Positions 1-64,000 of a stretch of 64,000 bases of DNA are shown here, piece after piece; within the stretch, counting starts at the first letter, position 1, and each line of letters begins with the position of its first letter. Position numbers and translations under genes: made by a program. The notes under the pieces were generated by a model. The model made no database searches. It saw only the letters and a list, made by a program, of their open reading frames with translations, and was not told where the DNA came from. The stretch comes from a virus (lineage: Duplodnaviria > Caudoviricetes), in the IMG/VR virus record IMGVR_UViG_3300021399_000126, positions 33,887-97,886 of that record; one strand, written 5' to 3'.

Positions 1-364
1 ATGGTCTCAATACACAATAAACATTGTCCTCACTATCTTTATTAGCAGATACTCGAGCATTTAAATAATTTCCTCGTACCTGTTTAAGATGCTTGTCTAC
101 CCATTCGGCAATCGGCTTATTTTGACGTATATGCTCGGAAATATAAGTTAAGTCTTCTTCTAGATATTGCTCATAATTTTTATCATGAGCTAACAATCTA
201 GCTGCACCACCAAGTGGTAACTCTGCAGAAATATAATTTTTAGGTATTGGCTCTCCAAAGTTTTCTATGTTTTCATGTTCAGGTATTAAAAATGGTACGA
301 TAATAAATGATAAAACTATAAATAATATAATGATTATAAACCACTTATTTTTTGATTTCATCAT
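1..364 (-). CDS. Membrane-anchored protein, partial (runs off the window); possible SH3b-like domain start
   Basis: Manual translation MMKSKNKWFIIIILFIVLSFIIVPFLIP...GNYLNARVSANKDS; N-terminal hydrophobic helix; no stop before position 1. Confidence 0.6.
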   Translation of the reverse strand, partial: MMKSKNKWFIIIILFIVLSFIIVPFLIPEHENIENFGEPIPKNYISAELPLGGAARLLAHDKNYEQYLEEDLTYISEHIRQNKPIAEWVDKHLKQVRGNYLNARVSANKDSEDNVYCVLRP

Positions 365-372
365 GACCCTCT

Positions 373-591
373 TTACTTCTCCTGATGTGATAGAAATACC
401 TGATTATACCATTTACTGCCTTTTATGCATCTTCTTAATACTTCAGCTTTACTAATATTTAATTTTTCTGCCTGTTCACAGACCCATTTGTAATCGTCAG
501 AATCTATAAAAGTAGTTACTGGAAAAGTATAATTAGCATTTAGACTTCTTTTATTAGGTCTCTTATCATGTGGCATTTTATAATGATTCAT
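373..591 (-). CDS. Ribbon-helix-helix (CopG-like) DNA-binding protein
   Basis: VTTFIDSDDYKWVCEQAEKLNISKAEVLRRCI fits the RHH strand-helix-helix pattern. Confidence 0.6.
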   Translation of the reverse strand: MNHYKMPHDKRPNKRSLNANYTFPVTTFIDSDDYKWVCEQAEKLNISKAEVLRRCIKGSKWYNQVFLSHQEK

Positions 592-598
592 ATCATTC

Positions 599-802
599 TC
601 AACCCTCTTTTCTCCATATATTATACAAACAAGATTTATGAAAATATTCTTTTTTACTGCCAGTACCTTTTCTTATTACATATTGAACATCTGGGTTCTT
701 GCCATGAAGTTCAAAATCATAAATACAATTATGACAAAATTTACAGCGTCTAGCCATACTATAACTCATATCATTTTTCACTTTCCTCAGGAAATAATGC
801 AT
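599..802 (-). CDS. Small zinc-binding hypothetical protein (start may be 769)
   Basis: CKFCHNC...FHKSC ligand pattern; packed in the minus-strand operon. Confidence 0.5.
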   Translation of the reverse strand: MHYFLRKVKNDMSYSMARRCKFCHNCIYDFELHGKNPDVQYVIRKGTGSKKEYFHKSCLYNIWRKEG

Positions 803-1169
803 TTATTAATTCTTGATCTATTACAGTACCCAATTTGATTTCCAGCATAAGCTTATGAACATTATTGATTCTTTTATAGCAATCTATTTCTTCCTTAAGA
901 TTACCGATCATTGATTCATAATGTTTGATCGACTTATCTACTAATTCATTTGTAGTCAGCTCTTCAACCATTATTTCCTCATTTTCTGTCTTAGAGTTTA
1001 ATACATACCACGCACATGTATCACAATTATGATTACATACACCACTTTGTACTGCCATAGCACACATTTGTTTTTTAATATTATCACTGTTTTCTTTTGC
1101 CTTTTTCTTATTGATAAAGAGAGATTTGAGCCAATAAATAATCTTTTCAAATATATTTAATTCTCTCAT
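771..1169 (-). CDS. Hypothetical protein with Cys cluster
   Basis: CNHNCDTCAW; SD upstream; overlaps neighbouring genes. Confidence 0.6.
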   Translation of the reverse strand: MRELNIFEKIIYWLKSLFINKKKAKENSDNIKKQMCAMAVQSGVCNHNCDTCAWYVLNSKTENEEIMVEELTTNELVDKSIKHYESMIGNLKEEIDCYKRINNVHKLMLEIKLGTVIDQELINALFPEESEK

Positions 1170-1432
1170 TTTTTACTCCTCTTTTTCCACCTTTTACATT
1201 CTTTCCTATATCGTCTTGAATACTTTTCTAAAATCTCATATAAGGCAATTTCATTTATCTGTGTCTGTCCTAATGGATCTACGACATACCAATCCTCTCC
1301 TAAAAGATAATTGATTATAAATGTTCTAAATTCTGCATCTGACACACCGACACCGAACATATTATCTTTATCTTCACGGTTTTTATATCGTTCGTTCATA
1401 AATTCTATGAGTGTCATTTCTTTTATCTTCAC
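1166..1432 (-). CDS. Hypothetical protein
   Basis: ORF track; coupled to neighbours. Confidence 0.6.
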   Translation of the reverse strand: MKIKEMTLIEFMNERYKNREDKDNMFGVGVSDAEFRTFIINYLLGEDWYVVDPLGQTQINEIALYEILEKYSRRYRKECKRWKKRSKK

Positions 1433-2123
1433 TTTCTATCACCCACTTACCTTCATATTGTGGTAGCCACTCCTTTTCTGAATCTGAACTTAAATCATAT
1501 GGCTTTATAAAAATATCTATATAGTCATTATCTTCTATTCTGTGATAACTATAACAATATTTAAAATCACTATGTTTTTCGTCCCATCCAAGAGTTGATT
1601 TATATTGCAAAGGATCTAACCCAAGTGAGTCTACTAGATCTCTGAAATATATATACTTCTTTTCTTTCAACATAACTTCAAAATTATTAATGATACGATG
1701 TATAAAAATAATATTGTACTCGAAATTGTCATTCATCCATTCTGATGATTGATCATCGAATTTTAATCTTATCATGTTATTTTTCTCACTTTCTACTTTA
1801 TATTGTTCAAACATATCAATAACACTAAGACAATAGTTGATACCTTTAAGAAATTCCGTTTTACCATTAACTTCTTGTTCCCATGCTCCGGTATCCATTA
1901 TCTCTGACTTAATCTTGTCAAGTACCTCAATCATTTCCTTTGGCAGATCCATTAGCCCTGCTTGGTATAACTCAAAGTCGAAAGGCACTGTGTCTTGCTC
2001 TAATAGTTTGATTACACTATCATATATTTCAATATTTTCAAGAGTATCTGCTTGATTCAATCGTTCTTCATCTCGCCTTTTCCACTCTTTGAAAATTCTT
2101 ATTAATTCTTCTTTTGCCATCAT
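1383..2123 (-). CDS. Hypothetical mosaic phage protein
   Basis: 246-aa ORF with GAGG SD; shares a KEMIEVL.KI segment with 2140..2613. Confidence 0.7.
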   Translation of the reverse strand: MMAKEELIRIFKEWKRRDEERLNQADTLENIEIYDSVIKLLEQDTVPFDFELYQAGLMDLPKEMIEVLDKIKSEIMDTGAWEQEVNGKTEFLKGINYCLSVIDMFEQYKVESEKNNMIRLKFDDQSSEWMNDNFEYNIIFIHRIINNFEVMLKEKKYIYFRDLVDSLGLDPLQYKSTLGWDEKHSDFKYCYSYHRIEDNDYIDIFIKPYDLSSDSEKEWLPQYEGKWVIESEDKRNDTHRIYERTI

Positions 2124-2139
2124 TTCTTATTCCTCACTA

Positions 2140-2613
2140 TCAAAACAAAACCTTTACTTCTTCTCTATTATTTTTATTTAGAAAAACAATAGTTTTACCT
2201 GATATCAATTTGCAATAGTTATTAGCTGCTTCAGTTAAAGTTTTTCCTCTCCCAACTACACCTTTAAAACAGTAAACATCGTCAATCCAGCCATCCTTAT
2301 ATCCAACACAAATATTGTCATCAATGTCCTTAGATACTTCCAAAGGATGATTATCAAGGCTTAATAATTTATTAAATGTGTCATATATTTCATTGTTGAC
2401 ATCTTGTCTGTTATAACCTCTAAAAGCATTTAATGCTCTTTCATATAAATCGTTTCCTTTTTCATCTGAAATACTTTTCTGATTTGTATATTTGTCGAAT
2501 ATATCGCATATCTCTGTAGCAATGTCTAAATCATCAATATATTCTAAAATCTCATCTCTTATCTTGCCAAGTACTTCAATCATTTCTTTTGAAGATACTG
2601 TATTATCTGCCAT
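2140..2613 (-). CDS. Chimeric hypothetical protein containing a copy of the TerS C-terminal peptide
   Basis: NDLYERALNAFRGY..QDVN is shared with 62179..62529. Confidence 0.7.
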   Translation of the reverse strand: MADNTVSSKEMIEVLGKIRDEILEYIDDLDIATEICDIFDKYTNQKSISDEKGNDLYERALNAFRGYNRQDVNNEIYDTFNKLLSLDNHPLEVSKDIDDNICVGYKDGWIDDVYCFKGVVGRGKTLTEAANNYCKLISGKTIVFLNKNNREEVKVLF

Positions 2614-2632
2614 TATTTATTCCTCTCTTTCT

Positions 2633-2689
2633 GTGGTGCTATATCGGCAACACCACTTTCCGCCGCTGATTTTCCCTCAGCAGTAAAAG
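2633..2689 (-). ncRNA. Two-hairpin RNA motif, copy 1
   Basis: CUGCUGA-GGGAAAA-UCAGCGG followed by a GUGGUGUU/AGCACCAC hairpin; second copy at 10087-10137. Confidence 0.5.
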
Positions 2690-2691
2690 AA

Positions 2692-2775
2692 TGCTGGCAA
2701 CGAGACTCGAACTCGTACGATCTTACGATCATTGGATTTTAAGTCCAAGGCGTCTACCTATTCCGCCATGCCAGC
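2692..2775 (-). tRNA. tRNA-Leu(TAA), CCA not encoded
   Basis: Cloverleaf: GCTGGCA acceptor, GCGGAATAGGTAGACGC D-arm, TTGGA-CT-TAA-AA-TCCAA anticodon arm, variable arm, TTCGAGT T-loop. Confidence 0.95.
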
Positions 2776-2875
2776 ATGAATAGAGCTCACTAGAAAGGAG
2801 GTTGTGAATATAATTATGTGAGACTCTATTCTAAAAATGTGAGGTAAAAATGGAAATTAGGCTCTTACAAGCCAA

Positions 2876-2994
2876 TGGTGTGGGTAGGGAATCGAACCCT
2901 ACATGATGGTATCAAATACTGATTAGCTACTTCAGTCTTCATCGTGATTATACTTGATATAACCACTGCGTTTATCCACTTCCGCCACCACACC
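2876..2994 (-). ncRNA. Non-canonical tRNA-like RNA (Leu-type scaffold, CAA in loop, extended stems)
   Basis: GGTGTGG/CCACACC acceptor, Leu-like D-arm, 8-9 bp anticodon stem, about 41-nt variable region, 6-bp T-stem GTAGGG-TTCGATT-CCCTAC. Confidence 0.7.
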
Positions 2995-3039
2995 ACTCAA
3001 CATTACGGAGGACCGTGTCCATTATGCAAAACACGGACA

Positions 3040-3111
3040 CAGGGCTAGTCGGATTCGAACCGACGCATCCAGCAGTCAAAGTGCTGTGTCTTTCCGCTTG
3101 GCTATAGCCCT
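3040..3111 (-). tRNA. tRNA-Gln(TTG), CCA not encoded
   Basis: AGGGCTA/TAGCCCT acceptor, CAGCA-CT-TTG-AC-TGCTG anticodon arm, GTTCGAATC T-loop. Confidence 0.93.
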
Positions 3112-3146
3112 AAAAAGATTAGAGGAACCTTAATAGATTCCTCTAA
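3112..3146 (-). terminator. Cassette hairpin terminator
   Basis: TTAGAGGAATC-TATTAA-GGTTCCTCTAA followed by TCTTTTT. Confidence 0.75.
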
Positions 3147-3181
3147 TGTCGTTACCAATATTCAATTTTCATCGGGGAGTT

Positions 3182-3388
3182 TTATGACTCCTCAGTATTA
3201 TCAGCATCAGAATCGGAGTCATCCAACTCATCAGCATCACAGATCTCGAAGTCATCTTCGGTCATGGTCTTCTTACGACCACCGAAGATTCCCCAGAGAA
3301 TCCCGGCGATGCCTGCAGCTGTGATTCCAGCTCCGATACCAACTTTTGCCTTGTTACTAAGTTTCTTCATAATTTGTTCTCCTTTCAT
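3182..3388 (-). CDS. Small single-pass membrane protein with acidic tail (start likely 3370)
   Basis: Gly/Ala-rich TM segment followed by a D/E-rich tail; flanked by its own promoter and terminator. Confidence 0.7.
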   Translation of the reverse strand: MKGEQIMKKLSNKAKVGIGAGITAAGIAGILWGIFGGRKKTMTEDDFEICDADELDDSDSDADNTEES

Positions 3389-3414
3389 GTTGAAACTTTC
3401 ATTGGTTATTACAT

Positions 3415-3440
3415 CATTATATAAGTAATATTTTTTGCGA
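3415..3440 (-). promoter_or_regulatory. Cassette promoter motif TCGCA-N14-TATAAT
   Basis: Minus strand TCGCAAAAAATATTACTTATATAATG; one of 13 copies. Confidence 0.7.
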
Positions 3441-3475
3441 TTTATTCGTTTGTTAATCCAAGAACTACATCATCT

Positions 3476-3898
3476 TTATTCATGCACCTCCGGCTTATCC
3501 TCTTCATACTTCTGAATACCGCAGATATTAGCATAATTTATGGCCGCTACTTCTTCACGATAGTTACCATTATTAACATAGAAAACAATTTCATCAGTAT
3601 AGCTGTTATGCTCATATCCATGTGCTGTTATTATGATGCTTTCATCTTCACTAAACTCCGGAATAATAACTTCAAACATGTTTAGTCTTTTTTCCTTAGT
3701 TGCTTCTTCTACGTCAGGATATACCATAAAATTAGCATTATTCACGATACCAACCAGATTCTTTTTACACCAAATACTGTGTACTTTTTTATAATCAAGA
3801 TAAGTATAAAGCGTATTAGTTACATCAGACATTTTAAAAAACTTTATGTTTCTAAGAACTCTTGTTTTCTTGTTATTGAATATTATTGTTGCATTCAT
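3476..3898 (-). CDS. Hypothetical protein
   Basis: ORF with AGGAG SD before MNATII. Confidence 0.65.
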   Translation of the reverse strand: MNATIIFNNKKTRVLRNIKFFKMSDVTNTLYTYLDYKKVHSIWCKKNLVGIVNNANFMVYPDVEEATKEKRLNMFEVIIPEFSEDESIIITAHGYEHNSYTDEIVFYVNNGNYREEVAAINYANICGIQKYEEDKPEVHE

Positions 3899-4241
3899 CT
3901 TTTTTCTCCTCTTTTTTATAAATATAATGATCGCAATCGAATCCATTTATAGTAAGCCAATCAAATAGAACCTCATCTTGCATGGATGATTCACAGACCA
4001 ATATTGGATCTTTACCATGTGCTAAATATAATAATCTATTTAATGTATAAATAACATCAAGATTATTCAATTTATCGGCATATCCAATTCTATCGTCTTT
4101 TTTAACAGGTGCTAAATCTGGATACTCAATACCTCCGCCATTAACATACCAAGGTGGTGCTTTTCGAGCTACAGATATAGGAATACCAATATTTTCATCT
4201 GGCTTTTTTGTAATATCTATAAATCTACTTAGATATATCAT
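3873..4241 (-). CDS. DUF488-like protein
   Basis: MIYLSRF...PISVARKAPPWY...YPDLAP...ILVCE resembles the DUF488 family. Confidence 0.55.
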   Translation of the reverse strand: MIYLSRFIDITKKPDENIGIPISVARKAPPWYVNGGGIEYPDLAPVKKDDRIGYADKLNNLDVIYTLNRLLYLAHGKDPILVCESSMQDEVLFDWLTINGFDCDHYIYKKEEKKDECNNNIQ

Positions 4242-4365
4242 ATTTTTTCTCCATTTTATTAATTGCATCAAGAACTTTGTCACGTCCGTACAAGTCTATA
4301 AGTTCTACTAATGAAAAATAAAGCCACTTCATATAGTCCATTTCGTCATAAAATTGTTTTGACAA
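4225..4365 (-). CDS. 46-aa hypothetical protein (TTG start)
   Basis: Manual: GGAGG SD, MSKQFYDEMDYMKWLYFSLVELIDLYGRDKVLDAINKMEKKYDISK; fills the gap in the operon. Confidence 0.55.
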   Translation of the reverse strand: MSKQFYDEMDYMKWLYFSLVELIDLYGRDKVLDAINKMEKKYDISK

Positions 4366-4369
4366 TTAT

Positions 4370-4591
4370 TTAATCCTCCGTTATAATCTGCTTAATATTG
4401 ACAAAATGCAATTTACCATTTTCGTCTTTAGCTACAACACTATTTGTCTGATGCTCGTCAATGAAATCGATAGTACATTTACCATAATTAGTAGTAAATA
4501 TAATATCACCTTCTTTAAACTGAGCTAATTTTTGTTCATCATTTTTAATTTTTTGCAGCTTCCTTCTCATCTTATCTCCTAACAATTTCAA
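4370..4591 (-). CDS. Hypothetical protein (small beta-barrel-like)
   Basis: FKEGDIIF...GKCTIDFI; operon packing. Confidence 0.55.
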   Translation of the reverse strand: MKLLGDKMRRKLQKIKNDEQKLAQFKEGDIIFTTNYGKCTIDFIDEHQTNSVVAKDENGKLHFVNIKQIITED

Positions 4592-4814
4592 ATCCCAAAA
4601 CCATTTGTCTTGAAATTACTACATCTCGACTTAAAGTATAGAATTCATAAGTCATATCTCCTGGGAAGAATATATTGTCATATACATCTTTTAAAGTCAT
4701 AGTAGTACCATTAGCCAAATGGATTATAACATCATAAAACTCCCTATCTAAAGTCTCATTAACAATTTTTGTAGGAGCATTAAATATTTCATTTAGAATC
4801 CGATGCTTTCCCAT
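4572..4814 (-). CDS. Hypothetical protein
   Basis: ORF track, AGGAG SD. Confidence 0.6.
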   Translation of the reverse strand: MGKHRILNEIFNAPTKIVNETLDREFYDVIIHLANGTTMTLKDVYDNIFFPGDMTYEFYTLSRDVVISRQMVLGFEIVRR

Positions 4815-5001
4815 CTTTTCTCCTTTTCAAAACTCTAACAAAATCACTCCATAGAGCATCACAGAATTTCTTAAGGTTTGCTGTCTCCTCATCTTTTTCA
4901 AATTTTCCCATACTCCAACAAGCGTAAGCAACACCTGCTCTAAAACCTTGTTCAAGTATATCCTGTTCATTTTTGCTTTTATTTACATGATTATTTGCCA
5001 T
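4789..5001 (-). CDS. Hypothetical protein
   Basis: ORF track, GAGG SD. Confidence 0.6.
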   Translation of the reverse strand: MANNHVNKSKNEQDILEQGFRAGVAYACWSMGKFEKDEETANLKKFCDALWSDFVRVLKRRKDGKASDSK

Positions 5002-5005
5002 ATTT

Positions 5006-5170
5006 TTACCTCTTTAAATTTCTATACATTGCTGTGTCTTTAATAAGATCCCATCTCTCGTCTTTTGTTAATGAGAACCAAATATTTAAAAGTGTGTAGA
5101 ATTCGCTTACAGATATTTGACGTTTTCTCAAATAAGCTACAAACTCATCTCTATTCATTGTATTTTTCAT
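5006..5170 (-). CDS. 54-aa hypothetical protein
   Basis: Manual: GGAGG SD, MKNTMNRDEFVAYLRKRQ... Confidence 0.55.
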   Translation of the reverse strand: MKNTMNRDEFVAYLRKRQISVSEFYTLLNIWFSLTKDERWDLIKDTAMYRNLKR

Positions 5171-5189
5171 TTTTATGGTCCCTCCGGGA

Positions 5190-5465
5190 CTAAGATTTGC
5201 AATATTTTATTTGTACATAGGCTTTTACTGGCTCGACACATATTCCTTTAAATTCATGACTAGGATATATTTCATTATCAGTTAAATTGACATAAACAAT
5301 ATCTGAACCTACAAAGACCATTGATAATGCCATTTTTGTTTTTAAATAAATATGATTATTATATCTAAAGCACTCACCTATATTTAAGTCATCAGTATAA
5401 ATCAATCTTTTACTAATTAAATCATCTTTAATTTCCATTAAAATTTCCTCCTTATATCTTCCCAT
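5190..5465 (-). CDS. Hypothetical protein
   Basis: ORF track. Confidence 0.6.
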   Translation of the reverse strand: MGRYKEEILMEIKDDLISKRLIYTDDLNIGECFRYNNHIYLKTKMALSMVFVGSDIVYVNLTDNEIYPSHEFKGICVEPVKAYVQIKYCKS

Positions 5466-5917
5466 TCCTTATATATTCGGATGTTACGGTCAATGTACTC
5501 TTGGGCATCTGTCATTGCTTGCTCAGTTGCCATATCTTGAGAGAGTATCCCTTTTGGATCTGGTATAAACACTTGCATCCATTTATTTAACTCACGAATA
5601 CGTCTACCAAGCCAAGATTTTGGTATAGGTGCATACACATACTTGGTCAAATATAATGGGTATTCCTTTAGCCAACGCCTATCATATGGATCAAGAACTT
5701 CTGTTGTGTCAAACACTATTTCATGACACATTATCGTGTCTTCGTCCTTTTGAATTTTATTGGCTATTGCTGTAAGCTTTGTCATATATTCATTAGCAGC
5801 TAGGATGTAATTCTGTTGATCTTCTTTTGAAAGAACGTCAAAATTTAAATTGACAAATAGATCCAATCCAGGTAACTTTTCTGTTTTTTCGTACATCTCT
5901 CTTACCTCATTGTCCAT
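5438..5917 (-). CDS. Hypothetical protein
   Basis: ORF track, GGAG SD. Confidence 0.65.
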   Translation of the reverse strand: MDNEVREMYEKTEKLPGLDLFVNLNFDVLSKEDQQNYILAANEYMTKLTAIANKIQKDEDTIMCHEIVFDTTEVLDPYDRRWLKEYPLYLTKYVYAPIPKSWLGRRIRELNKWMQVFIPDPKGILSQDMATEQAMTDAQEYIDRNIRIYKEWEDIRRKF

Positions 5918-6311
5918 TTTTTGACATCTCCTCTATTAATAAACGTACGTACAACGGTTTTAATCTAGTAGCAAATTCCTGAATTGCTACTCCATACTCT
6001 GCCATATAATCTATACCTAAAATATTTACAGCATCCTCTGCATTTGCTTCAAAAAAGTGATGAATAGCCTCCATCATATCAGGAATAGCTAACATATCTT
6101 TAGCGAAATCAGATTCTTTGAAATCTTTTGCCATAACCATATTATTTAGTAAATTTAATTTCTTAGCTGCTTCTTGATCTGTGAATGCTTTACGCTTTAA
6201 ATTTAAAATATCATTGGCTGCTTTATTTATTTTTGAATTTTCATTTGACTTATCTTTTACATCATTCATTAACTCATCTAAAATCTCATCTACGATATTA
6301 TCATCGTCCAT
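5907..6311 (-). CDS. Hypothetical protein
   Basis: GGAGG SD before MDDDNIV; the longer ORF-track start overlaps the upstream gene. Confidence 0.65.
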   Translation of the reverse strand: MDDDNIVDEILDELMNDVKDKSNENSKINKAANDILNLKRKAFTDQEAAKKLNLLNNMVMAKDFKESDFAKDMLAIPDMMEAIHHFFEANAEDAVNILGIDYMAEYGVAIQEFATRLKPLYVRLLIEEMSKNGQ

Positions 6312-6519
6312 TTTTATTATGCCTCCGTTTTCTATTTCGATCAACTGACTTACGTATCCAATCTCGTTCGTCTTTTGCTTCCTTTCTTTTATTGTATTCT
6401 GTTTCTTTTTTCTTTTTAAATTCCAAATATAATGGACATTGATCGTGATATGATCCACATCCTTTTCTATCACAATTGACACATGGAGCTTTCATATAAA
6501 TATAGTCCTCTTTATACAT
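6301..6519 (-). CDS. Small Cys-rich basic protein
   Basis: PCVNCDRKGCGSYHDQCP motif with a basic C-terminus. Confidence 0.6.
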   Translation of the reverse strand: MYKEDYIYMKAPCVNCDRKGCGSYHDQCPLYLEFKKKKETEYNKRKEAKDERDWIRKSVDRNRKRRHNKNGR

Positions 6520-6976
6520 AAAATAAAGCTAGATCATTTATAGCTTTCATTTCTTCCTCAGTTATTCCACCACAATCATATTTTTCGTCAAGATTGTAAA
6601 GGCATTGCCAAAAATATCTATCATTATGCCAATTCCAAAATAACAATTCATATGACACATAATCTTTATAATTCTTATTGATTTTTTCGATGAATTCATC
6701 AAATTTCTTTTTGGCAGTGATCGTGGTGCTAAATCCTCTTTTACACATTTCATCTAGCACCAATTCTGAATATGTGTAAAAGTGTGAAATCGGATAATCC
6801 ATAATCTTATTTACAAGAATATGGTTTGGGGTGCCTATCATAGCTATGTTGCGTGCTATAGTACAGCAATCTTGCCATTGAAATATCAATCTTTGAGATG
6901 GCAATGCATGAATTAAATCTTTATGCCAAAGTCTTAATTCACCTCTTTGCGATAATGTATTATCTAATCTTTCCAT
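6512..6976 (-). CDS. Pyrimidine-dimer DNA glycosylase/endonuclease V-like protein (TIGR02328-like)
   Basis: LRLWHKDLIHALPSQRLIFQWQDCC...H..VN...EM.KRG...HNDRY...CL.NL.EK pattern. Confidence 0.7.
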   Translation of the reverse strand: MERLDNTLSQRGELRLWHKDLIHALPSQRLIFQWQDCCTIARNIAMIGTPNHILVNKIMDYPISHFYTYSELVLDEMCKRGFSTTITAKKKFDEFIEKINKNYKDYVSYELLFWNWHNDRYFWQCLYNLDEKYDCGGITEEEMKAINDLALFYV

Positions 6977-6990
6977 TATTATTTCTCCAT

Positions 6991-7032
6991 AAAAACTAAA
7001 GAGTAGACCTATATTTCAAGATCTACTCTTTA
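6991..7032 (-). terminator. Cassette hairpin terminator
   Basis: TAAAGAGTAGATC-loop-GGTCTACTCTTTA followed by GTTTTT. Confidence 0.75.
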
Positions 7033-7038
7033 TTTGAA

Positions 7039-7254
7039 TCATGCATTCCTTGTAAAAGGATGGGCAAACATTTCTGACCATGCATCAGTAACAGCTGTGA
7101 TCCAAGGTATACGTCTTCTCGTCCATATATTATGGATGAAATCAACCATCATCAGTACTCCTGTGATGGCAAATATCATTGTCCATATTATTATGTACAT
7201 AAATGATATAATACCTGATCCAACAGTTATTGCTACATTTTTTAAAGTTTTCAT
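7039..7254 (-). CDS. Small membrane protein (cassette gene)
   Basis: Long hydrophobic stretch; AGGAGG SD; flanked by promoter and terminator. Confidence 0.7.
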   Translation of the reverse strand: MKTLKNVAITVGSGIISFMYIIIWTMIFAITGVLMMVDFIHNIWTRRRIPWITAVTDAWSEMFAHPFTRNA

Positions 7255-7289
7255 GTTCTTATCCTCCTTTGAATACAGTTAACATGTTT

Positions 7290-7315
7290 CATTATAGAAG
7301 GATTAAAATGTGCGA
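7290..7315 (-). promoter_or_regulatory. Cassette promoter motif
   Basis: TCGCACATTTTAATCCTTCTATAATG. Confidence 0.7.
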
Positions 7316-7322
7316 AATATAA

Positions 7323-7592
7323 TTAAGATGGATTATTCGACCCATAATCAGATGGACTATGCTTCTTTTCTTCATCCGTATAACTCTTAGACAATGTTGT
7401 TTGAACTAATTTAAGAGATGTTGTCGGATTGAAGAACACAAGCCCAGCAAATAGCAAGCACCAAGGTGTTTTAAAGTATATGACAGTAAGATATGCGAAA
7501 CATAATACTGCCAAACACCAAATAAGTCTGAATAAACCGGTGAAAATATAATATTTAACCATACACCAGTTGTCGAATGATGCGTTATTCAT
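7323..7592 (-). CDS. Small membrane protein
   Basis: Two hydrophobic segments. Confidence 0.6.
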   Translation of the reverse strand: MNNASFDNWCMVKYYIFTGLFRLIWCLAVLCFAYLTVIYFKTPWCLLFAGLVFFNPTTSLKLVQTTLSKSYTDEEKKHSPSDYGSNNPS

Positions 7593-8364
7593 ATATTGCC
7601 TCCTTCTTCTTTCTACCTGGAGTTTTCTTAACCTTTACACTATTTAGCATAGCCTTATCTTGCTTTTCTTCAGCGATATTGTTATGCTTTTTATACTTTG
7701 TCAGAAATTCATTGCTAAGATTTCTGCAATCCATCAACTTCCAGTCCAATCTGTTTGTGACCGGCACAACATAACTCTTATACTTTTTAACTAACTCAAA
7801 TACCTCAGTATAAGTATCACAGAGTGTTGAAATATCTGTGTCATCAACTTCAAAATTCTCAATCTTCTTCTGAAGCTCATATCTTCCAGCAATAAGAGAT
7901 TCAAGAAAAGCATGATAATACGGATAAGAGTTTTTAAACTCCTCTTCTTCATATGCCGTTTCTACGAAGAATCTGGCATTTCCTGTAAAAGCTGATGTAC
8001 CCTGCTGATTAGTCTTGTCAACACATGCAGCATACACATTAAGAACCCAGTCTATAACTGGCTCATCCCACTTTCCAAGCACAGCTAGTCCAGAATTTAC
8101 ATATATTAGATCTCTTACGAAATCTTCTGAAGGAGAAATGATTGAACACATGTAACTCTGACAAATATAATTAGGCTGATGTAAACATGGGTCATTGTTC
8201 ATCATAACACGTAACATACGCTCGTCGTTTGACAACGTTGGATCAAGCGACAGATCAGCCCACTGTGATACACTTTCTTTCTTGCTGATAATCTCTTTCG
8301 ATTTTGCAGCATATGTTTTTGCATCAATTCTCCAGCTCTTATTATTCTCAACTTTTTTAGCCAT
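7585..8364 (-). CDS. Hypothetical protein
   Basis: 259-aa ORF with GGAGG SD. Confidence 0.7.
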   Translation of the reverse strand: MAKKVENNKSWRIDAKTYAAKSKEIISKKESVSQWADLSLDPTLSNDERMLRVMMNNDPCLHQPNYICQSYMCSIISPSEDFVRDLIYVNSGLAVLGKWDEPVIDWVLNVYAACVDKTNQQGTSAFTGNARFFVETAYEEEEFKNSYPYYHAFLESLIAGRYELQKKIENFEVDDTDISTLCDTYTEVFELVKKYKSYVVPVTNRLDWKLMDCRNLSNEFLTKYKKHNNIAEEKQDKAMLNSVKVKKTPGRKKKEAIYE

Positions 8365-8365
8365 A

Positions 8366-9220
8366 TTAAGCCTCCTTCATCTTTGCATAAAGCGCAACAA
8401 TAGATTCACTAATGTGACCTACTCCTTTTATTTTAGTTATAGCATTTAACCCGTTTTTCTGTAAAAAGAAATATAACTGGTTAATGTTATTTATACAATT
8501 CCTTACAAAACTGTTCACATACCTTGTTGCATAAGAATCATTTAATTTTGCTTCAGGGCATAGAAAATTTCTTAACATATTTATAGAACTAATACCAACC
8601 CCATTCGGATCTTTATCAGATGGTACATCATTTGCAGTATTATAGATATCAGCAAATTTCTTCCGGTCAGAATCCTGTAAATCTTTTGGAAATTTAGAAT
8701 ATAATTTATTCCTTAATTCAGATTTAACAGACTGAGGATATAGTAATGTTTGATACATGTCAGGATCGTCAAATAGTGTTACAAAATCTGACATGGTTAT
8801 AATACCCTTATCATTAAGCATCTTAATAATCATTTTCTGAGAAGAAAGAGACCACCTCTTATTTATCTCAAATTTAAGATTCATATGAGATGCTCGTCTT
8901 TCGAGAAGTTTTATGATATAATCATCACTACTTTTCTCAGCTTCTTTTTCACAGAACTCTTCAAAAGTAGGTTTCTTTTCGTCCGTACAACTCTTAGAAG
9001 AATTTTCTGAACGATTTAAAACCTTGCCAGTGGTTACAGGACCAGAATCTTCAGAATCAACCTCATTAAAAGGATATTCTTTTTCCTCTGCATGATCAGA
9101 GAGATACTGTTCACACTTACCTCTTATAAGACCCAATTTAAAAGCATTCACAGTTGGGTCTCTGTCCAGCTTTGATATTTCCATTAAATCATTAACGAGC
9201 ACTAAGTCTCCTTTAGTCAT
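8366..9220 (-). CDS. Protein with RNA polymerase alpha-CTD-like helix-hairpin-helix domain(s)
   Basis: C-terminal TRYVNSFVRNCINNINQL...ITKIKGVGHISE resembles the alpha-CTD consensus. Confidence 0.5.
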   Translation of the reverse strand: MTKGDLVLVNDLMEISKLDRDPTVNAFKLGLIRGKCEQYLSDHAEEKEYPFNEVDSEDSGPVTTGKVLNRSENSSKSCTDEKKPTFEEFCEKEAEKSSDDYIIKLLERRASHMNLKFEINKRWSLSSQKMIIKMLNDKGIITMSDFVTLFDDPDMYQTLLYPQSVKSELRNKLYSKFPKDLQDSDRKKFADIYNTANDVPSDKDPNGVGISSINMLRNFLCPEAKLNDSYATRYVNSFVRNCINNINQLYFFLQKNGLNAITKIKGVGHISESIVALYAKMKEA

Positions 9221-9231
9221 ATTTGACCTCC

Positions 9232-9486
9232 CTATAATAAATTATTTGCAGCGCAATACTCCTCAATTGTGTACTGATGGTATTGTTCAATTTTTTCAAC
9301 ATTTTTAACTTTAACAAAAAGGCCATCTTTTAAAATATAATATGGACTTTTTATAGTTTTATTGTATATAGCCGCTACCTGTTTATACGGCATCAGTCGA
9401 CATTTCGTCTGCCATCCCGGATTCTGACTCAGCGACATTATCGCTGCCCTCATGCTGTGCATTGGTGTCTTTTTCTTCATTTTCAA
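9232..9486 (-). CDS. Hypothetical protein
   Basis: ORF track, GGAGG SD. Confidence 0.6.
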   Translation of the reverse strand: MKMKKKTPMHSMRAAIMSLSQNPGWQTKCRLMPYKQVAAIYNKTIKSPYYILKDGLFVKVKNVEKIEQYHQYTIEEYCAANNLL

Positions 9487-9808
9487 CCTCCGAAAGATCC
9501 CAAGTTACACCGAAATTGAGAATATTTTCATCAATATCATGTGCTGGGATGTACTTTTGGATCACTACTACTTCTCTAACTGCCAACGACTTTGTCACTA
9601 TCTTGGCACTATTATTTGCCATAGCTGTAAGCAAGGCCATGTAGTTCTCTTTTGCAAAGATCAATGCTTCAGTTAAACTAGGAAATACTATTGCATCCTT
9701 AGAATCATAAGAAAATCTATAGCCTGTTGAGTCACTTGACTCTGAAACATAATAGAAATTCTTCTTTCCCTTAAATACACCGTTTACGCTAATTACAAAT
9801 TTTGACAT
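9383..9808 (-). CDS. Hypothetical protein
   Basis: ORF track, AGGAG SD. Confidence 0.6.
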   Translation of the reverse strand: MSKFVISVNGVFKGKKNFYYVSESSDSTGYRFSYDSKDAIVFPSLTEALIFAKENYMALLTAMANNSAKIVTKSLAVREVVVIQKYIPAHDIDENILNFGVTWDLSEVENEEKDTNAQHEGSDNVAESESGMADEMSTDAV

Positions 9809-9825
9809 AGTTTTTTCTCCTTTTA

Positions 9826-10032
9826 TTAAATAATATCTTCGTCAGTGATTTCGATGGGCAAACTAATATTTTTAGCTCCTTTCTGGCCCAAATATAATTT
9901 CACTGTATCTTTATCTGGTTCTGCCCTAAGAACAATATCTTTAGAAACTCCCAATGCTTCTGAGAATTTTTCGGATATTATCTTTGTGTTTAGATGATGC
10001 GCTGCATCACAAGTAAATTTCAATACTAACAT
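9826..10032 (-). CDS. Hypothetical protein
   Basis: GGAGG SD before MLVLKF; the upstream extension runs through a terminator. Confidence 0.6.
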   Translation of the reverse strand: MLVLKFTCDAAHHLNTKIISEKFSEALGVSKDIVLRAEPDKDTVKLYLGQKGAKNISLPIEITDEDII

Positions 10033-10043
10033 ATTTCCTCCAT

Positions 10044-10078
10044 AAAAAGCTAAGAGGAACCTTATTAGATTCCTCTTA
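10044..10078 (-). terminator. Cassette hairpin terminator
   Basis: TAAGAGGAATC-TAATAA-GGTTCCTCTTA followed by GCTTTTT. Confidence 0.75.
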
Positions 10079-10086
10079 ACCAATTT

Positions 10087-10137
10087 GCCATGAATCGCCA
10101 TGTGCTAACGCCGCTGTTTTGCCCACAGCAGTAAGAG
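10087..10137 (-). ncRNA. Two-hairpin RNA motif, copy 2
   Basis: CUGCUGU-GGGCAAA-ACAGCGG, with a compensatory change relative to the copy at 2661-2689. Confidence 0.5.
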
Positions 10138-10141
10138 CATT

Positions 10142-10303
10142 TTAATATTCTTCAGGAATTTTCAGATATTTTTTAACCGCAATTGTCGGAAGATGTAGCT
10201 TCGTTGCGATTTCATACCATTCTAAATGTTCCTCGTAACGAAGTATATCAATCTCCTCTTTTTCTTTTTCGGTTAATACATAAATCTTAATTTTATTTCC
10301 CAT
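10142..10303 (-). CDS. 53-aa helix-turn-helix protein (sigma region 4-like)
   Basis: Manual: MGNKIKIYVLTEKEKEEIDILRYEEHLEWYEIATKLHLPTIAVKKYLKIPEEY; AGGAGG SD. Confidence 0.6.
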   Translation of the reverse strand: MGNKIKIYVLTEKEKEEIDILRYEEHLEWYEIATKLHLPTIAVKKYLKIPEEY

Positions 10304-10316
10304 TTTAATCACCTCC

Positions 10317-10342
10317 TATAATAGAAGGCTTAATATTTGCGA
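10317..10342 (-). promoter_or_regulatory. Cassette promoter motif abutting the SD
   Basis: TCGCAAATATTAAGCCTTCTATTATA directly followed by GGAGG. Confidence 0.65.
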
Positions 10343-10591
10343 TTATTCATCTTCTGCATCTTCTTTACCAGAATTGATATGGAAGATATATGACTTACCA
10401 TCTTCACTCATTGTAGCATTTTTAGTTAGACTGTTGCATATCGATCCAGCAGTGCGTCCTGTTATAGCCACATCTATTAATTTCAATCCGGCTATAATAA
10501 TAGCACCAATACCAACACCAGTTAATAAACCGTGAACCATGGGTGACTTTCTGTAAAGATCCATTGATACATCATAAGCACTTTTCTTCAT
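10343..10591 (-). CDS. Small membrane protein
   Basis: GLLTGVGIGAIIIAGL TM segment. Confidence 0.6.
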   Translation of the reverse strand: MKKSAYDVSMDLYRKSPMVHGLLTGVGIGAIIIAGLKLIDVAITGRTAGSICNSLTKNATMSEDGKSYIFHINSGKEDAEDE

Positions 10592-10612
10592 ATTTTATCT
10601 CCTTTTTTATGT

Positions 10613-10888
10613 TTAGAATGAAGTATTTGCGGGAAAATTAGCAATCTTAGGATCTATTTTTAAAGCATCACAAATATAACCCTTTAAATCTATAATACTA
10701 GCATATTTAAATTCTTTTCTTTTATATAAAAAATTGTCATCATATACATCACGAATTAAATATATTATTTGGTTGTCGTCACACAATTCAATTTTTGTTA
10801 TAACACCCAATCTATCTTTTACACATGTGTTAACAGCTCCATATGGATGATCGACAGTTATAATCACAATATCACCTACAGAATACAT
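10613..10888 (-). CDS. KOW/SH3-barrel-like phage protein
   Basis: YSVGDIVII...GVITKI. Confidence 0.55.
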   Translation of the reverse strand: MYSVGDIVIITVDHPYGAVNTCVKDRLGVITKIELCDDNQIIYLIRDVYDDNFLYKRKEFKYASIIDLKGYICDALKIDPKIANFPANTSF

Positions 10889-10900
10889 ATTTATTTCCTC

Positions 10901-11704
10901 CTATGTAAATAATGGACAAGATATAATATTTCCCTTACTATCTCTTTTAGAACCTTTAGGATCGTTCCTAAAATCACTTTTCATTAGATAACATTTATTA
11001 TAACTTGTCTTGCAGGTTGCACATAATGATACAAAAGTTTCTTTTTTCTTAGTTCTTGGCGCAGAATATAATTTTGTTACAGATTCACTCCTTTCTTTTT
11101 TAATAATTTCTAGATGCTTTTGCCACTTTTTCTCACATTCTTCTGAACATCTAGAAATTTCATTAGGAATTTTACCTATTGGATAAATTTTGATTTGTTT
11201 CTTGTTACATACTGGACAAAATTCTATTCTTTGAACTTCTGTAGCTTTTGGTTTTGGCTTGATTTTTGGAATGCTATAAGTTTTATGCATATATACTTGT
11301 CGACATTCAGGTGAACAAAATTGAGTTTGCCATCTGTCCGGATCTACTCCTTTTGCACCATTTATTGGCTTTAAACACTGCCTACAAAGCATATGTTTAG
11401 CTGACCACTTTTTTCTACATTCTACTGAACAAAAGAAATGAATATTATCAGGATCGTCGGATAAACCTTTTCCCATAATTACTAAATCTGGTGGTATCTT
11501 AAATGCTTTATTACAGTTTGAACAAATGTAATCCTGTAACTTTGGTTGATAATAAATTCTTTTATTTCTATTTATTTCTTTAGCCATTTTGACCTTTAAT
11601 CGATCAGAATTTGGTGAACATTCTGGACAATATTTCCTATTTGATCGATTTGCATCAAATGATTTACCGCATATCTCACATTCTTTTATCATAACGAACG
11701 ACAC
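10901..11704 (-). CDS. Multi-zinc-finger protein (TRASH/MYM-like repeats)
   Basis: Repeated CxxC...(F/Y)CSxEC units. Confidence 0.7.
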   Translation of the reverse strand: MSFVMIKECEICGKSFDANRSNRKYCPECSPNSDRLKVKMAKEINRNKRIYYQPKLQDYICSNCNKAFKIPPDLVIMGKGLSDDPDNIHFFCSVECRKKWSAKHMLCRQCLKPINGAKGVDPDRWQTQFCSPECRQVYMHKTYSIPKIKPKPKATEVQRIEFCPVCNKKQIKIYPIGKIPNEISRCSEECEKKWQKHLEIIKKERSESVTKLYSAPRTKKKETFVSLCATCKTSYNKCYLMKSDFRNDPKGSKRDSKGNIISCPLFT

Positions 11705-12015
11705 CTCTTACAATGCTTCTTTATTCTCTCTAAATTTGCATTTATATGATTTAAAAGAGATTGTGTTTCTGGTGAATATAATTTGTCCAATTCTTCCTGT
11801 ATTTCTTCCACCTGATCATTTATATATCTGAAATTATAATCCAGAAATATAGCTTTTTCAGATTCATTTCTTAATTCTCTATCACCTTTAACGATTAATG
11901 CCAATTTGTCAAGTGGTACATTCATTGCCCAATCCATAGCTTGATCAAAAGAACAACCCGTCTTTTTTTCATAAATGTCAGCTGCTTCAATAGCCAGTTC
12001 TTTTATTTTTCCCAT
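11689..12015 (-). CDS. Hypothetical protein
   Basis: AAGGTG SD before MGKIKELA. Confidence 0.6.
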   Translation of the reverse strand: MGKIKELAIEAADIYEKKTGCSFDQAMDWAMNVPLDKLALIVKGDRELRNESEKAIFLDYNFRYINDQVEEIQEELDKLYSPETQSLLNHINANLERIKKHCKRCRSL

Positions 12016-12472
12016 TTTTACACCTTTCTTCATGATTATTTTCCCATCCGACGATATCTGTTTCATCAGTTTCCATAAGTAAATTATACTTTTTCCATAT
12101 ATCATATAATTTTGGCATCTGAATAGCTATCCAATCTACTAGTGGCTCATTTGAAGACCATGATGTTGGATCTAGATGAGATTGATTGCCTAATCCACAT
12201 TCATATATAAAAGCATGTGTTACCTCATGTCTCAAAGTATGTTTATAACGTTCATACCTTGTGTCAGGATATCTAGAGGCATATTTAAATTCATTTTGAT
12301 CAGTAAGATCAGCTATAATAATATTTTTAATATAAAAATCAGTATAACCGTTGCATGGGTGATCTGATAAAATGAAATCATCGGAAACCTTTTTTATTTT
12401 TACAGTATAATCAATTCCTAAAATGTTTATTTTTTTAGGAACTTCGAATTCTTTTTCTTTAATTTTTCCCAT
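11987..12472 (-). CDS. HExxH zinc metallopeptidase-like protein (ImmA/IrrE-like)
   Basis: TLRHEVTHAFIYECG...NEPLVDW. Confidence 0.7.
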   Translation of the reverse strand: MGKIKEKEFEVPKKINILGIDYTVKIKKVSDDFILSDHPCNGYTDFYIKNIIIADLTDQNEFKYASRYPDTRYERYKHTLRHEVTHAFIYECGLGNQSHLDPTSWSSNEPLVDWIAIQMPKLYDIWKKYNLLMETDETDIVGWENNHEERCKNGKNKRTGY

Positions 12473-12508
12473 ATTTTCTCACCATTTTGACCTTTCATTT
12501 TTAAATTT

Positions 12509-12630
12509 AAAAGACTTAGAGGAACCATATTCGATTCCTCTACGCCTAACAACTACAAGAAAGGAGGATGCGGAATGATAAAATATACCATTTTTGATAT
12601 ACTTTACCACTCTCATCCATCTTTCCACAT
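12509..12630 (-). ncRNA. Long G.U-rich hairpin sRNA with its own promoter and terminator
   Basis: Promoter 12631-12656, imperfect stem of about 26 bp at about 12559-12624, terminator 12516-12543; no SD-led ORF on the minus strand. Confidence 0.7.
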
Positions 12631-12714
12631 CATAATAGGAGGAATATTTTTTGCGAAAGATAAAGAAAAATATGAAGGAAGCCATAAGACTTCCTTGTTT
12701 TTAATGAAAGTTAT

Positions 12715-12813
12715 TTAACTCTCACGTTTTGACTCGATATACTCGAGTGCCTTTTCACGGCTCTCGAATATAATACCATCAACAACGTATACTTCTCTCT
12801 CATTATTTTCCAT
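12715..12813 (-). CDS. 32-aa cassette peptide
   Basis: Manual: MENNEREVYVVDGIIFESREKALEYIESKRES; GGAGG SD. Confidence 0.65.
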   Translation of the reverse strand: MENNEREVYVVDGIIFESREKALEYIESKRES

Positions 12814-12966
12814 TTTTTTATCCTCCATTTTCCTTCATATTACTGATAAGACACTATTATCTTATCATTATAGGGGTAATAAATTTTGCGAAAGATAAAA
12901 GACTTAGAGAGACCATAATTGATCTCTCTATTGTCTGTTACCCATAACCAATTCCTAACAAAGGAA

Positions 12967-13326
12967 TTAAGGCTTTCTGCACTGATTTGAAGGCGAGAAC
13001 TTTGATCGTCCCATTTCGATCTGAATCTCGTCGTCAGGATTCTGAGATCTGCGATATTGCACATTGTAATTTATCACTGGAACTATAACACCCCCGACAG
13101 CTGCCAATCCAGCTAAAACTGCTGCCCAGATCTTAGCTCTACTTTCAACTTTCGAGCTTTCAATCTTAGCAATAGCTTCATACTTTTGTGCCATCTGGAT
13201 GCGAAGTTCCTTCTTTCGTTCTGGTGTGCAGTTTTCGCGCCACATTTCCTCTTCGTCCATTGCGACAAGATCCAATAAATCATCGGACATTGTTTTCTTC
13301 TTCTTAAACCAATCTTTTATTGCCAT
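12967..13326 (-). CDS. Coiled-coil plus TM cassette protein
   Basis: AAAGGAG SD; IWAAVLAGLAAVGGVIVPV TM segment. Confidence 0.7.
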   Translation of the reverse strand: MAIKDWFKKKKTMSDDLLDLVAMDEEEMWRENCTPERKKELRIQMAQKYEAIAKIESSKVESRAKIWAAVLAGLAAVGGVIVPVINYNVQYRRSQNPDDEIQIEMGRSKFSPSNQCRKP

Positions 13327-13440
13327 TTTATTCTCCTTTCTAAAACGGTTAATAAGTTACCTATTATATAAGCCATAATTTTAGCGAAAAGCCTAAAGAG
13401 GCCATAATGACCCCTTTTAGGTTTTATTGGGTTTCTTTTA

Positions 13441-13818
13441 TCACCACTCCCAAATTAAGGTGAACAGATCACAATATTTAACTACCAAATTTTGTAACGC
13501 ACAATATATAACTGATGGTTCACAATCTTCATTAGTATTTTCTGCTATATCGGCTGCTAAATCCTCCATAAAAGCTACTAAAGTATCGTCAGTTTCATTT
13601 GCAACTCTTTTTGCTAAATCATAGCATGTATCTCCATCCCTATAAAAACGATTCAATTCTTTCTCTCTACGTTTTTTAGTAATGCAGAGTAATACTATTT
13701 GTGCAGGAAGAGTTATAAGATTCACTGCAATAACTAGTGGCCAGTACAAAATACCTGCCAATATAGTTAATACTACATTTCTAAGAATCATTCCAACATT
13801 GTACATAAAGTTTTTCAT
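13441..13818 (-). CDS. Membrane cassette protein
   Basis: AGGAGG SD before MKNFMY; hydrophobic N-terminus. Confidence 0.7.
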   Translation of the reverse strand: MKNFMYNVGMILRNVVLTILAGILYWPLVIAVNLITLPAQIVLLCITKKRREKELNRFYRDGDTCYDLAKRVANETDDTLVAFMEDLAADIAENTNEDCEPSVIYCALQNLVVKYCDLFTLIWEW

Positions 13819-13930
13819 GTTACATTTCCTCCTTAATGTTAAACACAGCACTATTACTGTATTATAGAAGGAATAAATTGTGCGAAAAGATTAGAGAGAC
13901 CATAATTGATCTCTCTACATTCTAAATTTT

Positions 13931-14032
13931 TTAAATCGAAGATAATAGCCACATGCCTACTATAAATGCGACTATCGTTAGTAATCCTACTATATCTCGG
14001 ATCACCTTCAATATTTGTCTAATTGTAAACAT
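13931..14032 (-). CDS. 33-aa hydrophobic cassette peptide
   Basis: Manual: MFTIRQILKVIRDIVGLLTIVAFIVGMWLLSSI; AGGAGG SD. Confidence 0.65.
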   Translation of the reverse strand: MFTIRQILKVIRDIVGLLTIVAFIVGMWLLSSI

Positions 14033-14129
14033 ATTCTTTTTACCTCCTTATAATTAATCTATTATAGAAGGAATATAATATGCGAAAAACTCAAAGAGGC
14101 CATAATGACCTCTTCAAGTCTCTCCATAT

Positions 14130-14342
14130 TTAATTGTTCTTATTATTATAATGTAAAGTCATGCATCGAACATTATTCATATTATAAGCCACCCTCTGAT
14201 GATCTAAATCATTCACAAAAATGAAGCCATTATTAATTTCAATTACCCCTTTACCTTCAAGATATTTGAAACTTACATTTCCTTCACCTACGATGTGAAT
14301 TTCACCTTCTCCATCAAAGAAACTAATAAATAATTCTGTCAT
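14130..14342 (-). CDS. 70-aa cassette protein
   Basis: AGGAGG SD; flanked by promoter and terminator. Confidence 0.7.
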   Translation of the reverse strand: MTELFISFFDGEGEIHIVGEGNVSFKYLEGKGVIEINNGFIFVNDLDHQRVAYNMNNVRCMTLHYNNKNN

Positions 14343-14445
14343 AGTACAGTCCTCCTTTATAATATAAGCGACACTATTGTCTATTATAGAAGGAATAATT
14401 TTTGCGTGAAAAAATTATAGAAGGGATGAAAACATTAGTTAATAG

Positions 14446-14595
14446 TTACTTTTGTAAACTAACTTGTTTTCTTGCTACATCAAGAGCTACTCGTTCAGCT
14501 CTCTTATTACCTTTAGTTCCTCGTCTAACGAGAATCTGCTGTGCTAAGATTTGAGCCTGACGCTCAAGATTTTCATCTTCAAGTCTTTTACTCAT
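14446..14595 (-). CDS. 49-aa basic cassette protein
   Basis: GAGG SD before MSKRLEDENL. Confidence 0.6.
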   Translation of the reverse strand: MSKRLEDENLERQAQILAQQILVRRGTKGNKRAERVALDVARKQVSLQK

Positions 14596-14725
14596 AATTA
14601 CCTCACTTTCTATCCCTTCTATCATTATACAAACAATAAATCTTGCGTCCGTACAAGTTTTTATCCATTTTGAAAAAATTAAAGAAACCATAAAAAGAAG
14701 AGGAGCAATATGCTCCCCGACTTTA

Positions 14726-15046
14726 TTAGTCCTTGTAGTATAATATGTTATACGCTAATATATCGCCTGTATTGTTTGTAACTATTTGAAATTCAAATTC
14801 ATTACAATCATATACAAGACCATACATTTCTGTACCATCCTCATACTCAACTCCTATAAAGTCGATATTCTGCTCTTCTTCTTTATCGAGATACATTTCA
14901 TAATTGAGTATCTCGGTATAATCCATTTCTTCATATTTAGTAACATATGCATCATCAACATTGTATACTTCAGTATCTTCTACCAAAGTCATCCCAACGA
15001 ATGACATAAACATCTTTATTACCATTGTTAAAATAAATTTTACCAT
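14726..15046 (-). CDS. Acidic exported or membrane-anchored cassette protein
   Basis: Hydrophobic N-terminus followed by a D/E/Y-rich domain. Confidence 0.7.
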   Translation of the reverse strand: MVKFILTMVIKMFMSFVGMTLVEDTEVYNVDDAYVTKYEEMDYTEILNYEMYLDKEEEQNIDFIGVEYEDGTEMYGLVYDCNEFEFQIVTNNTGDILAYNILYYKD

Positions 15047-15167
15047 AATTTTATCCTCTTTTCTATAAAATGTCGACAGCCAATTCTGTCTATTAAAGAG
15101 GTAATAAATTTTGCGTATTTTGAAAAAATTAAAGAAGCCTTATTTTCTAAAGCTTCTTAATTTTTTA

Positions 15168-15290
15168 TTATACAATACCGAAATTAAGAACTCGGTATCC
15201 TTTTGCTTTACACCAATCAAGACCTTCCTGAACAGTTTCGAATACTGCCCAACGGATCTCGTTGTCTACTAAAAAGAATACTCTTCTCAT
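15168..15290 (-). CDS. 40-aa cassette peptide
   Basis: Manual: MRRVFFLVDNEIRWAVFETVQEGLDWCKAKGYRVLNFGIV; AGGAGG SD. Confidence 0.65.
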   Translation of the reverse strand: MRRVFFLVDNEIRWAVFETVQEGLDWCKAKGYRVLNFGIV

Positions 15291-15377
15291 AACTTCGTAC
15301 CTCCTTTCTATAAAAGAGGTATTAAATTTTGCGAAAAATTAAAGAGGCCATATTTTTAAAAAAGAGAAAGAGGCCTT

Positions 15378-15500
15378 TTAAGCCTCGTCCTCTAATTCTT
15401 CAATTAAAAAGCATTCAATTCTAAATGCACAAGAGTCACAATCATCACATGGGTGACCTTCTGCTTCACATATCTTGTACATTTCTATTAATTCATCCAT
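15378..15500 (-). CDS. 40-aa acidic Cys-rich cassette peptide
   Basis: Manual: MDELIEMYKICEAEGHPCDDCDSCAFRIECFLIEELEDEA; AGGAGG SD. Confidence 0.65.
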   Translation of the reverse strand: MDELIEMYKICEAEGHPCDDCDSCAFRIECFLIEELEDEA

Positions 15501-15540
15501 TTTTTATCACCTCCTTATTACAGAAGGAATATAATCTGCG

Positions 15541-15770
15541 ACTAAGGATTCGGACCCTAGTTCTTCATACCAAGCAGAAAGGTAGACCTTGGTAGACGTT
15601 TTATACCGGATATAAACTATCGCAAACCTTATAAGTCACCCCTCACACGGAGGTTTTATTTTATCAGGAGAACTCGGCAAGGTTTTAGAGGTATCTTATA
15701 AGGGGTTGTGTGAGGGGTATGAAACATGTATAAATTCGTAGCCATTTTGAATTGTTTACGAAATTAGATA
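15541..15770 (-). ncRNA. Structured non-coding region at the late/accessory boundary
   Basis: T-loop hairpin 15541-15561; 11-bp inverted repeat 15638-15648/15708-15718; two CTTATAAG palindromes; hairpin enclosing TCAAAATGG at about 15733-15765. Confidence 0.45.
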
Positions 15771-15790
15771 TAATGTCGTTGGTACAATCT

Positions 15791-16027
15791 TTACTCTTCT
15801 GTAGGTTCCTCTACAACTACGGGATGGCTGATAAACTCCTTATAGCCCTCAACATTATCCAACTGTGAGTCAAGAATTTTTACCGATGCCGTTGATACAT
15901 CGGGCGCATTCCATAAAATCTTACAAACATCGTGGAATTTTGCCTTTGCACTATCAAGGTTACTCCACTCTGTTATCTGCTCTGTCTGTAAAGCTCCATT
16001 TGAAACATAGATTACATAATATTTCAT
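15791..16027 (-). CDS. Hypothetical protein at the end of the late operon
   Basis: AGGAGG SD. Confidence 0.7.
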   Translation of the reverse strand: MKYYVIYVSNGALQTEQITEWSNLDSAKAKFHDVCKILWNAPDVSTASVKILDSQLDNVEGYKEFISHPVVVEEPTEE

Positions 16028-16042
16028 TTATTTGTTCCTCCT

Positions 16043-16669
16043 TTAGTTTTCGTGTAGAATAACAATCGTAGCAGTTCTTCCAATAAAGTTAGCATTTTGC
16101 GGCAGATTGTCCGAAGTAATAATTATGCCATTGAGTTGACTTACTATTACTCTGATATTTTCATTATAATAAGCAACGTATGATAGGTTTAAATCAGTAA
16201 ACCTTGTGGGGACACCTTTGTTTTTAACATCATACGGAACATATATGCCAAATCTACTATCACTAATTGATATATATGTTCCGATGTAGGTTCCAGCCGC
16301 TCTTCCATCAATTTTGCTTATCGCCTCAACAATCTCACCATTAATGTTTTCCAGCGCATTCCCTACTGTCTTAATCACATAATTCGTGTTCAGCGTGAAT
16401 GTTGCTCCGCTTGCTATATCTGTCTTGGCTCTTACAAGGACTCCGTTTAAGTAGAAATATGTTCCTGCAGGAATTGTCGAACCCGTTGTATTTGTCGTTC
16501 CCGTGAGGTCAAGGTTCGTTAAATCGGCTTTCCTTGCGCATTTATCTTGCACATTCTTTGTCGGGTCTCCGCCAAGATATACCCTATCAGCAGGATAATG
16601 CTCTGGCATAACCAATAATGGGTAATCTATTCCGTTTTTCTTTAATATTGCTTTTGACATATTGCTCAC
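16043..16669 (-). CDS. Putative fibre/appendage protein
   Basis: Thr/Gly-rich; AGTYFYLNGVL...IASGATFT.NTN motif typical of Firmicute phage fibre proteins. Confidence 0.55.
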   Translation of the reverse strand: MSNMSKAILKKNGIDYPLLVMPEHYPADRVYLGGDPTKNVQDKCARKADLTNLDLTGTTNTTGSTIPAGTYFYLNGVLVRAKTDIASGATFTLNTNYVIKTVGNALENINGEIVEAISKIDGRAAGTYIGTYISISDSRFGIYVPYDVKNKGVPTRFTDLNLSYVAYYNENIRVIVSQLNGIIITSDNLPQNANFIGRTATIVILHEN

Positions 16670-18531
16670 CTCTTAGGAATGTATGCTACATTAATCTGTG
16701 CCACGTGACAGGAATAAGTTACATAATCTTTTCTCGATACGTTGATGCCGTAGATGTAATCAGTTTTTAATTCCGATGCGGTTGGATACTCACCATCTTT
16801 TAATATTCTAAATACTTTCATACCATTTATTTCAAGGCTAATTCCCGAATAAGAATCATTGCTCAATCTTCCTTTTATAGTTACTATCCCATCTGATGTT
16901 GGTTCATAAGTGCCGCTTACGCTTTCAACTTGAGAAGATGCATAAATATTTGTTGCAGAATAAGTGTGTCCTGCATCAATAATATCAATCTTCTGCTTTA
17001 CAGTAGTATTACTATCATACAAGCACCTATTCGCCGTAGTCTGTAAATCTACTACTGCTTTTTTGTTGCCATAGTAGAGGGTGATTTTTGTACCGTTGGC
17101 TGGTTTGGTCGTGGATTTATCTGAATAACTTGAACCTGTGGATTCTTCAAATTGTGAATTGCTATCCTCGATGTAATAAGTCCTTATCCTTGCTCCCGCA
17201 CTTTCAGACAAGCCTTGAAAGAAGGTAACTGATGTTCCGTAATTCGCACGAAGTACACTGATATTTTTATTCCCATTAGTAAGGATTATTGCAAGATATG
17301 CGTTATCTCTTACTTTAGAAAAATCCATTTCTGTGGCTATTTCATTTAGCAAGGTCGCATAAGTCTTAACCCCATCTGCCGTAACCTCTACATAATCCTC
17401 ACTTGCAGGCTCTATTACACTTCCATCGCCATCGGGTATTAGATATAGTCCGTCCTCGGTTTCAGAAGAATAGTCTGCACTTGCGACAGATTTGATTACT
17501 TCGACTATAGTCTTTTCATTCGTGGGGTCGTCTGATACATGACTATCCGTAAACTGCATCGTTGGTTCTTGTGCTACCGCTGTTCCGCTTGCATCTACAA
17601 TGATATGATCGTTTGAACCACGGTCTATACATATCAAATTGTAGTTTCCGCTATATACAAAGGTAGCAATATCTCCAGCTTTTATCACGTCTGCAACTAT
17701 CTTTGCTCCTTGATAATATATGTTCTTTGCACCCTTGTTGTTTATATTAAGAGTTGCATTTGCTGGAACACTATTTGTAAACTTAACAGATACAATTCCA
17801 TTCGTCACAAGCGAATATCCTGATAATGTTGCTACCTTTGCCGTAGTAGCCGCTGCAGTTGAACAGATAGCATATCCAAACCCCAAAGCTTGTGGAGTAT
17901 AAGTGGTGTTATTATCAGCACTCGAACCTGCCCATACCCAATAAGTACCATCGTATACATAGTAGTTGTAATAATTCAACCTACCAAAATATGTTGTATT
18001 AGTTCCTGTCGGTGTTGCCGTATTTCCACCATATATCTGCTTTGCACCTGTATTGTTTACATTCAACTTAACAGGGTTTTCAGTGGTAGCAGAATAGGTA
18101 TTGTTTGCATCAAATTTTACGGCAAGAATTGATCCTACTTTGAGTTCAAAGTTCTGTTCGTTTGATACTGTGACAGCTTTAATCTGATTTGCTTCTTCAC
18201 CTGTGCAAGTGCCGTAAAAAATTCCACCACCACTGCCAGTAATTTGTACTACAGTTTTATCGTCTGTGCTGTTATCGGTAACTGTAACACCTGTGCCAGT
18301 AAACTGTAAATTGGTGCGCTGTGTCATATCAGTACCATCGCCGTCTTTTATCGTGTGTCCTCCACTACTTTGCTCAGGAACATCAGTTATTAAATAATGT
18401 GTTCCAGCTCTTTCTTCATCTGTTAATGCTATCCATTCAGCGTAAGTTATTTCAACTGGCTTAGTATCTTTTTTGGAATTTATAGCATTCATTAATGATG
18501 TGGCATTATCATTTGATACAAAATTAGCCAT
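16666..18531 (-). CDS. Tail fibre/receptor-binding-like protein
   Basis: Two YGTC/YAIC...K.....(V)KF...LN.NN.GAK.IY repeats; AGGAGG SD before MANFVSND. Confidence 0.7.
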   Translation of the reverse strand: MANFVSNDNATSLMNAINSKKDTKPVEITYAEWIALTDEERAGTHYLITDVPEQSSGGHTIKDGDGTDMTQRTNLQFTGTGVTVTDNSTDDKTVVQITGSGGGIFYGTCTGEEANQIKAVTVSNEQNFELKVGSILAVKFDANNTYSATTENPVKLNVNNTGAKQIYGGNTATPTGTNTTYFGRLNYYNYYVYDGTYWVWAGSSADNNTTYTPQALGFGYAICSTAAATTAKVATLSGYSLVTNGIVSVKFTNSVPANATLNINNKGAKNIYYQGAKIVADVIKAGDIATFVYSGNYNLICIDRGSNDHIIVDASGTAVAQEPTMQFTDSHVSDDPTNEKTIVEVIKSVASADYSSETEDGLYLIPDGDGSVIEPASEDYVEVTADGVKTYATLLNEIATEMDFSKVRDNAYLAIILTNGNKNISVLRANYGTSVTFFQGLSESAGARIRTYYIEDSNSQFEESTGSSYSDKSTTKPANGTKITLYYGNKKAVVDLQTTANRCLYDSNTTVKQKIDIIDAGHTYSATNIYASSQVESVSGTYEPTSDGIVTIKGRLSNDSYSGISLEINGMKVFRILKDGEYPTASELKTDYIYGINVSRKDYVTYSCHVAQINVAYIPKR

Positions 18532-18584
18532 TTTGAATCCTCCTTTATGTGAGTTATTTTTATAAACCATTTATATTAATTAAG

Positions 18585-18638
18585 AAACACACCGGTAGGG
18601 ATTCGGACCCTCCTTAAGACCCATCTGTCACAGTGTTT
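18585..18638 (-). ncRNA. Anticodon-less tRNA-like element
   Basis: Closing stem, GAC-AGATGG-GTC hairpin, AGGG-TCCGAAT-CCCT T-loop hairpin. Confidence 0.5.
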
Positions 18639-18699
18639 AGAAGCCACTTCGAGTATGTTATATAAATATTACCATTTGTCTTAATATTCTGATTATAAA

Positions 18700-19497
18700 T
18701 TATCGTTTAACCTTTATGATTTGATAGGGAATTAGAAATTCCATTCCTACCGATTCATTTCTTACCACTGTTATATATTGGGGATTTCCGGATGCATCAC
18801 CCTTAAGCCCAAATGTCACAGAGGTGCATGCAGTGAAATGCACTGTTGCATTTGCACTTCTTGTGAATGTTGCTGTTCTTTGCTCAAAATCTAGACTTCC
18901 ACTATTTGCACTGCCACCATAGCTTCCGCCTGTTCGGTTCGCATACACATAATCAATACCTGTATATTCTTCATAACCTGAAGAATAAGGATTATTACTT
19001 AATTTAAATATAATTTTTACATAATCACAATTAGACAAATCCACCCCTGTTATATCTTTTTCTCCAAATGATGCACTTGTGTCAGGGTTTGTCCAAACGA
19101 GAGTTTCCTTTGTATAGCTTGGTTTATTCAACAAATCATTGTAAGACCCCGTAAATGCTACTGTCTTAAGGTCAGCAAAGAATTTCTTTATCTTGCCAAA
19201 AAGGGTTGAAACTTTTTCCCCACTCTCGATATTTGTCCTTGTTGAGGCCTGTGTAAATGTAGGCTTTGCAAGTTCGTCAATTGCACCTTGTACTTTAGTT
19301 GCAGAGAGTTCACTAGATGTATTATCATAGTCTAAGTCGTCAGCGTCACTTGGAACATCAGGCTTATTTTTGATATAATCAGGCCTTGTATTATCTGATG
19401 CATCCCAATCAGATTGTATTTGTGAAAAGCCACCACCTCCACCACCAGCGCCAATTAATTTATTTCCATATGATTCATAAGCTTGTTGAATGCTCAT
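18700..19497 (-). CDS. Fibre/appendage protein
   Basis: QSDWD...DYIKNKP, LSATKVQGAIDEL, LFGKIKKFF, VAFTGSYNDL.NKP fibre motifs. Confidence 0.7.
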   Translation of the reverse strand: MSIQQAYESYGNKLIGAGGGGGGFSQIQSDWDASDNTRPDYIKNKPDVPSDADDLDYDNTSSELSATKVQGAIDELAKPTFTQASTRTNIESGEKVSTLFGKIKKFFADLKTVAFTGSYNDLLNKPSYTKETLVWTNPDTSASFGEKDITGVDLSNCDYVKIIFKLSNNPYSSGYEEYTGIDYVYANRTGGSYGGSANSGSLDFEQRTATFTRSANATVHFTACTSVTFGLKGDASGNPQYITVVRNESVGMEFLIPYQIIKVKR

Positions 19498-19543
19498 AAC
19501 TATCCTCCTTTATATTTTATATGACTCGTTCATAATTTAGAAT

Positions 19544-19598
19544 CCGGTAATGGGGAGTTGCACCCCATAGTGATACCTAAAATCTTGCATCATACCGG
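19544..19598 (-). ncRNA. Anticodon-less tRNA-like element
   Basis: CCGGTA/TACCGG stem, TGATGC/GTATCA hairpin, ATGGGG-TGCAACT-CCCCAT T-loop hairpin. Confidence 0.6.
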
Positions 19599-19636
19599 TA
19601 TACGTCCGTACAACTCTTGTACGAGGCTTAAAAATA

Positions 19637-20728
19637 TTAATCAAGTAATCCAATCAAAGTATTAACCTGTGCTGTGGTAAGCTCGTCAGGTTCTGCAGCG
19701 TTAATCAATGACTCCATAGTAACTGATTCTACTTCTGTGGAATCCCAAGGAGCACCAGCTGTATGAGCAGCCGTGAATCTATAAAGACCATTAGCATATA
19801 TTACAACATCACCAATCTCATAAGCATTCTGATCATCAAATACATCAGCAAGCTGAGAAGCAAGTCCTGCAACAGCATTTACTCTAGCAGTAACTTCCTC
19901 AGCAAGAAGAGTTTCAACAGTAACTGCAGCAACCTCTGCAGGATTCCAAGGATCATTAGCAGTATGAGCTGACGTGAATCTGTAAAGCTTATGACCATAT
20001 ACTACAACGTCGCCAACTGCATAATCTGAAGCAGCACTGAATACGTCAGCAAGACTCTCTGCAAGATTGTCAAGACCACCATCCATGGAAGCTAATCTAG
20101 CATATACTGCCTTAAACAGATCTTCAACAGTTGTAGCAGAAACCTCAGATGCATCCCAAGGATCAGCAGCAGTATGAGCTGAAGTAAATGTATAAAGAGC
20201 ACCTTCGTATACAGTAAGATCACCGATAGCATAAGCTGCTGTTGAATCAAATTCAGCTGTGATCATATCAGATACAACCTGAATAGCAGCATAAATACCC
20301 TCAACATCAACAAACGTTGAAATTACATCATACTGTACAAGAACAGTCTTTTCATAATATGTCTTTCCAGGATCGACAGCAGTATCGGTAGAAAGAACAT
20401 ACTTTCCGCCAACTAATTCATACCATCTCTCAGTAGAAGGATCTTCTGATCCAGCAGGTGTTACAGCTGCATATGTTGAGTTATCAGCAATTACGATATT
20501 TGTTCCTGCTGAGTAATCTTTACCAGCGCCCTCTATGAATCTAGAGTCAGTTGTGAAATCATCGGTAATGTTGTATACCCAACCAGCCTGAGCTTCAGTA
20601 GGGGTAGCAGGAATGTTAGCAAACGCGCTATTTCCCTTAATTACATAAGCACCGTTAAGAGTAGCAAATTTCTCAGCAATAGCAGTCATAAGACTTGTGG
20701 CGTTAGCATAAGATACAAAATTTCCCAT
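19637..20728 (-). CDS. Fibre protein with three CBM5/12-like carbohydrate-binding repeats
   Basis: 3x Y.(I/V)GD.V.Y...LY.FT.AHTA..PW...EV. Confidence 0.7.
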   Translation of the reverse strand: MGNFVSYANATSLMTAIAEKFATLNGAYVIKGNSAFANIPATPTEAQAGWVYNITDDFTTDSRFIEGAGKDYSAGTNIVIADNSTYAAVTPAGSEDPSTERWYELVGGKYVLSTDTAVDPGKTYYEKTVLVQYDVISTFVDVEGIYAAIQVVSDMITAEFDSTAAYAIGDLTVYEGALYTFTSAHTAADPWDASEVSATTVEDLFKAVYARLASMDGGLDNLAESLADVFSAASDYAVGDVVVYGHKLYRFTSAHTANDPWNPAEVAAVTVETLLAEEVTARVNAVAGLASQLADVFDDQNAYEIGDVVIYANGLYRFTAAHTAGAPWDSTEVESVTMESLINAAEPDELTTAQVNTLIGLLD

Positions 20729-20764
20729 AGTTTTTAATCTCCTTTGTTTGAAATATAATATTGT

Positions 20765-21451
20765 TTAAAGTAAAGCAAGTAATGAGTCCATTTGATCACT
20801 AGATAAAGGCTCTACATCACTAACCTTTACTTCATTCCAAATATAAGTAGCATTTACACTATCGTAAACACATTGGTAAAAGAACCCAGTTTTGTAAGTA
20901 CTTGTCATTGCGCCAACATACTGAACAATCTTATTTAAAAATACGATAGCAGGTGTTGGCATAACATCATATTGTGATAATTTCTTTTGTTCAGCCCATT
21001 CAATACCATTCCATAACCAGAAATTTTCATCTTCGATAGAATAATACATCTTTCTATCTGCGGCTGTAAATATAGCTGGTAATAAAGAACTATTTTGTAC
21101 TATATCATAGTTACCATCTGGTGATCCAATTTCGTTCCATTTAGTATCATCGAATTCTACATCATCATTCGGTGTGATACATCTATAGAAACAACTTGCA
21201 TAAATGGCAAGATCACCATATTCGTAATGATTTCCTGATTCCCATACATAAATAGGTGTACCATCATTGACGATCATCTGGGATTCTCTGGTATCACCAG
21301 CATCATTCTTCCATTCGAATGTAACTATGTTTCGACCATTTTGATGAACTATTGATTTAATAGTACAAGCAGCACCTTTTAATCCACCAAATTGGACAGC
21401 CGTTTCATCTGTGTATTTCTTAGATAATACATAAGATTGAGTAGCATTCAT
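20765..21451 (-). CDS. Structural protein with a CBM5/12-like module
   Basis: WESGNHYEYGDLAIY...YRCI...FDDTKW. Confidence 0.6.
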   Translation of the reverse strand: MNATQSYVLSKKYTDETAVQFGGLKGAACTIKSIVHQNGRNIVTFEWKNDAGDTRESQMIVNDGTPIYVWESGNHYEYGDLAIYASCFYRCITPNDDVEFDDTKWNEIGSPDGNYDIVQNSSLLPAIFTAADRKMYYSIEDENFWLWNGIEWAEQKKLSQYDVMPTPAIVFLNKIVQYVGAMTSTYKTGFFYQCVYDSVNATYIWNEVKVSDVEPLSSDQMDSLLALL

Positions 21452-21465
21452 TTAATACCACCCCC

Positions 21466-21693
21466 TTACTGCCAACGCCAAGTTCCATCTGATTTAAGAA
21501 ATGCTGCATCCCCGTCAGCTGTTAATACAACGGATCCCATTGTTAATTTAACATTTGGCTGCATACCGACGATATCCATATCAGTTTCACCAGTTTCCAT
21601 ATCAACATCAGCAACATCGGATCTATCATCAGCAAAGAGGTTAACTTTTTGTACATTACCATAACTGGTTTCGATATTATCTACTCTAACCAT
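21466..21693 (-). CDS. Small structural protein
   Basis: GGAGG SD; GSVVLT...LKSDGTWRW. Confidence 0.65.
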   Translation of the reverse strand: MVRVDNIETSYGNVQKVNLFADDRSDVADVDMETGETDMDIVGMQPNVKLTMGSVVLTADGDAAFLKSDGTWRWQ

Positions 21694-21710
21694 TTTGAAT
21701 TTTAACCTCC

Positions 21711-22016
21711 TTATTCCTCAGGTACATCAACATTTTTTGTGATAGCCTCATTCTCATGAGTGGCAAACCATTTTGTAACTGCTTCCATTACCTTATCGAT
21801 TTGCGGTTCTTGACTTAATGTCTGATAATATTTAGCTGTTGACACGCCAATTAACGCACCGATAAATGTACTAATAGCCGGCATGATCATTAATACTTCT
21901 GTAGTATAAGGTATATTAAAAGCTGTACCAATAACACCATATAAAGTAGTCAATGCCGGTATAGCTGTAAGAGCAAGCCATTTTAATACATTATAAACTT
22001 TATCTGGAATTTTCAT
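21711..22016 (-). CDS. Holin (Dp-1 family)
   Basis: MKIPDKVYNVLKWLALTAIPAL...TFIGALIGVSTAKY. Confidence 0.85.
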   Translation of the reverse strand: MKIPDKVYNVLKWLALTAIPALTTLYGVIGTAFNIPYTTEVLMIMPAISTFIGALIGVSTAKYYQTLSQEPQIDKVMEAVTKWFATHENEAITKNVDVPEE

Positions 22017-22037
22017 AAAATCGAGAATCCTCCTTTC

Positions 22038-22349
22038 CTAATGTACAAAATTTGAGATTGCTGAGATAATCATGCTCGCAGCAGCGGTTATAAAAGCTGA
22101 TATGACTATCCATGTAGCTTTATTCCACTTTTCTTTAGGCTGATCATCTAATTTTCTAACAGTCTCAGATAATTCATTTATGTTTTCTTCTATTGCATTT
22201 TGTTTCTGAGCTATTAATTGGGTAGTTGTGTTAAGTTCACGAATCTGCTCAATTATCTGCTCGGCCTTGTCCATTCTTTTGCTTAAAGATTCTATGGCAT
22301 TGTGGCATTCACTAAGCTGGACAGCAATGTCAGTTTCCGATAATGGCAT
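22038..22349 (-). CDS. XhlA-like coiled-coil/TM lysis protein
   Basis: Coiled coil followed by a C-terminal TM segment; between holin and endolysin. Confidence 0.6.
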   Translation of the reverse strand: MPLSETDIAVQLSECHNAIESLSKRMDKAEQIIEQIRELNTTTQLIAQKQNAIEENINELSETVRKLDDQPKEKWNKATWIVISAFITAAASMIISAISNFVH

Positions 22350-22369
22350 AATTATCTACCTCACTTACT

Positions 22370-22612
22370 TTAGAATATATGGAACAAAACCAATGCTACG
22401 GTGATTAACACAGTTGTCCCAATACCTATACCTAATAGGTGTGATACTAAGAACTTTCGTTCTTTTACAAATTTGTCATTGATGTTAACTAGGCTAGCAG
22501 AGATGTTGCTTATCTGCTCGCCTATAACATCTTGTTGACGCTCGACTTGACACATTCTTTGGCTTAGATCTGTTACTTTCATTTGAATATCGTCTAATTT
22601 TGAGTTAGCCAT
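22370..22612 (-). CDS. XhlA-like coiled-coil/TM lysis protein
   Basis: Coiled coil followed by a C-terminal TM segment. Confidence 0.55.
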   Translation of the reverse strand: MANSKLDDIQMKVTDLSQRMCQVERQQDVIGEQISNISASLVNINDKFVKERKFLVSHLLGIGIGTTVLITVALVLFHIF

Positions 22613-22698
22613 AGTAACATCACCTCCATTCTAAAATATAATTTAAAATGAAACCAAATGGTGATTTACTCCTTCAAGAGATCTTAAAGAATGTGCCT

Positions 22699-24540
22699 CT
22701 ATTTTATAGTTAAGACCTGACCAACTTGTATCTTATTAGGATTCTCGATTTTATTGGCCTCAACTAGTTTCTTTACTGTAGTATTATATCGTTTAGCGAT
22801 AGATGAAAGGGTATCGCCCTTAACTACTACATAAGGTTTTTCAGTCTCTTTTCGGCTGGCTACAATTTTATTAACTTCTTCCTGAACAGCTCTAGCGTTA
22901 TATCCAGCAGCTGTAAGTTTGATTGTTCTAGCGGGATTATTGCCCCATACACCAGCTAAAACTTCATTAGCCAACTGAACAATCGACTTATTAGTTTTGA
23001 ATGTAGATCTCTCTTTAATGATTCGATCGACTTCAGCCTGGACTGCTGTATATTTAGCTCCTAGAGCTTTCTTTCTATCTTCTCCATTGCCATATTTACC
23101 TGCCAAAACATCCTGAGCTAATTCTGCTATTGATTTCTCAACAGTGGTGTATTTATCAGGTGTTTCTATTTCTGTATGATCAAATTTAGTATAGAAATAA
23201 TCCTTATCAACCACAATACCATCAATGTTATTTGTATCTAAGTAATTTGCTGTTCCACCATATTGCCAGATATCAATAGTATTACCTGACGTAATAATCG
23301 GAGCTTTAGATGAATATCTTGCAACCCAGTGGTAATACTTAGAAAGTTCTTTATCATTAAATCTGGTATTGAATTGAGATTCTGATGTGTAAATACCAAC
23401 CTTATAGCCATAAGATTCCATTGTTTGGCAGAAGGCTTTGATTATGTTTGTAAGATGATCATAACCTTGGTTAAGCATCTTTCCTTCTACATCGTACCAT
23501 ACATAATGGATGTCTTTGCCATCTATGATAGATTTGAAGTAGTTTGCTTCCTTGACAGCATCTTCATTAGAGAATGCATTACCAAAGAAATATACACCAT
23601 TAAGCATGCCGGCAGCTTTAGCCTGATGGTAGAAATCTTCAAATATAGAATCCTGATATAATCCAGCATCAGCTCCACCAGCCTTAATAATGACCTGAGT
23701 ATATCCCTGTCTTTTAGCAGATGCTAATACAAGATTTTTCTGATATCTCGCTATGTCTATTCCCTTTGTAGGATCTTCAGGAGGATATACAACTGTCGTC
23801 GGCTTTGACGGTTCTGCTGAAGAAGTCGGTATCTTTATGATTTGACCTACTTGTATAAGGTTGGGGTTTGTGATTTCAGGATTAATAGCTAATATGGCAT
23901 CTACAGTTGTACCATATTTATATGCTATAGCACTGAGAGTGTCTCCTGGTTGAACAGTATACTCTATATAAGGTACTGAGGGCTCTGGAGCAGGCTGAGG
24001 TTCGGGCTTATTGGTATAGTCTATCCACTTTGTAAGAAGACCATAGTCAGTCCAAGAATAAGCCTGAGAAGATGATCCTTTATATCTTAGTCGTCTACCT
24101 TGAGAATCGACATAAGAATATAATACTTTTCCTTCCCATGCTCCGGTACACTCAACTACATTATATACTTTACCATCTTCAGCTGTGAAGTCACCAATAT
24201 AAACTCCGGCATGAGGATGGTTTGACAAGTAAAGATATGTTCCGGGAACACAAATCTTTGAGAAATCTTTTGATATGCCGGTACATTGCATGAGGAGATG
24301 GTATCCGTCACAATCTCCAGTAGGGAAAGAGGAGGGAGAAACATAATAGCCATCTACTCTTACATCTGACCATCCGCCTAAGATTGACTTTATAAGATTC
24401 CAACAATCAAAAGAAAAACGTCCCTTACTAGCATCGTAATAACCACAGTTCCGTGGGAAATGGTTATCATAGATGTTAGGGACATCATGAGCAAGTTTCA
24501 ACTTATCGAGAAACTGCTGCTGTGTCATAACTATAGCCAT
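22699..24540 (-). CDS. Modular endolysin: Cys/His amidase-peptidase, LysM, GH25 muramidase, 2x Cpl-7, LysM
   Basis: FDCW...HAGVYIG; YTVQPGDTLSAIA; GIDIARYQ...DVE...WQY; LAQDVLAGKYGNGEDRK; YVVVKGDTLSSIA. Confidence 0.9.
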   Translation of the reverse strand: MAIVMTQQQFLDKLKLAHDVPNIYDNHFPRNCGYYDASKGRFSFDCWNLIKSILGGWSDVRVDGYYVSPSSFPTGDCDGYHLLMQCTGISKDFSKICVPGTYLYLSNHPHAGVYIGDFTAEDGKVYNVVECTGAWEGKVLYSYVDSQGRRLRYKGSSSQAYSWTDYGLLTKWIDYTNKPEPQPAPEPSVPYIEYTVQPGDTLSAIAYKYGTTVDAILAINPEITNPNLIQVGQIIKIPTSSAEPSKPTTVVYPPEDPTKGIDIARYQKNLVLASAKRQGYTQVIIKAGGADAGLYQDSIFEDFYHQAKAAGMLNGVYFFGNAFSNEDAVKEANYFKSIIDGKDIHYVWYDVEGKMLNQGYDHLTNIIKAFCQTMESYGYKVGIYTSESQFNTRFNDKELSKYYHWVARYSSKAPIITSGNTIDIWQYGGTANYLDTNNIDGIVVDKDYFYTKFDHTEIETPDKYTTVEKSIAELAQDVLAGKYGNGEDRKKALGAKYTAVQAEVDRIIKERSTFKTNKSIVQLANEVLAGVWGNNPARTIKLTAAGYNARAVQEEVNKIVASRKETEKPYVVVKGDTLSSIAKRYNTTVKKLVEANKIENPNKIQVGQVLTIK

Positions 24541-24610
24541 TTGCTCATCTCCTTTTCTTTTTACTATCTCTAAAATATTCGATAGTCGTTATTAAATTTA
24601 AGAGCATGAT

Positions 24611-24642
24611 TAGGCCTCCCATAAATAGTATTGGAAGGCCTA
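24611..24642 (-). terminator. Hairpin between adhesin and lysis genes
   Basis: TAGGCCTTCC...GGGAGGCCTA inverted repeat. Confidence 0.5.
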
Positions 24643-24676
24643 GAATTAAGATTAATAATATATTAGTCATTTTGAA

Positions 24677-27600
24677 TTAATATTGTATTATACCAAATTT
24701 ACTACTAATTTGAGATAGCCAAGTAGCATATGGTTCTGCTGATAAATATCTAGAATAATAAGCTGTTGGAACTTGTATCAAAAATGCACTTTTTATAGTT
24801 ATTCCAGAATGCATAGAAACAACTCGATTTCCAAATTTTACAAGATTTATACAACTTGGTAACCCATAATCTCCAATTTCTTCAACATTTAATAACTCTA
24901 ATAAAGTTAGTGATGTACCATATAAAGCACGTGAACCTATATATTTCAGTTTTGGAGCTGAAAAATATTTTAATTTACTACAACTATAAAAAGCATAATC
25001 ATAAATACTTAAACATTCTGGTAAAGAAATAGTTGATATACTTTCATGTTGACTAAATACACTAGATCCTATATACGTACATTTAGGTAAATAGATTGAA
25101 CTCGTGGTCCACGATACAGTTATAGAATAGTCTAATCCAGATTGTAAATTTGATAATGATAAGTATCTATTAGCATATATTTTAAAATTAGTACTTGCTG
25201 GTAATCTTGAAAAACCTAATGTAATATTTGATCCAGAAATAATCATACTAGTAGAAGGATCAATTGATATATTTGATAATTTTGGCATATACACATTATT
25301 AGCACTTATATAACAATATGAAAAATTCCCACGAGATACATATAACACATTCAATGTTTCCAACATTGGACAATTAATATTTGATCTTGCTGATATTCTA
25401 TTATTAAAAGTGTTTGTATTAATAATCGAACAATTTGGTAAATTTAAAACTGAAAATATTGTATTTCTATCAATGTTATAGCCACTACTATTAAAATCCG
25501 GGAGTGATCCGCGTGGGTTATAATCACCAGTAATTCTTAAATCACAATATTCCGTTATAGCACTAGCTCCAAAAGTCATATCATAAATAGCTACAAAATA
25601 TCTACTATTATATGTATGTGTAATAAAAGTTGATACACTTATTAAATTCAATGACGATAACTGAACATCCTGTAAATATAATGTACTCATATAAGATGGT
25701 AAAACTGTCTGATAATTACTGTAATTATAAAATGGATAATAATTACCAATCAATAATGTACCTTTTGAAAACTTTGGTAATGAAATATTAAAATTAGCTG
25801 GAAATGTTTCGCTAGTAGACCATTGTCCTGGACCATGTATCCAAACGTATCCTTCTTCTAATTTTGGAAACGATATATTAAAATTATATATATAAGAACT
25901 ATGAAGATTTCCACCTATATCCATAGCATTATCTATCCATCCATTAAAATATAATGCCCCATTACCTGTTATTTTCTTTAATTTTGGTATCTCTATATAA
26001 CCAGTATTCCATATCTCTAAGGTTTGTCTTTTTTCGGATTCCGTTACAGTATAATATATATTATTACCATCAGTCCAAATATCTTGACCGTAAAAATAAT
26101 TAGAATTTCTAAGTCCAGACCAAATCATTTTATACCATATATGAGTTGATTTATTTAATTTATATTGTTCTTCAGTAGTACGACCACCACTATAATATAT
26201 ATTAGTTCCATCTGTCCAAATATTTTGACCGTAAAAATAATATGGACTATAAAAATCTATTTCCACCCAAGTATTAGTAGAAATATTTAATTTATATTGA
26301 GGGGTGTCACCGTAATAATAGCTATAATATATATTAGAACCATCAGTCCAAACATAATTGCCATCAAAATCAGTCAACCCATGCCAAGTCATTTTAGACC
26401 AAGTATGAGTTGATTTATTTAATTTATATTGACTACTATTAATACTATAATATATATTATTTCCTTCTTTCCAAATGTATTCTCCATTAAAATTAGTCAA
26501 CCCAGACCAAGTCATTGGTTCCCAAGTATTTATTGATTTGTTTAATACATATTGATTAGTTCCTGAACTATAATATGTATCTATTCCATCTGTCCATATA
26601 TAAGAACCATAAAAATTTGTTAATCCAGACCAATTTATTTTAGACCATTTACGATTTTCAATATTAAATTTATATTGCTTATCACCATAACTATAATATA
26701 CATTTAATCCTTCATGCCATACACCAACACCTCGCATTTGGTAAGTTGGTCCATACCAATCAAATATTGACCATGTATGTGTGCTAATATCTAATTTATA
26801 TTGAAGATAATTACTTCGTGAATCATAAGCGGAATAGTACACATTAGTTCCATCAGTCCAAACATAATTGCCGTTAAAATCTGTTAATCCAGACCAAGTC
26901 ATTCGAGACCATGTATTAGTACTAAAATCTAATTTATATTGAGTAGATGAACTGCTATAATATATATTATAACCATCAGTCCAAACATAATTACCATTAA
27001 AACTGGTTAATCCAGACCAAGTCATTTTGGACCATTTATGAGTACTAGAATCTAATTTATATTGAATAGATGAACTGCTATAATATACATCACTGCCACT
27101 CTTCCAAATATATTGACCATAAAAATCTGTTAAACCAGACCAATTCATTTTAGACCACGTATGAGTACTAATATCTAATTTATATTGAGTAGATGAATCG
27201 CTATAATATATATCTGTTCCATCAGTCCAAACATAATTACCATACAAATCTGTCAACCCAGACCAAGTCATTGGTTCCCAAGTATTTATTGATTTGTTTA
27301 ATACATATTGATTAGTTCCTGAACTATAATATGTATCTATTCCATCAGACCACATACGACTACCAGATGCATTTTCTGGTAATCCAATCCAATTTATTTT
27401 AGACCATTCATTTGTGTTTCTATCCAGTATATATTGATCGTGCCTAATACTTTGATATATATCGGTTCCATCTGTCCATATGCAAGAGCCATCTAATGTG
27501 CATGCTGGGCCAATAAATGTTGTCTCAATCCAAGTATTTGTTACTTCATCTAATATAAATTGATCATTATGATTATATTGATTACCATAATAACTATAAT

Positions 27601-29794
27601 ATATATTGACTCCATCAGTCCAAACATTAACACCATCTAATTCATCATATCCATTCCAAGTTTCTTCTGACCATATTCTAGTATTTTTATCTAATATAAA
27701 TTGTTTATTCGTATCACCAGTTGGTTTATAACTATAGTATATTTTATCACCATTATTCCATATTTTAGAGCCATCAAAATTTTCTGCTTTGCTAAGTTGT
27801 GTATATTTATTCCATGTATGTGTACTGATATCTAATTTATATTGTTTAAGACCTCGTGTATAATATATATCCGTTTCATCTGTCCATATGCAAGAGCCAT
27901 CGAAATCTGTAAATCCATACCAAGTCATTGTTTCCCAAGTACTAGTTTCTATAATAAGCTTATAATGATGATATTCGCCAGATTGACTATTGGTTGAAGA
28001 ATAATATATATCTGTTCCATCTGTCCATATATTATAGCCATCGAAATCTGTTAATCCAGACCAAGTCATTGGTTCCCAAGTATTAGTTGACCTATTTAAT
28101 TTATACTGTTGATTTGCTTTATATTGATTAGATGAACTACTATAATATATATCTGTACCATCGGTCCATATATAATAACCATAAAAAGCTATTAATTCTA
28201 TACCATGCCATGATATTTTTATCCACTTATTGTTATTTTTATCTAATTTATAATGATTATATTCATAACTATAATATATATCATTGCCATCATGCCAAAT
28301 GCCATTCCCATTATAATTATGTAAGCCATCTATTTCATAATTAATCCATGTTTCATTATCTACCAATTTTTGATTAGTATTAAAATGCTCAGAATTAATT
28401 TCTATTTCTTCACATTTATCACAAATTAATTCATTAATACCTAATGCACCAGTATCATAGCTGCTTAGTAAATTAGCAATTAATTTATTGCCACCAAATT
28501 CTATTCTATTAACCATATTTAAATACTGATTAGTCACAGCTATCTCTAATGTATATTCACTACTCCATAATATTAATTCTGAAAGTTTTGGTAGAATATA
28601 AGTATTAATTAATGGTGTTTTATAAAAACCATTAAGACCATTTCCTAAAAAAGTAAATGATGTACAATTTGGTAATTTCAATATCGATAAACTTGAGCAG
28701 CCATTAAATGCATATTCTTTAACTGTCTCGCATCTTGATAATGTAATTTTTGATAAATATGAACATCCTTTAAAAGCATGTGACTCTATAAATCTACATG
28801 CTGGTGCAAAAACTTCTCTTAAATATTCGAAATTTGTAGTATCTGACGTAAATATTGATAATTTTGGTACGTATAAATATCCTATACCACTACTTACAAA
28901 ACTTAATATGGTTTTTGATATAGTTTCACAATTTTCAAGATATAAAGCATCTACAAGAATATAAGCATTGCTTATGATTTTACACTTTGGAAAATATGCA
29001 TCACAAGCAAGAACCATTCTTACTGATTGTGGATAACTATTACTAATACCGGATATATAGCTAACATTATTAAAATATAATGATTTTTGTGATTCAACAA
29101 TAGAGCCAAATGGATAATTTATAAGCGATTCATTATCAATGTATGAATAACCTAACAAATATAACTCTTTTAAACTACTACAATCTCGAAATACTTCATA
29201 ACCTAATGATGATACTTTTGGAATCGTAATACTAGATAATTTTGAACATCCATAAAAAGCCCAAGAATCTATTTTTTTACATTCTGGTAAATATACAGTT
29301 TCTAAATTACGACATCCGTCCCAACTTCTACTCGCAACAAATGCATATTTACCAATCCATTCACATTTATTTAAATATATCTCTTTTAAATTTGTACATC
29401 CATAAAATGCATTATATATTGTATAACCATCACTGGCTGATTCTATATAAGAAACATTTGGAAGACTTAATGTAGTTAAACTATAACATCCGTAAAAAGT
29501 TTGTTCACCTATAAACTCTAATTTATCGGCATTTATTTCTTCTATGTTAATACCATCATAATGATCTTGACCAATTAATCGTCCTTGTATAGTTTTAACG
29601 TTCGGCATATCTAATTTTTTTAAATTACGCATATACCAACTACTAGTACCAAATAATCCACTTCTAACATTACTTAATATACCAGTATTTAGATATGTTA
29701 GAGATTGTAAATCGCCATTTTGATATGCTTTTACATAATCGTCAACTGATAAATAAGTTTCACTATTATGTTGTTCAATAAGAGCTTCTGCCAT
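24677..29794 (-). CDS. BspA-type leucine-rich repeat protein with an inserted tandem W-rich (beta-propeller-like) repeat block
   Basis: I...AFYGC..L..(I/L).LP repeats at both ends; about 20 copies of a ~38-aa WTDG.(N/D)IYYS....QYKL....TW..MTW.GL repeat. Confidence 0.8.
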   Translation of the reverse strand: MAEALIEQHNSETYLSVDDYVKAYQNGDLQSLTYLNTGILSNVRSGLFGTSSWYMRNLKKLDMPNVKTIQGRLIGQDHYDGINIEEINADKLEFIGEQTFYGCYSLTTLSLPNVSYIESASDGYTIYNAFYGCTNLKEIYLNKCEWIGKYAFVASRSWDGCRNLETVYLPECKKIDSWAFYGCSKLSSITIPKVSSLGYEVFRDCSSLKELYLLGYSYIDNESLINYPFGSIVESQKSLYFNNVSYISGISNSYPQSVRMVLACDAYFPKCKIISNAYILVDALYLENCETISKTILSFVSSGIGYLYVPKLSIFTSDTTNFEYLREVFAPACRFIESHAFKGCSYLSKITLSRCETVKEYAFNGCSSLSILKLPNCTSFTFLGNGLNGFYKTPLINTYILPKLSELILWSSEYTLEIAVTNQYLNMVNRIEFGGNKLIANLLSSYDTGALGINELICDKCEEIEINSEHFNTNQKLVDNETWINYEIDGLHNYNGNGIWHDGNDIYYSYEYNHYKLDKNNNKWIKISWHGIELIAFYGYYIWTDGTDIYYSSSSNQYKANQQYKLNRSTNTWEPMTWSGLTDFDGYNIWTDGTDIYYSSTNSQSGEYHHYKLIIETSTWETMTWYGFTDFDGSCIWTDETDIYYTRGLKQYKLDISTHTWNKYTQLSKAENFDGSKIWNNGDKIYYSYKPTGDTNKQFILDKNTRIWSEETWNGYDELDGVNVWTDGVNIYYSYYGNQYNHNDQFILDEVTNTWIETTFIGPACTLDGSCIWTDGTDIYQSIRHDQYILDRNTNEWSKINWIGLPENASGSRMWSDGIDTYYSSGTNQYVLNKSINTWEPMTWSGLTDLYGNYVWTDGTDIYYSDSSTQYKLDISTHTWSKMNWSGLTDFYGQYIWKSGSDVYYSSSSIQYKLDSSTHKWSKMTWSGLTSFNGNYVWTDGYNIYYSSSSTQYKLDFSTNTWSRMTWSGLTDFNGNYVWTDGTNVYYSAYDSRSNYLQYKLDISTHTWSIFDWYGPTYQMRGVGVWHEGLNVYYSYGDKQYKFNIENRKWSKINWSGLTNFYGSYIWTDGIDTYYSSGTNQYVLNKSINTWEPMTWSGLTNFNGEYIWKEGNNIYYSINSSQYKLNKSTHTWSKMTWHGLTDFDGNYVWTDGSNIYYSYYYGDTPQYKLNISTNTWVEIDFYSPYYFYGQNIWTDGTNIYYSGGRTTEEQYKLNKSTHIWYKMIWSGLRNSNYFYGQDIWTDGNNIYYTVTESEKRQTLEIWNTGYIEIPKLKKITGNGALYFNGWIDNAMDIGGNLHSSYIYNFNISFPKLEEGYVWIHGPGQWSTSETFPANFNISLPKFSKGTLLIGNYYPFYNYSNYQTVLPSYMSTLYLQDVQLSSLNLISVSTFITHTYNSRYFVAIYDMTFGASAITEYCDLRITGDYNPRGSLPDFNSSGYNIDRNTIFSVLNLPNCSIINTNTFNNRISARSNINCPMLETLNVLYVSRGNFSYCYISANNVYMPKLSNISIDPSTSMIISGSNITLGFSRLPASTNFKIYANRYLSLSNLQSGLDYSITVSWTTSSIYLPKCTYIGSSVFSQHESISTISLPECLSIYDYAFYSCSKLKYFSAPKLKYIGSRALYGTSLTLLELLNVEEIGDYGLPSCINLVKFGNRVVSMHSGITIKSAFLIQVPTAYYSRYLSAEPYATWLSQISSKFGIIQY

Positions 29795-29799
29795 AATTA

Positions 29800-32223
29800 T
29801 TATTCTCCTTTACCAGTCCACATTAAATGGTCACTTAATAAACCCCATACTGAATGATTTAAAAATTGTTCAGTTATTGTTGATGGTATAATTATTATAT
29901 ACTCACTATTCATATTATCAAAAGCATCAATACTTTCTAATATTGGAGGTGCTGATACGCTTGTTAATATAATTTGACTTAATGATTGACATCCATCAAA
30001 AGCATGCGATCCTACATATTCCAAAGTACTATATCCAAAATGAAAAACTCCAGAATATAAAGAACAATTATAAAAAGCATATTCATGAACACTGATCAAT
30101 CCAGTTGGACCATTTACAATTATTAAATTAGAGCACCCATCAAATGCATGTGACCCAATATATGTCGGTCCAATAATGATATTTTGTAAATTTGCACAGT
30201 CATGGAAAGCATATTCACCAATAATTGAAGTATTAGCAAACATTGTTAAATCAGTTAAACCTGATTTACTTTCTAAAGCATGTGATTCTATAGATAAAAC
30301 AGAAGGAGTAATTAACGAGCTTAATCTTGAACATTCACTAAATAAATTAGTTTTTATAATTGAAAATTCAGATGTTGGTGCTGTGAAAGTTATTAAATTA
30401 ATACATCCTTGTAAAGCATATTCATCTATATTTTTGCAATTAAATAATGCAATACTACTTAATTTATATTGTCCATTAAATGCTCCAGATTTTATAGTTT
30501 TAAAACTAAATAATGAACATACTGAAAATAAAGTTCCATATAAAATGTCAGATGTTAATTCTAATTCATAAGAGGATGCTGCTTTTATTATTAAATTTTG
30601 AATACTATGATTTCCCATTAATATACTAGATCCAAGATATTTAACATTATCTAATTCCAAATATATTAAACTCTGACAATTAGCAAAAGCATAGTCGCCA
30701 ATTGATAATGTAACTGAATTAGCACTTTGTATATAACTATAACTAGTATTAAATGATAAATAAGATATTTTACTGCATCCATAAAAAGCATTACTTTGTA
30801 TTTCAGAACATAACCATGAACCGAAATAAAATGTACTAATATTACTGCACATAAAAAAAGCAGATTCTTCTATTATATTAGCTGTTCCAGTTCCGACCCA
30901 TTGCAAAGTACTACAAAACGCAAATGCTTCTTTTCCTATGGTTGCAGATACATAATAGCCATAATTCTTACTATAACTTCCATAAGTATTACCAATACAA
31001 AGATCACTTAACTGTGTTCCATTACAACTCTTAAATAGATATGACGGTACATTAACGCAAGCATATAAATATAAACTTTTTAATGATGTACAATTTTTAA
31101 ATATATTTGATCCGCTTAAGCTCATTTTTAAAGGTGGTGAGAATGAAAATGCATTTTCATTTATAAACATTCCGTTTAGATTTGTACACCCATAAAAAGC
31201 ATAATCATTTATTTGACCACATTGATAAAATCCAGCAGAACAATATTGCATACTTGTACAATTAGCAAATGCATATTCACCAATAACATTTACATAGCTT
31301 ATATAAACATTACTCAATAATGAATAGTTTTCGAATGTATGAGGCCCAATACTATTACTTAAATGATACTGATTTACAGCCATTGATAGACTATAGCTCG
31401 GTCCAAAATAAATAGTTTTTAAACATGTATGTAAATCACCAAAAGTATCAGAATATATATCATATCCGCCATGAATCTCTATATATGATAAATTGGTGCA
31501 TCCTTCGAAAATATGTTTTCCAAGGGAACATCTACAATATGGATCGCTTGCACTTCCATTTTTTAATATCACTGATAAATTTATACAATTTTCAAATGCA
31601 TAGTCATCTATTTCTCTGCATATATAATTACCAATCCTGAAATAATAACTTTTTACATTTTTAAATGCACTTTTTCCAATACGATCGACATAATTCATAT
31701 TATTTATAGCAAGATAATTGCAATTGGCAAATGCTTCATCATCAATACTATACATCCAATATGACATGGATAATAGTCCATATTGATCTGAAACGGCATA
31801 AAAATCACGCAAAGCTGTACAATTATAGAATGCTCTTTTTCCTATTTTTCTAATAGCTGACATAGTTATAAATTGTAAACTAGTACAACTCGCAAATGCA
31901 TTTTCACCTATTTCATATATAATAACTGATCCGGATGCATTCATATCATATCTACTTGATGAAAAATATAAATAACTCAATGATGTACATCTCTCAAAAG
32001 CATATGATCCTATTCTCTGATAACAACAAGGAAAATATCCTATTGTCATTTCATATTGTTCCTGATATTCATAATCTAAAATAGATAATTGATCACTTGT
32101 ATATGGTCCTGGGGGAATCATCTTTAAAATTTTTTTTATAAATTCATAGTTATTAAATGCTGCATTCCAATCATAACGTATATCAGTCATCGTATGGCGA
32201 TTATATAATATAGCTTCTCCCAT
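29800..32223 (-). CDS. BspA-type leucine-rich repeat protein
   Basis: Many IG..AF..C..L repeats; C-terminal PP.L....AF cap. Confidence 0.85.
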   Translation of the reverse strand: MGEAILYNRHTMTDIRYDWNAAFNNYEFIKKILKMIPPGPYTSDQLSILDYEYQEQYEMTIGYFPCCYQRIGSYAFERCTSLSYLYFSSSRYDMNASGSVIIYEIGENAFASCTSLQFITMSAIRKIGKRAFYNCTALRDFYAVSDQYGLLSMSYWMYSIDDEAFANCNYLAINNMNYVDRIGKSAFKNVKSYYFRIGNYICREIDDYAFENCINLSVILKNGSASDPYCRCSLGKHIFEGCTNLSYIEIHGGYDIYSDTFGDLHTCLKTIYFGPSYSLSMAVNQYHLSNSIGPHTFENYSLLSNVYISYVNVIGEYAFANCTSMQYCSAGFYQCGQINDYAFYGCTNLNGMFINENAFSFSPPLKMSLSGSNIFKNCTSLKSLYLYACVNVPSYLFKSCNGTQLSDLCIGNTYGSYSKNYGYYVSATIGKEAFAFCSTLQWVGTGTANIIEESAFFMCSNISTFYFGSWLCSEIQSNAFYGCSKISYLSFNTSYSYIQSANSVTLSIGDYAFANCQSLIYLELDNVKYLGSSILMGNHSIQNLIIKAASSYELELTSDILYGTLFSVCSLFSFKTIKSGAFNGQYKLSSIALFNCKNIDEYALQGCINLITFTAPTSEFSIIKTNLFSECSRLSSLITPSVLSIESHALESKSGLTDLTMFANTSIIGEYAFHDCANLQNIIIGPTYIGSHAFDGCSNLIIVNGPTGLISVHEYAFYNCSLYSGVFHFGYSTLEYVGSHAFDGCQSLSQIILTSVSAPPILESIDAFDNMNSEYIIIIPSTITEQFLNHSVWGLLSDHLMWTGKGE

Positions 32224-32231
32224 ATAATCAC

Positions 32232-32615
32232 CTACACTTTCAATACTAATTTAAGGTTTACAGTTGGAGTTTGTAATGCATATACTGTTATACCAGTTGA
32301 ATCTACTATTACCTTAGAAATATAACTTATGCCAGCTAATTCTGCTTCTGTCTCTATATCACCCATACCAAAAACCTGAGCTATTGGGTGATCTTCAGAA
32401 GTATAAACATTAGGTATTGCTATCTTATTTTTATAAGGATATGTAGAAGATCCACTACTAGTCCAACTACCAGATAATAAAGTATAAGAATTAGTTTTAT
32501 TAAGATAATCAACTACATCTTTTAAAGCTTTATCACCCTTATTTAAATTTCTTGCACCAAGAGGAGTATTAATATTGTTTTGCCAATTTACTCTCTCATA
32601 ATCAGGTATTGCCAT
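32232..32615 (-). CDS. Baseplate/fibre adaptor protein
   Basis: W.N...TPL.A.NLNK N-terminal motif; located between Tal and the adhesins. Confidence 0.55.
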   Translation of the reverse strand: MAIPDYERVNWQNNINTPLGARNLNKGDKALKDVVDYLNKTNSYTLLSGSWTSSGSSTYPYKNKIAIPNVYTSEDHPIAQVFGMGDIETEAELAGISYISKVIVDSTGITVYALQTPTVNLKLVLKV

Positions 32616-32638
32616 TATTAAATCCTCCTCTTTTTATA

Positions 32639-35600
32639 TTATGTTCCACTAGCCCTATTTTCAGAAGCTAATATAAGTCTATAACCTATTTTATCACCAC
32701 CGCTTGGCCTTAAATACCAATAAGCTTCGCCATCACTATCTCCAGCTGCAGTTGTTCCCCAAGCGCAATAACCAGATTGTGATCCACCAACATTATTATA
32801 TAATAAATTTCCAGATGATAAACATCCTATTGATACAGTTTCATTTCCTCCAGATGATTTACTATCTATCCATACCTTAGTTACAACATCACCGGACCAA
32901 CTTCCAACTGTTAAAAACTTGGTACTATAATGTAAATACATTTTGCTACCATAATCATTAGGATTTATTGTAAGGCCTAATTTATGAGCTATCATTCCAC
33001 TTTGTGTATCAACTAATAATGCTTTTCTCCAAGCCATGTTATATGTCTGACCATCTAATGTAACTGAACCCAAAGCTATCTTATCACAAGATATAGATTT
33101 AGCTTTTATTTGTTTACCTGTTATGGACCCAGTAATAATATTAGCACCATTTATCTCAGTTTTGCCACCCGTTTTTAAATCAGTAAAAGATACTTTACCA
33201 GTTGTCAAAAAATTTATGTCATTTGCTTGGATATTTATTTGATCAGCTTGCGCTTCTATTTTTTGAGCACTTATAATTACATCGTTAGCTAATGCTTCTA
33301 TTGTTTGAGATTGTAATTTTATCGAATTCTCTGTTATATCAATTCTAGAACCTTGTTTACCAACTGCCAAGGTTATTTGATCCGCTTTTAGATCGATATA
33401 CGACATTATATCTCTTTCTCTATCTGTAACTGATAACTTAATTTCATTAGCAGTCTGCATAAATTCTGAATATGTCTTACCATCGCCTATCTTTCTATAA
33501 AACATTTCAGCAGATATAATTTCATTGAGATTTACAATCTGACTTGAAAGGTCTTCAGCTTTACACTCTATTTTTCCTTTTAATAATCCAGTGCCACTAA
33601 TTTCATATGACATTATAAGTGAAATTATATGCTCATAATCCATAGGATATAAAGATTCACTCGGTGCTAAAGTTTCTCTAGGATATAATGTATTCTCAGT
33701 TGGTGCATAATAAGATACTGCTTGACCACATTGAAGCCATGGCATAGCTTTTATGGTTAGATTAGCATTTCTTATTGAAATTTTACTGATTTCATCATAT
33801 AAATTTTTAGCAATATTAATTGCATCTTTTTGATCATACGAATTAAGGAGGAAATTGTCATCCATTATATAAGCATGACTATCTGGACCTGTTATTTTAC
33901 TCCTATCATCGGGATAGTATGCTAATGCAGATCCTTTTTTACCGTTCTTAACTTCACCATATTCTGTATGAATATTATCAGCACTATATTCCTCTGATGT
34001 TTTATCAAATATAAGAACGCCTGTGATATTTGGCATTTTGATGTCAGAATATCCAACTTCTATTTGATACTTATCATCTATCTCATAAGGATTATTTGTG
34101 TTTAATTTAATATACTCAAATTCACCATCAGCATTAAATTGACCAAATACACCATTAAATTGGCATATTGCCTGAAGCACTGTCATAGCTGTGATTTGAG
34201 TTTCTCTAACTTTTTCTTGAATTTGCTTTGGTATAGCTATGGATGCCGATATTCCATAACCAGCCTTATCGCAATCATCCATATATTCACGATGTGATAC
34301 ATTTTCTTTACCATTGTAACTAAATAATGTACCAACTAATCCTAATTCTATAACTTCCTTTCTTGACGGTAAATCTTTAATATCCCAACCGTCAGAAATT
34401 GTATGTATATCATAATCAGTTGGTGCTGATGGATCGGTCATAGTTGTTCTAGAAAAAGGTCCGCCAATCCTATTAGTACATATGGAAGCATCATAATCTA
34501 TAGGAGAAACATTTAAAGTTTTTGGTATAACTATATCATCATTTATAAGATTTTGATTCCTTGCTTCACCAAAACCTTCATCTTTTCTAACTATTACTTG
34601 ACCACTTGGATCTAATACTGTGTCAGAATCTTTTATATAACTCCAAAAACTGTTTCTTAATTCTTTAATTGTGCGCGTTCTAACCCAATTTTTACCTTCA
34701 TCAGCATCTGTATAATATGTATCACGTATTGGATCATATTGACCATTAGGAGTATTAATAACTACTTCATCATAATACTGTTTACCACTTACAACCACTG
34801 TATCTGTTGTTACAGTATATGTTCCATTTATTTGTTCAAACCAGCCTAATGATGCTGGATTTTCATTACCTTCTGGAATTACAGCATTATAACTTACATC
34901 ATTTTCTGTTGGATAATAGTTCCATTTATAAGCCTGACCACCTTCATCCAATGCAACATAAACTATTCCTTCTTGACCTTCAAAAGGAAAATAATCATGT
35001 GGCGGAGTATGCGATGAATACTTTTGTATATTAACATTAGCATTATTTATATTACTATCACCATACTGCCATACATACCAGTCTGTAACCTCATAATCAT
35101 CAGCTAATTTATGCAGAAAATCATATGCTGTTATTTCTCTTGTCAAACTTCTAGATTTGTCTAATTTAACCTCATCGACAAGTCCAGTAAATATTTTCAT
35201 TTCCCGTATTATAGTATCTACTGGAGGTATTAATAATTCAGCAGTAAGTCCTTTTTGTACTCTTTGACATTCTTGCAAATACTCTCTATAATTTAAATAC
35301 GATCCTGGTTGATCTAATAATGTAAACTCCGATTCATAATAACCAAGATTATTTATTTCATTAATAATATCTTGATTATTTATATCCCATTCAGGTATTT
35401 GATATGTTCCACCGGCATGAAAAGTTCCTAAAGGACCATATATATCGCCATTTAATTTTTCTGTAACGTTAACTGTCACATTTAATATTTGATCTTTTAA
35501 ATAATTAAAATCATTATATACTTTAAATTTTACAGAACTTGATATACATCCTATAAAATCTATATTATTTCCATTTTGAATTGATTTCTTGAAACTAAAG

Positions 35601-35881
35601 CTATCATTTTCTATAGTTTCATCGGTATATATTAAAGGCTGTGCAGCATCAACAAAATATAGTTTATCGTCTACAACTTGCTTATCATGAGTTTTAATAT
35701 ATTTCCCTCTGGTTTTATTATGCTCATACCAACCCATTCCTTCTGGATTTACAGTTCCAACAGGCCTGACTCTCTCTTTAAATTCAGGAAATTCTATCCT
35801 AATTCCTTTTTTATTGTTTTCATTGAGCCAGGCACTCTTGAAACCTTCAGGATCCTGAGCATATGTTTTAGTTGTCACCAT
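32639..35881 (-). CDS. Tail tip/baseplate hub (Tal-like) protein
   Basis: Follows Dit and TMP; ITAYD, ICQFNGVFG, PWLQCG, ING.NIITGSI motifs. Confidence 0.7.
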   Translation of the reverse strand: MVTTKTYAQDPEGFKSAWLNENNKKGIRIEFPEFKERVRPVGTVNPEGMGWYEHNKTRGKYIKTHDKQVVDDKLYFVDAAQPLIYTDETIENDSFSFKKSIQNGNNIDFIGCISSSVKFKVYNDFNYLKDQILNVTVNVTEKLNGDIYGPLGTFHAGGTYQIPEWDINNQDIINEINNLGYYESEFTLLDQPGSYLNYREYLQECQRVQKGLTAELLIPPVDTIIREMKIFTGLVDEVKLDKSRSLTREITAYDFLHKLADDYEVTDWYVWQYGDSNINNANVNIQKYSSHTPPHDYFPFEGQEGIVYVALDEGGQAYKWNYYPTENDVSYNAVIPEGNENPASLGWFEQINGTYTVTTDTVVVSGKQYYDEVVINTPNGQYDPIRDTYYTDADEGKNWVRTRTIKELRNSFWSYIKDSDTVLDPSGQVIVRKDEGFGEARNQNLINDDIVIPKTLNVSPIDYDASICTNRIGGPFSRTTMTDPSAPTDYDIHTISDGWDIKDLPSRKEVIELGLVGTLFSYNGKENVSHREYMDDCDKAGYGISASIAIPKQIQEKVRETQITAMTVLQAICQFNGVFGQFNADGEFEYIKLNTNNPYEIDDKYQIEVGYSDIKMPNITGVLIFDKTSEEYSADNIHTEYGEVKNGKKGSALAYYPDDRSKITGPDSHAYIMDDNFLLNSYDQKDAINIAKNLYDEISKISIRNANLTIKAMPWLQCGQAVSYYAPTENTLYPRETLAPSESLYPMDYEHIISLIMSYEISGTGLLKGKIECKAEDLSSQIVNLNEIISAEMFYRKIGDGKTYSEFMQTANEIKLSVTDRERDIMSYIDLKADQITLAVGKQGSRIDITENSIKLQSQTIEALANDVIISAQKIEAQADQINIQANDINFLTTGKVSFTDLKTGGKTEINGANIITGSITGKQIKAKSISCDKIALGSVTLDGQTYNMAWRKALLVDTQSGMIAHKLGLTINPNDYGSKMYLHYSTKFLTVGSWSGDVVTKVWIDSKSSGGNETVSIGCLSSGNLLYNNVGGSQSGYCAWGTTAAGDSDGEAYWYLRPSGGDKIGYRLILASENRASGT

Positions 35882-35912
35882 ATTTAATTACCTCTCTAAT
35901 ATAAGTCGGATC

Positions 35913-36335
35913 TTATTTCTCAGTTATGGTGACGTCGAACCCGTCATAACTTTTACCACTATTCATATATGGCATAGTATTGGCGGGTTCCATCTTCATT
36001 TTAGCAGTAATAGTTTTCATGACATTTAGGTTGTTGACATAGACCTCAATTTCTATATCTCCATTATACTGTCTAAGTCTTTGATATTCTGAAAAGAACT
36101 CTTGAAAATTTGTTACTGCTGATTTCCCCTCATATGGTTCATCATAAGAATTGTCATCAAAAAACTTGAGAGTAAAAGACCCTTTTATCTGGTCGCGAAT
36201 GTACTCATCATGACCTATTTTATTTATATCTTCATAAGACTTTGTAATCGGTTCAGAATTTACTTTATAACTAGGTAATGTTATAAACCTAGTATAATCT
36301 TTATTCCCCATTTTGAATAAACTCACACCATTCAT
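35913..36335 (-). CDS. Distal tail protein (Dit-like)
   Basis: Size and position immediately after TMP. Confidence 0.6.
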   Translation of the reverse strand: MNGVSLFKMGNKDYTRFITLPSYKVNSEPITKSYEDINKIGHDEYIRDQIKGSFTLKFFDDNSYDEPYEGKSAVTNFQEFFSEYQRLRQYNGDIEIEVYVNNLNVMKTITAKMKMEPANTMPYMNSGKSYDGFDVTITEK

Positions 36336-36371
36336 GGTCTTTTACTCTCCTTTACTAGTTTTTTGACTTTA

Positions 36372-39300
36372 TTAAACTAAAGCAGCGTTTATGCTGTTAC
36401 GATTTGTAATAAGAAAAGGATTCATGCCTCCAGAAGCTACTGTGTTACGAGTCTGATCAACCATAGCACTGAAGAATGTGGATGCATCACCTTGTAATAC
36501 AACATTTACATTAATAGGTTGCTCTGTATTCTGAATAGCGTTGATGAGTTCAGCATTTGATTTGCTTAATACATCAGCGTAGGCAGCTTTAAGTCTATTA
36601 ACAGAATCATCATGAGTATACCTAATATTAGCATTAGCAGCTATTTGAGCTTGCTGAGTACTAAATAATGTGTCTAATTCACTTGCTCCACTCTCAACAT
36701 TCGACATATCTAAGACAGGTGTGATTGTGGGATTGGTATCTAGGTCTTCTGAGAACATTCCAGAAATCTGATTTATCGTATCTGATAAAGAGTCTATAGG
36801 ATTAGCTGTCAAACTATCAGCAGCATTAGATACAAGATAAGCATAATCTCTTATACCATTAGCAAGACCCATAACCCAGTACATACCATAATTATGTGTA
36901 ACTTTTGAAGGTGAATTAATCTGATTTGTTTTTTCTATTTCATTATTTCCAGCATCTGCCAATCCTTTAGCTGCTTTCTTAACAGTACTTGTATTATCTT
37001 TAATACCATCAGCATAACCTTGACTTGTATAAGACCCATTCTGCTTCATTCGTTTCTGTTGTTGTTCATAAGCAGATTGCATCTTATCCCAATATGATTG
37101 AGTCTTTTCCATAGCAGAAGACCAAGTTTCTTCAATTGCATTCGATAAATCAGTAGACCTGTCATTTATTTCATCAACCGCACTATCCATATATGTATCA
37201 GCACTATCTTTACCGGATAATGCAATATAATCTTCAGAGAATTCATATGCTCTATTAAATAAATCAGCTATGCTATCTGAAACATCTTGTACTCCATTCT
37301 CAAAAGCTAATTGAGCAGCTTCTATAGATGTCAGTCCCATTGTATTGCCAAGATCAGCAGGTTTAACAGTATCATCTATAACCGCTGGTAATAATTGGCC
37401 ACCTCGTTTCATACATTCAGCTATATATTGTGTGCTACTTAATGCTTTTCCAAATCCGTCAAGATAGAATACTCCATCTTCTTGCGATAATTTATTAAGA
37501 TAATCATGATCGAATATAGTTTTACTGGTATCAACATTTCTACCAGCTTTCTTCATCATATCACCGGCTGTAAATTGCCATAAATTACCAAGTTTGGATT
37601 TCATCTCTTCATCAAGAGCTTCATATTCAGCACTTGTAAACCATGTTTCAAGAGCTTCAGAATAATAGAATATAGCATCTTCACCAGCTTCTCCAGCAAG
37701 AGTCCTGATAGCAGTTGCTGTCATTCCACCTTTATTTACAGCAGTATCTAAAATTTGTTGTCCTGCTTCTGATGCACCATCTTTCATTTGGGTCATAGCA
37801 GAATCAAACGTATCAACTGCAGCAGATGTACCACTACCAATACCCTGATTAAGGCCATCATTAACAGCTTCTACAATTTCAGCTCCAGATTTACGATATC
37901 CGTCTAATAATGTGTTAGCTGCTTCATCAGGCAAGCTTAAACTTTCTGTAAATAAGCTATTAGCTTTAGCAAATTGGTCACTTGTCATCTCAAGGAATGA
38001 CTCAACATATTTATAACCTTGAGGACCAAGCTCTGATAAATATTGAATAAGTCCAGCAGATGCTCCTCTTTCAGCTAATATATCAATACCATTAGCCCAA
38101 TTTCTTATACCACGAAGTTGAGACTCCATATTATGTATAAGTTCTTTGGGATCTATGATATCTTCATCATTAAATCGCTCAAATATCTGCATTTGATTTT
38201 TAATGGTATCAGTTAACTCTTCAAGAGTTCCTTTAGTAGTTTGAGCAGCTGTTCCGACATCTCCTAAACCAGAGGCAAAATTATCAAGACCAGAGGTAGC
38301 TTTAGAAAAATCAAAGTTTTCAGCTATCTTATCGAGTCCTAATTTACCAGCTAAATCTCCAAAATTAAAGTTGCCAGAGAAAATATCTTTTACTGTCTGC
38401 CAACCTTTTGCAAGTTTATTGTCTTTGCCTAATATATTATTTATACCATTCTTAACTTTATTAATTCCACCAGTTATAATATTTCCAACTTTTGATCCTG
38501 AAAACCATCCTTTTACAGTGTTAAGGAAACCAGAACCAGCTGCATTACCAGCAGCTTGACCTGCATTCTGGAATGCGGGACATTGTTTCAAAGTTTCTTG
38601 TGTGAAACCTTGAGTACACATGTCTGCAACCCATTTAAACCATTTTGAAGGAGATGCTATACCCAAAGCTTTAAGTATAGGTGTTGTTATAGCATCTATT
38701 ATTCTTGTGGTTGTATCACCAATAGTTGTTATAGTACTATTAATACCTTCTGTGAATCCAGCAATAAGACTAATGGCTATATTAGCGCCTTGTTCTGCTA
38801 AATTCATTACACCAGCTACTGCTTCAACAATCTGCTGTATTCCTTGACTAATAGCATTAGCCATTAATGATATAGAAGCTGCTACATTTATTGCTGCAAT
38901 TCTTATTGATGTCGAGAACATTACTATTGACTTGGAAACATTAGGTATTATAGCCATCATCATGTTCAATAGCTGTATCATTATAGTCATTGGAGCAGCT
39001 ACTAAACTTACTATTACACTTGCTGCACCTAGTGCAATCATTCCTCCAGCTATGAACATAAGTCCCAAGCCTAACTGCATTAGATTACCACTTTGATTAA
39101 GTAGTGATAATGCAGTAACTAAAGCTGTAAATGCTGCTACACAAGGTGTTAATGCTAATGCTATCATTGATATAGCTGGAGCTAATACAGTAACACATAT
39201 AGTTGCTACGATCATTAAAATGGCAGCTAATACAGTTAATACTGCTGAAATTAACATTACTGGAACTGCTAATACTGCTAAGCCAATTCCTAATACTGCT

Positions 39301-42300
39301 AAACCTGCTCCTAATACAGCTAATACTCCACCTACACCAGCTATTGGTCCTCTATTTTCTATTAAAAATGATAAGAAGTTTTGTATTCCTTCCATGCCAC
39401 CCATAACATTACTCATTACTGCTAAAGCACCAGATAATGCTAATAAGCCAAGACTACCAACTATCGACCCAATACCGAGAACAAATAGTCCTAATCCTAA
39501 AGCTATAAAAGCTGCTGCTAATGCTGCTATTTTACCACCATTTTCAAATAAAGTTTTTAATTTTTCTATAAATTCATTAAAAGAACCAACTACTAAGCTC
39601 ATTACTTTAAGAGCTCCAGTTATGGCTAAAATTCCTAATGAAGCTACTATAGCACCAGCACCAAGTAATATTAATGCTAAACCAAATAATGCTATTGATC
39701 CAATAACATTATCAACACCTTCTTTGTTATCTATCATATATTGAAATACAGATACTAAAGTATTCTTTATTTCTTCTAAATGACTTAAACCATTTAATGT
39801 ATTATCTAAAACTTTTAATACACCTATAAATGCTAATATTCCAGCAGCTGATAATAATCCTCCAAGTCCAAAAACTATTAATCCGCCACCTAAATACATT
39901 AATGCAGTACCCATACGAATCATATCGTCAGCCATTGGTGCAAATTCTTTAGCTAAAGATATAATAGTTGGTAATCTTTCAATCATTTGGTCAATAAACT
40001 CTATTAATACGTCCTTAAGATCTAATGCCGCAGCTGTTAATAAACCAAATCCTATAATTAATGTAGCAAAGAATGGTGCTGCTAAAGCTAATGCTGCGCC
40101 TAATGCTATAACTATTATTCCAACAGCTACACCTATAGCTACAATTATAATACCTATAGCTCCAGCTAAAGCTAATAATCCAGGAGCTGCTACTGCACAT
40201 GCTATTCCTAAGCCCATTATAGCTTCACCAAGTGTTACAAAGCTCATATAATGTTCAGCTATATATTTACCAACTTCTCTTAACGATACTGTAAATGGCA
40301 TGAGAACATTAGTTAAGTTTATTATAGCATTTGATAATAATGATAATGAAGCTATAAATATAGTAATTGATCCTAATATAATATTTATTGCTAATGCTGC
40401 TATTATTACACCAGGCGCAAATAGAGTTAATAATCCTAAGAATATACCAAATGGTACTAATAAATCTTTAAATCCAGAAATAGCATCTATTAATGCTATC
40501 AATGATGCTGATAATGCTGTTAATTGAGATAATGTAGCTGTCAAACTTTGCATTGCTACTGCAAATGCTAACATAGCAACAGATGCTATTAATATACCAG
40601 GACCACCTAATGTAAGTATAGCAACTAATGCTGCAAACATACCTATAAATTGCCATGAAGGTCCAAGCGAAGATGTAAATACATCTCTCATATAAGCTAA
40701 TTTATCTGCTAATCCAACTAAATCAGATTGCGATAATATATTAACAGCTACTGCACCAGCTATCATTGCAGCAGCCATAACCATTATAACAGCCGCTCCA
40801 AGTAAAGCATATTGATTTAACTTAGATATAATTACAGCAACAACTGATAAAGCAGTTAATGCTCCAACCATAGCAAACAAAGTAACTATTACATCATTAA
40901 CTTTATCTGTTGGTATTAATGAAAGCATAATCATTGCTATTGATAATATAGTCAAACCAGATGCTAATTGTATACACATTACACCAATACTTGTCATATC
41001 ATCATTAGCTAATTTGCTAACAATGGTTAATACTGCAGATATAATTGTTAATGAGCTGACTAATGTTAGCATCATTGTTATGGTACTTCCAACTTTATCA
41101 GAGGGTACTAATGATAATGCGAACATTGCTGCGGCTAATATTGATATACCAGACGCTAATTGTATGCACATTACTCCTATTTGTGTATAATCTCCACTAC
41201 CATTAAATAGTTTATTCATAACCATTAATGCAGCAGATAATCCGCCAAGAGTAGCTGTTAATAATACTATTGTTCCAACCAATTGATTAATTCTATCAGA
41301 TGGAACTTGAGCCAATATAAACATTGCACTAGCTAATATTGTTATACCAATAGCAATTTGTGTAAACATACGGCCGATATTAACTGAATCACCTAAACTG
41401 CCACTACCACCTAAAAACTTTCCTAAAGAACCTATAACACCGCCTTCTTCAGCTAATGCTTGGCCATTAATTTTATTAATTAAACTTGTTATCAACAAAA
41501 ATACTGATAACATACCAAGTAACCTAGATGCAAAATTAGTAAATACAGATAATGTATCGGCATTAACATTCTCTAATGCTTTACCAGCAATAGCTATAGA
41601 TGCACCAATACTAATCATAACCAAAGCAAAACCACTAAATATAGTAGCTACTTGTAAAATATCTTTTGTATTAACAACACGTTTTCCGATATCACCAAAT
41701 TTTAATAACAAGAATGCTACACCACCTATTATAGCAATAGCAGCGGTTAATGCACCTATTTCTGCCAATGCAGTTTTAAGTGGAACACCCTTCATAATTG
41801 CAATTGATGTCGAAATTGTTAATGCTAATGAACCTAATAAAGCCAGCATTACACCTATATTTCTTATCTTTTCCATAGATGGAACTGCTTTATTATTTCC
41901 AAGTCTCTCAACCATTATCATTACAGCAACTAAAGCTGCACCAACTACTGCTCCTAATGATTGAATTATAGCAACAACGCCACCAGCATTAAATTTACTA
42001 GCAGATATTAATGTAACTGCACCAGCAACTATTACTGCTAATGATCCAATTATACCAATTAGTGCACCAATTGATTGAACTTTATCTAATGTTATGGTTT
42101 GACCACCTAACTTTTTAATCATCATTGTTACAGCAACTAAAGCTGCACCAACAACGGCACCTAATGACTGCATTACTGTAATAGCACCAGCGGCATTAAA
42201 TTTACCAAGTGATATCAAATATATAGATCCAGCAACAGTTGCTACTAGTCCACCTATAGCAACTAATATTAATGCTATACGTTCTAATGATTGAATTAAA

Positions 42301-45300
42301 GCTGTTGGATTACTTACCTTCCCGGCTTTTTCACCCATATCATTAAGTGCCCATATAGTTGCTATAACCATACCCATTATACTATAAAATATAACTAATG
42401 GATATATAAGTGATTCTTTATTAAATGTACCATTATTAATATCTTTATTTAACAATAAACTTAAAGCTGATATTTCTACAATAAATAATTCTATTGCTGA
42501 GAATATAACTATTAATGGCTTGAAAAGTGCTTCTATAGAATCAGCATCCTTCTTTTTAGAAGTAAAGCCATTCTTATCAGTCTTCTCAAATACAGAACCT
42601 AATTGACCCATAACAGCCATTAAAGCTATTAATGGAGCCATTACAGCATTTATAGCTATAATTCCAGGAATAAGAGATCTCGGATCTTTAAATGTCGAGA
42701 ATAATGCCATTACAGATAATAATTCACCGACCAATACAATAATAGGTATCATTGACTGTAATACATTCTTACCAGCACTATTATCGCCTTTGAAATTTCG
42801 TCCAAGTACTACTAATGCACCAGCAATCATTCCCATTACTGATGCTAATATAACTAATGATGTTCCTAATACAAGTATTCCTTGCCAAGGATTATCTTTG
42901 TACTGATTCCAGAATAACATTGATGCTCCAACAAGAGCTATCATAGTTATTGTTAAAGCTATTATAGATCCAGTAATAGATCTTATAGTAACTACAAGAG
43001 AATCAAATATCTTTTCATCTACTTCTCCCTTTTTAATATCTTTACCAGCTTTAACAAATACATTAACAAGTAATATAAGTGCTCCAATAATACTAGCAAC
43101 TAAAACAACACTCATTCCTAATGCTGCAGCTGTATTGCCAACTCCAATTTTAGATATGGAATAAGATAATAAAGTCATTATGCCAGCTATGCCAGCCATA
43201 ACTACAATTAAAGTAATACTTAATTGTGCAAATATCTTAGATAATCCGGCCATACCGGTATATAATTTATTTAAATCTGTCTTTGTCTTTTTAGATATAT
43301 TTGCTAATTGTGTGCTAACAATTGCAAATGCTGCTAATATAGCAACAGCAGTAGCACCAACAGCAACCCAAAGTCTCCAATCACTCATTGCAGTAATCAT
43401 GGATTCAGCAAGAGGATTGTCATTAAATATACCCATTACTGCTACAACTAATCCAAAGCCAATAGCAAGTAATGTTAATGATAATATAACTTTACTTAAT
43501 GCAAATGATGCTTTATTAATATATACACTTAATACTGTTAGTCCAAGAACAAGAGATATAAGTACTGCTATCTCCTTAAATGTCATACTAGTAATCTTCT
43601 GAATATTAGCACTAAATCCATCACTAATACTAGCCAATGCATTACTAAATAACTTAAGTGCATAACTATAAGCAAATATAAGTACTGTACCAGCTGTTAA
43701 CTGAACCGTATTTTTACTTAATATAAATATTATAGCAGTCATAGTTCCTAATAATATAACTAAAACTGCTAATCCTTTCCATAATGAAGCTGTATCTATT
43801 TGTGATAATGTTGATAATGAATTAGTTAACATCATTATAGAAAATGATAAAGCAGCTATCATCATAGCTATTGAAAATAAATCAAATACTTTTGATATAG
43901 CAGAACCTAAAGATTTTATCGCCTCTCCAGCATTCTTTATAGTTTTTAGTTTATCAGTAACTGTTACTAATCTAGAAAATACAACAACTAATGCAGTAAT
44001 GGCAGTTAAGAATATACCCATAACTATAGCTGCTTGCTTAAGTCCTTTAGGATCAAAATTAGCAACCAATACTAATAACGCCATAGCTTTAGCAAGGTTA
44101 AACAATGCCTGACTTATCTGATCGAATGCTTCTGCCCATATTCTTCCAGCTTTAGCTTTTAATACTCTTCCAAATCCTTCAAATACTTCTGTAGCTTCTC
44201 CAACAACTCTAGCTATATTAAATACTAATGTTATTATTGCTGCTGCATATGCTATAATAATTATCTGACCAACTGATATATTACTTACAAAAGTACTAAC
44301 TTTATCCCAAATTGTACTTATTACAGAACCTATACTAGTAAATATCTTTTCTAATGTACTAGTATCTTCTTGCAATTCATCAACATTCTGACCGGTCTCT
44401 TCTACAGCATCACTAAAAGATTGAACTTGCTCTAATTGTCTATCTAAAGATTGACGTGCGTTATCGGATACTTCAATCTTTGTAGCGTCATTCAAATTGA
44501 AAATATCTTTTTTATCAGTTGCATATTCTTTGACAGCTTCTTTTACTCGATCAGTAAATCCTCTATTTAAAGATTCTGCTAAATGCTCACCAGCTTTTTC
44601 AACTTTTGGTTCAGTTTCTTCTGTACCTTCGGCAGCACCGAGTCCATAAAATCTACCAGACTTTTTACCAACTCTAGCAGGAGAATGAATACCTAATACT
44701 TTATCAAATGCTGAACTTAACGCTATTCCTAATCTAGATCCAACTTTAGCTAATGGACCGATCATATTTTGAGCACCTTGTACTATACCTTGTACAAAGT
44801 TTCCACCACGAACAGCACCAAAAGCTTCTGTTAAACTTGATACATCTCCTCTAAAGAAAGAATCAAAAGCTTTTATAATATTTCTTATTGCTGTTATAAA
44901 ATTGTTTAATCCATTTATGGCAAATATAACAGCATTTCCTATAAATTCAAATACATTTGCAAAATGTAATGCTTGCTCATCAGCACCAAGAAAACCAGCC
45001 AATAAACTTTTTACTGGTCCTAATGCTAACTGTATAGCATCAAATATAGTTCTTCCTAAATCAAAGAAAAGTCCTACTAAATTTCCAACTATATTTAATA
45101 TAAAAGTTAATGTTTCAAGAAACTTATTCCAACTACCAGCACCAAATATACTGTCTATAATACCGGGTATAATATCAAGATTTGCTGCTATATCGATTAT
45201 AGTTTGGACTATAGCTACACCCATTACTATAATAGATAATAGAGCTTTACCAACAAAACTCAATACCTTACCTACTATTCGTAAAGGTTTAAGTAATGTT

Positions 45301-46769
45301 GCTAAGCTACTTGATACCTTGTCAATTTCTTCATCAGACATTATAAGATATTCTGAGAATATCTTTAACACTCTTGTCGCTTTTAAAAACTCTAAATATA
45401 AATTCGATACTGTTCTTGTTGCACCAGTTGATTTATCTATGACAACAGTTGTTGTTCCAAATATCTTATCTATTGTCATCTTGACTGTATCGCCAAGTGT
45501 ACCAAAAGCTTTAGACAAATTTATTAATGTAGCTTGTAAATCTTCTCTTCCACCAAGAGCTGCCCAAGCCTCAAGAGCAGTATTTCTTACTTCATTAAAT
45601 ACAGATATTACTTTTTCGATAGGTTTTGAAACTTCTGTCCAAAGATGTTTAGCCTGTTCCAAATCACCGAAAATTATTTTCCAAGTTTCAGCCCAACCAG
45701 TACCAGCTGCTTCTGTTAATGTCTCCCACATTTGTTTAAAAGACTTAACTTCTGTAGCTGCTTTGAATGCCGTTGATGCTAATTCAACTTCCCAATCTTC
45801 TAATGTGCCATAAGTTTCACTAACATATTTCGTTACTCCAGTAGCAGAATCTTTAATTTCTTCAAATGCTTTGCCAACTTTATTACCAGCGGCATCTACT
45901 GCATAAAATCCATCTTCAAATTCTTTTATCTGCCTAGAATATTTTTGTAAAGTCTCAATTATTACATCTGTAGTAAGCCATTTCTCACTTAAACTACCTC
46001 TAAAATCAGAATATGCTTTCTTAGCTATTTCTGAATCTTTAGTAAACTTCTTCATCTGAACAGCGGTATCAACAAATGCTTTACGCATTGTCTTATTACC
46101 AATAGTTGAGTTCTCTAAAGATTTCCAGTCAATAAGCTGCATATATCCAAGCTGTAATGACTGAGCTAAATTATAATAAGCACTAAATAATTGCTGGTTA
46201 TTAGCACCAACTGTTGCTGCTGCAGATGAAAGACCCTGAATAGCTTTAGTAGCAGGACCAAGATCAACTCCGGCTGCTGCAAACTTACCTATAGCTTGAG
46301 TCATCTGACCAAAACTATAAATAGTTCTATCTGCATATTCGTTTAATACATCTAATGCTGCAGTAACTTCTGGCAGGGTTGTATCTGTTAAGTTAGACAT
46401 AATAACCTGAGTAGAATTCATCTGCTCAGAATATTCTGCAAAACCACTTTTTACAGGAGCTATAGCAAAAGCGTTGATGAGTTGACTACCCATCGCCATA
46501 GCTCTGTTTGTTATGTTAGAAATGGCTGTAATCGCCACAACTTCCATAGCTGAAAAACCATTTTTTAATCCTTCAACAGCTGTAACAGCAGGATTAAGAT
46601 TAAAATTTTTAGCTGATTTTTCTATATTTTGTAATCCCTTTGTGCCATCTGCAAGCTGAAGGGATCTTTCAAGTTTTTCCAAACTCTTAATCGAGGCATC
46701 AATATTAGGATCAAACTCGCGGTTATCAAACCGCATCTGGACGACTTTATCTTCTACATCATACGCCAT
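36372..46769 (-). CDS. Tail tape measure protein
   Basis: 3465 aa, Ala/Gly-rich amphipathic repeats, LN.YAD.TIYSF..MT tape-measure domain, (H/A/N)SP motifs. Confidence 0.95.
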   Translation of the reverse strand: MAYDVEDKVVQMRFDNREFDPNIDASIKSLEKLERSLQLADGTKGLQNIEKSAKNFNLNPAVTAVEGLKNGFSAMEVVAITAISNITNRAMAMGSQLINAFAIAPVKSGFAEYSEQMNSTQVIMSNLTDTTLPEVTAALDVLNEYADRTIYSFGQMTQAIGKFAAAGVDLGPATKAIQGLSSAAATVGANNQQLFSAYYNLAQSLQLGYMQLIDWKSLENSTIGNKTMRKAFVDTAVQMKKFTKDSEIAKKAYSDFRGSLSEKWLTTDVIIETLQKYSRQIKEFEDGFYAVDAAGNKVGKAFEEIKDSATGVTKYVSETYGTLEDWEVELASTAFKAATEVKSFKQMWETLTEAAGTGWAETWKIIFGDLEQAKHLWTEVSKPIEKVISVFNEVRNTALEAWAALGGREDLQATLINLSKAFGTLGDTVKMTIDKIFGTTTVVIDKSTGATRTVSNLYLEFLKATRVLKIFSEYLIMSDEEIDKVSSSLATLLKPLRIVGKVLSFVGKALLSIIVMGVAIVQTIIDIAANLDIIPGIIDSIFGAGSWNKFLETLTFILNIVGNLVGLFFDLGRTIFDAIQLALGPVKSLLAGFLGADEQALHFANVFEFIGNAVIFAINGLNNFITAIRNIIKAFDSFFRGDVSSLTEAFGAVRGGNFVQGIVQGAQNMIGPLAKVGSRLGIALSSAFDKVLGIHSPARVGKKSGRFYGLGAAEGTEETEPKVEKAGEHLAESLNRGFTDRVKEAVKEYATDKKDIFNLNDATKIEVSDNARQSLDRQLEQVQSFSDAVEETGQNVDELQEDTSTLEKIFTSIGSVISTIWDKVSTFVSNISVGQIIIIAYAAAIITLVFNIARVVGEATEVFEGFGRVLKAKAGRIWAEAFDQISQALFNLAKAMALLVLVANFDPKGLKQAAIVMGIFLTAITALVVVFSRLVTVTDKLKTIKNAGEAIKSLGSAISKVFDLFSIAMMIAALSFSIMMLTNSLSTLSQIDTASLWKGLAVLVILLGTMTAIIFILSKNTVQLTAGTVLIFAYSYALKLFSNALASISDGFSANIQKITSMTFKEIAVLISLVLGLTVLSVYINKASFALSKVILSLTLLAIGFGLVVAVMGIFNDNPLAESMITAMSDWRLWVAVGATAVAILAAFAIVSTQLANISKKTKTDLNKLYTGMAGLSKIFAQLSITLIVVMAGIAGIMTLLSYSISKIGVGNTAAALGMSVVLVASIIGALILLVNVFVKAGKDIKKGEVDEKIFDSLVVTIRSITGSIIALTITMIALVGASMLFWNQYKDNPWQGILVLGTSLVILASVMGMIAGALVVLGRNFKGDNSAGKNVLQSMIPIIVLVGELLSVMALFSTFKDPRSLIPGIIAINAVMAPLIALMAVMGQLGSVFEKTDKNGFTSKKKDADSIEALFKPLIVIFSAIELFIVEISALSLLLNKDINNGTFNKESLIYPLVIFYSIMGMVIATIWALNDMGEKAGKVSNPTALIQSLERIALILVAIGGLVATVAGSIYLISLGKFNAAGAITVMQSLGAVVGAALVAVTMMIKKLGGQTITLDKVQSIGALIGIIGSLAVIVAGAVTLISASKFNAGGVVAIIQSLGAVVGAALVAVMIMVERLGNNKAVPSMEKIRNIGVMLALLGSLALTISTSIAIMKGVPLKTALAEIGALTAAIAIIGGVAFLLLKFGDIGKRVVNTKDILQVATIFSGFALVMISIGASIAIAGKALENVNADTLSVFTNFASRLLGMLSVFLLITSLINKINGQALAEEGGVIGSLGKFLGGSGSLGDSVNIGRMFTQIAIGITILASAMFILAQVPSDRINQLVGTIVLLTATLGGLSAALMVMNKLFNGSGDYTQIGVMCIQLASGISILAAAMFALSLVPSDKVGSTITMMLTLVSSLTIISAVLTIVSKLANDDMTSIGVMCIQLASGLTILSIAMIMLSLIPTDKVNDVIVTLFAMVGALTALSVVAVIISKLNQYALLGAAVIMVMAAAMIAGAVAVNILSQSDLVGLADKLAYMRDVFTSSLGPSWQFIGMFAALVAILTLGGPGILIASVAMLAFAVAMQSLTATLSQLTALSASLIALIDAISGFKDLLVPFGIFLGLLTLFAPGVIIAALAINIILGSITIFIASLSLLSNAIINLTNVLMPFTVSLREVGKYIAEHYMSFVTLGEAIMGLGIACAVAAPGLLALAGAIGIIIVAIGVAVGIIVIALGAALALAAPFFATLIIGFGLLTAAALDLKDVLIEFIDQMIERLPTIISLAKEFAPMADDMIRMGTALMYLGGGLIVFGLGGLLSAAGILAFIGVLKVLDNTLNGLSHLEEIKNTLVSVFQYMIDNKEGVDNVIGSIALFGLALILLGAGAIVASLGILAITGALKVMSLVVGSFNEFIEKLKTLFENGGKIAALAAAFIALGLGLFVLGIGSIVGSLGLLALSGALAVMSNVMGGMEGIQNFLSFLIENRGPIAGVGGVLAVLGAGLAVLGIGLAVLAVPVMLISAVLTVLAAILMIVATICVTVLAPAISMIALALTPCVAAFTALVTALSLLNQSGNLMQLGLGLMFIAGGMIALGAASVIVSLVAAPMTIMIQLLNMMMAIIPNVSKSIVMFSTSIRIAAINVAASISLMANAISQGIQQIVEAVAGVMNLAEQGANIAISLIAGFTEGINSTITTIGDTTTRIIDAITTPILKALGIASPSKWFKWVADMCTQGFTQETLKQCPAFQNAGQAAGNAAGSGFLNTVKGWFSGSKVGNIITGGINKVKNGINNILGKDNKLAKGWQTVKDIFSGNFNFGDLAGKLGLDKIAENFDFSKATSGLDNFASGLGDVGTAAQTTKGTLEELTDTIKNQMQIFERFNDEDIIDPKELIHNMESQLRGIRNWANGIDILAERGASAGLIQYLSELGPQGYKYVESFLEMTSDQFAKANSLFTESLSLPDEAANTLLDGYRKSGAEIVEAVNDGLNQGIGSGTSAAVDTFDSAMTQMKDGASEAGQQILDTAVNKGGMTATAIRTLAGEAGEDAIFYYSEALETWFTSAEYEALDEEMKSKLGNLWQFTAGDMMKKAGRNVDTSKTIFDHDYLNKLSQEDGVFYLDGFGKALSSTQYIAECMKRGGQLLPAVIDDTVKPADLGNTMGLTSIEAAQLAFENGVQDVSDSIADLFNRAYEFSEDYIALSGKDSADTYMDSAVDEINDRSTDLSNAIEETWSSAMEKTQSYWDKMQSAYEQQQKRMKQNGSYTSQGYADGIKDNTSTVKKAAKGLADAGNNEIEKTNQINSPSKVTHNYGMYWVMGLANGIRDYAYLVSNAADSLTANPIDSLSDTINQISGMFSEDLDTNPTITPVLDMSNVESGASELDTLFSTQQAQIAANANIRYTHDDSVNRLKAAYADVLSKSNAELINAIQNTEQPINVNVVLQGDASTFFSAMVDQTRNTVASGGMNPFLITNRNSINAALV

Positions 46770-47143
46770 TATTTCCTAACCTCCTTCCATGCCTCTTCAG
46801 CTATTTCTTCAAAAATAGGGGCCATGGCTGGATTAATATAATCAATACCTTTAACATAGCCCCCGTTTCTTGTTCCATGACCATATTGCAATATAACTGC
46901 TATCGGAACTCCATCCTCAATATTAGTATTTCTCCAATTTATAGTCACAGTATGATTTTCTCTTTTTATATCATAAGTCCAAGATTCAGCAGTTTTTCCT
47001 GTATCTTTTGGGGTAGCATCTCTTAAGGCATCAACTCCTTGTTTACCATATCTGTCTAATAACCCGGAGTGTATTACCTCTTTGAGTCGTTCAAGGTAAC
47101 TATCAGTTTTTTTAAATTTAGGAACACAAGAAATAGTCACCAT
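46769..47143 (-). CDS. HK97 gp10-like neck/tail protein
   Basis: TPKDTG.TA.SW...LQYGH.TR.GG. Confidence 0.8.
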   Translation of the reverse strand: MVTISCVPKFKKTDSYLERLKEVIHSGLLDRYGKQGVDALRDATPKDTGKTAESWTYDIKRENHTVTINWRNTNIEDGVPIAVILQYGHGTRNGGYVKGIDYINPAMAPIFEEIAEEAWKEVRK

Positions 47144-47163
47144 TTTGAATTTTCCTCCTAAGT

Positions 47164-47724
47164 TTAAGGTTTTCTATGAGCAGCTCTTCTTGCCGCATTT
47201 ACACTACGATATTTACTATTTAAATCAGCTTTGCTCATCTTCTTAGGATCTTGATTCTTTATACCGCAAATTCTTATTAAAGTTAAAAGTCTATTTAAAT
47301 GCCATTTTTGACATTCAAATGGTATTTGTGATGCTACCATATAATAGTATATCATTTCACTTGACAACTTTTCATCTTGTCGTGGACCTTTTTTTGATGT
47401 CTTTTTTATGTTGTCTTCATTAAAATGAGTAGCTGTCATAGGATCTTGTATATAATCGTTTATTTTCTTGATCGTTTCTGAATTTAATGAAAGATATACT
47501 AATGGATCTACATTTTGAGTTAATGTCATACATTTTATATAGTCAAGCATCTCTTCAGGAGTCTTCTTAACATTTTCATCTAAAAAGATTTTATGATGTT
47601 TCGATTCCCATTTTGAAACTGAAACTAAAGAATGCTCTAACTGAAGAGTTGTTCCCTTGACTTTTATAAATTTACTTGTTTCTTCATCAAAAAGATCTGC
47701 CGGAGGAATTATTAATGTTAACAT
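47164..47724 (-). CDS. Tail assembly-associated protein
   Basis: LEHSLVS.SKWES...WHLNRLLTLI; between chaperone and TMP. Confidence 0.6.
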   Translation of the reverse strand: MLTLIIPPADLFDEETSKFIKVKGTTLQLEHSLVSVSKWESKHHKIFLDENVKKTPEEMLDYIKCMTLTQNVDPLVYLSLNSETIKKINDYIQDPMTATHFNEDNIKKTSKKGPRQDEKLSSEMIYYYMVASQIPFECQKWHLNRLLTLIRICGIKNQDPKKMSKADLNSKYRSVNAARRAAHRKP

Positions 47725-47742
47725 AACAATCCTCCTTATATA

Positions 47743-48201
47743 TTAATTAGATGAGGAGGGCATAGGTACGACTTCTGCTTCTGTAGTTTCAGGAGTCTTC
47801 TGCTTATCAAGTTCAGCCTGAGCCTTAGCAGCAACATCTCTAGGCATAATACCAAGGAAGAACTCTGTCTGAGCTTTTTCATCAGAAATAAGACGCATGA
47901 AAAGCTCTGAATAAGCATCTGTCGAAAGGAATTCTTCTGCAAGATCTTTATTTTTTCTAAATTTATTATCTTCAGTTCTTATGCCATAAGCCTTAACAAT
48001 AAGCATCTCGAAAAGATCCATAATCTTCTTAGGATCGGGCTTTCCAGAAAGAGGATGAATTATAGAATCAATATACTTATCAAGTCCATCTTCATAGCTA
48101 AGCTGAAGTTTTGTAATTTCAGCTTTTGTAAGATTAAAATAAAGATCTTTTGTTACCTTCTCACCATCAAAATTTTCATAAGTTACACTTGTTTTATACA
48201 T
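47743..48201 (-). CDS. Tail assembly chaperone
   Basis: Y..FDG.....LYFNL..AE...AYG; directly after the major tail gene. Confidence 0.7.
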   Translation of the reverse strand: MYKTSVTYENFDGEKVTKDLYFNLTKAEITKLQLSYEDGLDKYIDSIIHPLSGKPDPKKIMDLFEMLIVKAYGIRTEDNKFRKNKDLAEEFLSTDAYSELFMRLISDEKAQTEFFLGIMPRDVAAKAQAELDKQKTPETTEAEVVPMPSSSN

Positions 48202-48247
48202 AAGTTTACTCCTTTCAAAAGTAAATTAATATAGTATTTAAAAAGAA

Positions 48248-48271
48248 AGGGCGGTTTTATAGTTGCCGCCC
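48248..48271 (-). terminator. Intrinsic terminator after the major tail gene
   Basis: GGGCGGC...ACCGCCC followed by TTTCTTTTT. Confidence 0.7.
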
Positions 48272-48291
48272 ACAACTTTAAATCTTTACCA

Positions 48292-49041
48292 TCAGCCAAC
48301 TGCTGACATAATAGCAATAACATCCTTAGGACTAGGCATGCATCCAGGTACTGCTGCAGGTGTTCCACCTTCTCCAGCAGGAGTTCCATAAAGAATACCA
48401 AGAAGAGTTGTAAGATTTGTCTTGCCCTGAGTATCAAGCTTTGTGCTATCGATAGTAATCTTAGCAGTAGGCTTATACTCTACATTATTAATAGTTCCAA
48501 CTTCCTGAGTAACAGTTGAAATCTCCCAGCTAAGAGATGCCGGTTCAGGACTATCATTAATGGTCTCATAGTTATGCTCTGAAGGGTCAGCGGTGCATCC
48601 CCAAATAAGGTGATACTTGTAACCATGATCATTGCCATCAGTATCAGAACCAACATTTGATCTGTGACAGAATCCAAACATCTTTCTTGCCTGCTGGCTA
48701 ACCATAACACCAGGAATAGGCTCTGCAGTACCATCGCAAGCATCAAACTCTTCAGGAGAGTAAAGAGCTTCAATAGTAAACTTGAAGTTCTCTGCTGAAC
48801 GCAGGGTAAGGTACTTAATGTTATCAGCATAGGTATCGTTAGCCTCTGCTCCTTCGGGAGAATGGTTAACTGCAGTAAGACCATTCCATGCTACACCATT
48901 AATATAGTTAGCTTTATAGGTCTTTGTTCCGACTGTAACATCAACACCAGTCTTGTCATAAAGATAAAGAACACCATGATCGACACCAGTCTCGTAAAGT
49001 CTTTCACCAGTCTGGTCCCACTGAATAGCGTAATCTGCCAT
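48292..49041 (-). CDS. Major tail protein
   Basis: WD..GER.YETGVDHGVLY...GVAWNGL...YADNIKY. Confidence 0.9.
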   Translation of the reverse strand: MADYAIQWDQTGERLYETGVDHGVLYLYDKTGVDVTVGTKTYKANYINGVAWNGLTAVNHSPEGAEANDTYADNIKYLTLRSAENFKFTIEALYSPEEFDACDGTAEPIPGVMVSQQARKMFGFCHRSNVGSDTDGNDHGYKYHLIWGCTADPSEHNYETINDSPEPASLSWEISTVTQEVGTINNVEYKPTAKITIDSTKLDTQGKTNLTTLLGILYGTPAGEGGTPAAVPGCMPSPKDVIAIMSAVG

Positions 49042-49056
49042 TTTTACTTCCTCCTT

Positions 49057-49365
49057 TTAAAAATACAGGTTATATACAAAGTGCCATAATCCATCAGCAG
49101 GATAAGCTCGTGAATACGAAATATAAGGTAAAAATCTTATAAATTTATCAGGTAATTCACTATCTTTATTTTGATCGATTATAGTTACTTCATACGCTTT
49201 TGTGTACATATATATGAAATTATTTGCATGCCCTACATCTGGTTTTGCAATATCATATATAATACAAGGATATTTAATTTTTACATTACTAGGAGGTTGA
49301 AAATATACATTTCTACTTCCCAGAAATTCTTCCAATTTGTTCTGAAGATCAACTCTGGTATGCAT
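49057..49365 (-). CDS. Tail terminator/completion protein
   Basis: NVYFQPP...YPCIIY. Confidence 0.75.
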   Translation of the reverse strand: MHTRVDLQNKLEEFLGSRNVYFQPPSNVKIKYPCIIYDIAKPDVGHANNFIYMYTKAYEVTIIDQNKDSELPDKFIRFLPYISYSRAYPADGLWHFVYNLYF

Positions 49366-49672
49366 TATATATACCTCCTAATGATAAAGTAAGTCGAGGG
49401 GCATTAAGAGTAATATTAGCTATTTTCCACTTAATACCCATAATCTCAACATACCTAATATTAGTGAGGTTTTCTATAATATAAGGATCTGTAGTAATAA
49501 TGATTTCATTAGTAATGGTAATATCATCTAATAAATCTTGACCTTGCTGCCATCGGCGTGATCTATTTGAAATATCACCATAATAGTTCTTCTCAACTAT
49601 TACTTCATTCCATATGCCAGGAGACGTTTCTTCTTGAACAGAAAATCCAATCTTTCCATACCATCTACTCAT
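49349..49672 (-). CDS. Head closure/head-tail joining protein
   Basis: G.IGF...E..PGIW...Y.GD...PRL.L.LGG.Y; position after capsid. Confidence 0.7.
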   Translation of the reverse strand: MSRWYGKIGFSVQEETSPGIWNEVIVEKNYYGDISNRSRRWQQGQDLLDDITITNEIIITTDPYIIENLTNIRYVEIMGIKWKIANITLNAPRLTLSLGGIYNAYQS

Positions 49673-49727
49673 ATCAAGAAAACCTCACCATTTTGAATTG
49701 TCCATTATAGCAGGACCTCTCTAATTA

Positions 49728-51875
49728 TCAGCCGTTACCAGCAGGTACAGTCTCAAGTGCAATAGCACCCTTAGGCATAACCATCATACCAGACATACGA
49801 GTCTCGATGAGGTACTTCTCCTGGTTGTAGTCGATATCAAAGTCATCGAACATAGTAACAGCGCCCTTCTTATCAGTACCAACACGATAATCCTTAAGGT
49901 TAACAATAATACCAACAAGAGTTCTAGTCTTATCGTTAGAATCAACACGAGTAGCACCCTGGAATACAGGTACAGAAATGATCTTAGTTACACGCATTGC
50001 AGATGCAAGCTCTGCCTCAGTGCCATAAAGTCTATGACCCATGGTATCCTTAAGAAGAAGCATACGAGTAATGTAATCCTCATTAGCAAAGAGAACAGTA
50101 GCACCAGATCCCTTGTAATCCTTCTTAGCAAGAACTGCCATATCGATGAGCTTAGATGCAACAGTATCATCTGTATCGGTCTGTTCAACAGTAACTGCTG
50201 CCTTAATGGTATAGAAGTCATCATCTGTCCAGATAGGCTTGATGCAAGCTTCATCAACCTTATCAGGAGATGATACAGCACGACCATCGCCGATAAGAAT
50301 TGCGCGAGCAACTTCCTCATTAAGCATAACCTTCATCTCAGCCTTAAGCCATACAACGATATCGAAATCAGTGATATCGATAATATCATTTCTATCAAGA
50401 CGCTGTTTCTTGTATACAGTTGTAGGAGATACGGATCTCTTGATAAGAGGCAGAACTTCCTCTTCCTTATATACTCTGTTTCCGTTCTTATCTACAAGGT
50501 TACCCTTTGCATCACGGAACGGCTTTCCGTTAGAATCCTTATGAAGCTCAGATGAACCAAGGAAGCCCTTTGCTCTTGCATCAGCACCGGTGATATCTGC
50601 ATATACACACTTAATCCTAGCGAAAGGACTCTTAGATACTCCATTAAGTACATCAGATACCCATTCCTGATCTCTCTGAACCATGATAGGAGTGCCATCA
50701 TTAGCATACTTATCATCAGGGAACATAACCTCAAGGTTCGTAATACCGTGCTGCAGAACAGAATTTCTAAGACTTCCTGCAGTCTTAATGTCAGCAAGAA
50801 TCGCTACCATATCATCATGAGTAAGAACGTTCTCCTGCTGCTCTTCGCCATTTGTTTCGAATAAATTTCTAGCCATCTCATTTCCTCCTTTAATATCGGA
50901 ATGTTCAACTTTTCCTTTTAAATTTTGTAACGTGTCAGCTATAATAAAGGCAGCTACTCTCTGCTGTTCTTCTGACAATGTATCCCATACTTCTTTAACA
51001 GTCTTTCCATCAGATTCTGCATGACTTAAAGCCTCAGACTCTTCTGACAAATCAGACTGCATAAGCTCATCGAGATCCTTTTCAGAAGCACTAGCTATGG
51101 CAACTATTGCATAAACAGCATCTTGCTGGTCCTTACTAAAACTATTCCATACATCTTCTACAGTTTTTCCGCTTTCTTTCATGTCAGCATGCTCAGCGGT
51201 TTCTTCAGCCTTAGATTCTTCTTTCTTCTCTTCAGATTTCTCCTCAGCTTTGGTTTCTTCCTTAGATTCTTCTTTCTTCTCTTCAGATTTCTCCTCAGCT
51301 TTGGTTTCTTCCTTCTTCTCCTCAGCAGGTTTCTCTTCTGCCTTAGGCTCTTCTTTCTTTTCTTCCTCTTCCTTCTTATCGTCAGCATGAGAAATTGTAA
51401 GATTAATTTCGCCGGGAGCATTCGAAATCACATAATCTGTGAAAATGATAGCTGCACTTTCACCTTCTTCACCATGTTCAAGATCAACGTAATCAATGAC
51501 TGCACCAGGATTTGCCCCAGATATTACAAGGCTAACCTCTTTAATATCACCATGAATTACTTCATTCTTGTTCTGATGTTTAAGATGATTTGCATAAATT
51601 GACAAATGATCTATGTCACCATGCATTACAGCTTCTCTTGCGGCCAAGGCTTGAGGATTATTATTAAATGATCCATAGCAATATACACCCTGGTCTCTAT
51701 TCTCAAGCAATACATTGCCTATAATATCTTCAGGAGTTTTGTGTCCATGCATGTAAACAAGCGGGACAATGGCTCCATCATTATCCTTAAAGGCATTGTG
51801 CTTAATCACGCGACCATCAGCGCATAAGGCATCATTCCAAGTAGCCCAACCGCTAAAATCGTACTTTTTAGCCAT
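49728..51875 (-). CDS. Prohead protease-scaffold-major capsid protein fusion (HK97 fold)
   Basis: N-terminal DFSGWAT..PLV..H..LSI..EVSLV..GANP protease; E/K-rich linker; C-terminal FDIDYNQ.KYL.ETR capsid domain. Confidence 0.9.
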   Translation of the reverse strand: MAKKYDFSGWATWNDALCADGRVIKHNAFKDNDGAIVPLVYMHGHKTPEDIIGNVLLENRDQGVYCYGSFNNNPQALAAREAVMHGDIDHLSIYANHLKHQNKNEVIHGDIKEVSLVISGANPGAVIDYVDLEHGEEGESAAIIFTDYVISNAPGEINLTISHADDKKEEEEKKEEPKAEEKPAEEKKEETKAEEKSEEKKEESKEETKAEEKSEEKKEESKAEETAEHADMKESGKTVEDVWNSFSKDQQDAVYAIVAIASASEKDLDELMQSDLSEESEALSHAESDGKTVKEVWDTLSEEQQRVAAFIIADTLQNLKGKVEHSDIKGGNEMARNLFETNGEEQQENVLTHDDMVAILADIKTAGSLRNSVLQHGITNLEVMFPDDKYANDGTPIMVQRDQEWVSDVLNGVSKSPFARIKCVYADITGADARAKGFLGSSELHKDSNGKPFRDAKGNLVDKNGNRVYKEEEVLPLIKRSVSPTTVYKKQRLDRNDIIDITDFDIVVWLKAEMKVMLNEEVARAILIGDGRAVSSPDKVDEACIKPIWTDDDFYTIKAAVTVEQTDTDDTVASKLIDMAVLAKKDYKGSGATVLFANEDYITRMLLLKDTMGHRLYGTEAELASAMRVTKIISVPVFQGATRVDSNDKTRTLVGIIVNLKDYRVGTDKKGAVTMFDDFDIDYNQEKYLIETRMSGMMVMPKGAIALETVPAGNG
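51211..51312. repeat. Tandem 51-nt (17-aa) duplication in the scaffold linker
   Basis: EETKAEEKSEEKKEESK twice. Confidence 0.85.
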
Positions 51876-51896
51876 TTTGATTTTTTCCTCCTTATT

Positions 51897-53183
51897 TTAT
51901 TTAAAATTGCTTAAAGGTTGATCCAAAGGACTTTCATAATTTGGAGATTCTTCACCAGATTCCTCATTATTAGTCAGAATTGGATTATCTAATTGCTGAT
52001 CTGTAGCATTTAGATTCTTGTTTCTGAGCTCATCAGCCCTTGGATCATCAACTGGCCTGAATCCTAGTTGAGCTCTGAGTTCATTAGAAGACAGGATCTC
52101 GTCTCTAGTCAACGTATCTGCGATATTAGCAATATTGCTTGCAGTCATTAACTTGAACGGCTCCTCAATAAAGATTATTTTCTGTCCACGAGTTCTAGCA
52201 TTAGTAGACAGGAACTTTCGAGTCATTTCAAGTGTAATAGCAGCTAAAATTGGCTCGATAGTTCGATTTATATAATTTAACATAGTTTGCTCGTCAGCAG
52301 TTCCATTAAACACCGACTCAGGCATACCTAACTGGCTGTATAGCATACTCGTCAAATATTCGACCTGCTTCATAATGTTATTTTCAACTGGACGATTCAA
52401 CTGTGTTATTGACTCTGTGGTATCTGCATAAGCTATTCCGTATTTTGAATTTGCTAATTGATTTTCTATATCTTTTCTTCTTTCTTCTGCTTGTGCTTTC
52501 CTTGCGTCATTTCTTATTGTATATGGTAATTTAATAATTAAATCTAATTTACCGCTTCCTGATTGTTCGTCTATTGCATCTAGCAAATTCAACTTTCTTA
52601 TAAGTCGTTGCAATACTGAATTTCTATCATTCATTATTGAATAAAATGGATTTTCTATAATCGCAACTGTTTTCTTATCAACTATTATATCTTGTTTTTG
52701 TCCAACTAGTTCATTGTATACATTAATTTTTACATGTTTTGGATACCACTCTAATACACGACCAACGCGCATATCTTTTATGTCAAAAGCATTAGTATTT
52801 GGATTTACGTCTGTTATAATTGGTACTAACACAACTACTCCAGCATCTAACATTGTTATTACAGCGTCTTCTATAAGTGCTCTGCCTGTTTGATCAATAT
52901 TGGCAGATAATTTTAAGCAATTATTTAAGTCAGAGTCTACTTCTTTCTTAAATCGTCCATTGTCATCTGTTTCTGCATGTATAATTTTACGATCAGCTAC
53001 ATCAACGGAAATTCTATTGTATATAGCATTAACAATTGATCGATCATTACCCATCGTAAGTCGTGGACGATCTGGTTGATAAAAAGATCCATACCCAAGA
53101 TCTTTATACTGAACAAGATCATTAGTCGGATCTCTTCCTAGAAATGCATTCCAGGCATGTGATAGTCTATCTATAAATGACAT
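51897..53183 (-). CDS. Portal protein
   Basis: AIYNRIS.DVA, SGKLDLII.LPY, NE.R..LG motifs; upstream of capsid. Confidence 0.9.
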   Translation of the reverse strand: MSFIDRLSHAWNAFLGRDPTNDLVQYKDLGYGSFYQPDRPRLTMGNDRSIVNAIYNRISVDVADRKIIHAETDDNGRFKKEVDSDLNNCLKLSANIDQTGRALIEDAVITMLDAGVVVLVPIITDVNPNTNAFDIKDMRVGRVLEWYPKHVKINVYNELVGQKQDIIVDKKTVAIIENPFYSIMNDRNSVLQRLIRKLNLLDAIDEQSGSGKLDLIIKLPYTIRNDARKAQAEERRKDIENQLANSKYGIAYADTTESITQLNRPVENNIMKQVEYLTSMLYSQLGMPESVFNGTADEQTMLNYINRTIEPILAAITLEMTRKFLSTNARTRGQKIIFIEEPFKLMTASNIANIADTLTRDEILSSNELRAQLGFRPVDDPRADELRNKNLNATDQQLDNPILTNNEESGEESPNYESPLDQPLSNFK

Positions 53184-53193
53184 AACTTATCTC

Positions 53194-54096
53194 CTATTTC
53201 TTCTTACGTTTTTTCTTAGATTTTCCACTTCCACTAGATCCTGGAAGTAAATAATCACTGTTCCAACTATCATAGTAAGTGGGCTCATAATAATAGCGCC
53301 ATTCACCATTTACTTTCTCTTTATCTGCATATTTGTAATCATTATCAGATTTAGGAGTATCATTTACTATCTCACCTTGAACTCTTTCATATTTTGATGA
53401 TTCAGATTTTGTTTCTTGTTTTGGTGTTTCTGCTTTTGGAGCTTCTTGTTTGGCTTTTGCTCCATATCTGCTAAATTCTTCTCCACTTTCACGAATCATG
53501 TTCTTAATGATATCTTTTATTTCATCATCTTTAGCATTGTTATAAGCGGTATTAAGATTTACAACTTTCTCTTTAGCAGCATTTCGATTATCAACATTTT
53601 TCTGTTTTTTCTCTGATTTCTTATTTTCAGCCTGATATTTGGTTATGCCATCAGTTACCATATTTCTAACATCGGGACCAAACACAGCTTCAATAGCAGC
53701 TCCAACAGCATTTATCTCAAGATTACTAAGCATCTTTGTTCCACTTTGTTTGACTGAATCACCAACTGCTTCGACTGCTTTATTCTTAAGATTTCTTATC
53801 ATCTTATCAGCGGTATCAGTTCCAAGAATTTCACCCATTTCTTTCTCAAGAAGCAAACGAGATTTATACTCTTTTATCTCTTCAGAAGTCATGGTTTTCA
53901 TATTCTTATTAACTAATTTCCTAGCTTTTCGAACATCTTTCTTGGTGAAATTCATGACCTTTCTACCGTCTGACATTTCTCCGCCACGATAAGCGATAGC
54001 TTTTACGACATCGTTTAACGGATACGGAGGTCCATTTTCTACACCCCATTTTTGGCCTTTTATGCCGTGATGGGATAGATATGATTTATATAACAT
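53194..54096 (-). CDS. HHGIKGQKWGV-tag (DUF7211-like) protein
   Basis: YLSHHGIKGQKWGVENGPPYPL N-terminus; C-terminal YKY...NGEWRYYY motif. Confidence 0.75.
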   Translation of the reverse strand: MLYKSYLSHHGIKGQKWGVENGPPYPLNDVVKAIAYRGGEMSDGRKVMNFTKKDVRKARKLVNKNMKTMTSEEIKEYKSRLLLEKEMGEILGTDTADKMIRNLKNKAVEAVGDSVKQSGTKMLSNLEINAVGAAIEAVFGPDVRNMVTDGITKYQAENKKSEKKQKNVDNRNAAKEKVVNLNTAYNNAKDDEIKDIIKNMIRESGEEFSRYGAKAKQEAPKAETPKQETKSESSKYERVQGEIVNDTPKSDNDYKYADKEKVNGEWRYYYEPTYYDSWNSDYLLPGSSGSGKSKKKRKKK

Positions 54097-54107
54097 ATCA
54101 GGCCTCC

Positions 54108-54989
54108 TTACTTTCGTTTAAATAGTTTATTTATAATACTCATTCCTTTATCAGCAATACTATCAACAAACTCTTTTCTTGCTGCTTTTCGACATTCTGC
54201 TCTATATTCTTTTAATCTAGCCTTCTCTTCCTCAGCCATTCTTAAATTTCTTTTATACTGAGCATACGTTGCTGCATCTTTTGCACGAGCCATTGATTCC
54301 TGATTTCTAATATATCCACCAACTTTACCAGGATCTCTTACCGTATTGCCATCTTTGTCTTCATAGTAAAGATTTTTAAGTTTATAAGCGCCACTATCTC
54401 TCATTCTTTGATAGCGTTCATAATCTTTCTTTGTCTGTTTCGCTTCATTTTTTAAATCTTTAAGACGTTGTTTTCCATCTTTGCTCATAGAAATTCTACC
54501 AGTTTTATCATTATAATCATAGTAGTAATTTCCATTTTTCCATTCAGAATTGTCAATGGTGACTTTCGGTGTATCAAATTTATTAGTTGTTCCAGATTCA
54601 GAATTGGCTTTTTTCGTTTCACCATAAACGTATCGCCATTTTCCATTTTTTATAAATCTTGATAAATATTTATGGTCCTGTATTTTGAAATTTTTATCCC
54701 AATGTGTAAGATCATTAGAATCTAACATATCTGAATGTTGGGCTCGATTATTTCTAAGCCATTCTTTAGCCAACATGACTTCTTGTTTGTCATGTGAATA
54801 TTTAATTATTTGTTCGGCTTTCCATACTTTCTCAAGATGTTCAAATTTCTTAGCATCATTATCAGATTTAAATACCAATGGAAGCCATTCAGAATGACCG
54901 GTCACATATTCATATGTTTCGCCATTCCAAACCCATTCACCTCTGTTATTGACAAGACGACCATTTACTTTTTTATATGAATCGGCCAT
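54108..54989 (-). CDS. Basic head-region protein with an HKY..NGKWRY motif
   Basis: LTHWD...HKYLSRFIKNGKWRYVY. Confidence 0.7.
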   Translation of the reverse strand: MADSYKKVNGRLVNNRGEWVWNGETYEYVTGHSEWLPLVFKSDNDAKKFEHLEKVWKAEQIIKYSHDKQEVMLAKEWLRNNRAQHSDMLDSNDLTHWDKNFKIQDHKYLSRFIKNGKWRYVYGETKKANSESGTTNKFDTPKVTIDNSEWKNGNYYYDYNDKTGRISMSKDGKQRLKDLKNEAKQTKKDYERYQRMRDSGAYKLKNLYYEDKDGNTVRDPGKVGGYIRNQESMARAKDAATYAQYKRNLRMAEEEKARLKEYRAECRKAARKEFVDSIADKGMSIINKLFKRK

Positions 54990-55000
54990 TTTGAATCTCC

Positions 55001-55258
55001 TTACTTATAATTATCTATTATTTTATACTCATCACCAACATCTAACACTAAAGGGTTAAAAACTGAAACCTCTTTTGTATTTTTATTGATGATAAATGAT
55101 GAATCTAATGGCATATTTGGTTTCTGATCATCAGTTATAGCTTTATAATTGTTTGGAACTGTGCTGAATAAGAAATATTCCTTATACTCTATACAGGCTA
55201 TAATTTTTCTAGTTCCAATACTTTGTTTAACTATATTATACCCTTCATTAGCTGTCAT
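55001..55258 (-). CDS. Putative immunity protein
   Basis: 85-aa gene overlapping the 3' end of the papain-fold toxin gene. Confidence 0.5.
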   Translation of the reverse strand: MTANEGYNIVKQSIGTRKIIACIEYKEYFLFSTVPNNYKAITDDQKPNMPLDSSFIINKNTKEVSVFNPLVLDVGDEYKIIDNYK

Positions 55259-56378
55259 AATTCTTACCCTTTCTATTTCCAGCAATCATAACTTGATCAT
55301 CGACGTCTACATAACTAGCCATCTTATCTGATATTTCAAGATTATCTGCTCTAAAATAATTTACATATCCGGATTTTCTTAAAACACGATAAATATCATC
55401 TTCTGATTCATAAATTGTATTGCTTTGACAATCTCTAAATATAACCTTACCATCCGTTTTTTCCCAAACAATACTATGCCCGCCAACTAACCCAAAAGGA
55501 GGAGTCCATGTTAAACACAAATTGCCGTAGGCTCCGTCTGGATAATCATTTATAATATTATTTACAAACTCTTTACTTTCTTCTTTAGAAAATCCTTTTT
55601 GAGGATTGCTAGCTGTAATGTCTACATTTTTAGCGTCTTGATAACAATTTGCTATATTATCAAATGCTTCCCCGTCGGTATCATATATTGCTGATGAAGA
55701 AATGCCACGTCTATTTAAATCATACGATAATGTACAGCTATAACAATTATTAGCCCAACCACTATCCTTGGTATTATACTTTGGATTTATTTGATCCATT
55801 ATCTGTTGCTTTTGATTATCTGTCATTGGTTGAGCTTTTGTTGGATGATCATCAGATTTAGCAGCTTCTCTTTGTTTAGTATTATCGTCATTCCATGTTT
55901 TCGCTTGTTTAGCAAATTCATTAGATGCAACTAATAATGAAGCTGCCGTAACAATCAATCTTGCGGCTATTAAACTAAGTATTCCTATGCCAACTATAGC
56001 AGCAGCTGGTAAAGCTTTCGATTTCTGATTCTCTTCTATATACTTTTTAGCTTCTTCTCTAGCTTGTTTTATTATATCAATTTCTGAATTTACTTTATTT
56101 TGAGCTTTATCTATAATATTATTTGTTTGATCTTTAATTGTATTGGATGCTGTGGTAATAGCTGATCGACCATTATTATAAGTTTTTTCGGCAACTGCTT
56201 TTCCTGCATTGTATGCATTATTAACATATACCTTTGCTGATTTAGATACTTGATCAGCTTTATTTTGTACTTTTTTAGAGGTGTTTTTAGCTGTATTATA
56301 AATATATTGCCATTTACCATTAACCCACTCTTTAGCTTTATACTTATGTTGGTCCCAACTCCAATCTGTTTTAGCCAT
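55248..56378 (-). CDS. Papain-fold toxin/deamidase (Tox-PL-like) with N-terminal tag and TM helix
   Basis: INP....NNCYSC...RRG...W....GGHS..WE......DCQ, a Cys-His-Asp pattern. Confidence 0.7.
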   Translation of the reverse strand: MAKTDWSWDQHKYKAKEWVNGKWQYIYNTAKNTSKKVQNKADQVSKSAKVYVNNAYNAGKAVAEKTYNNGRSAITTASNTIKDQTNNIIDKAQNKVNSEIDIIKQAREEAKKYIEENQKSKALPAAAIVGIGILSLIAARLIVTAASLLVASNEFAKQAKTWNDDNTKQREAAKSDDHPTKAQPMTDNQKQQIMDQINPKYNTKDSGWANNCYSCTLSYDLNRRGISSSAIYDTDGEAFDNIANCYQDAKNVDITASNPQKGFSKEESKEFVNNIINDYPDGAYGNLCLTWTPPFGLVGGHSIVWEKTDGKVIFRDCQSNTIYESEDDIYRVLRKSGYVNYFRADNLEISDKMASYVDVDDQVMIAGNRKGKNYDS

Positions 56379-56393
56379 TATTAGGACCTCCTT

Positions 56394-57005
56394 TTATAAT
56401 TTTATTTCTCCTTTTTTCAAACGATCATTAAGATCTGCTGTGTCTAAAGTTTCGGATAACATTCTTCCTGGTATACCTAAAATTATTTGCATCCCATTAC
56501 CGGATTTTAAATAATATTTTCCAAGATCTGTGAGTTCTTTACTCATTCTAGTTTTATTCATCTCTTTTACTATATTATCTACATCTTTTTGAATGGCTGC
56601 AATATTTTTTAAAATATCTTCTTGACTTGAATATTTATCTTTTAATTTATTTAATTTCTTATATGCTACTTGTACACTTTTATCCATATCTTTATATGCT
56701 CGATATTTATTAGAAATTACAGATCCTGATCCCCAACCAACTTTTCCTTTTTCTTTATATATATCTTTAATTATATTATAAGCATTATTAGACTTATTTA
56801 CACTTGTTAAAAATGGATTCTTAGCATTGTATCTTTTATTAACTTTTCCAACAATTTTATTAGCTTTCTTTTCAGCAGCACTATAATCTTTAGATGGAGA
56901 AAGAGGATACGGAGGACCATTTTCTACGCCCCATTTTTGGCCTTTTATGCCGTGGTGCATGAGGTAATCTGAATCCTCTGAAATTTGATATTTAAACTCA
57001 CTCAT
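56394..57005 (-). CDS. HHGIKGQKWGV-tag (DUF7211-like) protein
   Basis: YLMHHGIKGQKWGVENGPPYPL N-terminus. Confidence 0.75.
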   Translation of the reverse strand: MSEFKYQISEDSDYLMHHGIKGQKWGVENGPPYPLSPSKDYSAAEKKANKIVGKVNKRYNAKNPFLTSVNKSNNAYNIIKDIYKEKGKVGWGSGSVISNKYRAYKDMDKSVQVAYKKLNKLKDKYSSQEDILKNIAAIQKDVDNIVKEMNKTRMSKELTDLGKYYLKSGNGMQIILGIPGRMLSETLDTADLNDRLKKGEIKL

Positions 57006-57370
57006 GACAGTATACCTTCTCTTTCTGCATCTGCTTTATAATTAAGACGCCATTCTATTTCTTTTAATCTTTCAATTGCTGAATTCATAGCATTTGGTGT
57101 GAAGGCATCAGGATCAAATAAAATTCTTGTCTTTATTTTGACATAATCCTTAATACCTGCATATTTAATAGCATCTGGTATTATCTGAGACCATACTTCA
57201 TCACCAGTCTCAAGTATGAATCCACCTTCAGGGCCTACACCCATCTGATTTAAATCCATTAGGACAGTGTTTATATGGCCGATAAGCTCTTCATCATAAG
57301 CGGTCACTCCTGAATCTAGAGTTATTCGACAATATGCTTTAACATCGTCCAATATTTTTGTATCGGCCAT
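57002..57370 (-). CDS. Head-tail connector (gp6/gp15-like adaptor)
   Basis: ILD.VK...(Y/F)D..L..HIN....L.Q.GV...FDP...EWRL. Confidence 0.8.
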   Translation of the reverse strand: MADTKILDDVKAYCRITLDSGVTAYDEELIGHINTVLMDLNQMGVGPEGGFILETGDEVWSQIIPDAIKYAGIKDYVKIKTRILFDPDAFTPNAMNSAIERLKEIEWRLNYKADAEREGILS

Positions 57371-57387
57371 ATTTTGAGTCTCCTTTA

Positions 57388-57690
57388 CTAATATCTTCCA
57401 AGTTTTTCATCTTCAGTTAAATAAGCTGTTGCATATGAACCATCATTAGCCATTAATAAATATTCAACTAATTCTCTATATTTTAGTTTATTGTAATCGC
57501 TCAAACCTTTTATAGTAACATCTCCATATTTACCAACTATATTATCTGCTAATCTAAATGCTTCTGATTTATATTCATTTATAGCATTATTGTAACTATC
57601 TTTTAACTGTTTATAAGTTTTATCATTTATATATAATGTATCTTGTTCATTATCATAATAATTGCCTTCAAATACCAATATTTCAATCAT
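57388..57690 (-). CDS. Hypothetical protein, possibly an orphan C-terminal module
   Basis: Shares (L/I).GKYG.(I/V) with the upstream protein; the SD-proximal ATG (57706) is out of frame. Confidence 0.45.
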   Translation of the reverse strand: MIEILVFEGNYYDNEQDTLYINDKTYKQLKDSYNNAINEYKSEAFRLADNIVGKYGDVTIKGLSDYNKLKYRELVEYLLMANDGSYATAYLTEDEKLGRY

Positions 57691-57726
57691 TTTTTCTATT
57701 TGACATAAGGGTAAATCCTCCTTTTA

Positions 57727-58593
57727 TTATCCATCAAAACTTAAATCATTTATTTTATCATTTTTCATATCATATTCTGCAGATATATAATGATAACCAT
57801 ACAAACCACCATCATCGTATCCAACCATTATATAATTTGGATCCATAATTCTAACATTTATGTATCCTTTAGAATTTGAATATCCAGAATCACCAAGTTT
57901 ACTTATTATTTCTTTTTTAAGTTCATTGTTTGACATTTTTTCATATTTGTCATCCCATGGTTTATCTTTATAATCATCTATAATTTTATCAGCCATAGCT
58001 TTTCTTATCTTAGAATCATAAGATTTAAAATCTTTTGAAATTAAATTTATAGTATTCTTTAAACCATTTATATCACTTGTGTCAAAACCATCTTGCGCTA
58101 TTCTTATTTTTAATTTAGACTTTGGATTATAATCATTTATTTCTTTTTTATAACTTATAAATCCACCTCCGTCATCGATTTTATTAAATCCGTTTTTAGA
58201 TATTATTTCTTGGCATTCATTTTCTGTATACTTAGATTGTGCATTTCTAATATTTCTTCGTATATCATGTCTTATTCTTGAATATAAAGAATCATTGTAT
58301 TTTAATGTTTTAGAAACTGGTATATTTCCATATTTACCGATCAGATTATCTATATACGAATCGACATCATCTATATTTAAATTAGTTATATCTATATCGT
58401 CTATTGTTTTTGATGATAAATTTTTACGATATTCTTTAACTATTTTTTTAGCATTAGTCTTCTTCTCTGCAGCTGTATAATCTCTCTTAGGATCTAACGG
58501 ATACGGAGGACCATTTTCTACGCCCCATTTTTGGCCTTTTATTCCGTGATGCATTAAATAATCCTTATCACCTATAATATATACATTACTCAT
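57727..58593 (-). CDS. HHGIKGQKWGV-tag (DUF7211-like) protein
   Basis: YLMHHGIKGQKWGVENGPPYPL N-terminus. Confidence 0.75.
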   Translation of the reverse strand: MSNVYIIGDKDYLMHHGIKGQKWGVENGPPYPLDPKRDYTAAEKKTNAKKIVKEYRKNLSSKTIDDIDITNLNIDDVDSYIDNLIGKYGNIPVSKTLKYNDSLYSRIRHDIRRNIRNAQSKYTENECQEIISKNGFNKIDDGGGFISYKKEINDYNPKSKLKIRIAQDGFDTSDINGLKNTINLISKDFKSYDSKIRKAMADKIIDDYKDKPWDDKYEKMSNNELKKEIISKLGDSGYSNSKGYINVRIMDPNYIMVGYDDGGLYGYHYISAEYDMKNDKINDLSFDG

Positions 58594-58609
58594 AATTAGT
58601 CCTCACATA

Positions 58610-60373
58610 TTAATAAAATTCCTCTTTATGCAACTTGTAAGCAATATAAGCATCCATCATAGCTGCGACATTATCAATCTTTTGATCATGACGAATCTTA
58701 AGTAACTTACGGTTTCCGTTTGTATCTTCCAAAACCACACAGTTACCCATAGTGTATTTCATAAGTTCTTCATCAAAAAGAAGTAATCTTTCTTCTGAAA
58801 GAACCTTGAGCTCACCTAAAGGTACTGATTCTGTTTTGGCACCCTGTATTACTTTTTCTATTCCATAAGGGCCATTTTCTCTTTCCCATCTTTCCATAAA
58901 TTCAGCAGCATTATATGGGTCAAAGCCAAAGCATCTTACATCATATGCATATTCATCTATAAACTCTTCTAGATCATCATATACAGCCATCATATCTAAT
59001 ACTGTACAATCCAATACTACTAAACTTCCTTCTTCTATAAACTCATTATACTTTATTTTACCAGCTACTGGAAGCCTATTATAAGTTAAAGATGAAATAT
59101 AAGATCTTGCTTTTATACCATAAGCATCGCCACTTAAAGGGAAAAGAAATGTAAAAGCACAGAAGTCATCTCCTTGAGATAAGTCTGCACCTAATGCACA
59201 AGGCATTCCCTTATATGATTTCTTTTTGTGAAGTAAAGTTTCTGCATAGCTAAAGAAATATGTCATACCTGATTCTGGTATACCAAATCTTTTGGCCCAA
59301 ATATCATTCTTGACACCAGGAGCATTATCAGCTCGTTCTTTATCAGCAGCCAAAGTTTCAAAAGATATGGTGCCAGTCTCACCATCTAATTTAAGGTTGG
59401 GATTAGCTTTAATCCACATGCTTGAATCTTCGATCTCTTCTTTACTATCCAAGCAATAATACCATATAGATGTTTGTATACTATTATACTTGGTTTCAGG
59501 ATTGAGTATATCGAGTAATTCCATTTTGATTGTATCACCAACTTGGTTTCTTACTGTACCTTCTGAACTTACACAAACCATAAGCCAGTCAGGATTCTTA
59601 GTACAACTTTGCTCAATCGCACCTGTAACATCTTCTTTAGTATCACCAGAAAGCCACTCATCAACAGTAGCAACTTTACATTTTAGTCCCTGAAGCTTAT
59701 CTATTGTCATAGGTCTAACTTCAAGAACAGAATTAGTTAAAAGGTTTTCAATACCCTTTTTAGTACTTGCTAATTTAACTCGGGTTGCTTTAGGCCCTGT
59801 AGTATTATTTATACTACCCTCAGTAAGAAACTGAAATAATGGACCCTTAGCACGAGTTATGGCAGTTCTGAAGGGCGCCATGACCTCTTCAGCCTGTCTC
59901 ATTGTCGGAGCCGTAGTGATTTGGCTCGTTGTGGAGGTATCGATTATTAAGAAGTATGCTTGTATAAATGTAAGAAACAATGACTTAGCATTACCTCTTC
60001 CTATAATCAAGAATAGTTTATGGATCAGCCTAACCTTACGTCTTCTTGTAAAGCGCTTTCCACCTGGTTTTCGAATATTTGGAATATAAACTGAATATTC
60101 CTCAAACTTATACCATCCAAAGATTTGCTCACCCCATAATTTGAATGTATCCAATAATTTAACATCAGATCCATCTGTAAGGGTCATCTCACCTTCACAA
60201 AATTTTATCCATCCTTCTACTGCTAGATCGTCATAGTAAATATCTGGATTGGCTATTAATGCATCAATTCGGTTCATTTCCATTGAAACATACTGATTGA
60301 CAATTAATTCGCCTCTTTCTACTTTCCTACGAAATTCACCATAATATCTTGGAGTAGCCGTATTAGATAACAT
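58610..60373 (-). CDS. terL: Terminase large subunit
   Basis: Walker A IGRGNAKS, Walker B ATVDE, GADLS nuclease motif, KIDNVAAMMDA. Confidence 0.95.
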   Translation of the reverse strand: MLSNTATPRYYGEFRRKVERGELIVNQYVSMEMNRIDALIANPDIYYDDLAVEGWIKFCEGEMTLTDGSDVKLLDTFKLWGEQIFGWYKFEEYSVYIPNIRKPGGKRFTRRRKVRLIHKLFLIIGRGNAKSLFLTFIQAYFLIIDTSTTSQITTAPTMRQAEEVMAPFRTAITRAKGPLFQFLTEGSINNTTGPKATRVKLASTKKGIENLLTNSVLEVRPMTIDKLQGLKCKVATVDEWLSGDTKEDVTGAIEQSCTKNPDWLMVCVSSEGTVRNQVGDTIKMELLDILNPETKYNSIQTSIWYYCLDSKEEIEDSSMWIKANPNLKLDGETGTISFETLAADKERADNAPGVKNDIWAKRFGIPESGMTYFFSYAETLLHKKKSYKGMPCALGADLSQGDDFCAFTFLFPLSGDAYGIKARSYISSLTYNRLPVAGKIKYNEFIEEGSLVVLDCTVLDMMAVYDDLEEFIDEYAYDVRCFGFDPYNAAEFMERWERENGPYGIEKVIQGAKTESVPLGELKVLSEERLLLFDEELMKYTMGNCVVLEDTNGNRKLLKIRHDQKIDNVAAMMDAYIAYKLHKEEFY

Positions 60374-60482
60374 AGTCTCACCTTCAAGAGTTAACAAAAG
60401 ATAGAGAGGTGCGCTAGCTACCGAGTTAACGAGTGACTTAAACACACCTCTCAAATCTTAGGTGTGATATAAAATCACATCG

Positions 60483-61085
60483 TCAACCAGCTGTTACAGC
60501 TGCCTGAGAGCCACTTCCAGCCCATGCGACAAATCTTCCCAACTGACCCAGAATATACTGGGACTGGTTAGCATTGTCAAGGGAGTTCTGAAGAATGACA
60601 TTACGTCTTTCAGCTTCGTCAAGACGATCCTGAAGCATCTGTGTCTTAATCTCACAACAGCACTGACTCACCTTAGCATCAAGCTGCTGAATCTGAGTTG
60701 CCAGAACATTAGTCTGGTTGGCAATCTGAGCCTGAACATTGTTAAAGCCCTGAATTGCATTGATCAGATTAGTGTTGTTCTGCTGCATCATTGAGAGATT
60801 CTGACTGCTAAACATGTTAGCAATCTCAAACAGATTATTCTGCTGACCAGTAAGAAGATTGCTCATCTGAAGCTGAGTGGTCTGTGCTGCCTGACTAGCA
60901 GCGAGCTCACCTTCTGATACTCCATAAGGTCTTCCATTTCCGCCCCAGTTACCATTATTCATAAGCAACAGAGCAAAGATGAAGAAGAGCCCAAGTCCGT
61001 CACCAGACATGAAACTACCATTGTTACGGTCAGTCATAGCCTGGATACTAAGAGCATCAGAGCCTGATAAAGACTTCTCTTCCAT
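60483..61085 (-). CDS. Gln/Asn-rich protein with CCC motif
   Basis: FFIFALLL..GNWGG...QCCCEIK. Confidence 0.7.
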   Translation of the reverse strand: MEEKSLSGSDALSIQAMTDRNNGSFMSGDGLGLFFIFALLLMNNGNWGGNGRPYGVSEGELAASQAAQTTQLQMSNLLTGQQNNLFEIANMFSSQNLSMMQQNNTNLINAIQGFNNVQAQIANQTNVLATQIQQLDAKVSQCCCEIKTQMLQDRLDEAERRNVILQNSLDNANQSQYILGQLGRFVAWAGSGSQAAVTAG

Positions 61086-61147
61086 TTGCTTTTCTCCTCC
61101 TTTCATCAATATTTTATGATGAATAGTCGATGATTAAATCGGCTGAA

Positions 61148-61462
61148 TCATAAGCAAATGTTTTGTATTTGGTTTATCATCTGCATCATTCCATTTTGAT
61201 TTATTTGATTTAAAACCAATTGATTCATTAAAGCTTTTTCAGGATCTCCTCCTGCTGCCTTAATCTGTTCCATCGTTTTCTGGAATGCGGGATTATTGGC
61301 CATTTGAGCCTTCATAAGTTCCAGAGGGTTTGCCTTCCCCTTTAGACTTTGGTATAAATTTTTTATTGCTGCTGCCTGATTCTGATCCAGATTTAGTGTC
61401 GGCACTTGAGCCGATTGCTGAGGTGACTGCAGCTGTGAGTTCCCGAATAGACTGCTGGACAT
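61148..61462 (-). CDS. Gln/Met-rich small protein
   Basis: NP..LM....NP......GGDP; coupled to neighbours. Confidence 0.65.
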   Translation of the reverse strand: MSSSLFGNSQLQSPQQSAQVPTLNLDQNQAAAIKNLYQSLKGKANPLELMKAQMANNPAFQKTMEQIKAAGGDPEKALMNQLVLNQINQNGMMQMINQIQNICL

Positions 61463-61763
61463 TATCTATTTCTCCTTTCAATTCCTTTATCTCAGATTTA
61501 CTAGCAAATAAATCTTCAGGCTTAGGTTCAGGCTCTACAACAAATCTACATCTTACAATGTTTTTGTTATTATTAGCATCTGTACCTATAATATAGAAAA
61601 TATCATCATTACTATCGAAAACTGCTATTCTACTTCTAGGTGTTGTAATCACAGCTCTAGCTCCATCCATTCCGGAGACTTGCTGTAAATCATTCATATA
61701 AAGATTATTAATAGCTGAATTATTTGTTTTCTGTGTTAAGCTACTAGCAGGATATAGATCCAT
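61293..61763 (-). CDS. Hypothetical protein
   Basis: V.G..GA.A......FD...D.FY...D pattern; first gene of a three-gene module. Confidence 0.65.
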   Translation of the reverse strand: MDLYPASSLTQKTNNSAINNLYMNDLQQVSGMDGARAVITTPRSRIAVFDSNDDIFYIIGTDANNNKNIVRCRFVVEPEPKPEDLFASKSEIKELKGEIDNVQQSIRELTAAVTSAIGSSADTKSGSESGSSNKKFIPKSKGEGKPSGTYEGSNGQ

Positions 61764-61781
61764 TTTGAAACATCTCCTTTT

Positions 61782-62207
61782 CTAGGCCCATGGAGGTTTA
61801 GTGTCACCTGGTTGACGTTCATAGAATTCTGTCTTCCTAAGTAATTTTTCATCTCCATAATGTATCGCTTGATGTGTATCATTACTAACGCATATAAGAT
61901 ACTCAGGATTCATTAAATAAATGCTTGATTCTTCTATGTCATTAGCTGTTATAGGATTCATATGGTGAATTATGACCCTACCATAAATTTCATGACCTTC
62001 ACAGGCTAAATCGCAACCCATATCTCTTAAAATTATCTTATGTCTAATAGAGCGCCAATCACTTGATTTGTAGAAATTTTGATTAAGAAATCGATCATAG
62101 CCAAATGTGTCTGTTCCAACAACTCCTCTTAATTTAAGATACTCGAATCTTTCTTCAAAAGTTGGTAGTTGTATTAATTCAGTATATGTCTTGATCGTCG
62201 TTGACAT
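61782..62207 (-). CDS. HNH endonuclease (packaging-associated)
   Basis: RD.GCDL...IHHMNP...L.C....H.AIH. Confidence 0.85.
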   Translation of the reverse strand: MSTTIKTYTELIQLPTFEERFEYLKLRGVVGTDTFGYDRFLNQNFYKSSDWRSIRHKIILRDMGCDLACEGHEIYGRVIIHHMNPITANDIEESSIYLMNPEYLICVSNDTHQAIHYGDEKLLRKTEFYERQPGDTKPPWA

Positions 62208-62529
62208 CTTGTCCACTATAACCTCTAAAAGCATTTAATGCTCTTTCATATAAATCGTTATCATGATCAGATTTCTTAATTGCTTCAGCTTGAGCTTTCT
62301 CTTTTTCAATTCTTGCTCTAGCTAATTCATTTTCGTTTTTGGCCTGCTGTGTTGCTAATTTTAAAAAATGGGTTGTTTCTTGTGATGTAGCAGTTCCATC
62401 TTGCAATCTTTGTAATACTAAATTGTATGCCATTGATATACCTAACTTTTCTGCTTCATCCATTGACTCAGGTGGCTTTATTTTGTTTTTTGACCCCTGA
62501 TTCATATTTGTTTTTGGTGATTTAGGCAT
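62179..62529 (-). CDS. Probable terminase small subunit
   Basis: GTATSQETTHFLK...LYERALNAFRGY; upstream of HNH and TerL. Confidence 0.6.
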   Translation of the reverse strand: MPKSPKTNMNQGSKNKIKPPESMDEAEKLGISMAYNLVLQRLQDGTATSQETTHFLKLATQQAKNENELARARIEKEKAQAEAIKKSDHDNDLYERALNAFRGYSGQDVNDDQDIY

Positions 62530-62551
62530 TACTAGTTCTCCTTTCAATCGA

Positions 62552-62685
62552 CTTTTGGTACTCTTTATACGAGATACGAATGCCTTTACCTACACTTTTT
62601 CAGTGCCTCTTGAAAGGAGCAACGGTTCACCAGGCCGTTCTTTTATTTACAAGACACTCATACCTCGCATAAAAAGTACCAAAAG
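62552..62685 (-). ncRNA. 35-bp G.U-rich stem-loop leader with an anti-SD in the loop
   Basis: Arms 62552-62586 and 62651-62685 pair fully on the minus strand with six G.U pairs. Confidence 0.75.
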
Positions 62686-62696
62686 AAATAGGATAC

Positions 62697-63071
62697 TTAT
62701 GAATAATAGATTTTCTTCATAGTTCCTATATCAGTCATATACTTGGTATAAGCTTCAAGTATTTCTTTATACATAGAATCATGACAAGATTCATCAGTAT
62801 CACCCATACTAGCAAATATCTTATTCATACAATTTGCATGTTCAGTTTCCATTTCAGCCATTTTATAAAATTTTGATGCCCATGCTGGATATGTTTCTTT
62901 TAGCTCAATAGCCTTTGACATATAATCTTTAGCACCTTCAAGTTCTTCCATTATATGGTCTCTAAGATACTCGCACATCGAATTTGTATTTTTAGAATTT
63001 GTAGTATAAGTTTTTTCGTTTGTTTGATTTTGTTTGTCAGCATTTTGAATCTGTGATACCAAACTTTCCAT
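62697..63071 (-). CDS. Ferritin-like four-helix protein
   Basis: EELEGA.DY...MA.ME.EHA. Confidence 0.6.
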   Translation of the reverse strand: MESLVSQIQNADKQNQTNEKTYTTNSKNTNSMCEYLRDHIMEELEGAKDYMSKAIELKETYPAWASKFYKMAEMETEHANCMNKIFASMGDTDESCHDSMYKEILEAYTKYMTDIGTMKKIYYS

Positions 63072-63164
63072 GTTATAAAATTCTCCTTGGTAAAAGCATA
63101 GAGACTCCTTATTTTTACATTCGCGAGTCTCAAACGAATCTTTATTAATGCCCTATAGGCACTG

Positions 63165-63545
63165 TTATGCAAGATACTTAGTCATTACGTATCTATTAGT
63201 TCCAATCTCTGAGAATTCACCAACTTCTTTTGATACATTTACACGTGTACCTTTCTTAAGCTGGTCAACGACATTCGGTGCATCATAGTCAGGAGTTGAT
63301 CTAACATTTAAATAATCTACAGTAACAACTTTGACTGACTTAACAGTCTCAGCAATATCATTTACTTTCTCAACTGAAGGAGTCTTCTTTATTACTGTCT
63401 TCTCTGTGTCAGGAGTTACGGTGGGTTCCACCTCAGGAGCATTAGCCGCTACGCTTTCTTCAATGGGTTTTACTTCTTCCTGAACTTTAGGTTGAGGTGC
63501 AGCCTGTTTCGTAGCTGCGTAATTTACATAAGGTCTCTTTTCCAT
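63165..63545 (-). CDS. SH3b-domain protein
   Basis: LNVRSTP....VV..L.KGT.V...YVM.KYL. Confidence 0.75.
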   Translation of the reverse strand: MEKRPYVNYAATKQAAPQPKVQEEVKPIEESVAANAPEVEPTVTPDTEKTVIKKTPSVEKVNDIAETVKSVKVVTVDYLNVRSTPDYDAPNVVDQLKKGTRVNVSKEVGEFSEIGTNRYVMTKYLA

Positions 63546-63558
63546 TTTGTTTTCTCCT

Positions 63559-63933
63559 TTAATTTTTAAATATCTCTACACCTTCTAAACTATTAACTTT
63601 ACATAAACTTAATAAACGAGTTACATCTTTTTCAGTATGTCCGTCCCAATGTTTTCCGAACTCGAGAACCGGGCATTTAAATATATCCCAATATTTGTCA
63701 GTTTCGTAATGATAAGTGTAAGAACCTTCAGGTGTATCGATACCAACTATGAACCAATCACCATTTTTATCAAAGCAATAATGTCCATCTTCATGTTTAA
63801 ATGATTTCCATGAAATATCAAGATGAGAATTTACAATAGTTGCAAATAAAATTGCTCGCTGATTATAAAGTTCGTCAAATGTGTGATAACCATCGCTAAC
63901 AGATCCAGCATCTGGCACATAAATTGGTTCCAT
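63559..63933 (-). CDS. WDGH-domain protein
   Basis: SDGYHTFDELY...WKS..H.DG...WFIVG...YHY...WDGHT. Confidence 0.75.
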   Translation of the reverse strand: MEPIYVPDAGSVSDGYHTFDELYNQRAILFATIVNSHLDISWKSFKHEDGHYCFDKNGDWFIVGIDTPEGSYTYHYETDKYWDIFKCPVLEFGKHWDGHTEKDVTRLLSLCKVNSLEGVEIFKN

Positions 63934-64000
63934 AACTTAACCTCCGGAAATATAATACCAAAACATTTCAAAAAATAATTCCCCCGGAGACTTTTCGAAG

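Follow-up and report, generated by a model that had tools for sequence, protein, structure and literature searches.

Are the TCGCA-N14-TATAAT repeats that precede small genes of this 98-kb phage real promoters, and if so, which RNA polymerase reads them? The initial annotation of the 64,000-nucleotide stretch analysed (the window) listed 13 such sites, all of which were confirmed on the minus strand, the positions given there being the low end of each motif.

Distribution and anatomy of the motif

Within the window, the exact pattern WCGCW-N14-TATAAT occurs nine times, always on the minus strand, while shuffled sequences are expected to contain 0.30 (maximum 2); one of the nine, at 2947-2971, scores below 14 bits under the matrix constructed later. 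Refined on the complete 97,886-bp record, this position-weight matrix distinguished 27 sites genome-wide, all located on the coding (minus) strand and scoring 27.1-40.8 bits. The next best site reached 6.6 bits, with nothing between 6.6 and 27 bits, and the matrix maximum was 10.5 bits on the other strand and 13.5 bits in 20 shuffled genomes. Thirteen of the 27 sites fall within the window: as noted earlier, ten are stacked head to tail at 12.5-15.5 kb and three are inserted singly into operons, each directly 3′ of a stop codon. The matrix scan found no copy in the 48-kb structural half of the genome.

The promoter extends over approximately 27 bp, with the consensus (T/A)CGCA, N5-6, TTA, N3, C, N2, C, T-n-TAAT and two purines. 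The hexamer is an exact TATAAT at 16 of the 27 sites. Its T1, T3 and T6 are present in all 27, and its second base is the least conserved position (A in 19, T in six and G in two). The two bases that follow are purines in 27/27 and 26/27 sites, respectively. No TG extension was found upstream of the hexamer at these sites, and the motif has no inverted or dyad symmetry.

TTGACA-N16-18-TATAAT promoters occur at chance level, both in the region (83 versus 71.5 ± 8.5) and genome-wide, where sequences with at least 11/12 matches number 5 and 4 on the two strands (4.1 expected). The reported absence of a TTGACA-type -35 element was upheld, as was the description of the motif as a non-canonical, phage-specific promoter class devoid of a -35 box.

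At seven sites the Shine-Dalgarno (SD) sequence starts 0-4 nt past the hexamer, so transcription starting about 7 nt downstream would truncate it. At 7/27 sites, a hairpin of 5 bp or more starts 0-1 nt past the hexamer, compared with 10.6% of random positions when starts of 0-3 nt are counted. In the sigma-70 -10 element, the second hexamer position (A-11) is the most constrained base. The hexamer does not behave like such an element: its second base is variable, its third base is invariant and SD sequences abut it.

Organisation and exchange of the cassettes

The stacked array consists of the following features.

15517-15541, minus: promoter P1 at the array head, TCGCA-N14-TGTAAT, 34.3 bits, SD distance 0
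15378-15500, minus: cassette 1 ORF, 40 aa, no family in Pfam/PHROG scans
15370-15386, minus: terminator hairpin of cassette 1
15310-15334, minus: promoter P2, hexamer TTTTAT, 34.2 bits
15168-15290, minus: cassette 2 ORF, 40 aa, no Pfam/PHROG family
15132-15158, minus: terminator hairpin of cassette 2, T-run fused to P3
15092-15116, minus: promoter P3, ACGCA box, hexamer TTTAAT, 35.3 bits
14726-15046, minus: cassette 3 ORF, 106 aa
14700-14718, minus: terminator hairpin of cassette 3
14624-14648, minus: promoter P4, ACGCA box preceded by CTTGTACGG, 27.1 bits
14446-14595, minus: cassette 4 ORF, 49 aa, no hairpin after it
14383-14407, minus: promoter P5, 38.3 bits
14130-14342, minus: cassette 5 ORF, 70 aa
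14091-14116 (approximate bounds), minus: hairpin of the GAAGAGGTC-loop-GGCCTCTT type, T-run fused to P6
14061-14085, minus: promoter P6, 37.7 bits
13931-14032, minus: cassette 6 ORF, 33 aa
13892-13917, minus: terminator hairpin, 26 nt, identical to the copy at 12905-12930, T-run fused to P7
13861-13885, minus: promoter P7, hairpin from the first base past the hexamer, 38.3 bits
13441-13818, minus: cassette 7 ORF, 125 aa
13392-13421 (approximate bounds), minus: hairpin, T-run fused to P8
13363-13387, minus: promoter P8, TCGCT box, 28.4 bits
12967-13326, minus: cassette 8 ORF, 119 aa
12905-12930, minus: terminator hairpin, T-run fused to P9
12867-12891, minus: promoter P9, 9-bp hairpin from the first base past the hexamer, 36.7 bits
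12715-12813, minus: cassette 9 ORF, 32 aa
12675-12696, minus: terminator hairpin, T-run fused to P10
12632-12656, minus: promoter P10, hexamer TATTAT, 35.2 bits
12510-12631, minus: cassette 10, structured RNA, a long hairpin followed by a terminator hairpin (12517-12542)

The three single cassettes comprise the features listed below.

10318-10342, minus: promoter P11, directly after a TAA stop, hexamer TATTAT abutted by the SD
10142-10303, minus: 53-aa ORF behind P11, HTH-like by eye, weak PHROG 2198 match (E 0.003)
10048-10081, minus: terminator hairpin closing the P11 cassette, conserved in L224
7291-7315, minus: promoter P12, 36.9 bits
7039-7254, minus: 71-aa ORF behind P12, followed by a terminator hairpin (6997-7032)
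3416-3440, minus: promoter P13, directly after a TAA stop, 31.4 bits
3182-3370, minus: 62-aa ORF behind P13, followed by a terminator hairpin (3118-3147) and then tRNA-Gln

The P4 subfamily, with CTTGTACGG ahead of the ACGCA box, recurs at genome positions 19696 and 19441. Near cassette 4 there is a half-promoter relic, CCCTTCTATAAT without a TCGCA box (approximately 14413-14424). Terminator-like hairpins are enriched (17 versus 5.2 ± 2.4 expected) and group into related families, and in 11 of 27 cases the promoter is joined to the T-run of the hairpin terminator before it. None of the cassette proteins reached the threshold of any family in Pfam or PHROGs, which leaves the host-takeover or anti-defence role put forward for the mini-genes in the initial annotation neither supported nor contradicted. 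Cassette 10 contains no ORF, and no Rfam family was found for its RNA, which has a predicted minimum free energy of -51 kcal/mol (z = -9.2; none of 200 shuffles folds as well). The proposed layout of promoter, small gene and hairpin therefore holds for most cassettes, the exceptions being cassette 10, an RNA without an ORF, and cassette 4, which lacks the hairpin.

On sequence grounds, the TCGCA-N14-TATAAT repeats are real promoters, organising the small genes of the phage into predicted promoter-gene-terminator cassettes. Variable cassette content at the junctions could also be expected if the repeats were intergenic sites for protein binding or recombination, recognised for instance by a site-specific recombinase or by a protein of packaging or replication. 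Such a non-promoter role is, however, highly improbable, given that every copy lies on the coding strand and precedes either a structured RNA or an SD with its start codon, that 11 copies directly follow a terminator hairpin and others a stop codon, and that inverted or dyad symmetry is absent. The Pfam and PHROG scans relevant to such proteins took in part of the phage's proteins.

The initial annotation had also regarded the junctions as recombination joints. Comparison of relatives revealed that the cassettes are not identical in content and order, as both their content and their position differ. Promoter P11 is conserved in L224, a relative of approximately 90% identity (hexamer TTTAAT there, TATTAT here), in which a diverged 43-aa ORF replaces the 53-aa ORF between the conserved promoter and terminator. 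The differing content and this ORF replacement support modular shuffling. Since ORFs unrelated to one another lie between the same terminator-promoter junctions, the cassettes appear to behave as exchangeable modules among related phages, and recombination at these junctions is suggested.

The phage polymerase and competing readings of the motif

A predicted single-chain two-barrel RNA polymerase of 957 aa is encoded at genome positions 735-3608, outside the window, by the penultimate gene of the record. The protein contains the Pfam RdRP domain (PF05183) and matches PHROG 4291 over its full length (E = 0); HTH domains are present at both of its ends, a signature of the PHROG 4291 group (bioRxiv 10.1101/842583). 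Its GADFDGD loop is invariant across 14 homologues. The top PDB fold match of its AlphaFold model is QDE-1 (probability 0.99), followed by weaker matches to Pol II and Pol IV, and a phmmer search against PDB chain sequences gave no meaningful match. The PHROG 4291 polymerase is related to QDE-1 and probably to YonO. BLAST revealed no similarity between the polymerase N-terminus and tagged head-region proteins. The 3465-aa tape measure protein lacks a DxDxD motif, so that no polymerase is fused to it. Homologue searches of the record identified no sigma-70 region 2, MotA or AsiA homologue. The sole recognisable promoter before the polymerase operon, at genome position 4559, is of the same motif type and is conserved in relatives.

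The same promoter architecture was found in phages that carry this polymerase at 40-72% identity and infect another phylum. Arthrobacter phage Mudcat has eight coding-strand pattern matches, seven with the TATAAT form, and two on the other strand; Gordonia phage Chikenjars has eight coding-strand copies and Streptomyces phage Scap1 (61% GC) seven. The architecture is also present in the IMG/VR relatives G001 and G002 and in many contigs at 43% identity. Lactococcus phage P118 retains TTTACA-N5-TATAAT-GA, with TTTTA replacing TCGCA. In a five-phage alignment upstream of the polymerase operon, the motif forms the invariant block. The polymerase gene was found in 30/30 tested IMG/VR records of at least 42 kb, chosen among records with a 17-base form of the signal, and in 19/19 of the subset that is at least 90% complete; common descent confounds this co-occurrence. 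In a Mogibacterium MAG without any polymerase homologue found, one contig has a perfect family-type motif twice among ordinary chromosomal genes. This pair may reflect chance and local duplication.

Taken together, the motif statistics, the non-sigma-70 hexamer profile, the start geometry, the lack of sigma, MotA and AsiA homologues and the homology of the polymerase make it fairly probable that the sites are promoters of the phage's own two-barrel polymerase, with RNA starting right after the hexamer. The architecture shared by phages with this polymerase, the invariant block and the 30/30 records point the same way. The regulon dependent on a phage factor proposed in the initial annotation is retained as a phage-specific promoter class; its suggested activator or sigma factor has no sigma, MotA or AsiA homologue to account for it, and the phage polymerase is the better candidate.

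Transcription would then begin at the purine directly past the TATAAT-like block, which would place the CGCA box at about -24 to -21. Each cassette would comprise, in order, the promoter, a short leader (often with a 5′ hairpin), the SD, a small ORF or structured RNA, and the terminator. Copies located directly after a stop codon would re-prime transcription inside operons. The promoter at genome position 4559 is the last one, upstream of the nuclease-polymerase operon. As the structural half contains no motif copy, late genes are probably reached by read-through from genome position 4559 across the joined genome ends, or alternatively might depend on an unrecognised late signal. The position of the polymerase operon behind the same motif implies that another enzyme must read it first, unless the polymerase is injected. 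Further points weigh against the phage polymerase, besides the Mogibacterium copies without the gene: hairpin and T-run terminators are the classical signal of bacterial polymerases, and it may be no accident that TATAAT resembles a sigma-70 -10 element.

These points bear on the main rival, in which the host polymerase with sigma-A binds TATAAT and a phage DNA-binding factor at TCGCA replaces the -35 contact. Such an arrangement would be MotA/AsiA-like in logic, not in ancestry; candidate factors are the PHROG 4291 protein itself, through its HTH domains, and a small HTH protein, for instance the 53-aa product of 10142-10303. The exact TATAAT at 16/27 sites, the enriched hairpin-plus-T-run terminators, the terminal HTH domains of the PHROG 4291 protein, the motif copies in a bacterial chromosome context without the polymerase gene and the publication of the 50-bp motif of Vardy as a sigma-70 -10 element (PMC9671010) all favour it, and part of the bootstrap problem is avoided if the host polymerase is weakly active at the sites. 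We nevertheless consider it rather unlikely. A second hexamer base other than A at 8/27 sites and an invariant third base are the reverse of sigma-70 constraints, and the SD lies 0-4 nt past the hexamer at seven sites, with hairpins starting from the first base after it. Two purines follow the hexamer throughout, bar one base at one site, and MotA, AsiA and sigma homologues are absent. Moreover, spacing within the whole 27-bp block is constant in phages of both Actinobacteria and Firmicutes-type hosts, which is easier to explain by one phage enzyme contacting the whole block.

Recognition by the sigma-A holoenzyme alone, with "-10 only" early promoters whose upstream bases tune their strength and a phage polymerase that, like YonO of SPbeta, serves the late structural genes only and does so from a different, unrecognised signal, is quite improbable. 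Without a -35 or TG element and with a variable A-11 equivalent, the sites would be very poor sigma-A promoters; unaided host recognition leaves the invariant CGC, TTA and C at fixed spacing across host phyla unexplained, and the polymerase operon itself lies behind the motif. Short of de novo motif discovery, no further conserved motif was seen ahead of the structural genes. What speaks for sigma-A is that early genes need to be expressed before any phage protein exists, that the structural half is free of motif copies, and that late genes form a single long operon under YonO (PMC5467207).

Comparison with known systems

The analogy with T4 middle promoters drawn in the initial annotation extends to the lack of a -35 element, a box about 30 bp upstream (in sigma-70 numbering) and a phage-specific regulon. 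It failed in every feature that defines membership: the box is TCGCA rather than TGCTT, the spacing is 14 rather than 12 ± 1, MotA, AsiA and sigma region 2 are absent, and neither the hexamer conservation profile nor the SD geometry is compatible with a sigma-70 -10 element. Promoters of the T7/T3/SP6 type share a continuous conserved block of approximately 23-27 bp up to the start (predicted in this phage), an AT-rich, TATA-like segment before +1, purine starts, and many copies per genome on one strand only. The enzymes are unrelated in fold (right-hand, Pol I-like in the T7 type, two-barrel here). In T7, the host polymerase transcribes the polymerase gene early, from canonical promoters, none of which is recognisable in this phage.

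In the PeSL cassettes of T4-like myoviruses, junctions of terminator hairpin and promoter flank small ORFan genes (PMC2839356, PMC4122927). Gene gain, loss and replacement between relatives, with breakpoints at junctions, are common to both systems; in contrast, this phage belongs to a siphovirus supercluster and its promoter is not a sigma-70 early one.

YonO of Bacillus prophage SPbeta is a single-chain two-barrel DNA-dependent RNA polymerase whose promoter, P_YonO, is undefined in sequence (PMC5467207). The two enzymes share the single-chain two-barrel form, a size of about 100 kDa, the DxDGD catalytic loop and an origin in phages of Gram-positive hosts, but YonO serves one late operon, whereas the motif described here precedes 27 early/middle units and is absent from the structural half. 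Thermus phage P23-45, like this phage a long-tailed siphovirus encoding a two-barrel RNA polymerase, has two single-chain enzymes of this type, gp96 (virion) and gp64 (non-virion); conserved motifs lie upstream of its mapped early-gene starts, and in relatives the motif tracks the presence of the polymerase (PMC10770324). No sequence relation between the enzymes was seen and the motif sequences differ; starts and polymerase occupancy were measured in P23-45, whereas the present assignment is comparative.

Gordonia cluster DJ phages have the same element as a 50-bp intergenic motif (Vardy, PMC9671010). That study reads it as a sigma-70 -10 promoter, without a link to the polymerase gene. In Chikenjars (DJ), TCGCA-N14-TATAAT is followed by GAGACCCCTA.GAAAGGA and precedes small genes in mid-genome. 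The box, spacing, hexamer and two following purines match those of this phage, while the spacer (TTATT-CCTTC here, TTACA-CGYCC in DJ) and the GAGACCCCTA leader, absent here, are lineage-specific; unlike the DJ motif, the promoter of this phage is often fused to a terminator hairpin.

Anatomy of the repeated motif

A search of the window for the exact pattern WCGCW-N14-TATAAT returned nine matches, all on the minus strand, against 0.3 expected. A refined matrix applied to the whole genome distinguished 27 sites, exclusively on the coding strand, with scores of 27.1-40.8 bits; the next position scored 6.6 bits, the opposite strand at most 10.5 bits and shuffled genomes at most 13.5 bits. The 13 matrix sites located within the window are the same 13 that were listed in the initial annotation. 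As described there, ten of them are stacked at 12.5-15.5 kb (the main array), while three lie singly within operons, two of these directly following a stop codon:

10342 (T of TCGCA), minus strand, single in-operon site
7315 (T of TCGCA), minus strand, single in-operon site
3440 (T of TCGCA), minus strand, single in-operon site

Base conservation in the motif (position 1 is the T of TCGCA; counts over 27 sites)
Positions 2-4: C, G, C (27/27)
Position 5: A (26/27)
Position 11: T (27/27)
Position 12: A (26/27)
Position 16: C (26/27)
Position 19: C (23/27)
Positions 20, 22 and 25 (hexamer bases 1, 3 and 6): T (27/27)
Position 21 (hexamer base 2): A (19/27), T (6/27) or G (2/27)
Position 23 (hexamer base 4): A (24/27)
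Position 24 (hexamer base 5): A (26/27)
Position 26 (first base past the hexamer): purine (27/27)
Position 27 (second base past the hexamer): purine (26/27)

The gap between the (T/A)CGCA box and the TATAAT-like hexamer is constant at 14 bp (27/27 sites), and the motif is one continuous block of ~27 bp rather than two hexamers. We consider it very probable that these sites are promoters.

An upstream extension, (A)ACTTGTACGG, at window 14649-14662, genome 19697-19712 and genome 19442-19457, is common to three ACGCA-box promoters. It may be a regulator site or define a promoter subclass, and its string CTTGTACGGACG recurs in a distant relative (locus L225, near position 5880). A half-promoter, CCCTTCTATAAT, devoid of the TCGCA box, is present on the minus strand at window ~14413-14424, just upstream of the array promoter at 14383-14407, and seems to be a remnant left by recombination at a junction or by duplication.

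Promoter recognition and the phage-encoded polymerase

T4 middle promoters carry a MotA box, (a/t)(a/t)(a/t)TGCTTtA, that is centred near -30 and separated by 12 +/- 1 bp from the sigma-70 -10 element downstream. An analogy with these promoters, and a regulon dependent on a phage activator or phage sigma factor, had been proposed for the array. The box found here is (T/A)CGCA with a fixed 14-bp gap, not a MotA box with a gap of 12 +/- 1 bp, and six-frame searches of the whole record with MotA_activ (PF09114) and AsiA (PF09010) gave no match at E <= 1. Sigma-70 region 2 (PF04542) was likewise without a match at E <= 1 in the record, while control genomes scored. The sole sigma-like matches are sub-threshold ones to a region-4-like helix-turn-helix (HTH) at the C-terminus of the phage polymerase. 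Neither the T4 analogy nor the phage-sigma regulon could thus be upheld.

In the sigma-70 -10 element, constraint is strongest at the second base (A-11) and at the last (T-7), the third base is loose, and transcription starts ~7 nt downstream. The constraints on the phage hexamer are opposite, the second base being the loosest and the third invariant. It is preceded at the 27 sites by T/C and C, never by a TGn extension. A consensus scan for a TTGACA-like -35 hexamer at 16-18 bp stayed at chance level on both strands, and neither the array nor the polymerase operon is headed by a canonical sigma-A promoter. Against this background we regard as unlikely the main rival reading, in which host sigma-A recognises the hexamer while a phage factor occupies the TCGCA box. 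A form of this explanation has been published for Gordonia phage Vardy, whose motif was described as sigma-70-like (PMC9671010).

The position of ribosome binding sites also bears on the start of transcription. At seven sites the Shine-Dalgarno (SD) sequence begins 0-4 nt past the hexamer (abutting TATTAT at 10342, two bases behind TGTAAT at 15541), so a start ~7 nt downstream would strip these genes of their SD. With one exception, at a single site, the two bases following the hexamer are purines, as initiating nucleotides would be expected to be. Hairpins of at least 5 bp begin 0-1 nt past the hexamer at 7/27 sites, compared with 10.6% of random positions, which were scored more loosely with starts of 0-3 nt. 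Several of these hairpins have the form GACA-ATAG-TGTC, and in the single cassette with an orthologue in G002, an IMG/VR relative, the stem is kept and the loop and stem length differ. A hairpin at the extreme 5′ end makes sense only if the RNA begins at the first base after the hexamer. From this geometry, transcription probably starts directly after the hexamer.

Sequence comparisons identify the 957-aa product of the gene at genome 735-3608, outside the window, as a putative two-barrel RNA polymerase with a DxDGD catalytic loop. The protein matches the Pfam RdRP family (PF05183), carries HTH domains at both termini and is a full-length member of PHROG 4291 (E = 0). Its GADFDGD loop is invariant in 14 homologues, with identity down to 46%. 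A structure search with the predicted model (pLDDT 68) retrieved QDE-1 first (probability 0.99), followed by Pol II, Pol IV and archaeal largest subunits, all with low TM-scores. Members of PHROG 4291, so far predicted from sequence alone, are usually annotated as “HTH DNA-binding protein”. The family matches 250 GenBank phage records, among them many cultured Arthrobacter, Gordonia, Streptomyces, Rhodococcus and Lactococcus phages, as well as thousands of metagenomic proteins. Koert et al. (bioRxiv 10.1101/842583) had already named the protein a putative polymerase and the signature gene of a supercluster of siphoviruses from Actinobacteria and Firmicutes. Both in their genomes and here, no large gene follows it.

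We therefore favour, with some confidence, the reading that the phage polymerase initiates at the motif sites, directly after the hexamer. The weak point of this reading is the bootstrap: the polymerase operon itself lies behind the same promoter type, which implies that the polymerase enters with the DNA or that the host polymerase is partly active at these sites. A virion polymerase fused to the tape measure protein, as in P23-45, was considered and dropped, as the 3465-aa tape measure protein contains no DxDxD motif and this solution is thus inapplicable.

The polymerase N-terminus shows a pattern, L-x-H-Y-G...W-G-S-G, that is invariant in the family (here L-Q-H-Y-G-M-P-R-R-S-G-R-Y-P-W-G-S-G, genome 3570-3608). 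By eye, it looks similar to the L-x-H-H-G-I-K-G-Q-K-W-G tags of three head-region proteins from the terminase-portal interval, which begin with Y-L-(S/M)-H-H-G-I-K-G-Q-K-W-G-V-E-N-G-P-P-Y-P:

Window 53194-54096, minus strand, tagged head-region protein
Window 56394-57005, minus strand, tagged head-region protein
Window 57727-58593, minus strand, tagged head-region protein

A BLAST comparison of the N-terminus with one of these proteins gave no alignment, and a shared head-loading tag is therefore a visual lead only.

Distribution of the motif and the polymerase gene

A query of IMG/VR with the single polymerase sequence gave no match, and relatives were found with an alignment query. In two of them, with polymerases 67-72% identical, the motif has the form TCGCA-aaatttattcttac-TATAAT or TATAGT and is confined to the coding strand. 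Many contigs encoding a 43%-identical polymerase also carry it, again confined to the coding strand. When IMG/VR was scanned for exact occurrences of TCGCA-N9-CCTTCTATAAT, the form specific to this phage, only single, chance-level matches emerged, indicating that close relatives are absent from this database. The closest polymerases, 77-84% identical, are encoded on ENA contigs of 92-103 kb.

The motif could also be distinguished on the coding strand of cultured phages. Arthrobacter phage Mudcat has eight coding-strand pattern matches, seven of them of the form TCGCG-taaATTACA-N5-TATAAT. Gordonia phage Chikenjars contains eight copies of TCGCA-N3-ATTACA-N5-TATAAT-GAGACCCCTA, and Streptomyces phage Scap1 (61% G+C) seven copies of TCGCA-N14-TATAGT-GAGACCCCTAC; shuffled versions of these three genomes gave means of 0.3-0.9 matches and maxima of 3-4. 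Lactococcus phage P118 encodes the most divergent polymerase of these phages (35% identical) and keeps TTTACA-N5-TATAAT-GA, with TTTTA where TCGCA would stand. Its repeat is the family promoter with an exchanged box. About ten copies of the form ATTTTAwG-TTTTACA-TACCC-TATAAT-GAAAGG are present, for example (P118 coordinates):

23028, copy of the P118 repeat
23650, copy of the P118 repeat
24018, copy of the P118 repeat
25398, copy of the P118 repeat
26186, copy of the P118 repeat
28176, copy of the P118 repeat
39618, copy of the P118 repeat
45103, copy of the P118 repeat

When five phages were aligned over the DNA that precedes the polymerase operon, the motif and the purine-rich stretch following it stood out as the invariant block within otherwise diverged DNA. 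More than 100 IMG/VR stretches match a 17-base version of the signal, many of them repeatedly. Among tested records chosen from these signal carriers, the polymerase gene was identified in 30/30 of at least 42 kb, including 19/19 of those at least 90% complete, a co-occurrence that is confounded by lineage.

Across bacterial and archaeal genomes (596 Gb), matches to the 17-base pattern were mostly single and scattered over unrelated taxa, as would be predicted by chance. One bin with double matches is full of phage contigs, each ending in the polymerase gene. An 88-kb contig of a Mogibacterium MAG carries two identical, perfect copies of the family-type motif, TCGCA-aaa-ATTACA-gcccc-TATAAT-AG, ~490 bp apart (locus L252:2406-2919). 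Their surroundings are ordinary chromosomal genes (MoeA, MobB, nitroreductase and Nramp), and one copy precedes a DUF6591 gene. No polymerase homologue was found in this MAG. The double motif may have arisen by chance and local duplication, and it counts as a caveat to the link between motif and gene. By sequence comparison, then, motif and polymerase gene go together in relatives, with lineage as a confounder and one chromosomal context devoid of the gene.

Cassette architecture, exchange and comparison with known systems

The window spans bases 33887-97886 of an IMG/VR phage record. The record is rated 100% complete (97,886 bp, 33% G+C), and its minus strand carries all genes, with strong AGGAGG SD sites. 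On the coding strand, genes for the terminase, portal, capsid-protease fusion, tape measure protein, tail proteins and lysin precede the cassette array. This is followed by replication and nucleotide-metabolism genes, a nuclease operon and the polymerase gene, after which the record has just one more gene. By its capsid-protease fusion, tape measure protein and polymerase, the phage belongs to the Arthrobacter/Gordonia/Streptomyces/Lactococcus siphovirus supercluster; a megablast comparison of the region with GenBank phages gave no match. Both record ends share 18 bases, CTTCGAAAAGTCTCCGGG (window 63983-64000, genome 1-18), so the assembly closes on itself, being circular or concatemeric. The shared ends flank ~470 bp of G+C-rich non-coding DNA (genome 1-405 and window ~63934-64000), which is probably the packaging site. 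A degenerate TCGCG-N14-TATGTC is present inside this stretch.

Several other features were recorded. Two perfect (12-of-12) host-type promoters, TTGACA-N17-TATAAT, are located on the plus strand, antisense to all genes (window 4359-4387 and 35264-35292), and a third lies on the coding strand within the primase-polymerase gene (genome 8589); the total of near-consensus sequences is at chance level. A 371-aa adenylosuccinate-synthetase-like protein is encoded on the minus strand at genome 25732-26847 (locus L010:8732-9847). The idea that it is a PurZ of a Z-genome was dropped, since its closest solved relatives are ordinary PurA and PurZ chains are absent among the matches. An Rfam scan of the region returned two tRNAs and nothing more.

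Hairpin-plus-T-run terminators are enriched ~threefold and fall into related families, and at 11/27 promoters the T-run continues straight into the TCGCA box. Identical 26-nt hairpins border unrelated open reading frames (ORFs) within the genome. The reported small gene behind nearly every motif copy was found in 9/10 stacked cassettes, each with one ORF of 32-125 aa; the tenth, at 12510-12631 (minus strand), has no ORF. None of 12 cassette proteins gave a match above threshold in Pfam or PHROGs. The RNA of cassette 12510-12631 has a predicted minimum free energy of -51 kcal/mol (z = -9.2), forms a long hairpin of ~29 bp followed by a terminator, and matches no Rfam family. The 3′ arm of this hairpin contains CAUCCUCCUUUCU; this sequence is similar to the 3′-terminal anti-SD of 16S rRNA and pairs with an SD-like 5′ arm.

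Core genes are syntenic with those of two IMG/VR relatives, G001 and G002. A 7.4-kb block at genome ~12.8-20.2 kb, outside the window, carries nine promoters and ~14 small genes between two core genes that lie <300 bp apart in G001 and G002, where the block is missing. G002 contains a 57%-identical counterpart of one of the block's cassettes, which comprises a promoter, a 5′ hairpin, a 75-aa ORF and a terminator; the counterpart lies on the opposite side of a core gene, with homology running from promoter to terminator. In L224, a 3.5-kb metagenome fragment of ~90% identity, the promoter at 10342 and the terminator at 10048-10081 are nearly unchanged, and the ORF that they enclose is replaced by a strongly diverged version of 43 aa. 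L224 also lacks a 91-aa gene (window 10613-10888), and the breakpoints contain neither promoter nor terminator, which suggests that not all gene flux uses junctions.

Given these differences, the same cassette content and order in relatives, an outcome that the initial annotation held to speak against its proposal, was not seen in G001, G002 or L224. These comparisons cover loci other than the main array, as L224 homology extends up to window ~12018, short of 12.5-15.5 kb. A 634-aa tail-fibre-like protein used to reach relatives of the main array gave partial matches in unrelated contigs only.

A more ambitious reading, to which we give a low probability as a whole, would join these elements. 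The PHROG 4291 protein would be a one-polypeptide holoenzyme, a two-barrel core fused to HTH domains doing the work of sigma, and would be carried into the cell with the DNA. Its HTH domains would recognise the CGCA and TTA boxes and open the TATAAT-like block, with the start directly after it. The whole programme would run without host RNA polymerase, and transcripts reading through the joined genome ends would serve the late genes. The terminator-promoter junctions would have a second role as homology patches that let cassettes shuffle across a supercluster found in two bacterial phyla.

Systems in which a phage-encoded polymerase has its own phage-specific promoters are already known. We found no promoter reported for the PHROG 4291 polymerase family in the literature on YonO, P23-45, the Koert et al. 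genomes, Arthrobacter/Gordonia announcements or the P087 group. With a defined candidate promoter of 27 bp and a predicted start site, the system becomes open to direct tests in cultured relatives. It would reveal how promoters are located without sigma by a minimal relative of cellular RNA polymerase, and might provide an orthogonal expression module for Gram-positive hosts.

Two published systems resemble the one described here. The 50-bp motif of cluster DJ phages (PMC9671010) is likewise a TATAAT-containing intergenic repeat on the coding strand, preceding small genes in mid-genome. The eight copies in Chikenjars, a member of this cluster, have TCGCA-N14-TATAAT and two purines in common with our phage. 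We found no publication linking the cluster DJ motif to the polymerase.

The promoter/stem-loop cassettes (PeSL) of T4-like phages (PMC2839356, PMC4122927), to which the array had been compared, share with it a composite of stem-loop terminator and promoter repeated between small variable genes. The comparison is borne out for junction anatomy. The exchange pattern is mixed, with one clean ORF swap between a conserved promoter and terminator (L224) beside the junction-less indel. Lineage and promoter type differ: PeSL belong to T4-like myoviruses with sigma-70 early promoters, whereas our phage belongs to a siphovirus supercluster and has a non-sigma-70 promoter. The array is distinctive in its particularly clear terminator-fused cassettes, accompanied by direct comparative evidence of cassette exchange in the genome. 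By analogy, its junctions work like PeSL without belonging to them, and the cassette architecture would thus carry the PeSL idea, that regulatory junctions are also gene-shuffling joints, to an unrelated phage lineage.
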